This document shows, piece by piece, positions 1 through 64,000 of a stretch of 64,000 bases of DNA (within the stretch, counting starts at the first letter, position 1; the number at the start of each line of letters is the position of its first letter). Both the position numbers and the translations under genes were made by a program. Below the pieces are notes generated by a model. It was not told where the DNA came from and did no database searches. It saw only the letters and a program-made list of their open reading frames with translations. Location: positions 435,922,001 through 435,986,000 of the forward strand of contig OZ024740.1 in NCBI GenBank assembly GCA_964016885.1, read 5' to 3'. Source of the stretch: Eledone cirrhosa. Taxonomy: Eukaryota.

Positions 1-2258
1 AGACTCTGTCTATGTCATTAATCCTTTCATTACCATATTTCTAATAAAAGACACTGTCTATGTCATTAACCCTTTCATTACCATATTTCTAGTAAAAGAC
101 ACTGTCTATGTCATTAACCCTTTCATTACCATATTTCTAGTAAAAGACACTGTCTATGTCATTAACCCTTTCATTACCATATTTCTAGTAAAAGACACTG
201 TCTATGTCATTAAGCCTTTCATTACCATATTTCTAGTAAAAGACACTGTCTATGTCATTAACCCTTTCATTACCATATTTCTAGTAAAAGACACTGTCTA
301 TGTCATTAACCCTTTCATTACAATATTTCTAGTAAAAGACACTGTCTATGTCATTAACCCTTTCATTACCAGATTTCTAGTAAAAGACACTGTCTATGTC
401 ATTAACCCTTTCATTACCATATTTCTAATTAAAGACACTGTCTATGTCATTAACCCTTTCATTACCATATTTCTAGTAAAAGACACTGTCTATGTCATTA
501 ACCCTTTCATTACCATATTTCTAGTAAAAGACACTGTCTATGTCATTAACCCTTTCATTACCATATTTCTAGTAAAAGACACTGTCTATGTCATTAACCC
601 TTTCATTACCATATTTCTAATGAAATACACTGTCTATGTCATTAACCCTTTCATTAACATATTTCTAATGTAGACACTGTCTATATCATTAACCCTTTCA
701 TTACCATATTTCTAATGAAAGACACTGTCTATGTCATTAATCCTTTCATTACCATATTTCTAGTAAAAGACACTGTCTATGTCATTAACCCTTTCATTAC
801 CATATTTCTAATGAAAGACACTGTCTATGTCATTAACCCTTTCATAACCATATTTCTAGTAAAAGACACTGTCTATGTCATTAACCCTTTCATTACCATA
901 TTTCTAATGTAGACACTGTCTATGTCATTAACCCTTTCATTACCATATTTCTAATGAAAGACACTGTCTATGTCATTAATCCTTTCATTACCATATTTCT
1001 AGTAAAAGACACTGTCTATGTAATTAACCCTTTCATTACTATATTTCTAGTAAAAGACACTGTCTATGTCATTAACCCTTTCATTACCATATTTCTAATG
1101 AAAGACACTGTCTATGTCATTAACCCTTTCATAACCATATTTCTAGTAAAAGACACTGTCTATGTCATTAACCCTTTCATTACCATATTTCTAATGTAGA
1201 CACTGTCTATGTCATTAACCCTTTCATTACCATATTTCTAATATAGACACTGTCTATGTCATTAACCCTTTCATTACCATATTTCTAATATAGACACTGT
1301 CTATGTCATTAACCCTTTCATTACCATATTTCTAATGAAAGACACTGTCTATGTCATTAATCCTTTCATTACCATATTTCTAATGAAAGACACTGTCTAT
1401 GTCATAACCCTTTCATTGCCGTATTTCTAGTAAAAGACACTGTCTATGTCATTAACCCTTTCATTACCATATTTCTAATGAAAGACACTGTCTATGTCAT
1501 TAACCCTTTCATTACCATATTTCTAATGAAAGATATTGCCTATGTCATTAACCCTTTCATTACCATATTTCTAATGAAAGACACTGTCTATGTCTTTAAC
1601 CCTTTCATTACTATATTTCTAGTAAAAGACACTGTCTATGTCATTAACCCTTTCATTACCATATTTTTAATGAAAGACACTGTCTATGTCATTAACCCTT
1701 TCATTACCATATTTCTAATGAAAGACACTGTCTATGTCATTAACCTTTTCATTACCATATTTCTAATGAAAGACACTGCCTATGACATTAACCCTTTCAT
1801 TACCATATTTCTAGTAAAATCCACTGTCTATGTCATTAACCCTTTCATTACCATATTTCTAATGAAAGACACTGTCTATGTCATTAACCCTTTCATTACC
1901 ATATTTCTAATGTAGACACTGTCTATGTCATTAACCCTTTCATTACCATATTTCTAATGAAAGACACTATCTATGTCATTCACCCTTTCATTACCATATT
2001 TCTAATGAAAGACACTGTCTATGTCATTAACCCTTTCATTACCATATTTCTAATGAAAGACACTGTCTATGTCATTAACCCTTTCATTACCATATTTCTA
2101 ATGAAACGCACTGTCTATGTCATTAACCCTTTCATTACCATATTTCTAATGAAAGACACTGTCTACGTCATTAACCCTTTCATTACCATATTTCTAATGA
2201 AAGACAGTGTCTATGTCATTAACCCTTTCATTACCATATTTCTAATGAAAGACACTAC
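1..2258. repeat. 48-bp minisatellite (TTAACCCTTTCATTACCATATTTCTA[A/G]T[G/A]AAAGACACTGTCTATGTCA), ~47 copies, runs off the left edge; unit is the left end of a TTAA MITE
   Basis: Direct 48-bp periodicity with occasional 47-bp units (AATGTAGAC); unit start matches the MITE left end at 29832. Confidence 0.97.
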
Positions 2259-2310
2259 CTGTGATATTCAAATCATTTTGAAAATAGGAATTTGAAAGGA
2301 TTTATTAATA
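2219..2310 (+). mobile_element. Left portion of a TTAA-CCCTT MITE, truncated by the LINE 3' end
   Basis: The last satellite unit continues into unique sequence GAATTTGAAAGGATTTATTAA, resembling GAATTTTGAGGGATATACTAA inside the MITE at 29832-30034. Confidence 0.6.
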
Positions 2311-2314
2311 TATG

Positions 2315-5300
2315 TTTCTTTTATTTGCCACCAGGGCATCAAAAGTGGGACAAGTACAATGGGGGGAGTTTACAAAACAAGGCGTTCTCAATAAGGAGGA
2401 AGCAATAACAATATATAAAAATAAAATAAAATATAACAAAAAATAAAATTAATAAGAAAGTCCTCAATAGAGAGGAGGCGCCTTGGGGGGTCGCACACAC
2501 CCCCGAAAAAAGTGTGCAACCCTTCTCCTCAGGAGCACAGAGAAGGGGTGCTCCCTTGGTCTTTCATCTTCCTCACCTATAGTCTGATGTAGAGTGGAGG
2601 CCCATTCACACGGGCCATTCTCGCCACTTTCACCCATCTTTCATAGAAACGGCTGGGGTGCAGCACCTCTCTCTCCATCCTGATCCTTCTTCCGAAATGA
2701 TATCGGAAGAAACGGACCAGTTGTTGGCCAGAGAGAAAGGTGTCTGACCTCAGTCCTTTCAGACGCGTCCACCATACAACCTCTTTCGCCATGACTATTA
2801 CGCACAGAAACACCGCCTCTCCTTCGTTTTTGAAGAGGGGAGGCGGCTTGATCGTTACAATAGACTCGGTGGTAAACCGGATCGGTCCCACCCTTGACAG
2901 CAGTTGTTCGACATAGCCCCACAGATCGTCAATGCCCGAGCAGTGTACCAATGCGTGTGCAACGGTTTCCTCGTCGCACACGCATCTGGGACAGACCTTT
3001 TTCGATGGGTCCCTACCCGGGCGCCCGTGTCTGTAGAGCCTTTCTCGAACGGGCAGAGCCCTTCTGTAGCATTGCCAGGCCAGGGACCTCTGGAAGTTAT
3101 CCATGGGTCCCGGTCTGAATGTCCTACCAAAAAGGTTGGCCAGTTCGTCTTCCTCCATGCCTAGGGCTTCTCCGAGGGCGTCGTCGCACCTGCTAACCAC
3201 CAGCCCTCTATAGAATGACGAGGTGGATTCTCCACTGACAGCCGGGTCCGCCTGCCAGAGAGCCGTGAGCGCCTGGGCACACTCGGTGTGCCAGGCGCCC
3301 AGTTTTCTCGGTCTTTGCTTGACCCAGGATTGCAGCTCGGTGAGTGAGACGAGTCTGGGAAAGGCTCGCCTCACAAACGGGGCCCACACCGGTTGACCGG
3401 AGAGGAATACCTGAAGGTGCCGTAGCCTTAATGCGTGTTTACGTATCATCAGCCACGGCATCCCCAGCCCTCCTTTCGAAGGGTGTTGACAGCAGATGGA
3501 TCTCCTCACCATAGGAGCCCGCTTCTTCCAAAGGAATTGGAAGAGTGCGCGCTCCATTTTGGCGAGCGTTTCCCTTGGGCAAGGCACCACAGTCAGGCGG
3601 TAGTAGATGACGGACGCTATATAAGTGTTCGCCACCTCCCCCCGACCTTTCAGGGACAGTTTGCACTCGGCCCACTTCTGGGTCAGTGCAAACACCCTGC
3701 TCGTCACCTCACCCCAGTTCTTCTCCACCTAGAGGTCTGGTCCGAACCAGACCCCGAGCAATTTCACCGGGCCCTCCGTCCAGCGCCCGACGACGCCATC
3801 GGAGGGCATCGATCTGCCCCTCCACGTGCCGAGTTGCAGACCGATCGACTTGTCCCGGTTCAGCATAGCCCCTGTAAACCTTTCGTACTCCTCCAGTAAG
3901 GTGCCGATCGCCCCGATTTCGGAGGCCGTCGACACCATTACTGTCACGTCATCGGCGTAGGCTGACACCGCTTTCCGCAATCCCGGTTCCAACGGGATGC
4001 CCTGCAACAACTCCAACTTCCGCAGTAGTGGCTCGAGAGTCAACACATACAGAAGGGAGAAGAGAGGGCACCCCTGTCGGATGGACCGCGCGATTTCGAA
4101 CGGCTCCGAGAGGTAGCCGTTCACCTTGACCCTAGAGCAGATGCGGCTGCTGTGCATGGCATTGATCCAGCCCCTGAAAACGGGTCCGAAGCCTGCCGCC
4201 GCTAGCACCGCATCCAGGTAACCATGGTCGACCCTATCGAATGCCTTAGATTGATCCAAGTTGATCAGGGTCCCACCAAAGCCGGGTTCGTTCCCAACCC
4301 TCTCTATGATGTATCGCATGAGGTGGAGGTTATCATGGATGGACCTGGACGGGATAGCACATGTCTGCGCATCTCCCACCAGGTTGCCCACGACAAGCGC
4401 CAACCTCTTTGCTAGCACCTTGGCCAAAATCTGTAACTCTGTATTTAGCAGAGTTATGGGCCTGAAATTATTTATATCGTCCCCCTTGTTCTCGTCCTTC
4501 CTCACTAGCGTGACTACGCCCTTGGTCACAGCACAGGGAATTCTCCCGTTCTGTCGCCAGTTGCAGTAGACCACCTCGAGGAGTTCGGGGAACAAGTCCG
4601 GCATAGCTAGATATAGTTCGTATGGGAGACCATCGAGACCCGGGGATTTGCGTTTGCCGCATTGGCTCAGCACGTCCTCTATCTCAGCGGCTGGAATCGG
4701 CTCCTCGCAGGCTTCGCCTCCCTGTCCGAGAGACGCGGCAGGCCGTCGAGGTATGGACCGAAGTCCACGTCCCCAACCGGCCCCCCGCCCCTTCCGAACA
4801 ATTCGGCAAAGTGATTTTGAAAAGCCTCGCACATCTGCTTAGTTTCAAGGATCACCCGTCCATCCTGGTCTCGCAAAGACCGGATAGTGGATCTGCTCCC
4901 TCTTTTGGCTTCTGTCACGCGGGCCCAGCTAACAGCTTTGGTCCCCTCGTTTCCCAGAGCACGTATTTTGCTTCGGACGATGCAGCCTTCGTGTTTCGCG
5001 TCGAAGAATTGGCCCAGGGCCGTTCTCGACGCTAGCACTCTGGCCACGTCGCCGCTTCTAATTGCCTCTTCTACACTATCTACCAACTCCCTTTCCTTCC
5101 TATTTCTATTGGAGGCTAACTCCTTACTAAATTCTATAGAGACTACTCTAATCTCTCTTTTGAGAGATCCCCACCACCTGCTGTTGACGATGGCGCCCGT
5201 CAACCGCTCCTTAACTAAAGTACTAATCCGGTTCCTGTAAGCCTTACTTGCCGGTAAGGACAAGTTGAGCTTCCAGTAACCGGGTCCCTGTCTATGACTT

Positions 5301-5413
5301 CTGTCAAGGTTGACCATGCAGGTCACTAATTTGTGGTCTGAATAGCCAACCATGCACATTTTTGGACAACTTAAAAAGTCCTTATCCTTAATTCTAACTA
5401 AGAACCTATCTAG
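2315..5413 (-). mobile_element. 5'-truncated non-LTR retrotransposon, L1 superfamily, probably Tx1 clade
   Basis: ORF2 with APE C-terminus, RT and CCHC knuckle; ~260-bp 3' UTR with AATAAA (minus strand, 2325-2320) and a short A-rich end; GC/CpG-rich against an AT-rich background. Confidence 0.93.
2577..5413 (-). pseudogene. Disrupted LINE ORF2 (endonuclease C-terminus, reverse transcriptase, zinc knuckle)
   Basis: Motifs LDRFLV...SDHKLV and GYWKLN (APE end); SPGLDGL, FRPITLLN, LDQSKAFDRVDH, IRQGCPL, YADD (RT); CPRC-x8-H-x4-C. ORFs 4679-5359, 3729-4832 and 2577-3728 join into one by repairing a 1-bp deletion near 4715 and an in-frame TAG at 3731-3729. Confidence 0.93.
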
Positions 5414-5421
5414 GTTCTTAG

Positions 5422-5603
5422 GTGATGTGTTATTTCCTTGAGCAAGACACTTTATTTCACGTTGCTCCAGTTTACTCAGCTGTAGAAATGAGATGATAGG
5501 ACTGGGGTCCCTATCATTAAATCACCAGAGACACCTCCAACGAGATATACATTGGAGGTGGCCAACTAAACCTGCATAGGTGTGAGCTGTAACAACAACA
5601 ACA
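5422..5603 (+). mobile_element. Headless SINE copy (central core plus 3' tail ending in (AAC)n)
   Basis: GTGATGTGTTATTTCCTTGAGCAAGACACTTTATTTCACGTTGCTCCAGTTTACTCAGCTG closely matches the reverse complement of ~33649-33699; tail has two hairpins and ends AACAACAACAAC. Confidence 0.75.
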
Positions 5604-5724
5604 TATATATAGGAAAAGAGTCAGGACGCCGACGACTGAGCTCCAGCTGTTTCGACAGCTAGATCCGAACTATATATATATATATTAAGGGCGAAAACAC
5701 TTCCTTGAGTGAGGGTTTCTTCTA

Positions 5725-8700
5725 TGAAGACCTTCTGCTGTCCAGCTCTCCTCAGAGTTTATCTCTGAAGACCTGCTGTCCAGCTCTCCTCAGAGTTTAT
5801 CTCTGAAGACCTGCTGTCCAGCTCTCCTCAGAGTTTATCTCTGAAGACCTGCTGTCCAGCTCTCCTCAGAGTTTATCTCTGAAGACCTGCTGTCCAGCTC
5901 TCCTCAGAGTTTATCTCTGAAGACCTGCTGTCCAGCTCTCCTCAGAGTTTATCTCTGAAGACCTGCTGTCCAGCTCTCCTCAGAGTTTATCTCTGAAGAC
6001 CTGCTGTCCAGCCCTCCTCAGAGATTATCTCTGAAGGCCTTCTGCTGTCTAGCTCTCGTCAGAGTTTATCTCTGAAGACCTTCTGCTGTCCAGCTCTCCT
6101 CAGAGTTTATCTCTGAAGACCTGCTGTCCAGCTCTCCTCAGACTTTGTCCCTGAAGACCTGCTGTCCAGCTCTCCTCAGAGTTTATCTCTGAAGACCTTC
6201 TGCTGTCCAGCTCTCCTCAGAGTTTATCTCTGAAGACCTGCTGTCCAGCTCTCCTCAGAGTTTATCTCTGAAGACCTGCTGTCCAGCTCTCCTCAGAGTT
6301 TATCTCTTAAGGCCTTCTGCTGTTCAGCTCTCCTCAGAGTTTATCTCTGAAGACCTGCTGTCCAGCTCTCCTCAGAGTTTATCTCTGAAGACCTTCTGTT
6401 GTCCAGCTCTCCTCAGAGTTTGTCTCTGAAGACCTGCTGTCCAGCTCTCGTCAGAGTTTATCTCTGAAGACCTTCTGTTGTGCAGCTCTCCTCAGAGTTT
6501 ATCTCTGAAGACCTGCTGTCCAGCTCTCCTCAGAGTTTATCTCTGAAGACCTGCTGTCCAGCTCTCCTCAGAGTTTATCTCTGAAGACCTGCTGTCCAGC
6601 TCTCCTCAGAGTTTATCTCTGAAGACATGCTGTCCAGCTCTCCTCAGAGTTTATCTCTGAAGACCTTCTGCTGTTCAGCTCTCCTCAGAGTTTATCTCTG
6701 AAGACCTGCTGTCCAGCTATCCTCAGAGTTTATCTCTGAAGATCTGCTGTTCATCTCTCCTCAGAGTTTATCTCTGAAGACCTGCTGTCCAGCTCTCCTC
6801 AGAGTTTATCTCTGAAGACCTTCTGTTGTCCAGCTCTCCTCAGAGTTTATCTCTGAAGAACTGCTGTCCAGCTCTCCTCAGGGTTTATCTCTGAAGACCT
6901 GCTGTCCAGCTTTCCTCAGAGTTTATCTCTGAAGACCTGCTGTCCAGCTCTCCTCAGAGTTTATCTCTGAAGACCTGCTGTCCAGCTCTCCTCAGAGTTT
7001 ATCTCTGAAGGCCTTCTGCTGTCCAGCTCTCCTCACGGTTTATCTCTGAAGACCTGCTGTCCAGCTCTCCTCAGAGTTTATCTCTGAAGACCTGCTATCC
7101 AGCTCTCCTCAGAGTTTATCTCTGAAGGCCTTCTGCTGTCCAGCTCTCCTCAGAGTTTATCTCTGAAGACCTGCTGTCTAGCTCTCCTCAGAGTTTATCT
7201 CTGAAGACCTGCTGTCCAGCTCTTCTCAGAGTTTATCTCTGAAGACATGCTGTCCAGCTCTCCTCAGAGTTTATCTCTGAAGACCTGCTGTCCAGCTCTC
7301 CTCAGAGTTTATCTCTGAAGACCTGCTGTCCATCTCTCCTCAGAGTTTATCTCTGAAGACCTGCTGTCCATCTCTCCTCAGAGTTTATCTCTGAAGACCT
7401 TCTGTTGTCCAGCTCTCCTCAGAGTTTATCTCTGAAGACCTGCTGTCCAGCTCTCCTCAGAGTTTATCTCTGAAGACCTGCTGTCCATCTCTCCTCAGAG
7501 TTTATCTCTGAAGACCTGCTGTCCAGCTCTCCTCAGAGTTTATCTCTGAAGACATGCTGTCCAGCTCTCCTCAGAGTTTATCTCTGAAGACCTTCTGTTG
7601 TCCAGCTCTCCTCAGAGTTTATCTCTGAAGACCTTCTGCTGTCCAGCTCTTTTCAGAGTTTATCTCTGAAGACGTTCTGCTGTCCAGCTCTCCTCAGAGT
7701 TTATCTCTGAAGACCTGCTGTCCATCTCTCCTCAGAGTTTATCTCTGAAGACCTGCTGTCCAGCTCTCCTCAGAGTTTATCTCTGAAGACCTGCTGTCCA
7801 GCTCTCCTCAGAGTATATCTCTGAAGACCTTCTGTTGTCCAGCTCTCCTCAGAGTTTATCTCTGAAGACCTGCTGTCCAGCTCTCCTCAGCGTTTATCTC
7901 TGAAGACCTGCTGTCCAGATCTCCTCAGAGTTTATCTCTGAAGACCTTCTGTTGTCCAGCTCTCCTCAGAGTTTATCTCTGAAGACCTGCTGTCCATCTC
8001 TCCTCAGAGTTTATCTCTGAAGAACTGCTGTCCAGCTCTCCTCAGAGTTTATCGCTGAAGACCTGCTGTCCAGCTCTCCTCAGAGTTTATCTCTGAAGAC
8101 CTTCTGCTGTCCAGCTCTCCTCAGAATTTATCTCTGAAGACCTTCTGCTGTCCAGCTCTCCTCAGAGTTTATCTCTGAAGACCTGCTGTCCAGCTCTCCT
8201 CAGAGTTTATCTCTGAAGACCTGCTGTCCAGCTCTCCTCAGAGTTTATCTCTGAAGACCTGCTGTCCAGCTCTCCTCAGAGTTTATCTCTGAAGACCTGC
8301 TGTCCAGCCCTCCTCAGAGATTATCTCTGAAGACCTGCTGTCTAGCTCTCCTCAGAGTTTATCTCTGAAGACCTGCTGTCCAGCTCTCCTCAGAGTTTAG
8401 CTCTGAAGGCCTTCTGCTGTCCAGCACTCCTCAGAGTTTATCTCTGAAGACCTGCAGTCCAGCTCTCCTCAGAGTTTATCTCTGAAGACCTGCTGTCCAG
8501 CTCTCCTCAGAGTTTATCTCTGAAGACCTTCTGCTGTCCAGCTCTCCTCAGAGTTTATCTCTGAAGACCTGCTGTCCAGCTCTCCTCAGACTTTGTCCCT
8601 GAAGACCTGCTGTCCAGCTCTCCTCAGAGTTTATCTCTGAAGACCTTCTGCTGTCCAGCTCTCCTCAGAGTTTATCTCTGAAGACCTGCTGTCCAGCTCT

Positions 8701-11700
8701 CCTCAGAGTTTATCTCTGAAGACCTGCTGTCCAGCTCTCCTCAGAGTTTATCTCTGAAGACATGCTGTCCAGCTCTCCTCAGAGTTTATCTCTGAAGACC
8801 TTCTGTTGTCCAGCTCTCCTCAGAGTTTATCTCTGAAGACCTGCTGTCCAGCTCTCCTCAGGGTTTATCTCTGAAGACCTGCTGTCCAGCTTTCCTCAGA
8901 GTTTATCTCTGAAGACCTGCTGTCCAGCTCTCCTCAGAGTTTATCTCTGAAGACCTGCTGTCCAGCTCTCCTCAGAGTTTATCTCTGAAGGCCTTCTGCT
9001 GTCCAGCTCTCCTCACGGTTTATCTCTGAAGACCTGCTGTCCAGCTCTCCTCAGAGTTTATCTCTGAAGACCTGCTATCCAGCTCTCCTCAGAGTTTATC
9101 TCTGAAGGCCTTCTGCTGTCCAGCTCTCCTCAGAGTTTATCTCTGAAGACCTGCTGTCTAGCTCTCCTCAGAGTTTATCTCTGAAGACCTGCTGTCCAGC
9201 TCTTCTCAGAGTTTATCTCTGAAGACATGCTGTCCAGCTCTCCTCAGAGTTTATCTCTGAAGACCTGCTGTCCAGCTCTCCTCAGAGTTTATCTCTGAAG
9301 ACCTGCTGTCCAGCTCTCCTCAGAGTTTATCTCTGAAGACCTGCTGTCCATCTCTCCTCAGAGTTTATCTCTGAAGACCTGCTGTCCATCTCTCCTCAGA
9401 GTTTATCTCTGAAGACCTTCTGTTGTCCAGCTCTCCTCAGAGTTTATCTCTGAAGACCTGCTGTCCAGCTCTCCTCAGAGTTTATCTCTGAAGACCTGCT
9501 GTCCATCTCTCCTCAGAGTTTATCTCTGAAGACCTGCTGTCCAGCTCTCCTCAGAGTTTATCTCTGAAGACATGCTGTCCAGCTCTCCTCAGAGTTTATC
9601 TCTGAAGACCTGCTGTCCAGCTCTCCTCAGAGTTTATCTCTGAAGACCTTCTGTTGTCCAGCTCTTTTCAGAGTTTATCTCTGAAGACGTTCTGCTGTCC
9701 AGCTCTCCTCAGAGTTTATCTCTGAAGACCTGCTGTCCATCTCTCCTCAGAGTTTATCTCTGAAGACCTGCTGTCCAGCTCTCCTCAGAGTTTATCTCTG
9801 AAGACCTGCTGTCCAGCTCTCCTCAGAGTATATCTCTGAAGACCTTCTGTTGTCCAGCTCTCCTCAGAGTTTATCTCTGAAGACCTGCTGTCCAGCTCTC
9901 CTCAGCGTTTATCTCTGAAGACCTGCTGTCCAGATCTCCTCAGAGTTTATCTCTGAAGACCTTCTGTTGTCCAGCTCTCCTCAGAGTTTATCTCTGAAGA
10001 CCTGCTGTCCAGCTCTCCTCAGAGTTTATCTCTGAAGAACTGCTGTCCAGCTCTCCTCAGAGTTTATCGCTGAAGACCTGCTGTCCAGCTCTCCTCAGAG
10101 TTTATCTCTGAAGACCTTCTGCTGTCCAGCTCTCCTCAGAATTTATCTCTGAAGACCTTCTGCTGTCCAGCTCTCCTCAGAGTTTATCTCTGAAGACCTG
10201 CTGTCCAGCTCTCCTCAGAGTTTATCTCTGAAGACCTGCTGTCCAGCTCTCCTCAGAGTTTATCTCTGAAGACCTGCTGTCCAGCTCTCCTCAGAGTTTA
10301 TCTCTGAAGACCTGCTGTCCAGCCCTCCTCAGAGATTATCTCTGAAGACCTGCTGTCTAGCTCTCCTCAGAGTTTATCTCTGAAGACCTGCTGTCCAGCT
10401 CTCCTCAGAGTTTATCTCTGAAGGCCTTCTGCTGTCCAGCACTCCTCAGAGTTTATCTCTGAAGACCTGCAGTCCAGCTCTCCTCAGAGTTTATCTCTGA
10501 AGACCTGCTGTCCAGCTCTCCTCAGAGTTTATATCTGAAGACCTTCTGCTGTCCAGCTCTCCTCAGAGTTTATCTCTGAAGACCTGCTGTCCAGCTCTCC
10601 TCAGACTTTGTCCCTGAAGACCTGCTGTCCAGCTCTCCTCAGAGTTTATCTCTGAAGTCCTTCTGCTGTCCAGCTCTCCTCAGAGTTTATCTCTGAAGAC
10701 CTGCTGTCCAGCACTCCTCAGAGTTTATCTCTGAAGACCTGCTGTCCAGCCCTCCTCAGAGTTTATCTCTGAAGACCTTCTGCTGTCCAGCTCTCCTCAG
10801 AGTTTATCTCTGAAGACCTGCTGTCCAGCTCTTCTCAGAGATTATCTCTGAAGACCTGCTGTCTAGCTCTCCTCAGAGTTTATCTCTGAAGACCTGCTGT
10901 CCAGCTCTCCTCAGAGTTTATCTCTTAAGGCCTTCTGCTGTCCAGCACTACTCAGAGTTTATCTCTGAAGACCTGCTGTCCAGCTATCCTCAGAGTTTAT
11001 CTCTGAAGACCTGCTGTCCAGCTCTCCTCAGAGTTTATCTCTGAAGACCTGCTGTCCAGCTCTCCTCAGAGTTTATCTCTGAAGACCTGCTGTCCAGCTC
11101 TCCTCAGAGTTTATCTCTGAAGACCTGCTGTCCAGCTCTTCTCAGAGTTTGTCTCTGAAGACCTGCTGTCCAGCTCTCGTCAGAGTTTATCTCTGAAGAC
11201 CTTCTGTTGTCCAGCTCTCCTCAGAGTTTATCTCTGAAGACCTGCTGTCCAGCTCTCCTCAGAGTTTATCTCTGAAGACCTGCTGTCCAGCTCTCCTCAG
11301 AGTTTATCTCTGAAGGCCTTCTGCTGTCCAGCTCTCTTCAGAGTTTATCTCTGAAGGCCTTCTGCTGTCCAGCTCTCCTCAGAGATTATCTCTGAAGACC
11401 TGCTGTCCAGCTCTCCTCAGAGTTTATCTCTTAAGGCCTTCTGCTGTTCAGCTCTCCTCAGAGTTTATCTCTGAAGACATGCTGTCCAGCTCTCCTCAGA
11501 GTTTATCTCTGAAGACCTTCTGTTGTCCAGCGCTCCTCAGAGTTTGTCTCTGAAGACCTGCTGTCCAGCTCTCGTCAGAGTTTATCTCTGAAGACTTTCT
11601 GTTGTGCAGGTCTCCTCAGAGTTTATCTCTGAAGAGCTACTGTCCAGCTCTTCTCAGAGCTTATCTCTGAAGACCTTCTGTTGTCCAGCTCTCCTCAGAG

Positions 11701-14700
11701 TTTATCTCTGAAGACCTTCTGCTGTCCAGCTCTCCTCAGAGTTTATCTCTGAAGACCTTCTGTTGTCCAGCTCTCCTCAGAGTTTATCTCTGAAGACGTG
11801 CTGTCCAGCTCTCCTCAGAGTTTATCTCTGAAGACCTGCTGTCCAGCTCCCCTCAGAGTTTATCTCTGAAGACCTGCTGTCCAGCTCCCCTCAGAGTTTA
11901 TCTCTGAAGACCTGCTGTTCTTCACTCCTCAGAGTTTATCTCTGAAGACATTCTGCTGTCCAGCTCTCAGAGTTTATCTCTGAAGACCTTCTGTTGTCCA
12001 GCTCTCCTCAGAGTTTATCTCTGAAGACGTGCTGTCCAGCTCTCCTCAGAGTTTATCTCTGAAGACCTTCTGCTGTCCAGCTCCCCTCAGAGTTTATCTC
12101 TGAAGACGTGCTGTCCAGCTCTCCTCAGAGTTTATCTCTGAAGACCTGCTGTCCAGCTCTCCTCAGAGTTTATCTCTGAAGACCTGCTGTCCAGCTCTCC
12201 TCAGAGTTTATCTCTGAAGACCTTCTGCTGTCCAGCTCCCCTCAGAGTTTATCTCTGAAGACCTGCTGTCCAGCTCTCCTCAGAGTTTATCTCTGAAAAC
12301 CTTCTGCTGTCCAGCTCTCCTCAGAGTTTATGTCTGAAGACCTGCTGTCCAGCTCTCCTAAGAGTTTATCTCTGAAGACCTGCTGTCCAGCTCTCCTCAG
12401 AGTTTATCTCTCAAGACCTGCTGTCCAGCTCTCCTCAGCGTTTATCTCTGAAGACCTTCTGCTGTCCAGCTCTCCTCAGAGTTTATCTCTGAAGACCTGC
12501 TGTCCAGCTCTCCTCAGAGTTTATCTCTGAAGACCTGCTGTCCAGCTCTCCTCAGAGTTTATCTCTGAAGGCCTGCTGTCCAGCTCTCCTCAGAGTTTAT
12601 CTCTGAAGAGCTGCTGTCCAGCTCTCCTCAGAGTTTATCTCTGAAGACCTTCTGCTGTCCAGCTCTCAGAGTTTATCTCTGAAGACCTGCTGCCCAGCAC
12701 TCCTCAGAGTTTATCTCTGAAGACCTGCTGTCCAGCTCTCCTCAGAGTTTATCTCTGAAGACCTGCTGTCCAGCTCTCCTCAGAGTTTATCTCTGAAGGC
12801 CTTCTGCTGTCCAGCTCTCTTCAGAGTTTATCTCTGAAGGCCTTCTGCTGTCCAGCTCTCCTCAGAGATTATCTCTGAAGACCTGCTGTCCAGCTCTCCT
12901 CAGAGTTTATCTCTTAAGGCCTTCTGCTGTTCAGCTCTCCTCAGAGTTTATCTCTGAAGACATGCTGTCCAGCTCTCCTCAGAGTTTATCTCTGAAGACC
13001 TTCTGTTGTCCAGCGCTCCTCAGAGTTTGTCTCTGAAGACCTGCTGTCCAGCTCTCGTCAGAGTTTATCTCTGAAGACTTTCTGCTGTCCAGCTCTCCTC
13101 AGAGTTTATCTCTGAAGACCTTCTGCTGTCCAGCTCTCCTCAGAGTTTATCTCTGAAGACCTTCTGCTGTCCAGCTCTCCTCAGAGTTTATCTGTGAAGA
13201 CCTGCTGTCCAGCACTCCTCAGAGTTTATCTCTGAAGACCTGCTGTCCATCTCTCCTCAGAGTTTATCTCTGAAGACCTGCTGTCCAGCTCTCCTCAGAG
13301 TTTATCTCTGAAGGCCTGCTGTCCAGCTCTCCTCAGAGTTTATCTCTGAAGAGCTGCTGTCCAGCTCTCCTCAGAGTTTATCTCTGAAGACCTTCTGCTG
13401 TCCAGCTCTCAGAGTTTATCTCTGAAGACCTGCTGCCCAGCACTCCTCAGAGTTTATCTCTGAAGACCTGCTGTCCAGCTCTCCTCAGAGTTTATCTCTG
13501 AAGACCTGCTGTCCAGCTCTCCTCAGAGTTTATCTCTGAAGGCCTTCTGCTGTCCAGCTCTCCTCAGAGTTTATCTCTGAAGACCTTCTGCTGTCCAGCT
13601 CTCCTCAGAGTTTATCTCTGAAGACCTTCTGCTGTCCAGCTCTCCTCAGAGTTTATCTGTGAAGACCTGCTGTCCAGCACTCCTCAGAGTTTATCTCTGA
13701 AGACCTGCTGTCCAGCTCTCCTCAGAGTTTATCTCTGAAGACCTGCTGTCCAGCTCTCCTCAGAGTTTATCTCTGAAGACCTGCTGTCCAGCTCTTCTCA
13801 GAGTTTATCTCTGAAGACCTGCTGTCCAGCTCTCGTCAGAGTTTATTTCTGAAGACCTTCTGTTGTCTAGCTCTCCTCAGAGTTTATCTCTGAAGACCTG
13901 CTGTCCAGCTCTCCTCAGAGTTTATCTCTGAAGACCTGCTCTCCAGCTCTTCTCAGAGTTTGTCTCTGAAGACCTGCTGTCCAGCTCTCGTCAGAGTTTA
14001 TCTCTGAAGACCTTCTGTTGTCCAGCTCTCCTCAGAGTTTATCTCTGAAGACCTGCTGTCCAGCTCTCCTCAGAGTTTATCTCTGAAGACCTGCTGTCCA
14101 GCTCTCCTCAGAGTTTATCTCTGAAGGCCTTCTGCTGTCCAGCTCTCCTCAGAGTTTATCTCTGAAGGCCTTCTGCTGTCCGGCTCTCCTCAGAGTTTAT
14201 CTCTGAAGGCCTTCTGCTGTCCAGCTCTCCTCAGAGATTATCTCTGAAGACCTGCTGTCCAGCTCTCCTCAGAGTTTATCTCTGAAGGCCTTCTGCTGTC
14301 CAGCTCTCCTCAGAGTTTATCTCTTAAGGCCTTCTGCTGTTCAGCTCTCCTCAGAGTTTATCTCTGAAGACATGCTGTCCAGCTCTCCTCAGAGTTTATC
14401 TCTGAAGACCTTCTGTTGTCCAGCGCTCCTCAGAGTTTGTCTCTGAAGACCTGCTGTCCAGCTCTCGTCAGAGTTTATCTCTGAAGACCTTCTGTTGTGC
14501 AGCTCTCCTCAGAGTTTATCTCTGAAGAGCTGCTGTCCAGCTCTTCTCAGAGTTTATCTCTGAAGACCTTCTGTTGTCCAGATCTCCTCAGAGTTTATCT
14601 CTGAAGACCTTCTGCTGTCCAGCTCTCCTCAGAGTTTATCTCTGAAGACCTTCTGTTGTCCAGCTCTCCTCAGAGTTTATCTCTGAAGACGTGCTGTCCA

Positions 14701-17700
14701 GCTCTCCTCAGAGTTTATCTCTGAAGACCTGCTGTCCAGCTCTCCTCAGAGTTTATCTCTGAAGACCTTCTGCTGTCCAGCTCCCCTCAGAGTTTATCTC
14801 TGAAGACCTGCTGTCCAGCTCCCCTCAGAGTTTATCTCTGAAGACCTGCTGTCCTTCACTCCTCAGAGTTTATCTCTGAAGACATTCTGCTGTCCAGCTC
14901 TCAGAGTTTATCTCTGAAGACCTTCTGTTGTCCAGCTCTCCTCAGAGTTTATCTCTGAAGACGTGCTGTCCAGCTCTCCTCAGAGTTTATCTCTGAAGAC
15001 CTGCTGTCCAGCTCTCCTCAGAGTTTATCTCTGAAGACCTGCTGTCCAGCTCTCCTCAGAGTTTATCTCTGAAGACCTTCTGCTGTCCAGCTCTCCTCAG
15101 AGTTTATGTCTGAAGACCTGCTGTCCAGCTCGCCTAAGAGTTTATCTCTGAAAACCTTCTGCTGTCCAGCTCTCCTCAGAGTTTATCTCTGAAGACCTGC
15201 TGTCCAGCTCTCCTCAGAGTTTATCTCTGAAAACCTTCTGTTGTCCAGCTCTCCTCAGAGTTTATGTCTGAAGACCTGCTGTCCAGCTCTCCTAAGAGTT
15301 TATCTCTGAAGACCTGCTGTCCAGCTCTCCTCAGAGTTTATCTCTCAAGACCTGCTGTCCAGCTCTCCTCAGCGTTTATCTCTGAAGACCTTCTGCTGTC
15401 CAGCTCTCCTCAGAGTTTATCTCTGAAGACCTGCTGTCCAGCTCTCCTCAGAGATTATCTCTGAAGACCTGCTGTCCAGCTCTCCTCAGAGTTTATCTCT
15501 GAAGGCCTGCTGTCCAGCTCTCCTCAGAGTTTATCTCTGAAGAGCTGCTGTCCAGCTCTCCTCAGAGTTTATCTCTGAAGACCTTCTGCTGTCCAGCTCT
15601 CAGAGTTTATCTCTGAAGACCTGCTGTCCATCTCTCCTCAGAGTTTATATCTGAAGACCTGCTGTCCATCTCTCCTCAGAGTTTATCTCTGAAGACCTGC
15701 TGTCCAGCACTCCTCAGAGTTTATCTCTGAAGACCTGCTGCCCAGCACTCCTCAGAGTTTATCTCTGAAGACCTGCTGTCCAGCTCTCCTCAGAGTTTAT
15801 CTCTGAAGACCTGCTGTCCAGCTCTCCTCAGAGTTTATCTCTGAAGGCCTTCTGCTGTCCAGCTCTCCTCAGAGTTTATCTCTGAAGACCTTCTGCTGTC
15901 CAGCTCTCCTCAGAGTTTATCTCTGAAGACCTTCTGCTGTCCAGCTCTCCTCAGAGTTTATCTGTGAAGACCTGCTGTCCAGCACTCCTCAGAGTTTATC
16001 TCTGAAGACCTGCTGTCCATCTCTCCTCAGAGTTTATCTCTGAAGACCTTCTGTTGTCCAACTCTCCTCAGAGTTTATCTCTGAAGACCTGCTGTCCAGC
16101 TCTACTCAGAGTTTATCTCTGAAGACCTGCTGTCCATCTCTCCTCAGAGTTTATCTCTGAAGACCTGCTGTCCAGCTCTCCTCAGAGTTTATCTCTGAAG
16201 ACCTGCTGTCCAGCTCTCCTCAGAGTTTATCTCTGAAGACCTGCTGTCCAGCTCTCCTCAGAGTTTATCTCTGAAGACCTGCTGTCCAGCCCTCCTCAGA
16301 GTTTATCTCTGAAGGCCTTCTGCTGTCCAGCTCTCCTCACGGTTTATCTCTGAAGACCTGCTGTCCAGCTCTCCTCAGAGTTTATCTCTGAAGACCTGCT
16401 ATCCAGCTCTCCTCAGAGTTTATCTCTGAAGGCCATCTGCTGTCCAGCTCTCCTCAGAGTTTATCTCTGAAGACCTGCTGTCTAGCTCTCCTCAGAGTTT
16501 ATCTCTGAAGACCTGCTGTCCAGCTCTTCTCAGAGTTTATCTCTGAAGACATGCTGTCCAGCTCTCCTCAGAGTTTGTCTCTGAAGACCTGCTGTCCAGC
16601 TCTCCTCAGAGTTTATCTCTGAAGACCTGCTGTCCAGCTCTCAGAGTTTATCTCTGAAGACCTGCTGTCCAGCTCTCCTCAGAGTTTATCTCTGAAGACC
16701 TTCTGTTGTCCAGCACTCCTCAGAGTTTATCTCTGAAGAGCTGCTGTCCAGCTCTCCTCAGAGTTTATCTCTGAAGACCTGCAGTCCAGCACTCCTCAGA
16801 GTTTATCTCTGAAGACCTGCTGTCCAGCTCTCCTCAGAGTTTATCTCTGAAGACCTGCTGTCCAGCACTCCTCAGAGTTTATCTCTGAAGACATGCTCTC
16901 CACCTCTCCTCAGAGTTTATCTCTGAAGACCTTCTGTTGTCCAGCTCTCCTCATAGTTTATCTCTGAAGAACTTCTGCTGTCCAGCTCTTTTCAGAGTTT
17001 ATCTCTGAAGACCTTCTGCTGTCCAGCTCTCCTCAGAGCTTATCTCTGAAGACCTGCTGTCCAACTCTCCTCAGAGTTTATCTCTGAAGACCTGCTGTCC
17101 AGCTCTCCTCAGAGTTTATCTCTGAAGACCTGCTGTCCATCTCTCCTCAGAGTTTATCTCTGAAGACCTGCTGTCCAGCTCTCCTCAGAGTTTATCTCTG
17201 AAGACCAGCTGTCCAGCACTCCTCAGAGTTTATCTCTGAAGAACAGCTGTCCATCTCTCCTCAGAGTTTATCTCTGAAGACCTTCTGCTGTCCAGCTCTC
17301 CTCAGAATTTATCTCTGAAGACCTGCTGTCCAGCTCTCCTCAAAGTTTATCTCTGAAGACCTGCTGTCCAGCTCTCCTCAGAGTTTATCTCTGAAGACCT
17401 GCTGTCCAGCCCTCCTCAGAGTTTATCTCTGAAGACCTGCTGTCCATCTCTCCTCAGAGTTTATCTCTGAAGACCTGTTGTCCAGCACTCCTCAGAGTTT
17501 ATCTCTGAAGAGCTGCTGTCCAGCTCTCCTCAGAGTTTATCTCTGAAGACCTGCTGTCCAGCTCTGCTCAGAGTTTATCTCTGAAGGCCTGCTGTCCAGC
17601 TCTCCTCAGAGTTTATCTCTGAAGAGCTGCTGTCCAGCTCTCCTCAGAGTTTATCTCTGAAGACCTTCTGCTGTCCAGCTCTCAGAGTTTATCTCTGAAG

Positions 17701-20700
17701 ACCTGCTGCCCAGCACTCCTCAGAGTTTATCTCTGAAGACCTGCTGTCCAGCTCTCCTCAGAGTTTATCTCTGAAGACCTGCTGTCCAGCTCTCCTCAGA
17801 GTTTATCTCTGAAGGCCTTTTGCTGTCCAGCTCTCCTCAGAGTTTATCTCTGAAGACCTTCTGCTGTCCAGCTCTCCTCAGAGTTTATCTCTGAAGACCT
17901 TCTGCTGTCCAGCTCTCCTCAGAGTTTATCTGTGAAGACCTGCTGTCCAGCACTCCTCAGAGTTTATCTCTGAAGACCTGCTGTCCATCTCTCCTCAGAG
18001 TTTATCTCTGAAGACCTTCTGTTGTCCAACTCTCCTCAGAGTTTATCTCTGAAGACCTGCTGTCCAGCTCTACTCAGAGTTTATCTCTGAAGACCTGCTG
18101 TCCAGCTCTCCTCAGAGTTTATCTCTGAAGACCTGCTGTCCAGCTCTCCTCAGAGTTTATCTCTGAAGACCTGCTGTCCAGCTCTCCTCAGAGTTTATCT
18201 CTGAAGACCTGCTGTCCAGCTCTTCTCAGAGTTTATCTCTGAAGACCTGCTGTCCAGCTCTCGTCAGAGTTTATTTCTGAAGACCTTCTGTTGTCTAGCT
18301 CTCCTCAGAGTTTATCTCTGAAGACCTGCTGTCCAGCTCTCCTCAGAGTTTATCTCTGAAGACCTGCTCTCCAGCTCTTCTCAGAGTTTGTCTCTGAAGA
18401 CCTGCTGTCCAGCTCTCGTCAGAGTTTATCTCTGAAGACCTTCTGTTGTCCAGCTCTCCTCAGAGTTTATCTCTGAAGACCTGCTGTCCAGCTCTCCTCA
18501 GAGTTTATCTCTGAAGACCTGCTGTCCAGCTCTCCTCAGAGTTTATCTCTGAAGGCCTTCTGCTGTCCAGCTCTCCTCAGAGTTTATCTCTGAAGGCCTT
18601 CTGCTGTCCGGCTCTCCTCAGAGTTTATCTCTGAAGGCCTTCTGCTGTCCAGCTCTCCTCAGAGATTATCTCTGAAGACCTGCTGTCCAGCTCTCCTCAG
18701 AGTTTATCTCTGAAGGCCTTCTGCTGTCCAGCTCTCCTCAGAGTTCATCTCTTAAGGCCTTCTGCTGTTCAGCTCTCCTCAGAGTTTATCTCTGAAGACA
18801 TGCTGTCCAGCTCTCCTCAGAGTTTATCTCTGAAGACCTTCTGTTGTCCAGCGCTCCTCAGAGTTTGTCTCTGAAGACCTGCTGTCCAGCTCTCGTCAGA
18901 GTTTATCTCTGAAGACCTTCTGTTGTGCAGCTCTCCTCAGAGTTTATCTCTGAAGAGCTGCTGTCCAGCTCTTCTCAGAGTTTATCTCTGAAGACCTTCT
19001 GTTGTCCAGATCTCCTCAGAGTTTATCTCTGAAGACCTTCTGCTGTCCAGCTCTCCTCAGAGTTTATCTCTGAAGACCTTCTGTTGTCCAGCTCTCCTCA
19101 GAGTTTATCTCTGAAGACGTGCTGTCCAGCTCTCCTCAGAGTTTATCTCTGAAGACCTGCTGTCCAGCTCTCCTCAGAGTTTATCTCTGAAGACCTTCTG
19201 CTGTCCAGCTCCCCTCAGAGTTTATCTCTGAAGACCTGCTGTCCAGCTCCCCTCAGAGTTTATCTCTGAAGACCTGCTGTCCTTCACTCCTCAGAGTTTA
19301 TCTCTGAAGACATTCTGCTGTCCAGCTCTCAGAGTTTATCTCTGAAGACCTTCTGTTGTCCAGCTCTCCTCAGAGTTTATCTCTGAAGACGTGCTGTCCA
19401 GCTCTCCTCAGAGTTTATCTCTGAAGACCTGCTGTCCAGCTCTCCTCAGAGTTTATCTCTGAAGACCTGCTGTCCAGCTCTCCTCAGAGTTTATCTCTGA
19501 AGACCTTCTGCTGTCCAGCTCTCCTCAGAGTTTATGTCTGAAGACCTGCTGTCCAGCTCGCCTAAGAGTTTATCTCTGAAAACCTTCTGCTGTCCAGCTC
19601 TCCTCAGAGTTTATCTCTGAAGACCTGCTGTCCAGCTCTCCTCAGAGTTTATCTCTGAAAACCTTCTGTTGTCCAGCTCTCCTCAGAGTTTATGTCTGAA
19701 GACCTGCTGTCCAGCTCTCCTAAGAGTTTATCTCTGAAGACCTGCTGTCCAGCTCTCCTCAGAGTTTATCTCTCAAGACCTGCTGTCCAGCTCTCCTCAG
19801 CGTTTATCTCTGAAGACCTTCTGCTGTCCAGCTCTCCTCAGAGTTTATCTCTGAAGACCTGCTGTCCAGCTCTCCTCAGAGATTATCTCTGAAGACCTGC
19901 TGTCCAGCTCTCCTCAGAGTTTATCTCTGAAGGCCTGCTGTCCAGCTCTCCTCAGAGTTTATCTCTGAAGAGCTGCTGTCCAGCTCTCCTCAGAGTTTAT
20001 CTCTGAAGACCTTCTGCTGTCCAGCTCTCAGAGTTTATCTCTGAAGACCTGCTGTCCATCTCTCCTCAGAGTTTATATCTGAAGACCTGCTGTCCATCTC
20101 TCCTCAGAGTTTATCTCTGAAGACCTGCTGTCCAGCACTCCTCAGAGTTTATCTCTGAAGACCTGCTGCCCAGCACTCCTCAGAGTTTATCTCTGAAGAC
20201 CTGCTGTCCAGCTCTCCTCAGAGTTTATCTCTGAAGACCTGCTGTCCAGCTCTCCTCAGAGTTTATCTCTGAAGGCCTTCTGCTGTCCAGCTCTCCTCAG
20301 AGTTTATCTCTGAAGACCTTCTGCTGTCCAGCTCTCCTCAGAGTTTATCTCTGAAGACCTTCTGCTGTCCAGCTCTCCTCAGAGTTTATCTGTGAAGACC
20401 TGCTGTCCAGCACTCCTCAGAGTTTATCTCTGAAGACCTGCTGTCCATCTCTCCTCAGAGTTTATCTCTGAAGACCTTCTGTTGTCCAACTCTCCTCAGA
20501 GTTTATCTCTGAAGACCTGCTGTCCAGCTCTACTCAGAGTTTATCTCTGAAGACCTGCTGTCCATCTCTCCTCAGAGTTTATCTCTGAAGACCTGCTGTC
20601 CAGCTCTCCTCAGAGTTTATCTCTGAAGACCTGCTGTCCAGCTCTCCTCAGAGTTTATCTCTGAAGACCTGCTGTCCAGCTCTCCTCAGAGTTTATCTCT

Positions 20701-23700
20701 GAAGACCTGCTGTCCAGCCCTCCTCAGAGTTTATCTCTGAAGGCCTTCTGCTGTCCAGCTCTCCTCACGGTTTATCTCTGAAGACCTGCTGTCCAGCTCT
20801 CCTCAGAGTTTATCTCTGAAGACCTGCTATCCAGCTCTCCTCAGAGTTTATCTCTGAAGGCCATCTGCTGTCCAGCTCTCCTCAGAGTTTATCTCTGAAG
20901 ACCTGCTGTCTAGCTCTCCTCAGAGTTTATCTCTGAAGACCTGCTGTCCAGCTCTTCTCAGAGTTTATCTCTGAAGACATGCTGTCCAGCTCTCCTCAGA
21001 GTTTGTCTCTGAAGACCTGCTGTCCAGCTCTCCTCAGAGTTTATCTCTGAAGACCTGCTGTCCAGCTCTCAGAGTTTATCTCTGAAGACCTGCTGTCCAG
21101 CTCTCCTCAGAGTTTATCTCTGAAGACCTTCTGTTGTCCAGCACTCCTCAGAGTTTATCTCTGAAGAGCTGCTGTCCAGCTCTCCTCAGAGTTTATCTCT
21201 GAAGACCTGCAGTCCAGCACTCCTCAGAGTTTATCTCTGAAGACCTGCTGTCCAGCTCTCCTCAGAGTTTATCTCTGAAGACCTGCTGTCCAGCACTCCT
21301 CAGAGTTTATCTCTGAAGACATGCTCTCCACCTCTCCTCAGAGTTTATCTCTGAAGACCTTCTGTTGTCCAGCTCTCCTCATAGTTTATCTCTGAAGAAC
21401 TTCTGCTGTCCAGCTCTTTTCAGAGTTTATCTCTGAAGACCTTCTGCTGTCCAGCTCTCCTCAGAGCTTATCTCTGAAGACCTGCTGTCCAACTCTCCTC
21501 AGAGTTTATCTCTGAAGACCTGCTGTCCAGCTCTCCTCAGAGTTTATCTCTGAAGACCTGCTGTCCATCTCTCCTCAGAGTTTATCTCTGAAGACCTGCT
21601 GTCCAGCTCTCCTCAGAGTTTATCTCTGAAGACCAGCTGTCCAGCACTCCTCAGAGTTTATCTCTGAAGAACAGCTGTCCATCTCTCCTCAGAGTTTATC
21701 TCTGAAGACCTTCTGCTGTCCAGCTCTCCTCAGAATTTATCTCTGAAGACCTGCTGTCCAGCTCTCCTCAAAGTTTATCTCTGAAGACCTGCTGTCCAGC
21801 TCTCCTCAGAGTTTATCTCTGAAGACCTGCTGTCCAGCCCTCCTCAGAGTTTATCTCTGAAGACCTGCTGTCCATCTCTCCTCAGAGTTTATCTCTGAAG
21901 ACCTGTTGTCCAGCACTCCTCAGAGTTTATCTCTGAAGAGCTGCTGTCCAGCTCTCCTCAGAGTTTATCACTGAAGACCTTCTGCTGTCCAGCTCTCAGA
22001 GTTTATCTCTGAAGACCTGCTGTCCAGCTCTCCTCAGAGTTTATCTCTGAAGACCTTCTGTCCAGCTCTCCTCAGAGTTTATCTCTGAATACCTGCTGTC
22101 CAGCTCTCCTCAGAGTTTATCTCTGAAGACCTGCTGTCCAGCTCTCCTCAGAGTTTATCTCTGAAGACCTGCTTTCCAGCACTCCTCAGAGTTTATCTCT
22201 GAAGACCTGCTGCCCAGCTCTCCTCAGAGTTTATCTCTGAAGACCTGCTGTCCAGTTCTCCTCAGAGTTTATCTCTGAAGGCCTTCTGCTGTCCAGCTCT
22301 CCTCAGAGTTTATCTCTGAAGACCTGCTGTCCAGCTCTCCTCAGAGTTTATCTCTGAAGACCTTCTGCTGTCCAGCTCTCCTCAGAGTTTATCTCTGAAG
22401 ACCTTCTGCTGTCCAGCTCTTCTCAGAGTTTATCTCTGAAGACCTGCTGTCCAGCACTCCTCAGAGTTTATCTCTGAAGACCTGCTGTCCATCTCTCCTC
22501 AGAGTTTATCTCTGAAGACCTTCTGTTGTCCAACTCTCCTCAGAGTTTATCTCTGAAGACCTGCTGTCCAGCACTCCTCAGAGTTTATCTCTGAAGACCT
22601 GCTGCCCAGCTCTCCTCAGAGTTTATCTCTGAAGACCTGCTGTCCAGCTCTCCTCAGAGTTTATCTCTGAAGACCTGCTGTCCAGCTCTCCTCAGAGTTT
22701 ATCTCTGAAGGCCTTCTGCTGTCCAGCTCTCCTCACGGTTTATCTCTGAAGACCTGCTGTCCAGCTCTCCTCAGAGTTTATCTCTGAAGACCTGCTATCC
22801 AGCTCTCCTCAGAGTTTATCTCTGAAGGCCATCTGCTGTCCAGCTCTCCTCAGAGTTTATCTCTGAAGACCTGCTGTCTAGCTCTCCTCAGAGTTTATCT
22901 CTGAAGACCTGCTGTCCAGCTCTTCTCAGAGTTTATCTCTGAAGACATGCTGTCCAGCTCTCCTCAGAGTTTGTCTCTGAAGACCTGCTGTCCAGCTCTC
23001 CTCAGAGTTTATCTCTGAAGACCTGCTGTCCAGCTCTCCTCAGAGTTTATCTCTGAAGACCTGCTGTCCAGCTCTCCTAAGAGTTTATCTCTGAAGACCT
23101 GCTGTCCAGCTCTCCTCAGAGTTTATGTCTGAAGACCTTCTGTTGTCCAGCACTCCTCAGAGTTTATCTCTGAAGAGCTGCTGTCCAGCTCTCCTCAGAG
23201 TTTATCTCTGAAGACCTGCAGTCCAGCTCTCCTGAGAGTTTATCTCTGAAGACCTGCTGTCCAGCTCTCCTCAGAGTTTATCTCTGAAGACCTGCTGTCC
23301 AGCTCTCCTCAGAGTTTATCTCTGAAGACATGCTGTCCAGCTCTCCTCAGAGTTTATCTCTGAAGACCTTCTGTTGTCCAGCTCTCCTCATAGTTTATCT
23401 CTGAAGACCTTCTGCTGTCCAGCTCTTTTCAGAGTTTATCTCTGAAGACCTTCTGCTGTCCCGCTCTCCTCAGAGTTTATCTCTGAAGACCTGCTGTCCA
23501 GCTCTCCTCAGAGTTTATCTCTGAAGACCTGCTGTCCAGCTCTCCTCAGAGTTTATCTCTGAAGACCTGCTGTCCATCTCTCCTCAGAGTTTATCTCTGA
23601 AGACCTGCTGTCCAGCTCTCCTCAGAGTTTATCTCTGAAGACCTGCTGTCCAGCTCTCCTCAGAGTTTATCTCTGAAGACCTGCTGTCCAGCACTCCTCA

Positions 23701-23972
23701 GAGTTTATCTCTGAAGACCTGCTGTCCAGCTCTCCTCAGAGTTTATCTCTGAAGACCTGCTGTCCAGCTCTCCTCAGAGTTTATCTCTGAAGACCTGCTG
23801 TCCAGCTCTCCTCAGAGTTTATCTCTGAAGACCTGCTGTCCAGCTCTTCTCAGAGTTTATCTCTGAAAACCTGCTGTCCAGCTCTTCTCCGAGTTTATCT
23901 CTGAAGACCTGCTTCTCCAGCTCTCTTCAGAGTTTATCTCTGAAGACCTGCTGTCTAACTCCCCTGAGAGTT
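5725..23972. repeat. 38-bp satellite (ATCTCTGAAGACCTGCTGTCCAGCTCTCCTCAGAGTTT) with 41-bp and 3-bp-deletion variants, ~470 copies, 18.2 kb
   Basis: Direct periodicity (5761 to 5799); variant units recur at fixed long offsets (1980, 4428 bp). Confidence 0.98.
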
Positions 23973-24192
23973 CTTACCACATATATCAAGTTTCTATATG
24001 CCATGTTTGTATAGCAACTTATTGTCTGACACTGAAATACTTGTTTAACCTTTCATGTTAGTCTGTAAACATTAAAACACAAATAAATAATAAACCAAAC
24101 ACAACTGTCTGTCATATATAAACAACTGTCATGGGATTACTGAAAACCTATGAAACAAATGATGGCAACCAGATACATTAGAAACTTTTATA

Positions 24193-24269
24193 TACAGGGT
24201 GTACCAAAAATATGTATACACACCTTTATTAGAATGCTGTTGAAGTGTATATACAATTGAGACACTGTA
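24193..24269. mobile_element. Possible degenerate Tc1/mariner-type MITE relic
   Basis: TA-CAGGGTGT...GTATACAC at left and GTGTATATAC...ACACTG-TA at right form an imperfect inverted repeat flanked by TA. Confidence 0.35.
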
Positions 24270-24289
24270 TCTATATATATATTAATTAT

Positions 24290-27200
24290 TTTCTTTTATT
24301 ATTTTACTGTCTTCAGTCATTAGACTGTGGCCATACTGGGGCACCGTACTGTTACTGGTGTCAGTCATTAGACTGTGGCCATACTGGGGCACTGTACTGT
24401 TACTGGTGTCAGTCATTAGACTGTGGCCATACTGGGGCACTGTTATGTTACTGGTGTCAGTCATTAGACTGTGGCCATACTGGGGCACTGTTATGTTACT
24501 GGTGTCAGTCATTAGACTGTGGCCATACTGGGGCACTGTTATGTTACTGGTGTCAGTCATTAGACTGTGGCCATACTGGGGCACTGTTATGTTACTGGTG
24601 TTAGTCATTAGACTGTGGCCATACTGGGGCACTGTTATGTTACTGGTGTCAGTCATAAGACTGTGGCCATACTGGGGCACTGTTATGTTACTGGTGTCAG
24701 TCATTAGACAGTGGCCATACTGGGGCACTGTTATGTTACTGGTGTCACTCATTACTGTGGCCATACTGGGGCACTGTTATGTTACTGGTGTCACTCATTA
24801 CTGTGGCCATACTGGGGCACTGTTATGTTACTGGTGTCACTCATTACTGTGGCCATACTGGGGCACTGTTATGTTACTGGTGTCAGTCATTAGACTGTGG
24901 CCATACTGGGGCACTGTTATGTTACTGGTGTCAGTCATAAGACTGTGGCCATGCTGGGGCACTGTTCTGTTACTGGTGTCAGTCATTAGACTGTGGCCAT
25001 ACTGGGGCACTGTTATGTTACTGGTGTCAGTCATTAGACTGTGGCCATGCTGGGGCACTGTTATGTTACTGGTGTCAGTCATTAGACTGTGGCCATACTG
25101 GGGCACTGTTATGTTACTGGTGTCAGTCATTAGACTGTGGCCATACTGGGGCACTGTTATGTTACTGGTGTCAGTCATTAGACTGTGGCCATACTGGGGC
25201 ACAGTTATGTTACTGGTGTCAGTCATTACTGTGGCCATACTGGGGCACTGTTATGTTACTGGTGTCAGTCATTAGACTGTGGCCATACTGGGGCACTGTT
25301 ATGTTACTGGTGTCAGTCATTACTGTGGCCATACTGGGGCACTGTTATGTTACTGGTGTCAGTCATTAGACAGTGGCCATACTGGGGCACTGTTATGTTA
25401 CTGGTGTCAGTCATTACTGGGGCACTGTTATGTTACTGGTGTCAGTCATTAGACTGTGGCCATACTGGGGCACTGTTATGTTACTGGTGTCAGTCATTAG
25501 ACTGTGGCCATGCTGGGGCACTGTTATGTTACTGGTGTCAGTCATTAGACTGTGGCCATACTGGGGCACTGTTATGTTACTGGTGTCAGTCATTAGACTG
25601 TGGCCATGCTGGGGCACTGTTATGTTACTGGTGTCAGTCATTAGACTGTGGCCATACTGGGGCACTGTTATGTTACTGGTGTCAGTCATTAGACTGTGGC
25701 CATACTGGGGCACTGTTATGTTACTGGTGTCAGTCATTAGACTGTGGCCATGCTGGGGCACTGTTATGTTACTGGTGTCAGTCATTAGACTGTGGTCATG
25801 CTGGGGCACTGTTATGTTACTGGTGTCAGTCATTAGACTGTGGCCATACTGGGGCACTGTTATGTTACTGGTGTCAGTCATTAGACTGTGGCCATGCTGG
25901 GGCACTGTTATGTTACTGGTGTCAGTCATTAGACAGTGGCCATACTGGGGCACTGTTATGTTACTGGTGTCAGTCATTAGACTGTGGCCATACTGGGGCA
26001 CTGTTATGTTACTGGTGTCAGTCATTACTGTGGCCATACTGGGGCACTGTTATGTTACTGGTGTCAGTCATTAGACTGTGGCCATACTGGGGCACTGTTA
26101 TGTTACTGGTGTCAGTCATTAGACTGTTGCCATGCTGGGGCACTGTTATGTTACTGGTGTCAGTCATTAGACTGTGGCCATACTGGGGCACTGTTATGTT
26201 ACTGGTGTCAGTCATTAGACTGTGGCCATACTGGGGCACTGTTATGTTACTGGTGTCAGTCATAAGACTGTGGCCATGCTGGGGCACTGTTCTATTACTA
26301 GTGTCAGTCATTAGACTGTGGCCATACTGGGGCACTGTTATGTTACTGGTGTCAGTCATTAGACTGTGGCCATGCTGGGGCACTGTTATGTTACTGGTGT
26401 CAGTCATTAGACTGTGGCCATGCTGGGGCACTGTTCTGTTACTGGTGTTAGTCATTACTGTGGCCATACTGGGGCACTGTTATGTTACTGGTGTCAGTCA
26501 TTACTGTGGCCATACTGGGGCACTGTTATGTTACTGGTGTCAGTCATTAGACTGTGGCCATACTGGGGCACTGTTATGTTACTGGTGTCAGTCATTACTG
26601 TGGCCATACTGGGGCACTGTTATGTTACTGGTGTCAGTCATTACTGTGGCCATACTGGGGCACTGTTATGTTACTGGTGTCAGTCATTAGACTGTGGCCA
26701 TGCTGGGGCACTGTTATGTTACTGGTGTCAGTCATTAGACTGTGGCCATACTGGGGCACTGTTATGTTACTGGTGTCAGTCATTAGACTGTGGCCATGCT
26801 GGGGCACTGTTATGTTACTGGTGTCAGTCATTAGACTGTGGCCATACTGGGGCACTGTTATGTTACTGGTGTCAGTCATTAGACTGTGGCCATACTGGGG
26901 CACTGTTATGTTACTGGTGTCAGTCATTACTGTGGCCATACTGGGGCACTGTTATGTTACTGGTGTCAGTCATTAGACTGTGTCCATACTGGGGCACTGT
27001 TATGTTACTGGTGTCAGTCATTAGACTGTGGCCATGCTGGGGCACTGTTGTGTTACTGGTGTCAGTCATTAGACTGTGGCCATACTGGGGCACTGTTATG
27101 TTACTGGTGTCAGTCATTAGACTGTGGCCATACTGGGGCACTGTTATGTTACTGGTGTCAGTCATTAGACTGTGGCCATACTGGGGCACTGTTATGTTAC

Positions 27201-28830
27201 TGGTGTCAGTCATTAGACTGTGGCCATACTGGGGCACTGTTATGTTACTGGTGTCAGTCATTAGACTGTGGCCATACTGGGGCACTGTTATGTTACTGGT
27301 GTCAGTCATTAGACTGTGGCCATGCTGGGGCACTGTTATGTTACTGGTGTCAGTCATTAGACTGTGGCCATACTGGGGCACTGTTATGTTACTGGTGTCA
27401 GTCATTACTGTGGCCATACTGGGGCACTGTTATGTTACTGGTGTTAGTCATTACTGTGGCCATACTGGGGCACTGTTATGTTACTGGTGTCAGTCATTAG
27501 ACTGTGGCCATACTGGGGCACTGTTATGTTACTGGTGTCAGTCATTACTGTGGCCATACTGGGGCACTGTTATGTTACTGGTGTCAGTCATTAGACTGTG
27601 GCCATACTGGGGCACTGTTATGTTACTGGTGTCAGTCATTAGACTGTGGCCATACTGGGGCACTGTTATGTTACTGGTGTCAGTCATTAGACTGTGGCCA
27701 TACTGGGGCACTGTTATGTTACTGGTGTCAGTCATTAGACTGTGGCCATACTGGGGCACTGTTATGTTACTGGTGTCAGTCATTAGACTGTGGCCATACT
27801 GGGGCACTGTTATGTTACTGGTGTCAGTCATTAGACTGTGGCCATACTGGGGCACTGTTATGTTACTGGTGTCAGTCATTAGACTGTGGCCATACTGGGG
27901 CACTGTTATGTTACTGGTGTCAGTCATTAGACTGTGGCCATACTGGGGCACTGTTATGTTACTGGTGTCAGTCATTAGACTGTGGCCATACTGGGGCACA
28001 GTTAAGCTACTGGTGTTAGTCATTACTGTGGCCATACTGGAGCACCGTACTGTTACTGGTGTCAGTCATTACTGTGGCCATACTGGGGCACTGTTATGTT
28101 ACTGGTGTCAGTCATTAGACTGTGGCCATACTGGGGCACTGTTATGTTACTGGTGTCAGTCATTAGACTGTGGCCATACTGGGGCACTGTTATGTTACTG
28201 GTGTCAGTCATTAGACTGTGGCCATACTGGGGCACTGTTATGTTACTGGTGTCAGTCATTAGACTGTGGCCATACTGGGGCACCGTACTGTTACTGGTGT
28301 CAGTCATTAGACTGTGGCCATACTGGGGCACTGTTATGTTACTGGTGTCAGTCATTAGACTGTGGCCATACTGGGGCACTGTTATGTTACTGGTGTCAGT
28401 CATTAGACTGTGGCCATACTGGGGCACTGTTATGTTACTGGTGTTAGTCATTAGACTGTGGCCATACTGGGGCACTGTTATGTTACTGGTGTCAGTCATT
28501 AGACTGTGGCCATACTGGGGCACTGTTATGTTACTGGTGTCAGTCATTAGACTGTGGCCATACTGGGCCACAGTTAAGCTACTTGTTTCAGTCATAAGAC
28601 TGTGGCCATGCTGGGGCACTGTTCTGTTACTAGTGTCAGTCATTAGACTGTGGCCATGCTGGAGCACTGTTCTGTTACTGGTGTCAGTCATTACTGTGGC
28701 CATGCTGGGGAACCATCTTGGTAGGATTTAGTTAATCATATCAACTGCAATAAGTCTCTCACCTATTTTAGTGATTTAATACAGGACATAAACAAACTGT
28801 AGATGTAAGCACTGACATGGGAAGACATAC
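24290..28830 (-). mobile_element. Degenerate SINE-like element interrupted by the second 48-bp array
   Basis: Left flank TTCTTTTATTATTTTACTG then CAGTCATTAGACTGTGGCCATACTGGGGCACC looks like a reverse-oriented SINE 3' end with an A-rich tail; recognition relies on recall of an abundant octopus SINE. Confidence 0.5.
24304..28710. repeat. 48-bp minisatellite (GTCAGTCATTAGACTGTGGCCAT[A/G]CTGGGGCACTGTTATGTTACTGGT) with 46-bp variants, ~92 copies
   Basis: Direct periodicity; explains all repetitive ORFs at 24245-28731. Confidence 0.97.
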
Positions 28831-28835
28831 ATACT

Positions 28836-28934
28836 CTCTAATCCAGGCCCTTCACCTGTTGGAGGAACCCCTTGCTGGTTGACCTCTAATCCAGGGCCTT
28901 CTCCTGTTGGAAGAACCCCTTGCTGGTTGGCCTC
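28836..28934. repeat. Two-copy 48-bp tandem duplication
   Basis: CTCTAATCCAGG...GAACCCCTTGCTGGTTG at 28836 and 28884 with a few mismatches. Confidence 0.85.
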
Positions 28935-29249
28935 CTCTGCTTTTTGTTTGGGGTGTAGCCGTATTCACCACACTTGACCAATTGTGGGTTGGTGAGGATA
29001 TTTAACCATAGTTAACAGACCTTGCACTGCTGGAGTTCCACTTACCCTCCTGACCATACCAGGGTCTGGTGAGAGAGCTGGTTTAGTCACTGACCATGAA
29101 GCCAGTTCTACTGGGTTACATGGTACCAGTAGCAGAGAGAAGCCTGACATGACCATGGACCCTCATACACACACCCTAAATTTCACTCATAAACCGGGAC
29201 TCTAGTGAGCCATGCAGCCATATCTGCACATATATTTGTGAAGATGTAT

Positions 29250-29702
29250 ACCACCATCACCACCATCATCGCCACCATCACCACCATCATCATTACCATC
29301 ACCACCACTACCACCACCACCACTACCACCACCACCACCATCATCACCACCACCATCATCACCACCACCATCACCACCATCATCACCACCACCATCATCA
29401 CCACCACCATCATCATCACCACCACCATCATCATCACCACCATCATCACCACCACCATCATCACCACCATCATCACCACCACCATCATTACCATCACCAC
29501 TACTACCATCACCACCACTACCACCACTACCACTACCACCACCACCACTACCATCACCACCATTACCATCACCACCACTACCATCACTACCATCATCACA
29601 TCACCACCACCACCACCACCATCATCATCACCATCATCACCATCATCACCATCATCACCATCATCACCATCACCACTACCATCACCACTACCATCATCAC
29701 CA
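29250..29702. repeat. Compound trinucleotide microsatellite (CAC/CAT/TAC)n
   Basis: Direct reading. Confidence 0.95.
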
Positions 29703-29747
29703 ATATCTGTTCACTAACATAGGTTAGATTGTTAAAGACCAAATCAG

Positions 29748-29853
29748 AACTCCCCTGTAGCTGCTGTCTGCATGGACCCTAACCCTTTCATCACTGCAAT
29801 AACTCCACTGTAGCTGCTGTCTTCATGGACCCTAACCCTTTCATCACTGCAAT
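29748..29853. repeat. Two-copy 53-bp tandem duplication spanning the MITE left junction
   Basis: AACTCC.CTGTAGCTGCTGTCT.CATGGACCCTAACCCTTTCATCACTGCAAT at 29748 and 29801. Confidence 0.9.
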
Positions 29854-30034
29854 TCACAGGAAATACACTATTTTAATTAATGAAGAATTTTGAGGGATAT
29901 ACTAAAATTATTAACTATTTCATTTCTAAGATAGTAACTGAATGTAAGGTTCTGGTTTGGAAATCTTTAAAATGGATGGTTTTATTTCATAGAACCAGAG
30001 CTGGTTTTGATCAGGTTGGTAACTAAAGGGTTAA
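29832..30034 (+). mobile_element. ~200-bp non-autonomous DNA element (MITE) with piggyBac-like TTAA/CCCTT termini
   Basis: Left end CTAACCCTTTCATCACT and right end TGGTAACTAAAGGGTTAA are inverted repeats; no ORF. Confidence 0.75.
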
Positions 30035-31453
30035 AATGGGTGGTTTTATTTCATAGGCCCAGAGCTGGTTTTGGTCAGGTTGGTAACTAAAGGGTTAAAT
30101 TGAGTTGTTTTATTTCATAGAACCAGAGCTGGTTTTGATCATGTTGGTAACTAAAGGGTTAAAATGGGTGGTTTTATTTCATAGAACCACAGCTGGTTTT
30201 GGTCAGGTTGGTAACTAAAGGGTTAAAATGGGTGGTTTTATTTCATAGGCCCAGAGCTGGTTTTGATCAGGTTGGTAACTAAAGGGTTAAATTGAGTTGT
30301 TTTATTTCATAGAACCAGAGCTGGTTTTGATCATGTTGGTAACTAAAGGGTTAAAATGGGTGGTTTTATTTCATAGAACCACAGCTGGTTTTGGTCAGGT
30401 TGGTAACTAAAGGGTTAAAATGGGTGGTTTTATTTCATAGAACCAGAGCTGGTTTTGGTCAGGTTGGTAACTAAAGGGTTAAAATGGGTGGTTTTATTTC
30501 ATAGAACTAGAACTGGTTTTGGCTGGGTTGGTAACTAAAGGGTTAAAATGGGTGGTTTTATTTCTTAGAACCAGAGCTGGTTTTGATCAGGTTGGTAACT
30601 AAAGGGTTAACATGGGTGGTTTTATTTCATAGAACCAGAGCTGGTTTTGATCAGGTTGGTAACTAAAGGGTTAAAATGGGAGGTTTTATTTCATAGAACC
30701 AGAGCTGGTTTTGGTAATGTTGGTAACTAAAGGGTTAAAATGGGTGATTTTATTTCATAGAACCAGAGTTGGTTTTGATCAGGTGGGTACCTAAAGGGTT
30801 AAAATGGGAGGTTTTATTTCATAGAACCAGAGCTGGTTTTGGTCAGGTTGGTAACTAAAGGGTTAAAATGGGTGGTTTTATTTCATAGAACCAGAGTTGG
30901 TTTTGGTCAGGTTGGTAATTAAAGGCTTAAAATTGGTGGTTTTATTTCATAGAAACAGAGTTGGTTTTGGTCAGGTTGGTAATTAAAGGCTTAAAATTGG
31001 TGGTTTTATTTCATAGAACCAGAGCTGGTTTTGGCTGGGTTGGTAACTAAAGGGTTAAAATGGGTGGTTTTATTTCATAGAACCAGAGCTGGTTTGGGTC
31101 AGGTTGGTAACTAAAGGGTTAAAATGGGTGGTTTTATTTCTTAGAACCGGAGCTGGTTTTGGCTGGGTTGGTAACTAAAGGGTTAAAATGGGTGGTTTTA
31201 TTTCATAGAACCAGAGCTGGTTTTGGTCAGGTTGGTAACTAAAGGGTTAAAATGGGTGGTTTTATTTCATAGAACTAGAACTGGTTTTGGCTGGGTTGGT
31301 AACTAAAGGGTTAAAATGGGTGGTTTTATTTCATAGAACCAGAGTTGGTTTTGGCTGGGTTGGTAACTAAAGGGTTAAAATGGGTGGTTTTATTTCATAG
31401 AACTAGAGCTGGTTTTGGCTGGGTTGGTAACTAAAGGGTTAAAATGGGTGGTT
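29967..31453. repeat. 64-bp minisatellite, ~23 copies; unit is the right end of the MITE
   Basis: AACTAAAGGG at 30021, 30085 and 30149; every unit ends in the terminal repeat ...AAAGGG before TTAA. Confidence 0.96.
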
Positions 31454-31828
31454 AACCAACTAAATGTTCATCAGAGAAACTAAAGGAGATCTATTTTGAC
31501 AGTTTTTTTTATAAGTGTGAGTTTTGAAATAATATATTGTTACAATGTAGGCATTTATATATAAAAGTGCTTTAGGTTGAGATATAGTTACCTACTTAAC
31601 GTGGCCTGTTGACTTTCAAGATCCTTGGATTTTAGAGTGTGACACACAGTACTGTTACCATGCTGTCTCTCTTTCTCTCCTGCCCTCTCTCTTTACCTTT
31701 CTCTGACCCTCTCTCGCCCAGTTTTCATATAACCTACAAAACATATTCACCAACCATATTTTACATACTTTAACTCCCTGTTGTACCCCATCACAGTCTA
31801 AAATCTGTCTCAAGTCTGAAAACTCATT

Positions 31829-32060
31829 AGGCTGGTGTTTATCTCAGTTTATGTGGTGTGAAGTGACTGAGACTATAAGAAACCCCCTGGACAGGACACC
31901 AGTCCATCACAGGGTTAAACCTCCAGCTACAGCTGAGTATAGTGGAGCAACATGAAATTAAATATTTTGCTCAAGATCACAACCCACAACCCAGTCCAGG
32001 AATCAAACCCAGGACATTGTGATCACAAGTCTAACACACCACTAGCCCACACACCTCCAC
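31829..32060 (-). mobile_element. tRNA-derived SINE (head, shared core, tail type 2)
   Basis: Minus strand: A-box-like GGGCTAGTGG, B-box GGGTTTGATTCC (32010-31999), core CTTGAGCAAAA...CATGTTGCTCCA...ACTCAGCTG shared with the other two copies. Confidence 0.75.
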
Positions 32061-33080
32061 AGAACATCCTAACCACTAGGCCACACCCCTCCACAGAACA
32101 CCCTTACCACTACACCACACACCTCCACAGAACATCCTAACCACTAGCCCACACACCTCCACAGAACACCCTTACCACTACACCACACCCCATCCACAGA
32201 ACACCCTTACCACTACACCACACCCCTCCACAGAACACCCATAACACTACACCACACCCCTCCAGAGAACACCCTTACCACTACACCCCTCCACAGAACA
32301 CCCTTACCGCTACACCACACCCCTCCACAACAGTCTTACCACTACACCACACCCCTCCACAGAACACCCTTACAGCTACACCACACCCCTCCACAACACC
32401 CTTACCGCTACACCACACCCCTCCACAACAGTCTTACCACTACACCACACCCCTCCACAACAGTCTTACCACTACACTACACCCCTCCACAACACACTTA
32501 CCACTACACCACACCCCTCCAGAGAACACCCTTACCACTACACCCCTCCACAGAACACCCTTACCACGACACCACACCCCTCCACAACACCCTTTCAGCT
32601 ACACCACACCCCTCCACAACACCCTTACAGCTACACCACACCCCTCCACAACACCCTTACCACTACACCACACCCCTCTACAACACCCTTACCACTACAC
32701 CACACCCCTCCACAACACCCTTACCACTACACCACACCCCTCCACAACACCCTTACCACTACACCACACCCCTCCACAACACCCTTACCACTACACCACA
32801 CCCCTCTACAACACCCTTACCACTACACCACACACCTCCACAACACCTTTACCACAAACCACACCCCTCCACAGAACAGCCTTACCACTACACCACACGC
32901 CTCCACAGAACACCCTTACCACTACACCACACCCCTCCACAGAACACCCTTACCAATAGACCACAAACCCCTCCACAGAACATCCTTACCACTACACCAC
33001 ACCTCTCCACAGAACACCCTTACCAATAGACCACACCCCTCCACAGAACACCCTTACCAATAGACCACACCCCTCCACAA
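32039..33080. repeat. ~34-bp (29-35) C/A-rich minisatellite (CCACAGAACACCCTTACCACTACACCACACCCCT), ~30 copies, derived from the SINE 5' head
   Basis: Period 34 (32091 to 32125); an early unit reads GTGGAGGGGTGTGGCCTAGTGGTTAGGATGTT on the minus strand. Confidence 0.9.
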
Positions 33081-33469
33081 CCCACAACCCAGGCCAGGAA
33101 ACCCACATTATCATAAGTCTAACACACCTCAATGCCACTCAATACTCTCCCCTAATTCCCTGTTTATTCCACTATCACCACAATTTCTCTTTCTTCCCTT
33201 CATCTTTCATCTCCTGTCTTCTTTCCTCTCCTCTTCTTCGCTATATTTTATTCATCTCTATTATTTCCTATCTTTTTCTATACTTCTCTCTATTTCCACC
33301 ATCTTTATATTTTAAGAATATCAAAACATAAATATAGAAATAGAAGCTTCACCATAATATTGCCTCCATAATATAGTCTAATAATGGGGCATAGAAACTC
33401 ACTGAATAGGAAAACATGGATATCAGCACACAATACCCATCTTTTTCTGTTCCGTGGGTTTATAAATGG

Positions 33470-33772
33470 TAAAGTCCCACTTCGGTCATGAATGACCATG
33501 GGATTTACATCAAGAAAGTTCCCCTCCGAGGCACAAGTCCGGGCAAGGTTGTTTGTGAAAGACCAGTCTCTCTTCTCCACACCACTGATGTTGTCCAAGG
33601 GAAAGCCAATGGCTGATACAGCTTGGCACCAGTGATGTCACAACTCTCCAGCTGAGTAAACTGGAGCAACATGAAAGTGTCAAGGACATAACACATCACT
33701 CATTCCGAGAATCAAACTCACAACCTCTCAATTGCAAACCCAACACTCTAACCACTTAGCCAAGCTCCTTCA
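33470..33772 (-). mobile_element. Near full-length tRNA-derived SINE (head, shared core, tail type 3)
   Basis: Minus strand begins TGAAGGAGCTTGGCTAAGTGGTTAGAGTGTTG (A box); B-box-like GAGTTTGATTCTC (33719-33707); shared core; small GGTCAT/ATGACC stem near the 3' end. Confidence 0.78.
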
Positions 33773-33917
33773 GTGGGTTTATACGCCCCATTATCAGACT
33801 GTAGTCAATATTACAGCGACACTTCTATTCTAAACTACACTCACCACCTTCCAAACATACTTATAAAAATAAACATTTATCTTAATTTCTAATTCTGAAG
33901 TATTTTTTATGTTTCAG

Positions 33918-34142
33918 GAACTAGTAAGGAAAGGTATACCTCACCCATTCCGAGGACTTGCCTGGCAGCTTCTGCTTAACGTTCATGATTCTCCTGCCAA
34001 AGAACGCTATGTAGACTACTTGAAGAAGACTTCCCCGAGTGAGAAGCTGATCAGAAGGGATATTGCACGCACATTCCCTGACCATGACTTCTTCAAAGAG
34101 AAGGATGGTCTTGGCCAGGAGTCTCTCTTCAATGTGATGAAG
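33918..34142 (+). CDS. EVI5: Internal coding exon (225 bp, phase 0/0) of an EVI5/EVI5L-like TBC-domain Rab GTPase-activating protein
   Basis: TTTTTTATGTTTCAG acceptor and AAG|GTATAT donor; 75 aa ELVRKGIPHPFRGLAWQLL...EKLIRRDIARTFPDHDFFKEKDGLGQESLFNVMK with the IxxDxxR arginine finger, closely resembling EVI5. Confidence 0.92.
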
Positions 34143-34237
34143 GTATATCTTACGCAACTGGTTTTTTTTACTTTACAAATATGTTTGTGTCTTTTTTTTT
34201 CTTTTTTTGTTTTAACCAATTTCGTTACCATCTAAAC

Positions 34238-34407
34238 CACAGGTTCTCAACCCATTTAGGCCAAACGCCCCCTTTTGTCCCTCGAAATCACGAAACGCCC
34301 CCCCCCCCCCCCCGCCCTCCCCTCCGCAACCCTATTTTTTCATTTTTCAATATACTACTGATTTTTATATCAGTAGATTACTAAAAAATTGATTAACAAT
34401 ATTCCAA
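34238..34407 (+). mobile_element. Probable left end of a non-autonomous hAT (Charlie-like) element hosting the 40-bp array
   Basis: CACAGGTTCTCAAC resembles Charlie-type termini (CAG.GGTTCTCAA) and follows ATCTAAAC, similar to the nTCTAGAn target preference; right end not in window. Confidence 0.45.
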
Positions 34408-37400
34408 AGATGTGTGTATTATCTGATTATGTGTTGTATGTGGTCCTAGATGTGTGTATTACCTGATTATGTGTTGTATGTGGTCCTAGATGTGTGTATT
34501 ATCTGATTATGTGTTGTATGTGGTCCTAGATGTGTGTATTATCTGATTATGTGTTGTATGTGGTCCTAGATGTGTGTATTATCTGATTATGTGTTGTATG
34601 TGGTCCTAGATGTGTGTATTATCTGATTATGTGTTGTATGTGGTCATAGATGTGTGTATTATCTGATTATGTGTTGTATGTGGTCCTAGATGTGAGTATT
34701 ATCTGATTATGTGTTGTATGTGGTCCTAGATGTGTGTATTATCTGATTATGTGTTGTATGTGGTCCTAGATGTGTGTATTATCTGATTATGTGTTGTATG
34801 TGGTCCTAGATGTGTGTATTACCTGATTATGTGTTGTATGTGGTCCTAGATGTGTGTATTATCTGATTATGTGTTGTATGTGGTCCTAGATGTGTGTATT
34901 ATCTGATTATGTGTTGTATGTGGTCCTAGATGTGTGTATTACCTGATTATGTGTTGTATGTGGTCATAGATGTGTGTATTATCTGATTATGTGTTGTGTG
35001 TGGCCCTAGATGTGTGTATTACCTGATTGTGTTGTATGTGGTCCTAGATGTGTGTATTATCTGATTATGTGTTGTATGTGGCCCTAGATGTGTGTATTAT
35101 CTGATTATGTGTTGTGTGTGGCCCTAGATGTGTGTATTACCTGATTGTGTTGTATGTGGTCCTAGATGTGTGTATTATCTGATTATGTGTTGTATGTGGC
35201 CCTAGATGTGTGTATTACCTGATTATGTGTTGTGTGGCCCTAGATGTGTATATTACCTGATTATGTGTTGTATGCGGCCCTAGATGTGTGTATTACCTGA
35301 TTATGTGTTGTATGTGGCCCTAGATGTGTGTATTACCTGATTATGTGTTGTATGTGGCCCTAGATGTGTGTATTACCTGATTATGTGTTGTATGTGGTCC
35401 TAGATGTGTGTATTATCTGATTATGTGTTGTATGTGGTCCTAGATGTGTGTATTACCTGATTATGTGTTGTATGTGGCCCTAGATGTGTGTATTACCTGA
35501 TTATGTGTTGTATGTGGCCCTAGATGTGTGTATTACCTGATTATGTGTTGTGTGTGGCCCTAGATGTGTGTATTACCTGATTATGTGTTGTATGTGGTCC
35601 TAGATGTGTGTATTATCTGATTATGTGTTGTATGTGGTCCTAGATGTGTGTATTACCTGATTATGTGTTGTATGTGGCCCTAGATGTGTGTATTACCTGA
35701 TTATGTGTTTTACGTGGCCCTAGATGTGTGTATTACCTGATTATGTGTTGTATGTGGCCCTAGATGTGTGTATTACCTGATTATGTGTTGTATGTGGCCC
35801 TAGATGTGTGTATTACCTGATTATGTGTTGTATGTGGTCCTAGATGTGTGTATTACTTGATTATGTGTTGTATGTGGTCCTAGATGTGTGTATTACCTGA
35901 TTATGTGTTGTATGTGGCCCTAGATGTGTGTATTACCTGATTATGTGTTGTATGTGGTCCTAGATGTGTGTATTATCTGATTATGTGTTGTATGTGGTCC
36001 TAGATGTGTGTATTACCTGATTATGTGTTGTATGTGGCCCTAGATGTGTGTATTACCTGATTGTGTTGTATGTGGCCCTAGATGTGTGTATTACCTGATT
36101 ATGTGTTGTATGTGGCCTAGATGTGTGTATTACCTGATTATGCGTTGTATGTGGTCCTAGATGTGTGTATTACCTGATTATGTGTTGTATGTTGTCCTAG
36201 ATGTGTGTATTATCTGATTATGTGTTGTATGTGGTCCTAGATGTGTGTATTACCTGATTATGTGTTGTATGTGGTCCTAGATGTGTGTATTATCTGATTA
36301 TGTGTTGTATGTGGTCCTATATGTGTGTATTACCTGATTATGTGTTGTATGTGGTCCTAGATGTGTGTATTATCTGATTATGTGTTGTATGTGGCCCTAG
36401 ATGTGTGTATTACCTGATTATGTGTTGTATGTGGTCCTAGATGTGTGTATTATCTGATTATGTGTTGTATGTGGTCCTAGATGTGTGTATTACCTGATTA
36501 TGTGTTGTGTGGCCCTAGATGTGTGTATTACCTGATTATGTGTTGTATGCGGCCCTAGATGTGTGTATTACCTGATTATGTGTTGTATGTGGCCCTAGAT
36601 GTGTGTATTACCTGATTATGTGTTGTATGTGGCCCTAGATGTGTGTATTACCTGATTATGTGTTGTATGTGGTCCTAGATGTGTGTATTATCTGATTATG
36701 TGTTGTATGTGGTCCTAGATGTGTGTATTACCTGATTATGTGTTGTATGTGGCCCTAGATGTGTGTATTACCTGATTATGTGTTGTATGTGGCCCTAGAT
36801 GTGTGTATTACCTGATTATGTGTTGTATGTGGCCCTAGATGTGTGTATTACCTGATTATGTGTTGTATGTGGCCCTAGATGTGTGTATTACCTGATTATG
36901 TGTTGTATGTGGCCCTAGATGTGTGTATTACCTGATTATGTGTTGTATGTGGTCCTAGATATGTGTATTACCTGATTGTGTTGTAAGTGGCCCTAGATGT
37001 GTGTATTACCTGATTGTGTTGTATGTGGTCCTAGATGTGTGTATTATCTGATTATGTGTTGTATGTGGTCCTAGATGTGTGTATTATCTGATTATGTGTT
37101 GTATGTGGTCCTAGATGTGTGTATTACCTGATTGTGTTGTATGTGGCCCTAGATGTGTGTATTACCTGATTATGTGTTGTATGTGGTCCTAGATGTGTGT
37201 ATTACCTGATTGTGCTGTATGTGGCCCTAGATGTGTGTATTACCTGATTATGTGTTGTATGTGGTCCTAGATGTGTGTATTACCTGATTATGTGTTGTAT
37301 GTGGTCCTAGATGTGTGTATTACCTGATTGTGTTGTATGTGGTCCTAGATGTGTGTATTACCTGATTATGTGTTGTATGTGGTCCTAGATGTGTGTATTA

Positions 37401-40400
37401 CCTGATTATGTGTTGTATGTGGCCCTAGATGTGTGTATTACCTGATTATGTGTTGTATGTGGTCCTAGATGTGTGTATTACCTGATTGTGTTGTATGTGG
37501 TCCTAGATGTGTGTATTACCTGATTATGTGTTGTATGTGGTCCTAGATGTGTGTATTACCTGATTATGTGTTGTATGTGGTCCTAGATGTGTGTATTACC
37601 TGATTGTGTTATATGTGGTCCTAGATGTGTGTATTACCTGATTGTGTTGTATGTGGCCCTAGATGTGTGTATTACCTGATTATGTGTTGTATGTGGTCCT
37701 AGATGTGTGTATTACCTGATTGTGTTGTATGTGGTCCTAGATGTGTGTATTACCTGATTATGTGTTGTATGTGGTCCTAGATGTGTGTATTACCTGATTA
37801 TGTGTTGTATGTGGTCCTAGATGTCTGTATTACCTGATTGTGTTGTATGTGGCCCTAGATGTGTGTATTACCTGATTGTGTTGTATGTGGCCCTAGATGT
37901 GTGTATTACCTGATTGTGTTGTATGTGATCCTAGATTTGTGTATTACCTGATTATGTGTTGTATGTGGTCCTAGATGTGTGTATTATCTGATTGTGTTGT
38001 ATGTGGTCCTAGATGTGTGTATTATCTGATTATGTGTTGTATGTGGTCCTAGATGTGTGTATTATCTGATTGTGTTGTATGTGGTCCTAGATGTGTGTAT
38101 TATCTGATTATGTGTTGTATGTGGTCCTAGATGTGTGTATTACCTGATTGTGTTGTATGTGGTCCTAGATGTGTGTATTACCTGATTATGTGTTGTATGT
38201 GGTCCTAGATGTGTGTATTACCTGATTATGTGTTGTATGTGGCCCTAGATGTGTGTATTACCTGATTGTGTTGTATGTGGCCCTAGATGTGTGTATTACC
38301 TGATTATGTGTTGTATGTGGTCCTAGATGTGTGTATTACCTGATTGTGTTGTATGTGGTCCTAGATGTGTGTATTACCTGATTATGTGCTGTATGTGGTC
38401 CTAGATGTGGGTATTACCTGATTATGTGTTGTATGTGGCCCTAGATGTGTGTATTACCTGATTGTGTTGTATGTGGCCCTAGATGTGTGTATTACCTGAT
38501 TATGTGTTGTATGTGGTCCTAGATGTGTGTATTACCTGATTATGTGTTGTATGTGGTCCTAGATGTGTGTATTACCTGATTGTGTTGTATGTGGCCCTAG
38601 ATGTGTGTATTACCTGATTATGTGTTGTATGTGGTCCTAGATGTGTGTATTACCTGATTGTGTTGTATGTGGCCCTAGATGTGTGTATTACCTGATTATG
38701 TGTTGTATGTGGCCCTAGATGTGTGTAATACCTGATTATGTGTTGTATGTGGTCCTAGATGTGTGTATTACCTGATTATGTGTTGTATGTGGTCCTAGAT
38801 GTGTGTATTATCTGATTATGTGTTGTATGTGGTCCTAGATGTGTGTATTACCTGATTATGTGTTGTATGTGGCCCTAGATGTGTGTATTACCTGATTATG
38901 TGTTGTATGTGGCCCTAGATGTGTGTATTACCTGATTATGTGTTGTATGTGGCCCTAGATGTGTGTATTACCTGATTGTGTTGTATGTGGTCCTAGATGT
39001 GTGTATTACCTGATTATGTGCTGTATGTGGTCCTAGATGTGTGTATTACCTGATTATGTGTTGTATGTGGCCCTAGATGTGTGTATTACCTGATTGTGTT
39101 GTATGTGGCCCTAGATGTGTGTATTACCTGATTATGTGTTGTATGTGGTCCTAGATGTGTGTATTACCTGATTATGTGTTGTATGTGGTCCTAGATGTGT
39201 GTATTACCTGATTGTGTTGTATGTGGCCCTAGATGTGTGTATTACCTGATTATGTGTTGTATGTGGTCGTAGATGTGTGTATTACCTGATTATGTGTTGT
39301 ATGTGGTGCTAGATGTGTGTATTACCTGATTGTGTTGTATGTGGCCCAAGATGTGTGTATTACCTGATTATGTGTTGTATGTGGCCCTAGATGTGTGTAA
39401 TACCTGATTATGTGTTGTATGTGGTCCTAGATGTGTGTATTACCTGATTATGTGTTGTATGTGGTCCTAGATGTGTGTATTATCTGATGATGTGTTGTAT
39501 GTGGTCCTAGATGTGTGTATTATCTGATTATGTGTTGTATGTGGTCCTAGATGTGTGTATTATCTGATTATGTGTTGTATGTGGTCCTAGATGTGTGTAT
39601 TATCTGATTGTGTTGTATGTGGCCCTAGATGTGTGTATTACCTGATTATGTGTTGTATGTGGCCCTAGATGTGTGTATTACCTGATTGTGTTGTATGTGG
39701 TCCTAGATGTGTGTATTACCTGATTATGTGTTGTATGTGGTCCTAGATGTGTGTATTACCTGATTATGTGTTGTATGTGGCCCTAGATGTGTGTATTACC
39801 TGATTGTGTTGTATGTGGCCCTAGATGTGTGTATTACCTGATTATGTGTTGTATGTGGCCCTAGATGTGTGTATTACCTGATTATGTGTTGTATGTGGCC
39901 CTAGATGTGTGTATTACCTGATTATGTGTTGTATGTGGTCCTTGATGTGTGTATTACCTGATTATGTGTTGTGTGTGGTCCTAGACGTGTGTATTACCTG
40001 ATTATGTGTTGTATGTGGTCCTAGATGTGTGTATTACCTGATTGTGTTGTATGTGGTCCTAGATGTGTGTATTACCTGATTATGTGTTGTATGTGGTCCT
40101 AGATGTGTGTATTACCTGATTATGTGTTGTATGTGGCCCTAGATGTGTGTATTATCTGATTATGTGTTGTATGTGGTCCTAGATGTGTGTATTACCTGAT
40201 TGTGTTGTATGTGGCCCTAGATGTGTGTATTACCTGATTATGTGTTGTATGTCGTCCTAGATGTGTGTATTACCTGATTATGTGTTGTATGTGGTCCTAG
40301 ATGTGTGTATTACCTGATTGTGTTATATGTGGTCCTAGATGTGTGTATTACCTGATTGTGTTGTATGTGGCCCTAGATGTGTGTATTACCTGATTATGTG

Positions 40401-43400
40401 TTGTATGTGGTCCTAGATGTGTGTATTACCTGATTGTGTTGTATGTGGTCCTAGATGTGTGTATTACCTGATTATGTGTTGTATGTGGTCCTAGATGTGT
40501 GTATTACCTGATTATGTGTTGTATGTGGTCCTAGATGTGTGTATTACCTGATTGTGTTGTATGTGGCCCTAGATGTGTGTATTACCTGATTGTGTTGTAT
40601 GTGGCCCTAGATGTGTGTATTACCTGATTGTGTTGTATGTGGTCCTAGATGTGTGTATTACCTGATTATGTGTTGTATGTGGTCCTGGATGTGTGTATTA
40701 TCTGATTGTGTTGTATGTGGTCCTAGATGTGTGTATTATCTGATTATGTGTTGTATGTGGTCCTAGATGTGTGTATTATCTGATTGTGTTGTATGTGGTC
40801 CTAGATGTGTGTATTATCTGATTATGTGTTGTATGTGGTCCTAGATGTGTGTATTACCTGATTGTGTTGTATGTGGTCCTAGATGTGTGTATTACCTGAT
40901 TATGTGTTGTATGTGGTCCTAGATGTGTGTATTACCTGATTATGTGTTGTATGTGGCCCTAGATGTGTGTATTACCTGATTGTGTTGTATGTGGCCCTAG
41001 ATGTGTGTATTACCTGATTATGTGTTGTATGTGGTCCTAGATGTGTGTATTACCTGATTGTGTTGTATGTGGTCCTAGATGTGTGTATTACCTGATTATG
41101 TGCTGTATGTGGTCCTAGATGTGTGTATTACCTGATTATGTGTTGTATGTGGCCCTAGATGTGTGTATTACCTGATTGTGTTGTATGTGGCCCTAGATGT
41201 GTGTATTACCTGATTATGTGTTGTATGTGGTCCTAGATGTGTGTATTACCTGATTATGTGTTGTATGTGGTCCTAGATGTGTGTATTACCTGATTGTGTT
41301 GTATGTGGCCCTAGATGTGTGTATTACCTGATTATGTGTTGTATGTGGTCGTAGATGTGTGTATTACCTGATTATGTGTTGTATGTGGTCCTAGATGTGT
41401 GTATTACCTGATTGTGTTGTATGTGGCCCAAGATGTGTGTATTACCTGATTATGTGTTGTATGTGGCCCTAGATGTGTGTAATACCTGATTATGTGTTGT
41501 ATGTGGTCCTAGATGTGTGTATTACCTGATTATGTGTTGTATGTGGTCCTAGATGTGTGTATTATCTGATGATGTGTTGTATGTGGTCCTAGATGTGTGT
41601 ATTATCTGATTATGTGTTGTATGTGGTCCTAGATGTGTGTATTATCTGATTATGTGTTGTATGTGGTCCTAGATGTGTGTATTATCTGATTGTGTTGTAT
41701 GTGGCCCTAGATGTGTGTATTACCTGATTATGTGTTGTATGTGGCCCTAGATGTGTGTATTACCTGATTGTGTTGTATGTGGTCCTAGATGTGTGTATTA
41801 CCTGATTATGTGTTGTATGTGGTCCTAGATGTGTGTATTACCTGATTATGTGTTGTATGTGGCCCTAGATGTGTGTATTACCTGATTGTGTTGTATGTGG
41901 CCCTAGATGTGTGTATTACCTGATTATGTGTTGTATGTGGCCCTAGATGTGTGTATTACCTGATTATGTGTTGTATGTGGCCCTAGATGTGTGTATTACC
42001 TGATTATGTGTTGTATGTGGTCCTTGATGTGTGTATTACCTGATTATGTGTTGTGTGTGGTCCTAGATGTGTGTATTACCTGATTATGTGTTGTATGTGG
42101 TCCTAGATGTGTGTATTACCTGATTGTGTTGTATGTGGTCCTAGATGTGTGTATTACCTGATTATGTGTTGTATGTGGTCCTAGATGTGTGTATTACCTG
42201 ATTATGTGTTGTATGTGGCCCTAGATGTGTGTATTACCTGATTATGTGTTGTATGTGTCCTAGATGTGTGTATTACCTGATTGTGTTGTATGTGGCCCTA
42301 GATGTGTGTATTACCTGATTATGTGTTGTATGTCGTCCTAGATGTGTGTATTACCTGATTATGTGTTGTATGTGGTCCTAGATGTGTGTATTACCTGATT
42401 GTGTTATATGTGGTCCTAGATGTGTGTATTACCTGATTGTGTTGTATGTGGCCCTAGATGTGTGTATTACCTGATTATGTGTTGTATGTGGTCCTAGATG
42501 TGTGTATTACCTGATTGTGTTGTATGTGGTCCTAGATGTGTGTATTACCTGATTATGTGTTGTATGTGGTCCTAGATGTGTGTATTACCTGATTATGTGT
42601 TGTATGTGGTCCTAGATGTGTGTATTACCTGATTGTGTTGTATGTGGCCCTAGATGTGTGTATTACCTGATTGTGCTGTATGTGGCCCTAGATGTGTGTA
42701 TTACCTGATTGTGTTGTATGTGGTCCTAGATGTGTGTATTACCTGATTATGTGTTGTATGTGGTCCTGGATGTGTGTATTATCTGATTGTGTTGTATGTG
42801 GTCCTAGATGTGTGTATTATCTGATTATGTGTTGTATGTGGTCCTAGATGTGTGTATTATCTGATTGTGTTGTATGTGGTCCTAGATGTGTGTATTATCT
42901 GATTATGTGTTGTATGTGGTCCTAGATGTGTGTATTACCTGATTGTGTTGTATGTGGTCCTAGATGTGTGTATTACCTGATTATGTGTTGTATGTGGTCC
43001 TAGATGTGTGTATTACCTGATTATGTGTTGTATGTGGCCCTAGATGTGTGTATTACCTGATTGTGTTGTATGTGGCCCTAGATGTGTGTATTACCTGATT
43101 ATGTGTTGTATGTGGTCCTAGATGTGTGTATTACCTGATTGTGTTGTATGTGGTCCTAGATGTGTGTATTACCTGATTATGTGCTGTATGTGGTCCTAGA
43201 TGTGTGTATTACCTGATTATGTGTTGTATGTGGCCCTAGATGTGTGTATTACCTGATTGTGTTGTATGTGGCCCTAGATGTGTGTATTACCTGATTATGT
43301 GTTGTATGTGGTCCTAGATGTGTGTATTACCTGATTATGTGTTGTATGTGGTCCTAGATGTGTGTATTACCTGATTGTGTTGTATGTGGCCCTAGATGTG

Positions 43401-46400
43401 TGTATTACCTGATTATGTGTTGTATGTGGTCGTAGATGTGTGTATTACCTGATTATGTGTTGTATGTGGTCCTAGATGTGTGTATTACCTGATTGTGTTG
43501 TATGTGGCCCTAGATGTGTGTATTACCTGATTATGTGTTGTATGTGGCCCTAGATGTGTGTAATACCTGATTATGTGTTGTATGTGGTCCTAGATGTGTG
43601 TATTACCTGATTATGTGTTGTATGTAGTCCTAGATGTGTGTATTATCTGATTATGTGTTGTATGTGGTCCTAGATGTGTGTATTATCTGATTATGTGTTG
43701 TATGTGGTCCTAGATGTGTGTATTATCTGATTATGTGTTGTATGTGGTCCTAGATGTGTGTATTACCTGATTGTGTTGTATGTGGCCCTAGATGTGTGTA
43801 TTACCTGATTATGTGTTGTATGTGGCCCTAGATGTGTGTATTACCTGATTATGTGTTGTATGTGGCCCTAGATGTGTGTATTACCTGATTATGTGTTGTA
43901 TGTGGTCCTTGATGTGTGTATTACCTGATTATGTGTTGTGTGTGGTCCTAGATGTGTGTATTACCTGATTATGTGTTGTATGTGGTCCTAGATGTGTGTA
44001 TTACCTGATTGTGTTGTATGTGGTCCTAGATGTGTGTATTACCTGATTATGTGTTGTATGTGGTCCTAGATGTGTGTATTACCTGATTATGTGTTGTATG
44101 TGGCCCTAGATGTGTGTATTACCTGATTATGTGTTGTATGTGGTCCTAGATGTGTGTATTACCTGATTGTGTTGTATGTGGCCCTTGATGTGTGTATTAC
44201 CTGATTATGTGTTGTATGTCGTCCTAGATGTGTGTATTACCTGATTATGTGTTGTATGTGGCCCTAGATGTGTGTATTACCTGATTGTGTTATATGTGGT
44301 CCTAGATGTGTGTATTACCTGATTGTGTTGTATGTGGCCCTAGATGTGTGTATTACCTGATTATGTGTTGTATGTGGTCCTAGATGTGTGTATTACCTGA
44401 TTGTGTTGTATGTGGTCCTAGATGTGTGTATTACCTGATTGTGTTGTATGTGGTCCTAGATGTGTGTATTGCCTGATTATGTGTTGTATGTGGTCCTAGA
44501 TGTGTGTATTACCTGATTATGTGTTGTATGTGGTCCTAGATGTGTGTATTACCTGATTGTGTTGTATGTGGCCCTAGATGTGTGTATTACCTGATTGTGT
44601 TGTATGTGGCCCTAGATGTGTGTATTACCTGATTGTGTTGTATGTGGTCCTAGATGTGTGTATTACCTGATTATGTGTTGTATGTGGTCCTAGATGTGTG
44701 TATTACCTGATTATGTGTTGTATGTGGCCCTAGATGTGTGTATTACCTGATTGTGTTCTATGTGGTCCTAGATGTGTGTATTACCTGATTATGTGTTGTA
44801 TGTGGTCCTAGATGTGTGTATTATCTGATTATGTGTTGTATGTGGTCCCAGATGTGTGTATTACCTGATTATGTGTTGTATGTGGTCCTAGATGTGTGTA
44901 TTACCTGATTGTGTTGTATGTGGTCCTAGATGTGTGTATTACCTGATTATGTGTTGTATGTGGTCCTAGATGTGTGTATTATCTGATTGTGTTGTATGTG
45001 GTCCTAGATGTGTGTATTACCTGATTATGTGTTGTATGTGGTCCTAGATGTGTGTATTACCTGATTGTGTTGTATGTGGCCCTAGATGTGTGTATTACCT
45101 GATTGTGTTGTATGTGGCCCTAGATGTGTGTATTACCTGATTGTGTTGTATGTGGTCCTAGATGTGTGTATTACCTGATTATGTGTTGTATGTGGTCCTA
45201 GATGTGTGTATTATCTGATTATGTGTTGTATGTGGTCCTAGATGTGTGTATTACCTGATTGTGTTGTATGTGGCCCTAGATGTGTGTATTACCTGATTAT
45301 GTGTTGTATGTGGTCCTAGATGTGTGTAATATCTGATTGTGTTGTATGTGGCCCTAGATGTGTGTATTACCTGATTGTGTTGTATGTGGTCCTAGATGTG
45401 TGTATTACCTGATTATGTGTTGTATGTGGTCCTAGATGTGTGTATTATCTGATTATGTGTTGTATGTGGTCCTAGATGTGTGTATTACCTGATTGTGTTG
45501 TATGTGGCCCTAGATGTGTGTATTACCTGATTATGTGTTGTATGTGGTCCTAGATGTGTGTATTACCTGATTATGTGTTGTATGTGGTCCTAGATGTGTG
45601 TATTATCTGATTATGTGTTGTATGTGGTCCTAGATGTGTGTATTACCTGATTATGTGTTGTATGTGGTCCTAGATGTGTGTATTATCTGATTGTGTTGTA
45701 TGTGGTCCTAGATGTGTGTATTATCTGATTATGTGTTGTATGTGGTCCTAGATGTGTGTATTATCTGATTGTGTTGTATGTGGTCCTAGTTGTGTGTATT
45801 ATCTGATTATGTGTTGCATGTGGTCCTTGATGTGTGTATTACCTGATTATGTGTTGTATGTGGTCCTAGATGTGTGTATTATCTGATTGTGTTGTATGTG
45901 GTCCTAGATGTGTGTATTACCTGATTATGTGTTGTATGTGGTCCTAGATGTGTGTATTATCTGATTATGTGTTGTATGTGGTCCTAGATGTGTGTATTAT
46001 CTGATTGTGTTGTATGTGGCCCTAGATGTGTGTATTACCTGATTATGTGTTGTATGTGGCCCTAGATGTGTGTATTACCTGATTGTGTTGTATGTGGTCC
46101 TAGATGTGTGTATTACCTGATTATGTGTTGTATGTGGTCCTAGATGTGTGTATTACCTGATTATGTGTTGTATGTGGCCCTAGATGTGTGTATTACCTGA
46201 TTGTGTTGTATGTGGCCCTAGATGTGTGTATTACCTGATTATGTGTTGTATGTGGCCCTAGATGTGTGTATTACCTGATTATGTGTCGTATGTGGCCCTA
46301 GATGTGTGTATTACCTGATTATGTGTTGTATGTGGTCCTTGATGTGTGTATTACCTGATTATGTGTTGTGTGTGGTCCTAGATGTGTGTATTACCTGATT

Positions 46401-49400
46401 ATGTGTTGTATGTGGTCCTAGATGTGTGTATTACCTGATTGTGTTGTATGTGGTCCTAGATGTGTGTATTACCTGATTATGTGTTGTATGTGGTCCTAGA
46501 TGTGTGTATTACCTGATTATGTGTTGTATGTGGCCCTAGATGTGTGTATTACCTGATTATGTGTTGTATGTGTCCTAGATGTGTGTATTACCTGATTGTG
46601 TTGTATGTGGCCCTAGATGTGTGTATTACCTGATTATGTGTTGTATGTCGTCCTAGATGTGTGTATTACCTGATTATGTGTTGTATGTGGTCCTAGATGT
46701 GTGTATTACCTGATTGTGTTATATGTGGTCCTAGATGTGTGTATTACCTGATTGTGTTGTATGTGGCCCTAGATGTGTGTATTACCTGATTATGTGTTGT
46801 ATGTGGTCCTAGATGTGTGTATTACCTGATTGTGTTGTATGTGGTCCTAGATGTGTGTATTACCTGATTATGTGTTGTATGTGGTCCTAGATGTGTGTAT
46901 TACCTGATTATGTGTTGTATGTGGTCCTAGATGTGTGTATTACCTGATTGTGTTGTATGTGGCCCTAGATGTGTGTATTACCTGATTGTGCTGTATGTGG
47001 CCCTAGATGTGTGTATTACCTGATTGTGTTGTATGTGGTCCTAGATGTGTGTATTACCTGATTATGTGTTGTATGTGGTCCTGGATGTGTGTATTATCTG
47101 ATTGTGTTGTATGTGGTCCTAGATGTGTGTATTATCTGATTATGTGTTGTATGTGGTCCTAGATGTGTGTATTATCTGATTGTGTTGTATGTGGTCCTAG
47201 ATGTGTGTATTATCTGATTATGTGTTGTATGTGGTCCTAGATGTGTGTATTACCTGATTGTGTTGTATGTGGTCCTAGATGTGTGTATTACCTGATTATG
47301 TGTTGTATGTGGTCCTAGATGTGTGTATTACCTGATTATGTGTTGTATGTGGCCCTAGATGTGTGTATTACCTGATTGTGTTGTATGTGGCCCTAGATGT
47401 GTGTATTACCTGATTATGTGTTGTATGTGGTCCTAGATGTGTGTATTACCTGATTGTGTTGTATGTGGTCCTAGATGTGTGTATTACCTGATTATGTGCT
47501 GTATGTGGTCCTAGATGTGTGTATTACCTGATTATGTGTTGTATGTGGCCCTAGATGTGTGTATTACCTGATTGTGTTGTATGTGGCCCTAGATGTGTGT
47601 ATTACCTGATTATGTGTTGTATGTGGTCCTAGATGTGTGTATTACCTGATTATGTGTTGTATGTGGTCCTAGATGTGTGTATTACCTGATTGTGTTGTAT
47701 GTGGCCCTAGATGTGTGTATTACCTGATTATGTGTTGTATGTGGTCGTAGATGTGTGTATTACCTGATTATGTGTTGTATGTGGTCCTAGATGTGTGTAT
47801 TACCTGATTGTGTTGTATGTGGCCCTAGATGTGTGTATTACCTGATTATGTGTTGTATGTGGCCCTAGATGTGTGTAATACCTGATTATGTGTTGTATGT
47901 GGTCCTAGATGTGTGTATTACCTGATTATGTGTTGTATGTAGTCCTAGATGTGTGTATTATCTGATTATGTGTTGTATGTGGTCCTAGATGTGTGTATTA
48001 TCTGATTATGTGTTGTATGTGGTCCTAGATGTGTGTATTATCTGATTATGTGTTGTATGTGGTCCTAGATGTGTGTATTACCTGATTGTGTTGTATGTGG
48101 CCCTAGATGTGTGTATTACCTGATTATGTGTTGTATGTGGCCCTAGATGTGTGTATTACCTGATTATGTGTTGTATGTGGCCCTAGATGTGTGTATTACC
48201 TGATTATGTGTTGTATGTGGTCCTTGATGTGTGTATTACCTGATTATGTGTTGTGTGTGGTCCTAGATGTGTGTATTACCTGATTATGTGTTGTATGTGG
48301 TCCTAGATGTGTGTATTACCTGATTGTGTTGTATGTGGTCCTAGATGTGTGTATTACCTGATTATGTGTTGTATGTGGTCCTAGATGTGTGTATTACCTG
48401 ATTATGTGTTGTATGTGGCCCTAGATGTGTGTATTACCTGATTATGTGTTGTATGTGGTCCTAGATGTGTGTATTACCTGATTGTGTTGTATGTGGCCCT
48501 TGATGTGTGTATTACCTGATTATGTGTTGTATGTCGTCCTAGATGTGTGTATTACCTGATTATGTGTTGTATGTGGCCCTAGATGTGTGTATTACCTGAT
48601 TGTGTTATATGTGGTCCTAGATGTGTGTATTACCTGATTGTGTTGTATGTGGCCCTAGATGTGTGTATTACCTGATTATGTGTTGTATGTGGTCCTAGAT
48701 GTGTGTATTACCTGATTGTGTTGTATGTGGTCCTAGATGTGTGTATTACCTGATTGTGTTGTATGTGGTCCTAGATGTGTGTATTGCCTGATTATGTGTT
48801 GTATGTGGTCCTAGATGTGTGTATTACCTGATTATGTGTTGTATGTGGTCCTAGATGTGTGTATTACCTGATTGTGTTGTATGTGGCCCTAGATGTGTGT
48901 ATTACCTGATTGTGTTGTATGTGGCCCTAGATGTGTGTATTACCTGATTGTGTTGTATGTGGTCCTAGATGTGTGTATTACCTGATTATGTGTTGTATGT
49001 GGTCCTAGATGTGTGTATTACCTGATTATGTGTTGTATGTGGCCCTAGATGTGTGTATTACCTGATTGTGTTCTATGTGGTCCTAGATGTGTGTATTACC
49101 TGATTATGTGTTGTATGTGGTCCTAGATGTGTGTATTATCTGATTATGTGTTGTATGTGGTCCCAGATGTGTGTATTACCTGATTATGTGTTGTATGTGG
49201 TCCTAGATGTGTGTATTACCTGATTGTGTTGTATGTGGTCCTAGATGTGTGTATTACCTGATTATGTGTTGTATGTGGTCCTAGATGTGTGTATTATCTG
49301 ATTGTGTTGTATGTGGTCCTAGATGTGTGTATTACCTGATTATGTGTTGTATGTGGTCCTAGATGTGTGTATTACCTGATTGTGTTGTATGTGGCCCTAG

Positions 49401-52400
49401 ATGTGTGTATTACCTGATTGTGTTGTATGTGGCCCTAGATGTGTGTATTACCTGATTGTGTTGTATGTGGTCCTAGATGTGTGTATTACCTGATTATGTG
49501 TTGTATGTGGTCCTAGATGTGTGTATTATCTGATTATGTGTTGTATGTGGTCCTAGATGTGTGTATTACCTGATTGTGTTGTATGTGGCCCTAGATGTGT
49601 GTATTACCTGATTATGTGTTGTATGTGGTCCTAGATGTGTGTAATATCTGATTGTGTTGTATGTGGCCCTAGATGTGTGTATTACCTGATTGTGTTGTAT
49701 GTGGTCCTAGATGTGTGTATTACCTGATTATGTGTTGTATGTGGTCCTAGATGTGTGTATTATCTGATTATGTGTTGTATGTGGTCCTAGATGTGTGTAT
49801 TACCTGATTGTGTTGTATGTGGCCCTAGATGTGTGTATTACCTGATTATGTGTTGTATGTGGTCCTAGATGTGTGTATTACCTGATTATGTGTTGTATGT
49901 GGTCCTAGATGTGTGTATTATCTGATTATGTGTTGTATGTGGTCCTAGATGTGTGTATTACCTGATTATGTGTTGTATGTGGTCCTAGATGTGTGTATTA
50001 TCTGATTGTGTTGTATGTGGTCCTAGATGTGTGTATTATCTGATTATGTGTTGTATGTGGTCCTAGATGTGTGTATTATCTGATTGTGTTGTATGTGGTC
50101 CTAGATGTGTGTATTATCTGATTATGTGTTGCATGTGGTCCTTGATGTGTGTATTACCTGATTATGTGTTGTATGTGGTCCTAGATGTGTGTATTATCTG
50201 ATTGTGTTGTATGTGGTCCTAGATGTGTGTATTACCTGATTATGTGTTGTATGTGGTCCTAGATGTGTGTATTATCTGATTGTGTAGTATGTGGTCCTAG
50301 ATGTGTGTATTATCTGATTGTGTTGTATGTGGTCCTAGATGTGTGTATTACCTGATTGTGTTGTATGTGGTCCTAGATGTGTGTATTACCTGATTATGTG
50401 TTGTATGTGGTCCTAGATGTGTGTATTATCTGATTGTGTTGTATGTGGCCCTAGATGTGTGTATTACCTGATTGTGTTGTATGTGGTCCTAGATGTGTGT
50501 ATTATCTGATTGTGTTGTATGTGGCCCTAGATGTGTGTATTACCTGATTGTGTTGTATGTGGTCCTAGATGTGTGTATTACCTGATTATGTGTTGTATGT
50601 GGTCCTAGATGTGTGTATTATTTGATTGTGTTGTATGTGGCCCTAGATGTGTGTATTACCTGATTGTGTTGTATGTGGTCCTAGATGTGTGTATTACCTG
50701 ATTGTGTTGTATGTGGCCCTAGATGTGTGTATTACCTGATTGTGTTGTATGTGGTCCTAGATGTGTGTATTATCTGATTGTGTTGTATGTGGTCCTAGAT
50801 GTGTGTATTACCTGATTATGTGTTGTATGTGGTCCTAGATGTGTGTATTACCTGATTGTGTTGTATGTGGCCCTAGATGTGTGTATTACCTGATTGTGTT
50901 GTATGTGGCCCTAGATGTGTGTATTACCTGATTGTGTTGTATGTGGTCCTAGATGTGTGTATTACCTGATTATGTGTTGTATGTGGTCCTAGATGTGTGT
51001 ATTACCTGATTATGTGTTGTATGTGGCCCTAGATGTGTGTATTACCTGATTGTGTTCTATGTGGTCCTAGATGTGTGTATTACCTGATTATGTGTTGTAT
51101 GTGGTCCTAGATGTGTGTATTATCTGATTATGTGTTGTATGTGGTCCCAGATGTGTGTATTACCTGATTATGTGTTGTATGTGGTCCTAGATGTGTGTAT
51201 TACCTGATTGTGTTGTATGTGGTCCTAGATGTGTGTATTACCTGATTATGTGTTGTATGTGGTCCTAGATGTGTGTATTATCTGATTGTATTGTATGTGG
51301 TCCTAGATGTGTGTATTACCTGATTGTGTTGTATGTGGTCCTAGATGTGGGTATTACCTGATTATGTGTTGTATGTGGTCCTAGATGTGTGTATTATCTG
51401 ATTATGTGTTGTATGTGGTCCTAGATGTGTGTATTACCTGATTGTGTTGTATGTGGCCCTAGATGTGTGTATTACCTGATTATGTGTTGTATGTGGTCCT
51501 AGATGTGTGTAATATCTGATTGTGTTGTATGTGGCCCTAGATGTGTGTATTACCTGATTGTGTTGTATGTGGTCCTAGATGTGTGTATTACCTGATTATG
51601 TGTTGTATGTGGTCCTAGATGTGTTTATTATCTGATTATGTGTTGTATGTGGTCCTAGATGTGTGTATTACCTGATTGTGTTGTATGTGGCCCTAGATGT
51701 GTGTATTACCTGATTATGTGTTGTATGTGGTCCTAGATGTGTGTATTACCTGATTATGTGTTGTATGTGGTCCTAGATGTGTGTATTATCTGATTATGTG
51801 TTGTATGTGGTCCTAGATGTGTGTATTACCTGATTATGTGTTGTATGTGGTCCTAGATGTGTGTATTATCTGATTGTGTTGTATGTGGTCCTAGATGTGT
51901 GTATTATCTGATTATGTGTTGTATGTGGTCCTAGATGTGTGTATTATCTGATTGTGTTGTATGTGGTCCTAGATGTGTGTATTATCTGATTATGTGTTGT
52001 ATGTGGTCCTTGATGTGTGTATTACCTGATTATGTGTTGTATGTGGTCCTAGATGTGTGTATTATCTGATTGTGTTGTATGTGGTCCTAGATGTGTGTAT
52101 TACCTGATTATGTGTTGTATGTGGTCCTAGATGTGTGTATTATCTGATTGTGTAGTATGTGGTCCTAGATGTGTGTATTATCTGATTGTGTTGTATGTGG
52201 TCCTAGATGTGTGTATTACCTGATTGTGTTGTATGTGGTCCTAGATGTGTGTATTACCTGATTATGTGTTGTATGTGGTCCTAGATGTGTGTATTATCTG
52301 ATTGTGTTGTATGTGGCCCTAGATGTGTGTATTACCTGATTGTGTTGTATGTGGTCCTAGATGTGTGTATTATCTGATTGTGTTGTATGTGGCCCTAGAT

Positions 52401-55400
52401 GTGTGTATTACCTGATCGTGTTGTATGTGGTCCTAGATGTGTGTATTACCTGATTATGTGTTGTATGTGGTCCTAGATGTGTGTATTATTTGATTGTGTT
52501 GTATGTGGCCCTAGATGTGTGTATTACCTGATTGTGTTGTATGTGGTCCTAGATGTGTGTATTACCTGATTGTGTTGTATGTGGTCCTAGATGTGTGTAT
52601 TATCTGATTGTGTTGTATGTGGTCCTAGATGTGTGTATTACCTGATTATGTGTTGTATGTGGTCCTAGATGTGTGTATTACCTGATTGTGTTGTATGTGG
52701 CCCTAGATGTGTGTATTACCTGATTATGTGTTGTATGTGGTCCTAGATGTGTGTATTATCTGATTATGTGTTGTATGTGGTCCTAGATGTGTGTATTACC
52801 TGATTATGTGTTGTATGTGGTCCTAGATGTGTGTATTACCTGATTGTGTTGTATGTGGTCCTAGATGTGTGTATTACCTGATTATGTGTTGTATGTGGCC
52901 CTAGATATGTGTATTACCTGATTATGTGTTGTATGTGGCCCTAGATGTGTGTATTACCTGATTATGTGTTGTATGTGGTCCTAGATGTGTGTATAACCTG
53001 ATTATGTGTTGTATGTGGCCCTAGATGTGTGTATTATCTGATTATGTGTTGTATGTGGTCCTAGATGTGTGTATTACCTGATTATGTGTTGTATGTGGTC
53101 CTAGATGTGTGTATTACCTGATTATGTGTTGTATGTGGCCCTAGATGTGTGTATTATCTGATTATGTGTTGTATGTGGTCCTAGATGTGTGTATTACCTG
53201 ATTATGTGTTGTATGTGGCCCTAGATGTGTGTATTACCTGATTATGTGTTGTATGTGGTCCTAGATGTGTGTATTACCTGATTGTGTTGTATGTGGTCCT
53301 AGATGTGTGTATTACCTGATTATGTGTTGTATGTGGTCCTAGATGTGTGTATTACCTGATTATGTGTTTATGTGGCCCTAGATGTGTGTATTACCTGATT
53401 GTGTTGTATGTGGCCCTAGATGTGTGTATTACCTGATTATGTGTTGTATGTGGTCCTAGATGTGTGTATTACCTGATTGTGTTGTATGTGGTCCTAGATG
53501 TGTGTATTACCTGATTATGTGCTGTATGTGGTCCTAGATGTGTGTATTACCTGATTATGTGTTGTATGTGGCCCTAGATGTGTGTATTACCTGATTGTGT
53601 TGTATGTGGCCCTAGATGTGTGTATTACCTGATTATGTGTTGTATGTGGTCCTAGATGTGTGTATTACCTGATTATGTGTTGTATGTGGTCCTAGATGTG
53701 TGTATTACCTGATTGTGTTGTATGTGGCCCTAGATGTGTGTATTACCTGATTATGTGTTGTATGTGGTCGTAGATGTGTGTATTACCTGATTATGTGTTG
53801 TATGTGGTCCTAGATGTGTGTATTACCTGATTGTGTTGTATGTGGCCCTAGATGTGTGTATTACCTGATTATGTGTTGTATGTGGCCCTAGATGTGTGTA
53901 ATACCTGATTATGTGTTGTATGTGGTCCTAGATGTGTGTATTACCTGATTATGTGTTGTATGTGGTCCTAGATGTGTGTATTATCTGATTATGTGTTGTA
54001 TGTGGTCCTAGATGTGTGTATTATCTGATTATGTGTTGTATGTGGTCCTAGATGTGTGTATTATCTGATTATGTGTTGTATGTGGTCCTAGATGTGTGTA
54101 TTACCTGATTGTGTTGTATGTGGCCCTAGATGTGTGTATTACCTGATTATGTGTTGTATGTGGCTCTAGATGTGTGTATTACCTGATTGTGTTGTATGTG
54201 GTCCTAGATGTGTGTATTACCTGATTATGTGTTGTATGTGGTCCTAGATGTGTGTATTACCTGCTTGTGTGTTGTATGTGGCCCTAGATGTGTGTATTAC
54301 CTGATTGTGTTGTATGTGGCCCTAGATGTGTGTATTACCTGATTATGTGTTGTATGTGGCCCTAGATGTGTGTATTACCTGATTATGTGTTGTATGTGGC
54401 CCTAGATGTGTGTATTACCTGATTATGTGTTGTATGTGGTCCTTGATGTGTGTATTACCTGATTATGTGTTGTGTGTGGTCCTAGATGTGTGTATTACCT
54501 GATTATGTGTTGTATGTGGTCCTAGATGTGTGTATTACCTGATTGTGTTGTATGTGGTCCTAGATGTGTGTATTACCTGATTATGTGTTGTATGTGGTCC
54601 TAGATGTGTGTATTACCTGATTATGTGTTGTATGTGGCCCTAGATGTGTGTATTACCTGATTATGTGTTGTATGTGGTCCTAGATGTGTGTATTACCTGA
54701 TTGAGTTGTATGTGGCCCTAGATGTGTGTATTACCTGATTATGTGTTGTATGTCGTCCTAGATGTGTGTATTACCTGATTATGTGTTGTATGTGGTCCTA
54801 GATGTGTGTATTACCTGATTGTGTTATATGTGGTCCTAGATGTGTGTATTACCTGATTGTGTTGTATGTGGCCCTAGATGTGTGTATTACCTGATTATGT
54901 GTTGTATGTGGTCCTAGATGTGTGTATTACCTGATTGTGTTGTATGTGGTCCTAGATGTGTGTATTACCTGATTATGTGTTGTATGTGGTCCTAGATGTG
55001 TGTATTACCTGATTATGTGTTGTATGTGGTCCTAGATGTGTGTATTACCTGATTGTGTTGTATGTGGCCCTAGATGTGTGTATTACCTGATTGTGTTGTA
55101 TGTGGCCCTAGATGTGTGTATTACCTGATTGTGTTGTATGTGGTCCTAGATGTGTGTATTACCTGATTATGTGTTGTATGTGGTCCTAGATGTGTGTATT
55201 ATCTGATTGTGTTGTATGTGGTCCTAGATGTGTGTATTATCTGATTATGTGTTGTATGTGGTCCTAGATGTGTGTATTACCTGATTATGTGTTGTATGTG
55301 GTCCTAGATGTGTGTATTACCTGATTATGTGTTTATGTGGCCCTAGATGTGTGTATTACCTGATTGTGTTGTATGTGGCCCTAGATGTGTGTATTACCTG

Positions 55401-58400
55401 ATTATGTGTTGTATGTGGTCCTAGATGTGTGTATTACCTGATTGTGTTGTATGTGGTCCTAGATGTGTGTATTACCTGATTATGTGCTGTATGTGGTCCT
55501 AGATGTGTGTATTACCTGATTATGTGTTGTATGTGGCCCTAGATGTGTGTATTACCTGATTGTGTTGTATGTGGCCCTAGATGTGTGTATTACCTGATTA
55601 TGTGTTGTATGTGGTCCTAGATGTGTGTATTACCTGATTATGTGTTGTATGTGGTCCTAGATGTGTGTATTACCTGATTGTGTTGTATGTGGCCCTAGAT
55701 GTGTGTATTACCTGATTATGTGTTGTATGTGGTCGTAGATGTGTGTATTACCTGATTATGTGTTGTATGTGGTCCTAGATGTGTGTATTACCTGATTGTG
55801 TTGTATGTGGCCCTAGATGTGTGTATTACCTGATTATGTGTTGTATGTGGCCCTAGATGTGTGTAATACCTGATTATGTGTTGTATGTGGTCCTAGATGT
55901 GTGTATTACCTGATTATGTGTTGTATGTGGTCCTAGATGTGTGTATTATCTGATTATGTGTTGTATGTGGTCCTAGATGTGTGTATTATCTGATTATGTG
56001 TTGTATGTGGTCCTAGATGTGTGTATTATCTGATTATGTGTTGTATGTGGTCCTAGATGTGTGTATTACCTGATTGTGTTGTATGTGGCCCTAGATGTGT
56101 GTATTACCTGATTATGTGTTGTATGTGGCTCTAGATGTGTGTATTACCTGATTGTGTTGTATGTGGTCCTAGATGTGTGTATTACCTGATTATGTGTTGT
56201 ATGTGGTCCTAGATGTGTGTATTACCTGCTTGTGTGTTGTATCTGGCCCTAGATGTGTGTATTACCTGATTGTGTTGTATGTGGCCCTAGATGTGTGTAT
56301 TACCTGATTATGTGTTGTATGTGGCCCTAGATGTGTGTATTACCTGATTATGTGTTGTATGTGGCCCTAGATGTGTGTATTACCTGATTATGTGTTGTAT
56401 GTGGTCCTTGATGTGTGTATTACCTGATTATGTGTTGTGTGTGGTCCTAGATGTGTGTATTACCTGATTATGTGTTGTATGTGGTCCTAGATGTGTGTAT
56501 TACCTGATTGTGTTGTATGTGGTCCTAGATGTGTGTATTACCTGATTATGTGTTGTATGTGGTCCTAGATGTGTGTATTACCTGATTATGTGTTGTATGT
56601 GGCCCTAGATGTGTGTATTACCTGATTATGTGTTGTATGTGGTCCTAGATGTGTGTATTACCTGATTGAGTTGTATGTGGCCCTAGATGTGTGTATTACC
56701 TGATTATGTGTTGTATGTCGTCCTAGATGTGTGTATTACCTGATTATGTGTTGTATGTGGTCCTAGATGTGTGTATTACCTGATTGTGTTATATGTGGTC
56801 CTAGATGTGTGTATTACCTGATTGTGTTGTATGTGGCCCTAGATGTGTGTATTACCTGATTATGTGTTGTATGTGGTCCTAGATGTGTGTATTACCTGAT
56901 TGTGTTGTATGTGGTCCTAGATGTGTGTATTACCTGATTATGTGTTGTATGTGGTCCTAGATGTGTGTATTACCTGATTATGTGTTGTATGTGGTCCTAG
57001 ATGTGTGTATTACCTGATTGTGTTGTATGTGGCCCTAGATGTGTGTATTACCTGATTGTGTTGTATGTGGCCCTAGATGTGTGTATTACCTGATTGTGTT
57101 GTATGTGGTCCTAGATGTGTGTATTACCTGATTATGTGTTGTATGTGGTCCTAGATGTGTGTATTATCTGATTGTGTTGTATGTGGTCCTAGATGTGTGT
57201 ATTATCTGATTATGTGTTGTATGTGGTCCTAGATGTGTGTATTATCTGATTGTGTTGTATGTGGTCCTAGATGTGTGTATTATCTGATTATGTGTTGTAT
57301 GTGGTCCTAGATGTGTGTATTACCTGATTGTGTTGTATGTGGTCCTAGATGTGTGTATTACCTGATTATGTGTTGTATGTGGTCCTAGATGTGTGTATTA
57401 CCTGATTATGTGTTGTATGTGGCCCTAGATGTGTGTATTACCTGATTGTGTTGTATGTGGCCCTAGATGTGTGTATTACCTGATTATGTGTTGTATGTGG
57501 TCCTAGATGTGTGTATTACCTGATTATGTGCTGTATGTGGTCCTAGATGTGTGTATTACCTGATTATGTGTTGTATGTGGCCCTAGATGTGTGTATTACC
57601 TGATTATGTGTTGTATGTGGCCCTAGATGTGTGTATTACCTGATTATGTGTTGTATGTGGTCCTAGATGTGTGTATTACCTGATTATGTGCTGTATGTGG
57701 TCCTAGATGTGTGTATTACCTGATTATGTGGCCCTAGATGTGTGTATTACCTGATTGTGTTGTATGTGGCCCTAGATGTGTGTATTACCTGATTATGTGT
57801 TGTATGTGGCCCTAGATGTGTGTATTACCTGATTGTGTTGTATGTGGTCCTAGATGTGTGTATTACCTGATTATGTGCTGTATGTGGTCCTAGATGTGTG
57901 TATTACCTGATTGTGTTGTATGTGGTCCTAGATGTGTGTCTTACCTGATTGTGTTGTATGTGGCCCTAGATGTGTGTATTACCTGATTGTGTTGTATGTG
58001 GCCCTAGATGTGTGTATTACCTGATTATGTGTTGTATGTGGCCCTAGATGTGTGTATTACCTGATTGTGTTGTATGTGGCCCTAGATGTGTGTATTACCT
58101 GATTGTGTTGTATGTGGCCCTAGATGTGTGTATTACCTGATTATGTGTTGTATGTGGCCCTAGATGTGTGTATTACCTGATTGTGTTGTATGTGGTCCTA
58201 GATGTGTGTCTTACCTGATTATGTGCTGTATGTGGTCCTAGATGTGTGTATTACCTGATTATGTGTTGTATGTAGCCCTAGATGTGTGTATTACCTGATT
58301 GTGTTGTATGTGGCCCTAGATGTGTGTATTACCTGATTATGTGTTGTATGTGGCCCTAGATGTGTGTATTACCTGATTGTGTTGTATGTGGCCCTAGATG

Positions 58401-61400
58401 TGTGTATTACCTGATTATGTGTTGTGTGTGGCCCTAGATGTGTGTATTACCTGATTGTGTTGTATGTGGCCCTAGATGTGTGTATTACCTGATTATGTGT
58501 TGTATGTGGTCGTAGATGTGTGTATTACCTGATTATGTGTTGTATGTCGTCCTAGATGTGTGTATTACCTGATTGTGTTGTATGTGGCCCTAGATGTGTG
58601 TAATACCTGATTATGTGTTGTATGTGGTCCTAGATGTGTGTATTACCTGATTATGTGTTGTATGTGGTCCTAGATGTGTGTATTATCTGATTATGTGTTG
58701 TATGTGGTCCTAGATGTGTGTATTATCTGATTATGTGTTGTATGTGGTCCTAGATGTGTGTATTATCTGATTATGTGTTGTATGTGGTCCTAGATGTGTG
58801 TATTACCTGATTGTGTTGTATGTGGCCCTAGATGTGTGTATTACCTGATTATGTGTTGTATGTGGCCCTAGATGTGTGTATTACCTGATTGTGTTGTATG
58901 TGGTCCTAGATGTGTGTATTACCTGATTATGTGTTGTATGTGGTCCTAGATGTGTGTATTACCTGATTATGTCTTGTATGTGGCCCTAGATGTGTGTATT
59001 ACCTGATTGTGTTGTATGTGGCCCTAGATGTGTGTATTACCTGATTATGTGTTGTATGTGGCCGTAGATGTGTGTATTACCTGATTATGTGTTGTATGTG
59101 GCCCTAGATGTGTGTATTACCTGATTATGTGTTGTATGTGGTCCTTGATGTGTGTATTACCTGATTATGTGTTTTGTGTGGTCCTAGATGTGTGTATTAC
59201 CTGATTATGTGTTGTATGTGGTCCTAGATGTGTGTATTACCTGATTGTGTTGTATGTGGTCCTAGATGTGTGTATTACCTGATTATGTGTTGTATGTGGT
59301 CCTAGATGTGTGTATTACCTGATTATGTGTTGTATGTGGTCCTAGATGTGTGTATTACCTGATTGTGTTGTATGTGGCCCTAGATGTGTGTATTACCTGA
59401 TTATGTGTTGTATGTCGTCCTAGATGTGTGTATTACCTGATTATGTGTTGTATGTGGTCCTAGATGTGTGTATTACCTGATTGTGTTATATGTGGTCCTA
59501 GATGTGTGTATTACCTGATTGTGTTGTATGTGGCCCTAGATGTGTGTATTACCTGATTATGTATTGTATGTGGTCCTAGATGTGTGTATTACCTGATTGT
59601 GTTGTATGTGGTCCTAGATGTGTGTATTACCTGATTGTGTTGTATGTGGTCCTAGATGTGTCATTTACCTGATTATGTGTTGTATGTGGTCCTAGATGTG
59701 TGTATTACCTGATTATGTGTTGTATGTGGTCCTAGATGTGTGTATTACCTGATTGTGTTGTATGTGGCCCTAGATGTGTGTATTACCTGATTGTGTTGTA
59801 TGTGGCCCTAGATGTGTGTATTACCTGATTGTGTTGTATGTGGTCCTAGATGTGTGTATTACCTGATTATGTGTTGTATGTGGTCCTAGATGTGTGTATT
59901 ACCTGATTATGTGTTGTATGTGGTCCTAGATGTGTGTATTACCTGATTATGTGTTGTATGTGGCCCTAGATGTGTGTATTACCTGATTGTGTTGTATGTG
60001 GCCCTAGATGTGTGTATTACCTGATTATGTGTTGTATGTGGTCCTAGATGTGTGTATTACCTGATTGTGTTGTATGTGGTCCTAGATGTGTGTATTACCT
60101 GATTATGTGTTGTATGTGGTCCTAGATGTGTGTATTATCTGATTGTGTTGTATGTGGTCCTAGATGTGTGTATTACCTGATTATGTGTTGTATGTGGTCC
60201 TAGATGTGTGTATTACCTGATTGTGTTGTATGTGGCCCTAGATGTGTGTATTACCTGATTGTGTTGTATGTGGCCCTAGATGTGTGTATTACCTGATTGT
60301 GTTGTATGTGGTCCTAGATGTGTGTATTACCTGATTATGTGTTGTATGTGGTCCTAGATGTGTGTATTATCTGATTATGTGTTGTATGTGGTCCTAGATG
60401 TGTGTATTACCTGATTGTGTTGTATGTGGCCCTAGATGTGAGTATTACCTGATTATGTGTTGTATGTGGTCCTAGATGTGTGTATTACCTGATTATGTGT
60501 TGTATGTGGTCCTAGATGTGTGTATTATCTGATTATGTGTTGTATGTGGTCCTAGATGTGTGTATTACCTGATTATGTGTTGTATGTGGTCCTAGATGTG
60601 TGTATTATCTGATTCTGTTGTATGTGGTCCTAGATGTGTGTATTATCTGATTATGTGTTGTATGTGGTCCTAGATGTGTGTATTATCTGATTGTGTTGTA
60701 TGTGGTCCTAGATGTGTGTATTATCTGATTATGTGTTGTATGTGGTCCTTGATGTGTGTATTACCTGATTATGTGTTGTATGTGGTCCTAGATGTGTGTA
60801 TTATCTGATTGTGTTGTATGTGGTCCTAGATGTGTGTATTACCTGATTATGTGTTGTATGTGGTCCTAGATGTGTGTATTATCTGATTGTGTAGTATGTG
60901 GTCCTAGATGTGTGTATTATCTGATTGTGTTGTATGTGGTCCTAGATGTGTGTATTATCTGATTCTGTTGTATGTGGTCCTAGATGTGTGTATTACCTGA
61001 TTATGTGTTGTATGTGGTCCTAGATGTGTGTATTATCTGATTGTGTTGTATGTGGCCCTAGATGTGTGTATTACCTGATTGTGTTGTATGTGGTCCTAGA
61101 AGTGTGTATTACCTTATTATGTGTTGTATGTGGTCCTAGATGTGTGTATTACCTGATTGTGTTGTATGTGGCCCTAGATGTGTGTATTACCTGATTATGT
61201 GTTGTATGTGGTCCTAGATGTGTGTATTATCTGATTATGTGTTGTATGTGGTCCTAGATGTGTGTATTACCTGATTATGTGTTGTATGTGGTCCTAGATG
61301 TGTGTATTACCTGATTGTGTTGTATGTGGTCCTAGATGTGTGTATTACCTGATTATGTGTTGTATGTGGCCCTAGATGTGTGTATTACCTGATTATGTGT

Positions 61401-64000
61401 TGTATGTGGCCCTAGATGTGTGTATTATCTGATTGTGTTGTATGTGGCCCTAGATGTGTGTATTACCTGATTGTGTTGTATGTGGTCCTAGATGTGTGTA
61501 TTATCTGATTGTGTTGTATGTGGCCCTAGATGTGTGTATTACCTGATTGTGTTGTATGTGGTCCTAGATGTGTGTATTACCTGATTATGTGTTGTATGTG
61601 GTCCTAGATGTGTGTATTATCTGATTGTGTTGTATGTGGCCCTAGATGTGTGTATTACCTGATTGTGTTGTATGTGGTCCTAGATGTGTGTATTACCTGA
61701 TTATGTGTTGTATGTGGTCCTAGATGTGTGTATTATCTGATTGTGTTGTATGTGGCCCTAGATGTGTGTATTACCTGATTGTGTTGTATGTGGTCCTAGA
61801 TGTGTGTATTACCTGATTATGTGTTGTATGTGGTCCTAGATGTGTGTATTACCTGATTGTGTTGTATGTGGCCCTAGATGTGTGTATTACCTGATTATGT
61901 GTTGTATGTGGTCCTAGATGTGTGTATTATCTGATTATGTGTTGTATGTGGTCCTAGATGTGTGTATTACCTGATTATGTGTTGTATGTGGTCCTAGATG
62001 TGTGTATTACCTGATTGTGTTGTATGTGGTCCTAGATGTGTGTATTACCTGATTATGTGTTGTATGTGGCCCTAGATGTGTGTATTACCTGATTATGTGT
62101 TGTATGTGGCCCTAGATGTGTGTATTACCTGATTATGTGTTGTATGTGGTCCTAGATGTGTGTATTACCTGATTATGTGTTGTATGTGGCCCTAGATGTG
62201 TGTATTATCTGATTATGTGTTGTATGTGGTCCTAGATGTGTGTATTACCTGATTATGTGTTGTATGTGGTCCTAGATGTGTGTATTACCTGATTATGTGT
62301 TGTATGTGGCCCTAGATGTGTGTATTATCTGATTATGTGTTGTATGTGGTCCTAGATGTGTGTATTACCTGATTATGTGTTGTATGTGGCCCTAGATGTG
62401 TGTATTACCTGATTATGTGTTGTATGTGGTCCTAGATGTGTGTATTACCTGATTGTGTTGTATGTGGTCCTAGATGTGTGTATTACCTGATTATGTGTTG
62501 TATGTGGTCCTAGATGTGTGTATTACCTGATTATGTGTTTATGTGGCCCTAGATGTGTGTATTACCTGATTGTGTTGTATGTGGTCCTAGATGTGTGTAT
62601 TACCTGATTGTGTGTTGTATGTGGTCCTAGATGTGTGTATTACCTGATTGTGTTGTATGTGGTCCTAGATGTGTGTATTACCTGATTATGTGCTGTATGT
62701 GGTCCTAGATGTGTGTATTACCTGATTATGTGTTGTATGTGGCCCTAGATGTGTGTATTACCTGATTGTGTTGTATGTGGCCCTAGATGTGTGTATTACC
62801 TGATTATGTGTTGTATGTGGTCCTAGATGTGTGTATTACCTGATTATGTGTTGTATGTGGTCCTAGATGTGTGTATTACCTGATTGTGTTGTATGTGGCC
62901 CTAGATGTGTGTATTACCTGATTATGTGTTGTATGTGGTCGTAGATGTGTGTATTACCTGATTATGTGTTGTATGTGGTCCTAGATGTGTGTATTACCTG
63001 ATTGTGTTGTATGTGGCCCTAGATGTGTGTATTACCTGATTATGTGTTGTATGTGGCCCTAGATGTGTGTAATACCTGATTATGTGTTGTATGTGGTCCT
63101 AGATGTGTGTATTACCTGATTATGTGTTGTATGTGGTCCTAGATGTGTGTATTATCTGATTATGTGTTGTATGTGGTCCTAGATGTGTGTATTATCTGAT
63201 TATGTGTTGTATGTGGTCCTAGATGTGTGTATTACCTGATTGTGTTGTATGTGGCCCTAGATGTGTGTATTACCTGATTATGTGTTGTATGTGGCCCTAG
63301 ATGTGTGTATTACCTGATTGTGTTGTATGTGGTCCTAGATGTGTGTATTACCTGATTATGTGTTGTATGTGGTCCTAGATGTGTGTATTACCTGCTTATG
63401 TGTTGTATGTGGCCCTAGATGTGTGTATTACCTGATTGTGTTGTATGTGGCCCTAGATGTGTGTATTACCTGATTATGTGTTGTATGTGGCCCTAGATGT
63501 GTGTATTACCTGATTATGTGTTGTATGTGGCCCTAGATGTGTGTATTACCTGATTATGTGTTGTATGTGGTCCTTGATGTGTGTATTACCTGATTATGTG
63601 TTGTGTGTGGTCCTAGATGTGTGTATTACCTGATTATGTGTTGTATGTGGTCCTAGATGTGTGTATTACCTGATTGTGTTGTATGTGGTCCTAGATGTGT
63701 GTATTACCTGATTATGTGTTGTATGTGGTCCTAGATGTGTGTATTACCTGATTATGTGTTGTATGTGGCCCTAGATGTGTGTATTACCTGATTATGTGTT
63801 GTATGTGGTCCTAGATGTGTGTATTACCTGATTGTGTTGTATGTGGCCCTAGATGTGTGTATTACCTGATTATGTGTTGTATGTCGTCCTAGATGTGTGT
63901 ATTACCTGATTATGTGTTGCATGTGGTCCTAGATGTGTGTATTACCTGATTGTGTTATATGTGGTCCTAGATGTGTGTATTACCTGATTGTGTTGTATGT
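34408..64000. repeat. 40/38-bp satellite (AGATGTGTGTATTA[C/T]CTGATT[AT]GTGTTGTATGTGG[T/C]CCT), ~750 copies, >29.5 kb, runs off the right edge
   Basis: Direct periodicity; three common binary variants; rare markers recur at 2082, 1965 and 4315 bp offsets. Confidence 0.98.

What the first reader, a model, noticed from the sequence alone, without database searches (positions are those of the whole stretch)
1..31453. Two separate satellites are the amplified left and right termini of the same TTAA MITE
Seen: the 48-bp unit at 1-2258 begins TTAACCCTTTCATTACCA; the reverse complement of the 64-bp unit end (29967-31453) is TTAACCCTTTAGTTACCA (16/18 identical). A ~200-bp copy with both ends sits at 29832-30034, and its interior resembles the sequence following the last 48-bp unit. 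Known: TTAA followed by CCC is the piggyBac-type terminus. Inference: the ends of this MITE family repeatedly and independently seed tandem arrays, giving ~47 and ~23 head-to-tail terminal repeats that could also act as transposase-binding decoys.
Basis: partly seen in the sequence, partly recalled or inferred. Interest (0 to 1): 0.75.

Follow-up and report, generated by a model that had tools for sequence, protein, structure and literature searches.

The report
piggyBac MITE ends become satellites
Both repeat arrays are multiplied ends of small piggyBac transposons from two sister subfamilies, and similar arrays elsewhere in this genome start at the transposon's own TTAA target sites, so they likely began when one copy jumped into another and then grew locally, a neat variant of a known route from transposon to satellite DNA.

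Summary
A dispersed 240-bp TTAA MITE (subfamily A) exists, and 29832-30034 is a copy whose last 64 bp recur 22 more times. The 48-bp array belongs to a sister subfamily B (77% identical) and has about 370 units, not 47. A decayed autonomous piggyBac with matching ends was found. Genome-wide, 44 A copies carry a tandem of this end against 2 purely interior duplications, and 41 of 44 units run exactly from an internal TTAA to the terminal TTAA. Those internal TTAAs are real insertion targets (61 and 127 nested junctions). Best model (0.6): nested insertion makes terminal dimers, composites move on, arrays expand locally. TE-derived satellites are well known, and this scan already noted the 48-bp family at another locus (e1-10326979). 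The TTAA-to-TTAA rule and the nested intermediates are the added part.

The parts
1..2218 (+). 48-bp satellite: first 45 bases of MITE subfamily B plus 3 bases, each unit opening with TTAA; continues about 15.5 kb upstream of the window (about 370 units)
2219..2312 (+). Remaining body of the subfamily B copy that ends the array; cut off by the LINE
2313..5420 (-). 5'-truncated LINE with RVT_1 and zf-RVT in separate frames (Tx1-like is a recalled label); ends approximate
29748..29853 (+). 53-bp dimer of 31 bases of flank plus the first 22 bases of the subfamily A copy; junction not at TTAA, likely host slippage
29832..30034 (+). Full subfamily A piggyBac MITE copy (203 bp; consensus 240 bp)
30035..31442 (+). 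22 extra 64-bp units, each from just after the internal TTAA at consensus position 173 to the terminal TTAA
31443..31455 (+). Truncated last unit ending in TTAA, then unique flank

Best explanation
Both arrays are amplified ends of non-autonomous piggyBac MITEs (64-bp unit from subfamily A, 48-bp unit from sister subfamily B), and the first dimer was likely made by the transposase: a copy likely inserted in the same direction into a TTAA inside another copy, which doubles the stretch from that TTAA to each end. Shown: unit borders at TTAA, nested insertions at the same TTAAs, one whole nested intermediate, both half products, and composites at several unrelated sites. Inferred: the nested element, with two left and two right ends, lost one doubled part by recombination or moved on using an inner end, so a few founders spread. 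Inferred from established satellite biology: slippage and unequal exchange then expanded and homogenised some dimers in place, helped by a repeat-prone region (90% of this window is tandem repeat). The arrays are likely by-products without a function.
For: Left-end doublings at TTAA 44-52, 114, 158 and 173 also occur. Nested junctions: 61 at TTAA 173 (control 4) and 127 at TTAA 158 (control 0); a third MITE family sits there with TTAA on both sides and the host tail behind it in 28 of 48 and 10 of 26. L380 is a whole direct A-in-A intermediate at TTAA 158. In 14 dimers the two units share 11 changes against 10.8 expected by chance, while longer arrays share 61 against 17.5: seeds as old as the elements, expansion later. 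In 3 of 7 79-bp arrays unit 2 has a rare base (2 of 99 in background) that the body lacks, so it came from another copy; 5 of 9 '172 + whole A' composites share a base seen in 5 of 99 yet have different right flanks. No significant excess of flank A that would lengthen the microhomology (20 of 37 against 35 of 92, p=0.12).
Against: Array classes do not follow insertion counts: 64-bp 39 against 79-bp 7, but nested junctions 61 against 127; this needs a founder effect that I could not show for the 64-bp class (no diagnostic base). 0 of 9 direct A-in-A at TTAA 173 keep the tail. L360, and by eye L121, were copied from themselves. L255 has a 62-bp interior repeat that fits TTAA 52 to TTAA 114 with no terminus. 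The B consensus reads TTCA, not TTAA, at the 48-bp junction. The window's own two arrays cannot be assigned to one mechanism. Only 30 of 127 junctions at TTAA 158 were examined.
Confidence: 0.6

Rival explanations
1. Host slippage or repair between short microhomologies (TTAA, TTAAA) made a few terminal duplications, and ordinary transposition of those founders spread them.
For: Flank-containing and interior duplications exist (3 of 44; 2 interior; the window's 53-bp dimer; L255). The genome is rich in tandem repeats (5.3% of flanks; 90% of the window). Self-copied cases L360 and L121. Class ratios do not follow insertion counts.
Against: Six or more junction classes all sit on TTAA; unit 2 differs from its own body by a rare base in 3 of 7 79-bp arrays; dimers are old; a whole nested intermediate exists (L380).
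Confidence: 0.2
2. Hybrid-end (sister-chromatid) transposition: the transposase pairs ends from two sister copies and joins one to an internal TTAA, giving 'A + tail' or '172 + A' directly, without an intermediate.
For: 0 of 9 direct A-in-A at TTAA 173 keep the tail while 28 of 48 foreign inserts do; self-copied cases fit; alternative transposition makes duplications that end at element termini in maize Ac, and the same paper cites P-element hybrid insertion (PMC3744419, passages).
Against: It predicts identical units at birth, which does not fit the mismatched rare bases; L380 is a plain nested insertion; I found no paper showing it for piggyBac (listings only).
Confidence: 0.15
3. The arrays are kept as transposase-binding decoys that damp piggyBac activity.
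For: Each unit holds a whole terminus; exact unit pairs of the 64/79-bp end number 3269 in the genome.
Against: The 7 full-length partner copies have longest open frames of 119-448 aa against 561 aa in the intact sister family, whose subterminal bases differ; array size varies from 2 to over 25 units; most neighbouring satellites are unrelated to these ends.
Confidence: 0.03

Closest known systems
Double insertion of TEs as substrate for satellite DNA (McGurk and Barbash 2018, PMC5932611; passages read)
   Same: Transposition into a preferred target makes a dimer during active periods; the dimer can later expand. They note that tail-to-internal junctions may come from nested insertions.
   Different: There the unit is mostly a whole or truncated element joined at the target site duplication; here the target is a TTAA inside the element, the unit is only the end (48, 64, 79 bp), and the composite moves again.
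Xmix MITE with Xstir repeat (Xenopus; passages of PMC6004289, PMC12628747 and PMC9659126; original papers not seen)
   Same: A TTAA-targeting MITE carries a tandem array and spreads it.
   Different: Xstir is described as an internal segment of a presumed Kolobok MITE (AGGRR ends), with a stem-loop model; here piggyBac CCC ends and terminal units bounded by TTAA.
miDNA4 (Xenopus tropicalis Tc1/mariner MITE) and Tetris TIR-220 (Drosophila virilis) (review passages and table only)
   Same: MITE or TIR sequence becomes satellite DNA; microhomology is invoked for miDNA4.
   Different: miDNA4 repeats are internal; TIR-220 is listed as from a foldback element's TIR; neither passage ties unit borders to the transposase target.
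Alternative transposition of maize Ac (PMC3744419; passages)
   Same: Transposase-made tandem duplications with one end exactly at an element terminus.
   Different: Duplicates flanking DNA between two nearby elements of the hAT superfamily; no satellite growth shown in the passages read.

Membership tests
piggyBac superfamily, non-autonomous MITE | TTAA target, duplicated on insertion | tested here: met
   67 of 77 copies that reach the left end begin with TTAA (the right TTAA was part of the search). Duplication is shown directly for the related third family inserted into A's single TTAA 173 (28 of 48) and for A in L380; no empty site of the window's own copies was seen.
piggyBac superfamily, non-autonomous MITE | Short terminal inverted repeats opening with CCY (recalled feature) | tested here: met
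   Both ends open CCCTTT; imperfect repeat of about 14 bases.
piggyBac superfamily, non-autonomous MITE | Autonomous element with the same ends and a DDE_Tnp_1_7 transposase | tested here: met
   7 of 30 loci fetched are 2.5-2.6 kb elements whose ends match A at 23 of 27 and 24 of 27 bases and B at 26 of 27; the other piggyBac family matches at 19 and 16 of 27; PF13843 E=5e-80.
piggyBac superfamily, non-autonomous MITE | Catalytic DDD residues and an active partner transposase | not tested
   Residues not checked; all 7 partner copies are broken by stops or frameshifts.
piggyBac superfamily, non-autonomous MITE | Short, non-coding, high copy, dispersed | tested here: met
   240-bp consensus; 335 copies by an exact 28-base pattern; median 93% to consensus in that selected set.
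Kolobok / T2-MITE (Xmix type) | TTAA target with terminal AGGRR or RR | tested here: not met
   Ends are CCC; definition from PMC6004289 passage.
Whole-element TE dimers by double insertion (McGurk and Barbash type) | Unit is a whole element joined head to tail at the target site | tested here: not met
   Units are terminal fragments; whole-element neighbours occur only at L117, L121 and L252.
Tx1-clade LINE (the insert at 2313-5420) | Reverse transcriptase grouping with Tx1 | not tested
   Only Pfam RVT_1 and zf-RVT were shown; no tree.

The most novel reading that the evidence does not exclude
piggyBac MITEs write their own satellite monomers: because the TTAA target occurs inside the element, self-insertion fixes the unit length (distance from an internal TTAA to an end), makes composites that stay mobile, and so seeds dozens of loci with ready-made terminal tandems, some growing to tens of kilobases. 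The monomer lengths of a satellite library could then be predicted from the TTAA map of a MITE.
Probability: 0.5. Interest if true: 0.6.

Novelty: new variant of a known kind. Interest (0 to 1): 0.42.

Why it matters
How a dispersed transposon gives the first tandem dimer is the least observed step of satellite birth. Here the stages lie side by side in one genome: nested junctions, a whole intermediate, half products, dimers, and arrays up to about 370 units. The rule is testable by count and by a simple assay. It also helps explain how introns in this 3-Gb genome swell. It does not point to a new function.

Tried and rejected
Same subfamily for both arrays: rejected. The 10 non-A bases of the 48-bp unit as host flank: rejected, they are mostly subfamily B. 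An uninterrupted B variant with TTAA at 49: searched (396 matches); the 16 places read of those listed were mutated array units or ambiguous, so none was shown. Diagnostic bases for one 64-bp founder: none significant after many tests. A resident left part upstream of right-end arrays: no clear nested case among 49. Longer microhomology at the flank: not significant. Enrichment over flanking DNA: not found. The 17-fold end-over-interior figure uses assumed denominators in the ratio 8:6 from 20 copies and is only a guide. One search mislabelled native TTAA 173 as a terminus; one search replaces those counts, and its rule missed the degenerate tail of L380. The script stopped at its last locus; its later parts were rerun. 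Crypton or Kolobok origin: dropped once the piggyBac partner was found. A paper on MITE self-insertion in rice and maize (recalled) is not held. Searches listed no title or abstract start describing terminal satellites bounded by an internal target site; most subscription papers are not searched, so this does not show absence from print.

Full report
Setting. The window is G000:C1:435922001-435986000 of a 3.0-Gb animal genome. About 90% of it is tandem repeat. A RabGAP-TBC exon lies at 33921-34142; a likely upstream exon lies just before the 48-bp array (read by eye), so the region is likely one long intron. That the animal is an octopus is a recalled impression shared by earlier AI notes and was not tested.

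Observation. Both arrays and the 16-of-18 match are there. The element at 29832-30034 is one copy of a dispersed family: 67 matches with unrelated flanks, 335 copies by an exact two-motif pattern. From the first 100 places of that list (99 loci) the consensus is 240 bp, with TTAA at 1, 44, 48, 52, 86, 114, 153, 158, 173 and 237. I call it subfamily A. The 64-bp unit is A from TTAA 173 to TTAA 237. The 48-bp array ends in a different element: a search with 2219-2320 brought other loci, subfamily B, 77% identical to A. The unit matches B at 44 of its first 45 bases. The array begins about 15.5 kb upstream at a clean TTAA and has about 370 units. The B body is cut at about 2312 by a 5'-truncated LINE.

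Family. A search for PF13843 gave 125 matches. Among 30 loci, 7 are 2.5-2.6 kb elements whose ends match the MITE ends at 23-26 of 27 bases; they are 90-96% alike and all broken. A second piggyBac family has intact 561-aa frames and copies 97-99.9% alike; its ends match a third MITE family, not A or B. A and B are therefore non-autonomous piggyBacs of a lineage that is likely dead.

Do ends seed arrays? Three patterns of equal design (anchor plus a doubled 11-mer) gave 44 distinct loci for the 64-bp end, 7 for the other end and 5 for an interior motif. Three of those 5 are left-end doublings at TTAA 114, leaving 2. The three motifs were about equally conserved in 20 copies (8, 5, 6). 35 of the 44 meet the stricter pattern, about 10% of 335. 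Sizes: 14 dimers, 16 of 3-5 ends, 14 of 6 or more. Against flanking DNA there is no excess: 4 of 98 right ends, 0 left ends and 1 interior point lie in a tandem repeat, against 5.3% of flank bases. So one end beats the interior, but not the genome around it.

Where do units begin? 41 of 44 begin right after TTAA 173 (37) or TTAA 158 (4) and end at the terminal TTAA; 3 include flank. Other TTAA classes were seen: right 123 bp (L360), left 41-49, 113, 157 and 172 bp. All 7 B-type left arrays found without selecting on the junction (window, L126, L127, L146, L159, L242, L244) have the same 48-bp junction; the six whose start was read have different flanks, and two precede an A body. One search, which did select on the junction, listed such arrays on at least 10 chromosomes. 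B's consensus has TTCA there, so the body cannot have made the unit in place; one founder likely spread.

Mechanism. If a copy inserts in the same direction into TTAA p of another copy, the result has p-1 bases doubled on the left and 237-p on the right. The predicted junctions exist: 61 at TTAA 173 (control 4) and 127 at TTAA 158 (control 0). Of the 61, 48 hold the third family (28 with TTAA on both sides and the A tail behind), 10 direct A (9 with a direct host), 2 inverted A-like, 1 other. Of 30 examined at 158, 26 hold the third family (10 with tail), 2 direct A, 1 B, 1 inverted. L380 is whole: A 20-161, a full A-like copy, then A from 162. None of the 9 direct cases at 173 keeps the tail; 5 of them share a base seen in 5 of 99 background copies yet have different right flanks, which points to a composite that moved using its inner end. 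In the 79-bp class, unit 2 carries a base seen in 2 of 99 copies in 5 of 7 arrays, and in 3 the body lacks it. In 14 dimers the units share changes at chance level (11 against 10.8); in 31 longer arrays they share 61 against 17.5. Seeds are thus old, and growth came later, locus by locus.

What does not fit. Insertions favour TTAA 158, arrays TTAA 173. No founder mark was found for the 64-bp class. L360 and L121 look self-copied, and L255 has an interior repeat without a terminus. The window's A copy also has a flank-containing 53-bp dimer at its other end. Host slippage and sister-chromatid transposition likely add cases. The window's own arrays cannot be assigned singly.

Decoys. The units hold whole termini and 3269 exact unit pairs exist, but the matching transposase copies are broken and nothing suggests selection. 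I give it 0.03.

Comparison. Passages of PMC5932611 describe TE dimers by double insertion and note that nested insertion can give tail-to-internal junctions. Passages of two reviews (PMC9659126; PMC12628747) list MITE- and TIR-derived satellites and their models; PMC6004289 passages define Xmix/Xstir; PMC3744419 passages show transposase-made duplications. PMC3952818 (piggyBac autointegration) was seen only in a search listing. No supplements were read. Earlier unreviewed notes of this scan report the 48-bp family at another locus and interior satellites in related MITEs. Verdict: a real and well-preserved example, a new variant of a known kind, interest 0.42.

Noticed in passing
L311-L316, L322, L326 (e.g. 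G000:C1:430503680-430504732): A piggyBac family with 561-aa open frames and copies 97-99.9% identical, so likely recently active; its ends match the third MITE family.
   Followed up: partly
L245-L274, L340-L370, L378-L407: The third MITE family inserts into subfamily A's internal TTAAs in both orientations, so A is older and serves as a landing site.
   Followed up: partly
window 2313-5420: A 5'-truncated LINE cuts the B copy; its far end joins a common SINE-like piece (55 fetched loci match 5400-5800), and the rest of B is missing. Whether it targets the MITE was not tested.
   Followed up: partly
window 5735-23972 and L131: The 38-bp satellite's unit and lead-in also occur just after the B copy at L131 (G000:C6:2.23 Mb), the best match to the window's B body; a shared origin of the two regions is possible.
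   Followed up: partly
window 34408-64000 and L377: The 40-bp satellite runs at least 10 kb past the window; the stretch before it (34220-34400) looks like a DNA-transposon end (recalled hAT-like motif, untested).
   Followed up: no
L376 (G000:C17:14.15 Mb): A 52-bp satellite that keeps half of the 48-bp unit and the B body but has replaced the terminal part.
   Followed up: no
L017, L028, L265: 72-73-bp arrays from inside the third MITE family, showing that interiors of a related MITE also amplify.
   Followed up: no
G000:C6:1.4-8 Mb and C14: Right-end tandems cluster: 10 of 44 loci on the first 8 Mb of C6 and 7 on C14.
   Followed up: no
L270, L342: Two inverted nested copies both lack about 10 bases of the inner terminus.
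   Followed up: no
window 33921-34142: RabGAP-TBC exon (EVI5-like is a recalled name); the intron before it would be about 49 kb, mostly satellite.
   Followed up: partly

What the first reader, a model, noticed from the sequence alone, without database searches (positions are those of the whole stretch)
1..64000. Side-by-side series of transposon-seeded minisatellite birth, from 2 to ~750 copies
Seen: 2-copy duplications (28836, 29748) and arrays of ~23, ~30, ~47, ~92, ~470 and ~750 copies, all with unrelated 34-64 bp units. At least four, probably five, of the six large arrays start in a recognisable SINE or MITE piece. Inference: a largely sequence-independent process in this region duplicates 30-65 bp segments and amplifies them to kilobases, a local satellite nursery rather than the spread of one satellite family.
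Basis: partly seen in the sequence, partly recalled or inferred. Interest (0 to 1): 0.7.

Follow-up and report, generated by a model that had tools for sequence, protein, structure and literature searches.

The report
Transposon-slice minisatellites swelling near chromosome ends
Six long tandem repeats fill two introns of an octopus-type gene and five are slices of recognisable jumping elements, but the same repeats sit at many other places in the genome, so this is likely no local nursery: they likely arise again and again at fixed weak spots of common elements and likely swell by recombination near chromosome ends, much as described in frogs and reptiles.

Summary
The arrays are real, and five of six lie in a SINE or MITE. 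The reading 'local, sequence-independent nursery, staged 2 to 750 copies' meets its own refutation criterion. All six units, and the 28836 'duplication', form arrays at other loci; only the 53-bp duplication at 29748 is private.

The true series runs across paralogues. The 40-bp unit lies in a young hAT-type MITE: 16 of 29 copies hold one unit between 10-bp direct repeats, 13 hold 2-84, this one about 1,230, another over 3,000. Multi-unit copies are scattered over the element tree. The 48-bp SINE-end array has identical or near-identical units on three contigs while the attached SINE bodies are only 71-74% alike, which points to copying between sites.

Growth is regional on a large scale. Arrays of 1 kb or more fill about half of the sampled DNA within 45 Mb of the ends of the two largest contigs (mostly C1), against 6% inside. 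The 49-kb EVI5 intron is spliced in transcript-like contigs.

Frog subtelomeres and reptile SINE-derived satellites are close precedents. This scan noted the same pattern before on other DNA of this genome.

The parts
1..2256 (+). Array A, 48-bp unit = first 48 bp of a TTAA-bounded MITE; begins at -15,469, about 370 copies, 17.7 kb; truncated MITE body follows at about 2257-2310
   Evidence: junction has 11,419 exact matches genome-wide; tandem also on C24 and C2
2330..5390 (-). Broken LINE (RVT_1 and zf-RVT pieces in different frames) between arrays A and B; bystander; limits approximate
5686..5734 (+). Short leader shared by most B-family loci; parent element unclassified
5735..23972 (+). 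Array B, 38-bp unit x470, a shortened form of a 42-bp multi-locus family bounded by GTTTCTT repeats; holds an exact 3,223-bp block repeat at 4,428 spacing
24313..28710 (-). Array C, 48-bp unit x92 = last 32 bp of a SINE plus 16 bp of altered tail; T-rich tail side at 24290-24312, SINE body continues at 28711-28760
28836..28934 (+). Two copies of 48 bp: short member of a 48-56-bp multi-locus family at the end of a dispersed element whose body follows from 28935
29748..29853 (+). Two copies of 53 bp (about 30 bp of unique flank plus the MITE start): the only private duplication; no microhomology at its borders
29831..30035 (+). TTAA-bounded MITE (TTAACCCTTT...AAAGGGTTAA), dispersed family, consensus about 230 bp
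29967..31453 (+). Array D, 64-bp unit x23 = 3' end of that MITE, between an internal TTAAA and the terminal TTAA
31795..33079 (-). SINE (31795-32037) with array E, 32-34-bp head unit x31 (32038-33079)
33918..34142 (+). EVI5-like exon (75 codons, RabGAP-TBC) between introns of 49.4 and 50.3 kb
34230..34407 (+). 8-bp target site (34230-34237) and 5' part, with terminal inverted repeat, of a young hAT-type MITE
34408..64000 (+). Array F, 38-40-bp unit; continues to 82,696 (about 1,230 copies, 48 kb); MITE body resumes after it and ends at a 59-bp array, with no 3' inverted repeat in the sequence printed; exact 3,817-bp block repeat at 4,315 spacing

Best explanation
The window is one sample of a chromosome-end zone in which multi-locus minisatellites made of transposon slices have reached tens of kilobases inside introns; they likely start at fixed weak spots of common elements, likely pass in part between related copies, and likely grow by unequal recombination, with no function shown. 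Step 1, seeding (shown): MITEs and SINEs are dispersed in many hundreds to thousands of copies. Step 2, birth (anatomy shown for F and D, mechanism inferred): a 30-65-bp slice between short direct repeats is duplicated, repeatedly, in different copies of a family. Step 3, spread (inferred; best for C, likely for A and E, suggestive for D): an array junction is copied into other, already diverged copies of the element by homology-directed repair. Step 4, growth (position effect and block repeats shown, mechanism inferred): in the distal tens of megabases arrays grow to 10-150 kb by unequal exchange in blocks of 2-4 kb. Step 5 (shown for one intron): the gene is spliced across them, so they are likely tolerated passengers.
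For: Multi-locus arrays. F family picked by body, not array: 16 of 29 have one unit flanked by AGATGTGTGT twice, 13 of 29 have 2-84; 23 of 29 have exact 8-bp target duplications; multi-unit state needs 13 changes on the 36-row tree (shuffled mean 12.1; at least 5 forced by well-supported branches); some arrays carry variants also seen in single-unit copies. D: bodies of 19 array-bearing MITEs are no closer to each other (87.7%) than to 27 single-unit ones (87.6%). C: unit consensus identical to the window's at two of five other sites, 1 base off at two and 3 off at one, with the same derived junction, while attached bodies are 71-74% alike over about 50 bp. Position: 26 of 43 samples within 20 Mb of C1/C2 ends and 9 of 16 at 20-45 Mb hold an array of 1 kb or more, against 2 of 21 inside (Fisher p = 1.2e-4, first against last). 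Both giant F arrays lie 7-8 Mb from an end. Splicing.
Against: No recombination map, pedigree or second haplotype was seen, so unequal exchange is inferred. The distal effect is strong on C1 (22 of 31 samples within 20 Mb) but weaker on C2 (4 of 12) and on two small contigs (5 of 20). Distal position is not sufficient (F copies 0.6 Mb from the start of C23 and 4.4 Mb from the end of C15 hold 5 and 2 units) and not strictly needed (84 F units at C2:85.8 Mb; 9.1 kb of array at C2:250 Mb). The tree cannot tell gains from collapses. C, B and D loci were picked as best matches to the window's unit (39-40 scored of 201, 882 and 1,645 candidates), which inflates unit similarity. C's junction shows no microhomology, and the private 53-bp duplication has none, so short repeats are not required. 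Exact 3.2-3.8-kb block repeats could be assembly duplications.
Confidence: 0.72

Rival explanations
1. One reading: a local, largely sequence-independent process duplicates 30-65-bp segments here and amplifies them; the window shows successive stages.
For: The 53-bp duplication is unique (1 of 1 candidate) and has no microhomology. Many different units are amplified. B's 38-bp form differs from the 42-bp form of the other loci examined, so it changed in place.
Against: 7 of 8 units recur in tandem elsewhere. Array density is similar over tens of megabases and at the other end of C1. F's birth spot is fixed by a 10-bp repeat.
Confidence: 0.06
2. Mobile cassettes: each array arose once and was carried about ready-made by its transposon; only the final size changed in place.
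For: F arrays sit inside intact elements with target duplications. D arrays end exactly at the element end in most of 25 loci. C arrays keep a T-rich tail on one side and lack the SINE body at two of the four other sites where that end was seen, as truncated retrotransposition would give.
Against: 16 of 29 F copies have one unit and multi-unit copies are scattered on the tree. D bodies form no closer group. C bodies are 71-74% alike against 94-100% for unit consensus. No target duplication was seen around C arrays by eye (not tested formally).
Confidence: 0.12
3. The giant sizes are largely assembly artefacts (false duplication within tandem arrays).
For: Exact repeats of 3,223 bp in B and 3,817 bp in F. 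An F array on C22 ends at an assembly gap. EVI5's two halves lie on opposite strands, a likely scaffolding error nearby.
Against: F holds 78 unit variants in nested blocks that differ from copy to copy. No N lies in the window or its 100-kb flanks. Removing the exact blocks shortens B and F by about a quarter at most. The positional trend covers many unrelated units.
Confidence: 0.06
4. The arrays are kept by selection, for instance as intron-delay timers or chromatin or pairing elements of chromosome ends.
For: They persist inside a conserved, spliced gene and in a defined chromosomal zone.
Against: Units are unrelated from intron to intron and intergenic position was not distinguished. F grew after an insertion only about 1% diverged from its family. 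No function was tested.
Confidence: 0.04

Closest known systems
Extended subtelomeres of Xenopus tropicalis and other frogs (Bredeson et al. 2024, PMC10794172; passages read; supplements not seen)
   Same: About 30-Mb distal zones rich in tandem arrays; some derive from SINE/tRNA-V, CR1 and Kolobok pieces; a 52-bp SINE-tail slice is expanded only in subtelomeric copies; unequal crossing over proposed, with cause and effect left open.
   Different: Frog arrays cover 10.67% of chromosomes overall and recombination was measured. Here about half of the sampled distal DNA is array, single arrays reach 18-150 kb inside introns, and no recombination data exist.
SINE-derived satellites (sSat1-3) of squamates (Vassetzky et al. 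2023, PMC10702118; abstract and Discussion read)
   Same: Tandem repeats of a SINE portion with the SINE remainder at one end; up to 1,000 units; homogeneous within and between loci; longer loci prefer subtelomeres; only some primary duplications are amplified. Matches C and E.
   Different: Here MITEs contribute as much as SINEs and many unit families are inflated side by side. The contrast between diverged bodies and identical units is measured here for C.
MITE-borne tandem repeats miDNA4 and Xstir of Xenopus (seen only through reviews PMC9659126 and PMC6947457; passages)
   Same: A monomer is born inside a MITE and amplified afterwards. Matches F, D and A.
   Different: Other transposon types (8-bp and TTAA target sites). 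F shows single-unit ancestors and repeated, scattered gains or losses in one young family.
Minisatellite birth between 5-10-bp direct repeats (Haber and Louis 1998, as described in review PMC6947457; passage)
   Same: F's single unit lies between two 10-bp repeats; D and B are bounded by 4-7-bp repeats.
   Different: C and the 53-bp duplication show no such repeats.
Satellite-filled giant introns of Drosophila Y genes kl-3 and kl-5 (PMC6508621; search listing only)
   Same: Introns made mostly of tandem repeat in an expressed gene.
   Different: Those are megabase introns of spermatocyte genes with a dedicated expression programme. Here 50-126-kb introns of a conserved RabGAP gene are filled with 30-80-bp units.

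Membership tests
TE-derived minisatellite / satellite | Unit is a slice of a dispersed element, in register with the element remainder at the array end | tested here: met
   A, C, D, E, F; B inconclusive, only a 30-bp shared leader
TE-derived minisatellite / satellite | Single-unit parent copies exist elsewhere | tested here: met
   F 16 of 29; D 54 single or partial hits in 1.0 Mb; C 5 single SINE ends. None found for B in 1.0 Mb
Frog-type subtelomeric minisatellite expansion | Long arrays enriched in a distal zone of tens of megabases | tested here: met
   46% and 50% of bases within 20 and 20-45 Mb of ends, 6% inside; strong on C1, weaker on C2 and small contigs
Frog-type subtelomeric minisatellite expansion | Elevated meiotic recombination in that zone | not testable with these tools
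   No linkage map available
Frog-type subtelomeric minisatellite expansion | Slice expanded only in distal copies of the element | tested here: inconclusive
   Giant F arrays are distal, but an interior copy has 84 units and some distal copies have 2-5
hAT-superfamily non-autonomous element (label recalled), host of F | 8-bp target-site duplication | tested here: met
   23 of 29 exact, 2 with one mismatch, 4 unresolved
hAT-superfamily non-autonomous element (label recalled), host of F | Short terminal inverted repeats | tested here: met
   CACAGGTTCTCAAC / GTTGAGAACCTTTG; the 3' one was not seen in the window's copy
hAT-superfamily non-autonomous element (label recalled), host of F | Autonomous partner with hAT transposase and matching ends | not tested
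   No transposase search was run
TTAA-targeting MITE (piggyBac- or Kolobok-like; label recalled), host of A and D | TTAA on both sides of inverted ends | tested here: met
   the superfamily itself was not determined
tRNA-derived SINE (label recalled), host of C and E | tRNA-like head with A and B boxes | tested here: inconclusive
   Read by eye at 31980-32070; Rfam gave no tRNA match in 23900-34500 at E <= 1; dispersal shown
   Fails for A-F and the 28836 pair; met only for the 53-bp duplication
Hammerhead-bearing satellite (considered for B) | Hammerhead ribozyme core | tested here: not met
   No hammerhead match at E <= 0.5 in three B loci

The most novel reading that the evidence does not exclude
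Minisatellite junctions in this genome are contagious: once a derived unit exists it is copied by homology-directed repair into old, diverged copies of the same SINE or MITE on other chromosomes, and a 40-Mb end zone inflates any such seed to 10-150 kb inside working genes. Dated paralogues of one young MITE, from 1 to over 3,000 units, would then give a direct clock for satellite birth and growth.
Probability: 0.4. Interest if true: 0.62.

Novelty: new member of a known kind. Interest (0 to 1): 0.4.

Why it matters
How satellites arise from transposons is usually inferred from end products. Here one young element family holds single-unit ancestors, short arrays and 48-kb and 125-kb-plus arrays, so rates and position effects can be measured in one genome. 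The C family offers a test of copying between distant loci. The distal zone predicts where crossovers fall in an octopod and warns that short-read assemblies may miss much of it. I found no paper describing this in cephalopods (searches; term searches in two recent cephalopod genome papers), but the process is described in frogs and squamates, and this scan has already noted it at many sites of this genome.

Tried and rejected
A DNA search with the A dimer returned no candidates because common words are skipped; it says nothing on rarity, and a pattern search settled the point. Rfam found nothing meaningful in 23900-34500 and no hammerhead at B loci, so a ribozyme-satellite reading of B was dropped. 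The orthologous-intron test could not be done: runs of other species shared only 6-9% of words, and the one laid DNA run of another species (X5) gave repeat matches with no cover of the exon. No RNA holder was listed on record. The parent-SINE consensus for C rested on only 5 copies and was too noisy to use as an ancestor. D units are nearer the family consensus than their bodies (3.3% against 6.3% at non-CpG sites, 19 loci; 5.9% against 6.2% in 26 single-unit copies), but the loci were picked by unit similarity, so this is only suggestive. Enrichment of arrays in TEs over chance was not shown (background at least 51%). E had no genome-wide search; its other sites were found in samples. The neighbouring 31-, 39-, 41-, 59-, 60- and 83-bp arrays were only checked against the 1.0-Mb sample, without informative hits. 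The breakpoint between the two EVI5 halves was not found in four 10-kb stretches (no N).
Full report
Setting. The window is G000:C1:435,922,001-435,986,000, 6.9 Mb from the end of a 442.9-Mb contig in a 3.0-Gb genome. Its one exon (33918-34142) encodes 75 residues of a RabGAP-TBC domain, 100% identical to EVI5-like proteins of Octopus sinensis and Argonauta hians, so the animal is an octopod. The flanking exons lie at about -15,600 and +84,470, giving introns of 49.4 and 50.3 kb.

Observation. All eight tandem features are present at the stated places. A and F are cut by the window: A has about 370 copies (17.7 kb) and F about 1,230 (48 kb). The 100 kb on each side hold further arrays of 31 bp (40 kb), 83 bp (22 kb), 41 bp (over 70 kb) and others. 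Five of the six arrays are in register with a dispersed element. D is the last 64 bp of a TTAA-bounded MITE (40 scored of 2,514 candidates, on many contigs). A is the first 48 bp of a related MITE. C is a SINE 3' end and E a SINE head. F lies inside an element with short inverted ends. B shares only a 30-bp leader with its relatives. The family names hAT, TTAA MITE and tRNA SINE are recalled labels, tested only as listed under membership. TE origin is not by itself surprising: at least 51% of 125 kb of non-tandem DNA in 35 distal samples matches dispersed repeats in a 575-kb database.

The units are not private. F is tandem at 19 other sites on 14 contigs at 93-100% identity among 40 scored of 173 candidates. 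B relatives (42-bp unit, 84-91%) form arrays at 9 other sites on 6 contigs among 39 of 882. C is tandem at 5 other sites on C15 and C21 in the 150 listed of 761 matches. D arrays of 2-37 copies were confirmed at 24 of 24 other loci examined (23 came from the 40 scored of 1,645, one was met in passing). The A junction has 11,419 exact matches and none for the reversed control; the first 100 listed include 11 other sites on C1, 6 of them within 5 Mb of the window. E recurs with 20 and 26 copies at 435.40 and 436.14 Mb. The pair at 28836 is a short member of a 48-56-bp family with 2 to over 31 copies elsewhere (40 scored of 332). Only the 53-bp duplication, which includes unique flank, matches itself alone, and it has no microhomology. 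The side-by-side 'series' is thus a mix of unrelated family members of different ages.

The real series is across paralogues. A search with the body of F's host element gave 915 candidates, the 40 scored at 97-100% identity. Of the best 29 other copies, 16 hold one unit between two AGATGTGTGT repeats and 13 hold 2 to 84; 23 have exact 8-bp target duplications. On a tree of 36 bodies (these 29, six array-picked copies and the window's; L055 was left out, and L057 as a duplicate of L248) the multi-unit state needs 13 changes, no fewer than shuffled labels (12.1), and at least 5 are forced by well-supported branches. Arrays therefore arise or collapse repeatedly in place; the direction is not resolved. 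End branches are about 0.013, so the 48-kb array grew within about 1% of sequence divergence. A second giant on C2 spans at least 408.517-408.642 Mb and is absent at 408.500 and 408.660 Mb: 125-157 kb if uninterrupted. For D, bodies of 19 array-bearing MITEs are 87.7% alike, the same as against (87.6%) and among (87.8%) 27 single-unit copies, so there is no young array-bearing subfamily.

Copying between sites. For C the unit consensus is identical to the window's at two of five other sites (C15 39.27 and 40.32-40.39 Mb), one base off at two more and three off on C21, all with the same derived junction. The SINE bodies attached in the window and at two C15 sites are only 71-74% alike over about 50 bp, against 57-69% to three single copies. 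Recent cassette transposition would keep bodies as alike as units. Independent births would not share the derived tail. Transfer between loci is the simplest reading, but the loci were picked by unit similarity and the bodies compared are short. E behaves alike: bodies 81% in two loci, no matching body in the third, near-identical units. I took this lead from earlier scan notes and tested it here.

Growth is regional. In 100 position-picked 10-kb samples, arrays of 1 kb or more with units of 10 bp or more occur in 26 of 43 samples within 20 Mb of an end of C1 or C2 (46% of bases), 9 of 16 at 20-45 Mb (50%), 2 of 21 further in (6%) and 5 of 20 on C15 and C24 (11%). Sampling was denser at C1's right end. 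C1 is the clearest case (22 of 31 within 20 Mb, both ends); C2 is weaker (4 of 12). Almost every sample has a different unit. Giant B arrays lie 11 and 16 Mb from contig starts and giant C arrays 5-7 Mb from ends. Exceptions exist in both directions (see evidence against). Within arrays, F shows 78 unit variants in nested blocks, and B and F hold exact block repeats of 3.2 and 3.8 kb at about 4.4-kb spacing. This fits recent unequal exchange but could include assembly duplication.

The gene works across the arrays. A 1,647-nt contig of run X4 (same species label as the best holder; library not on record) matches 33916-34143 without a difference. It joins the upstream exon directly to the window's exon, skipping the 49.4-kb intron that holds A-E; a contig of X15 (another organism, RNA guessed) shows the same join. 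The downstream join was not displayed directly; the contig runs on for about 620 nt that do not lie on the intron.

Mechanism. Shown: dispersed parents, single-unit ancestors with flanking short repeats (F), scattered multi-unit state, multi-locus junctions, distal enrichment, block repeats, splicing. Inferred: slippage or unequal repair at short repeats as the first step, homology-directed transfer between copies, unequal crossing over as the amplifier, and neutrality.

Comparison. Frog genomes have about 30-Mb subtelomeres in which TE-derived minisatellites are expanded, with unequal crossing over proposed (PMC10794172, passages). Squamate SINE-derived satellites have the same anatomy as C and E, up to 1,000 units, with longer loci subtelomeric (PMC10702118, abstract and Discussion). 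MITE-borne repeats and the short-repeat birth model are reviewed in PMC6947457 and PMC9659126 (passages). Supplements of these papers were not read; those of PMC10794172 bear on how array sizes compare. Five searches and term searches in two cephalopod genome papers found no account for cephalopods. Unreviewed notes of this scan describe the same pattern at other sites of this genome; they are not independent support.

Verdict. Observation confirmed; interpretation partly supported. A new, extreme member of a known kind; interest 0.4.

Noticed in passing
G000:C1:434.87-436.15 Mb: EVI5 is split by strand: exons for residues 1-368 lie on + at 435.675-436.147 Mb, those for 367-832 on - at 435.187-434.868 Mb. 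Likely a mis-oriented scaffold block, since a real inversion would break the gene; breakpoint not found.
   Followed up: partly
window -62,274..-22,173, 85,067..107,615 and 113,220..183,770 (L004-L008, L013-L020, L267-L268): Further giant arrays in EVI5 introns: 31 bp (about 40 kb), 83 bp (22.5 kb), 41 bp (about 70 kb), then 33-, 18- and 29-bp arrays; introns of the 3' half carry arrays too.
   Followed up: partly
L012:9151-10000 and L013:1-58 (window 83,151-84,058): A 59-bp array starts where F's host element stops; the element's 3' inverted repeat and target duplication were not seen.
   Followed up: partly
window 31980-32040 and 33077-33135: A diverged copy of about 60 bp of the SINE head lies on both sides of array E, suggesting an older, larger head duplication before the 34-bp array.
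   Followed up: no
window 29831-31453: One MITE copy has a private duplication over its 5' end and a family-wide array at its 3' end; several other copies listed show tandem duplications of other segments.
   Followed up: partly
G000:C1:431.09-435.9 Mb: Seven A-junction sites, the window's included, cluster within 5 Mb against five in the preceding 431 Mb, consistent with spread to neighbours or with easier growth distally.
   Followed up: no
window 2330-5390, minus strand: Broken LINE with RVT_1 and zf-RVT pieces, inserted just after A's MITE body.
   Followed up: partly
L003:7623-9094 (window -72,377..-70,906): A 310-bp unit in 4.7 copies at 100% identity, flanked by (TA)n; very recent or an assembly artefact.
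   Followed up: no
L082 (C1:420.0 Mb) and L187 (C2:415.5 Mb): Other arrays (49 and 58 bp) include the TTAA-MITE terminal motif, so MITE ends recur in units of several lengths.
   Followed up: no
window 29250-29702: Impure (ACC/ATC)n microsatellite, 151 copies.
   Followed up: no
L012:8900-9080: F's host element has an internal palindrome of about 170 bp centred near ACTATAGT, with varying deletions among copies.
   Followed up: no
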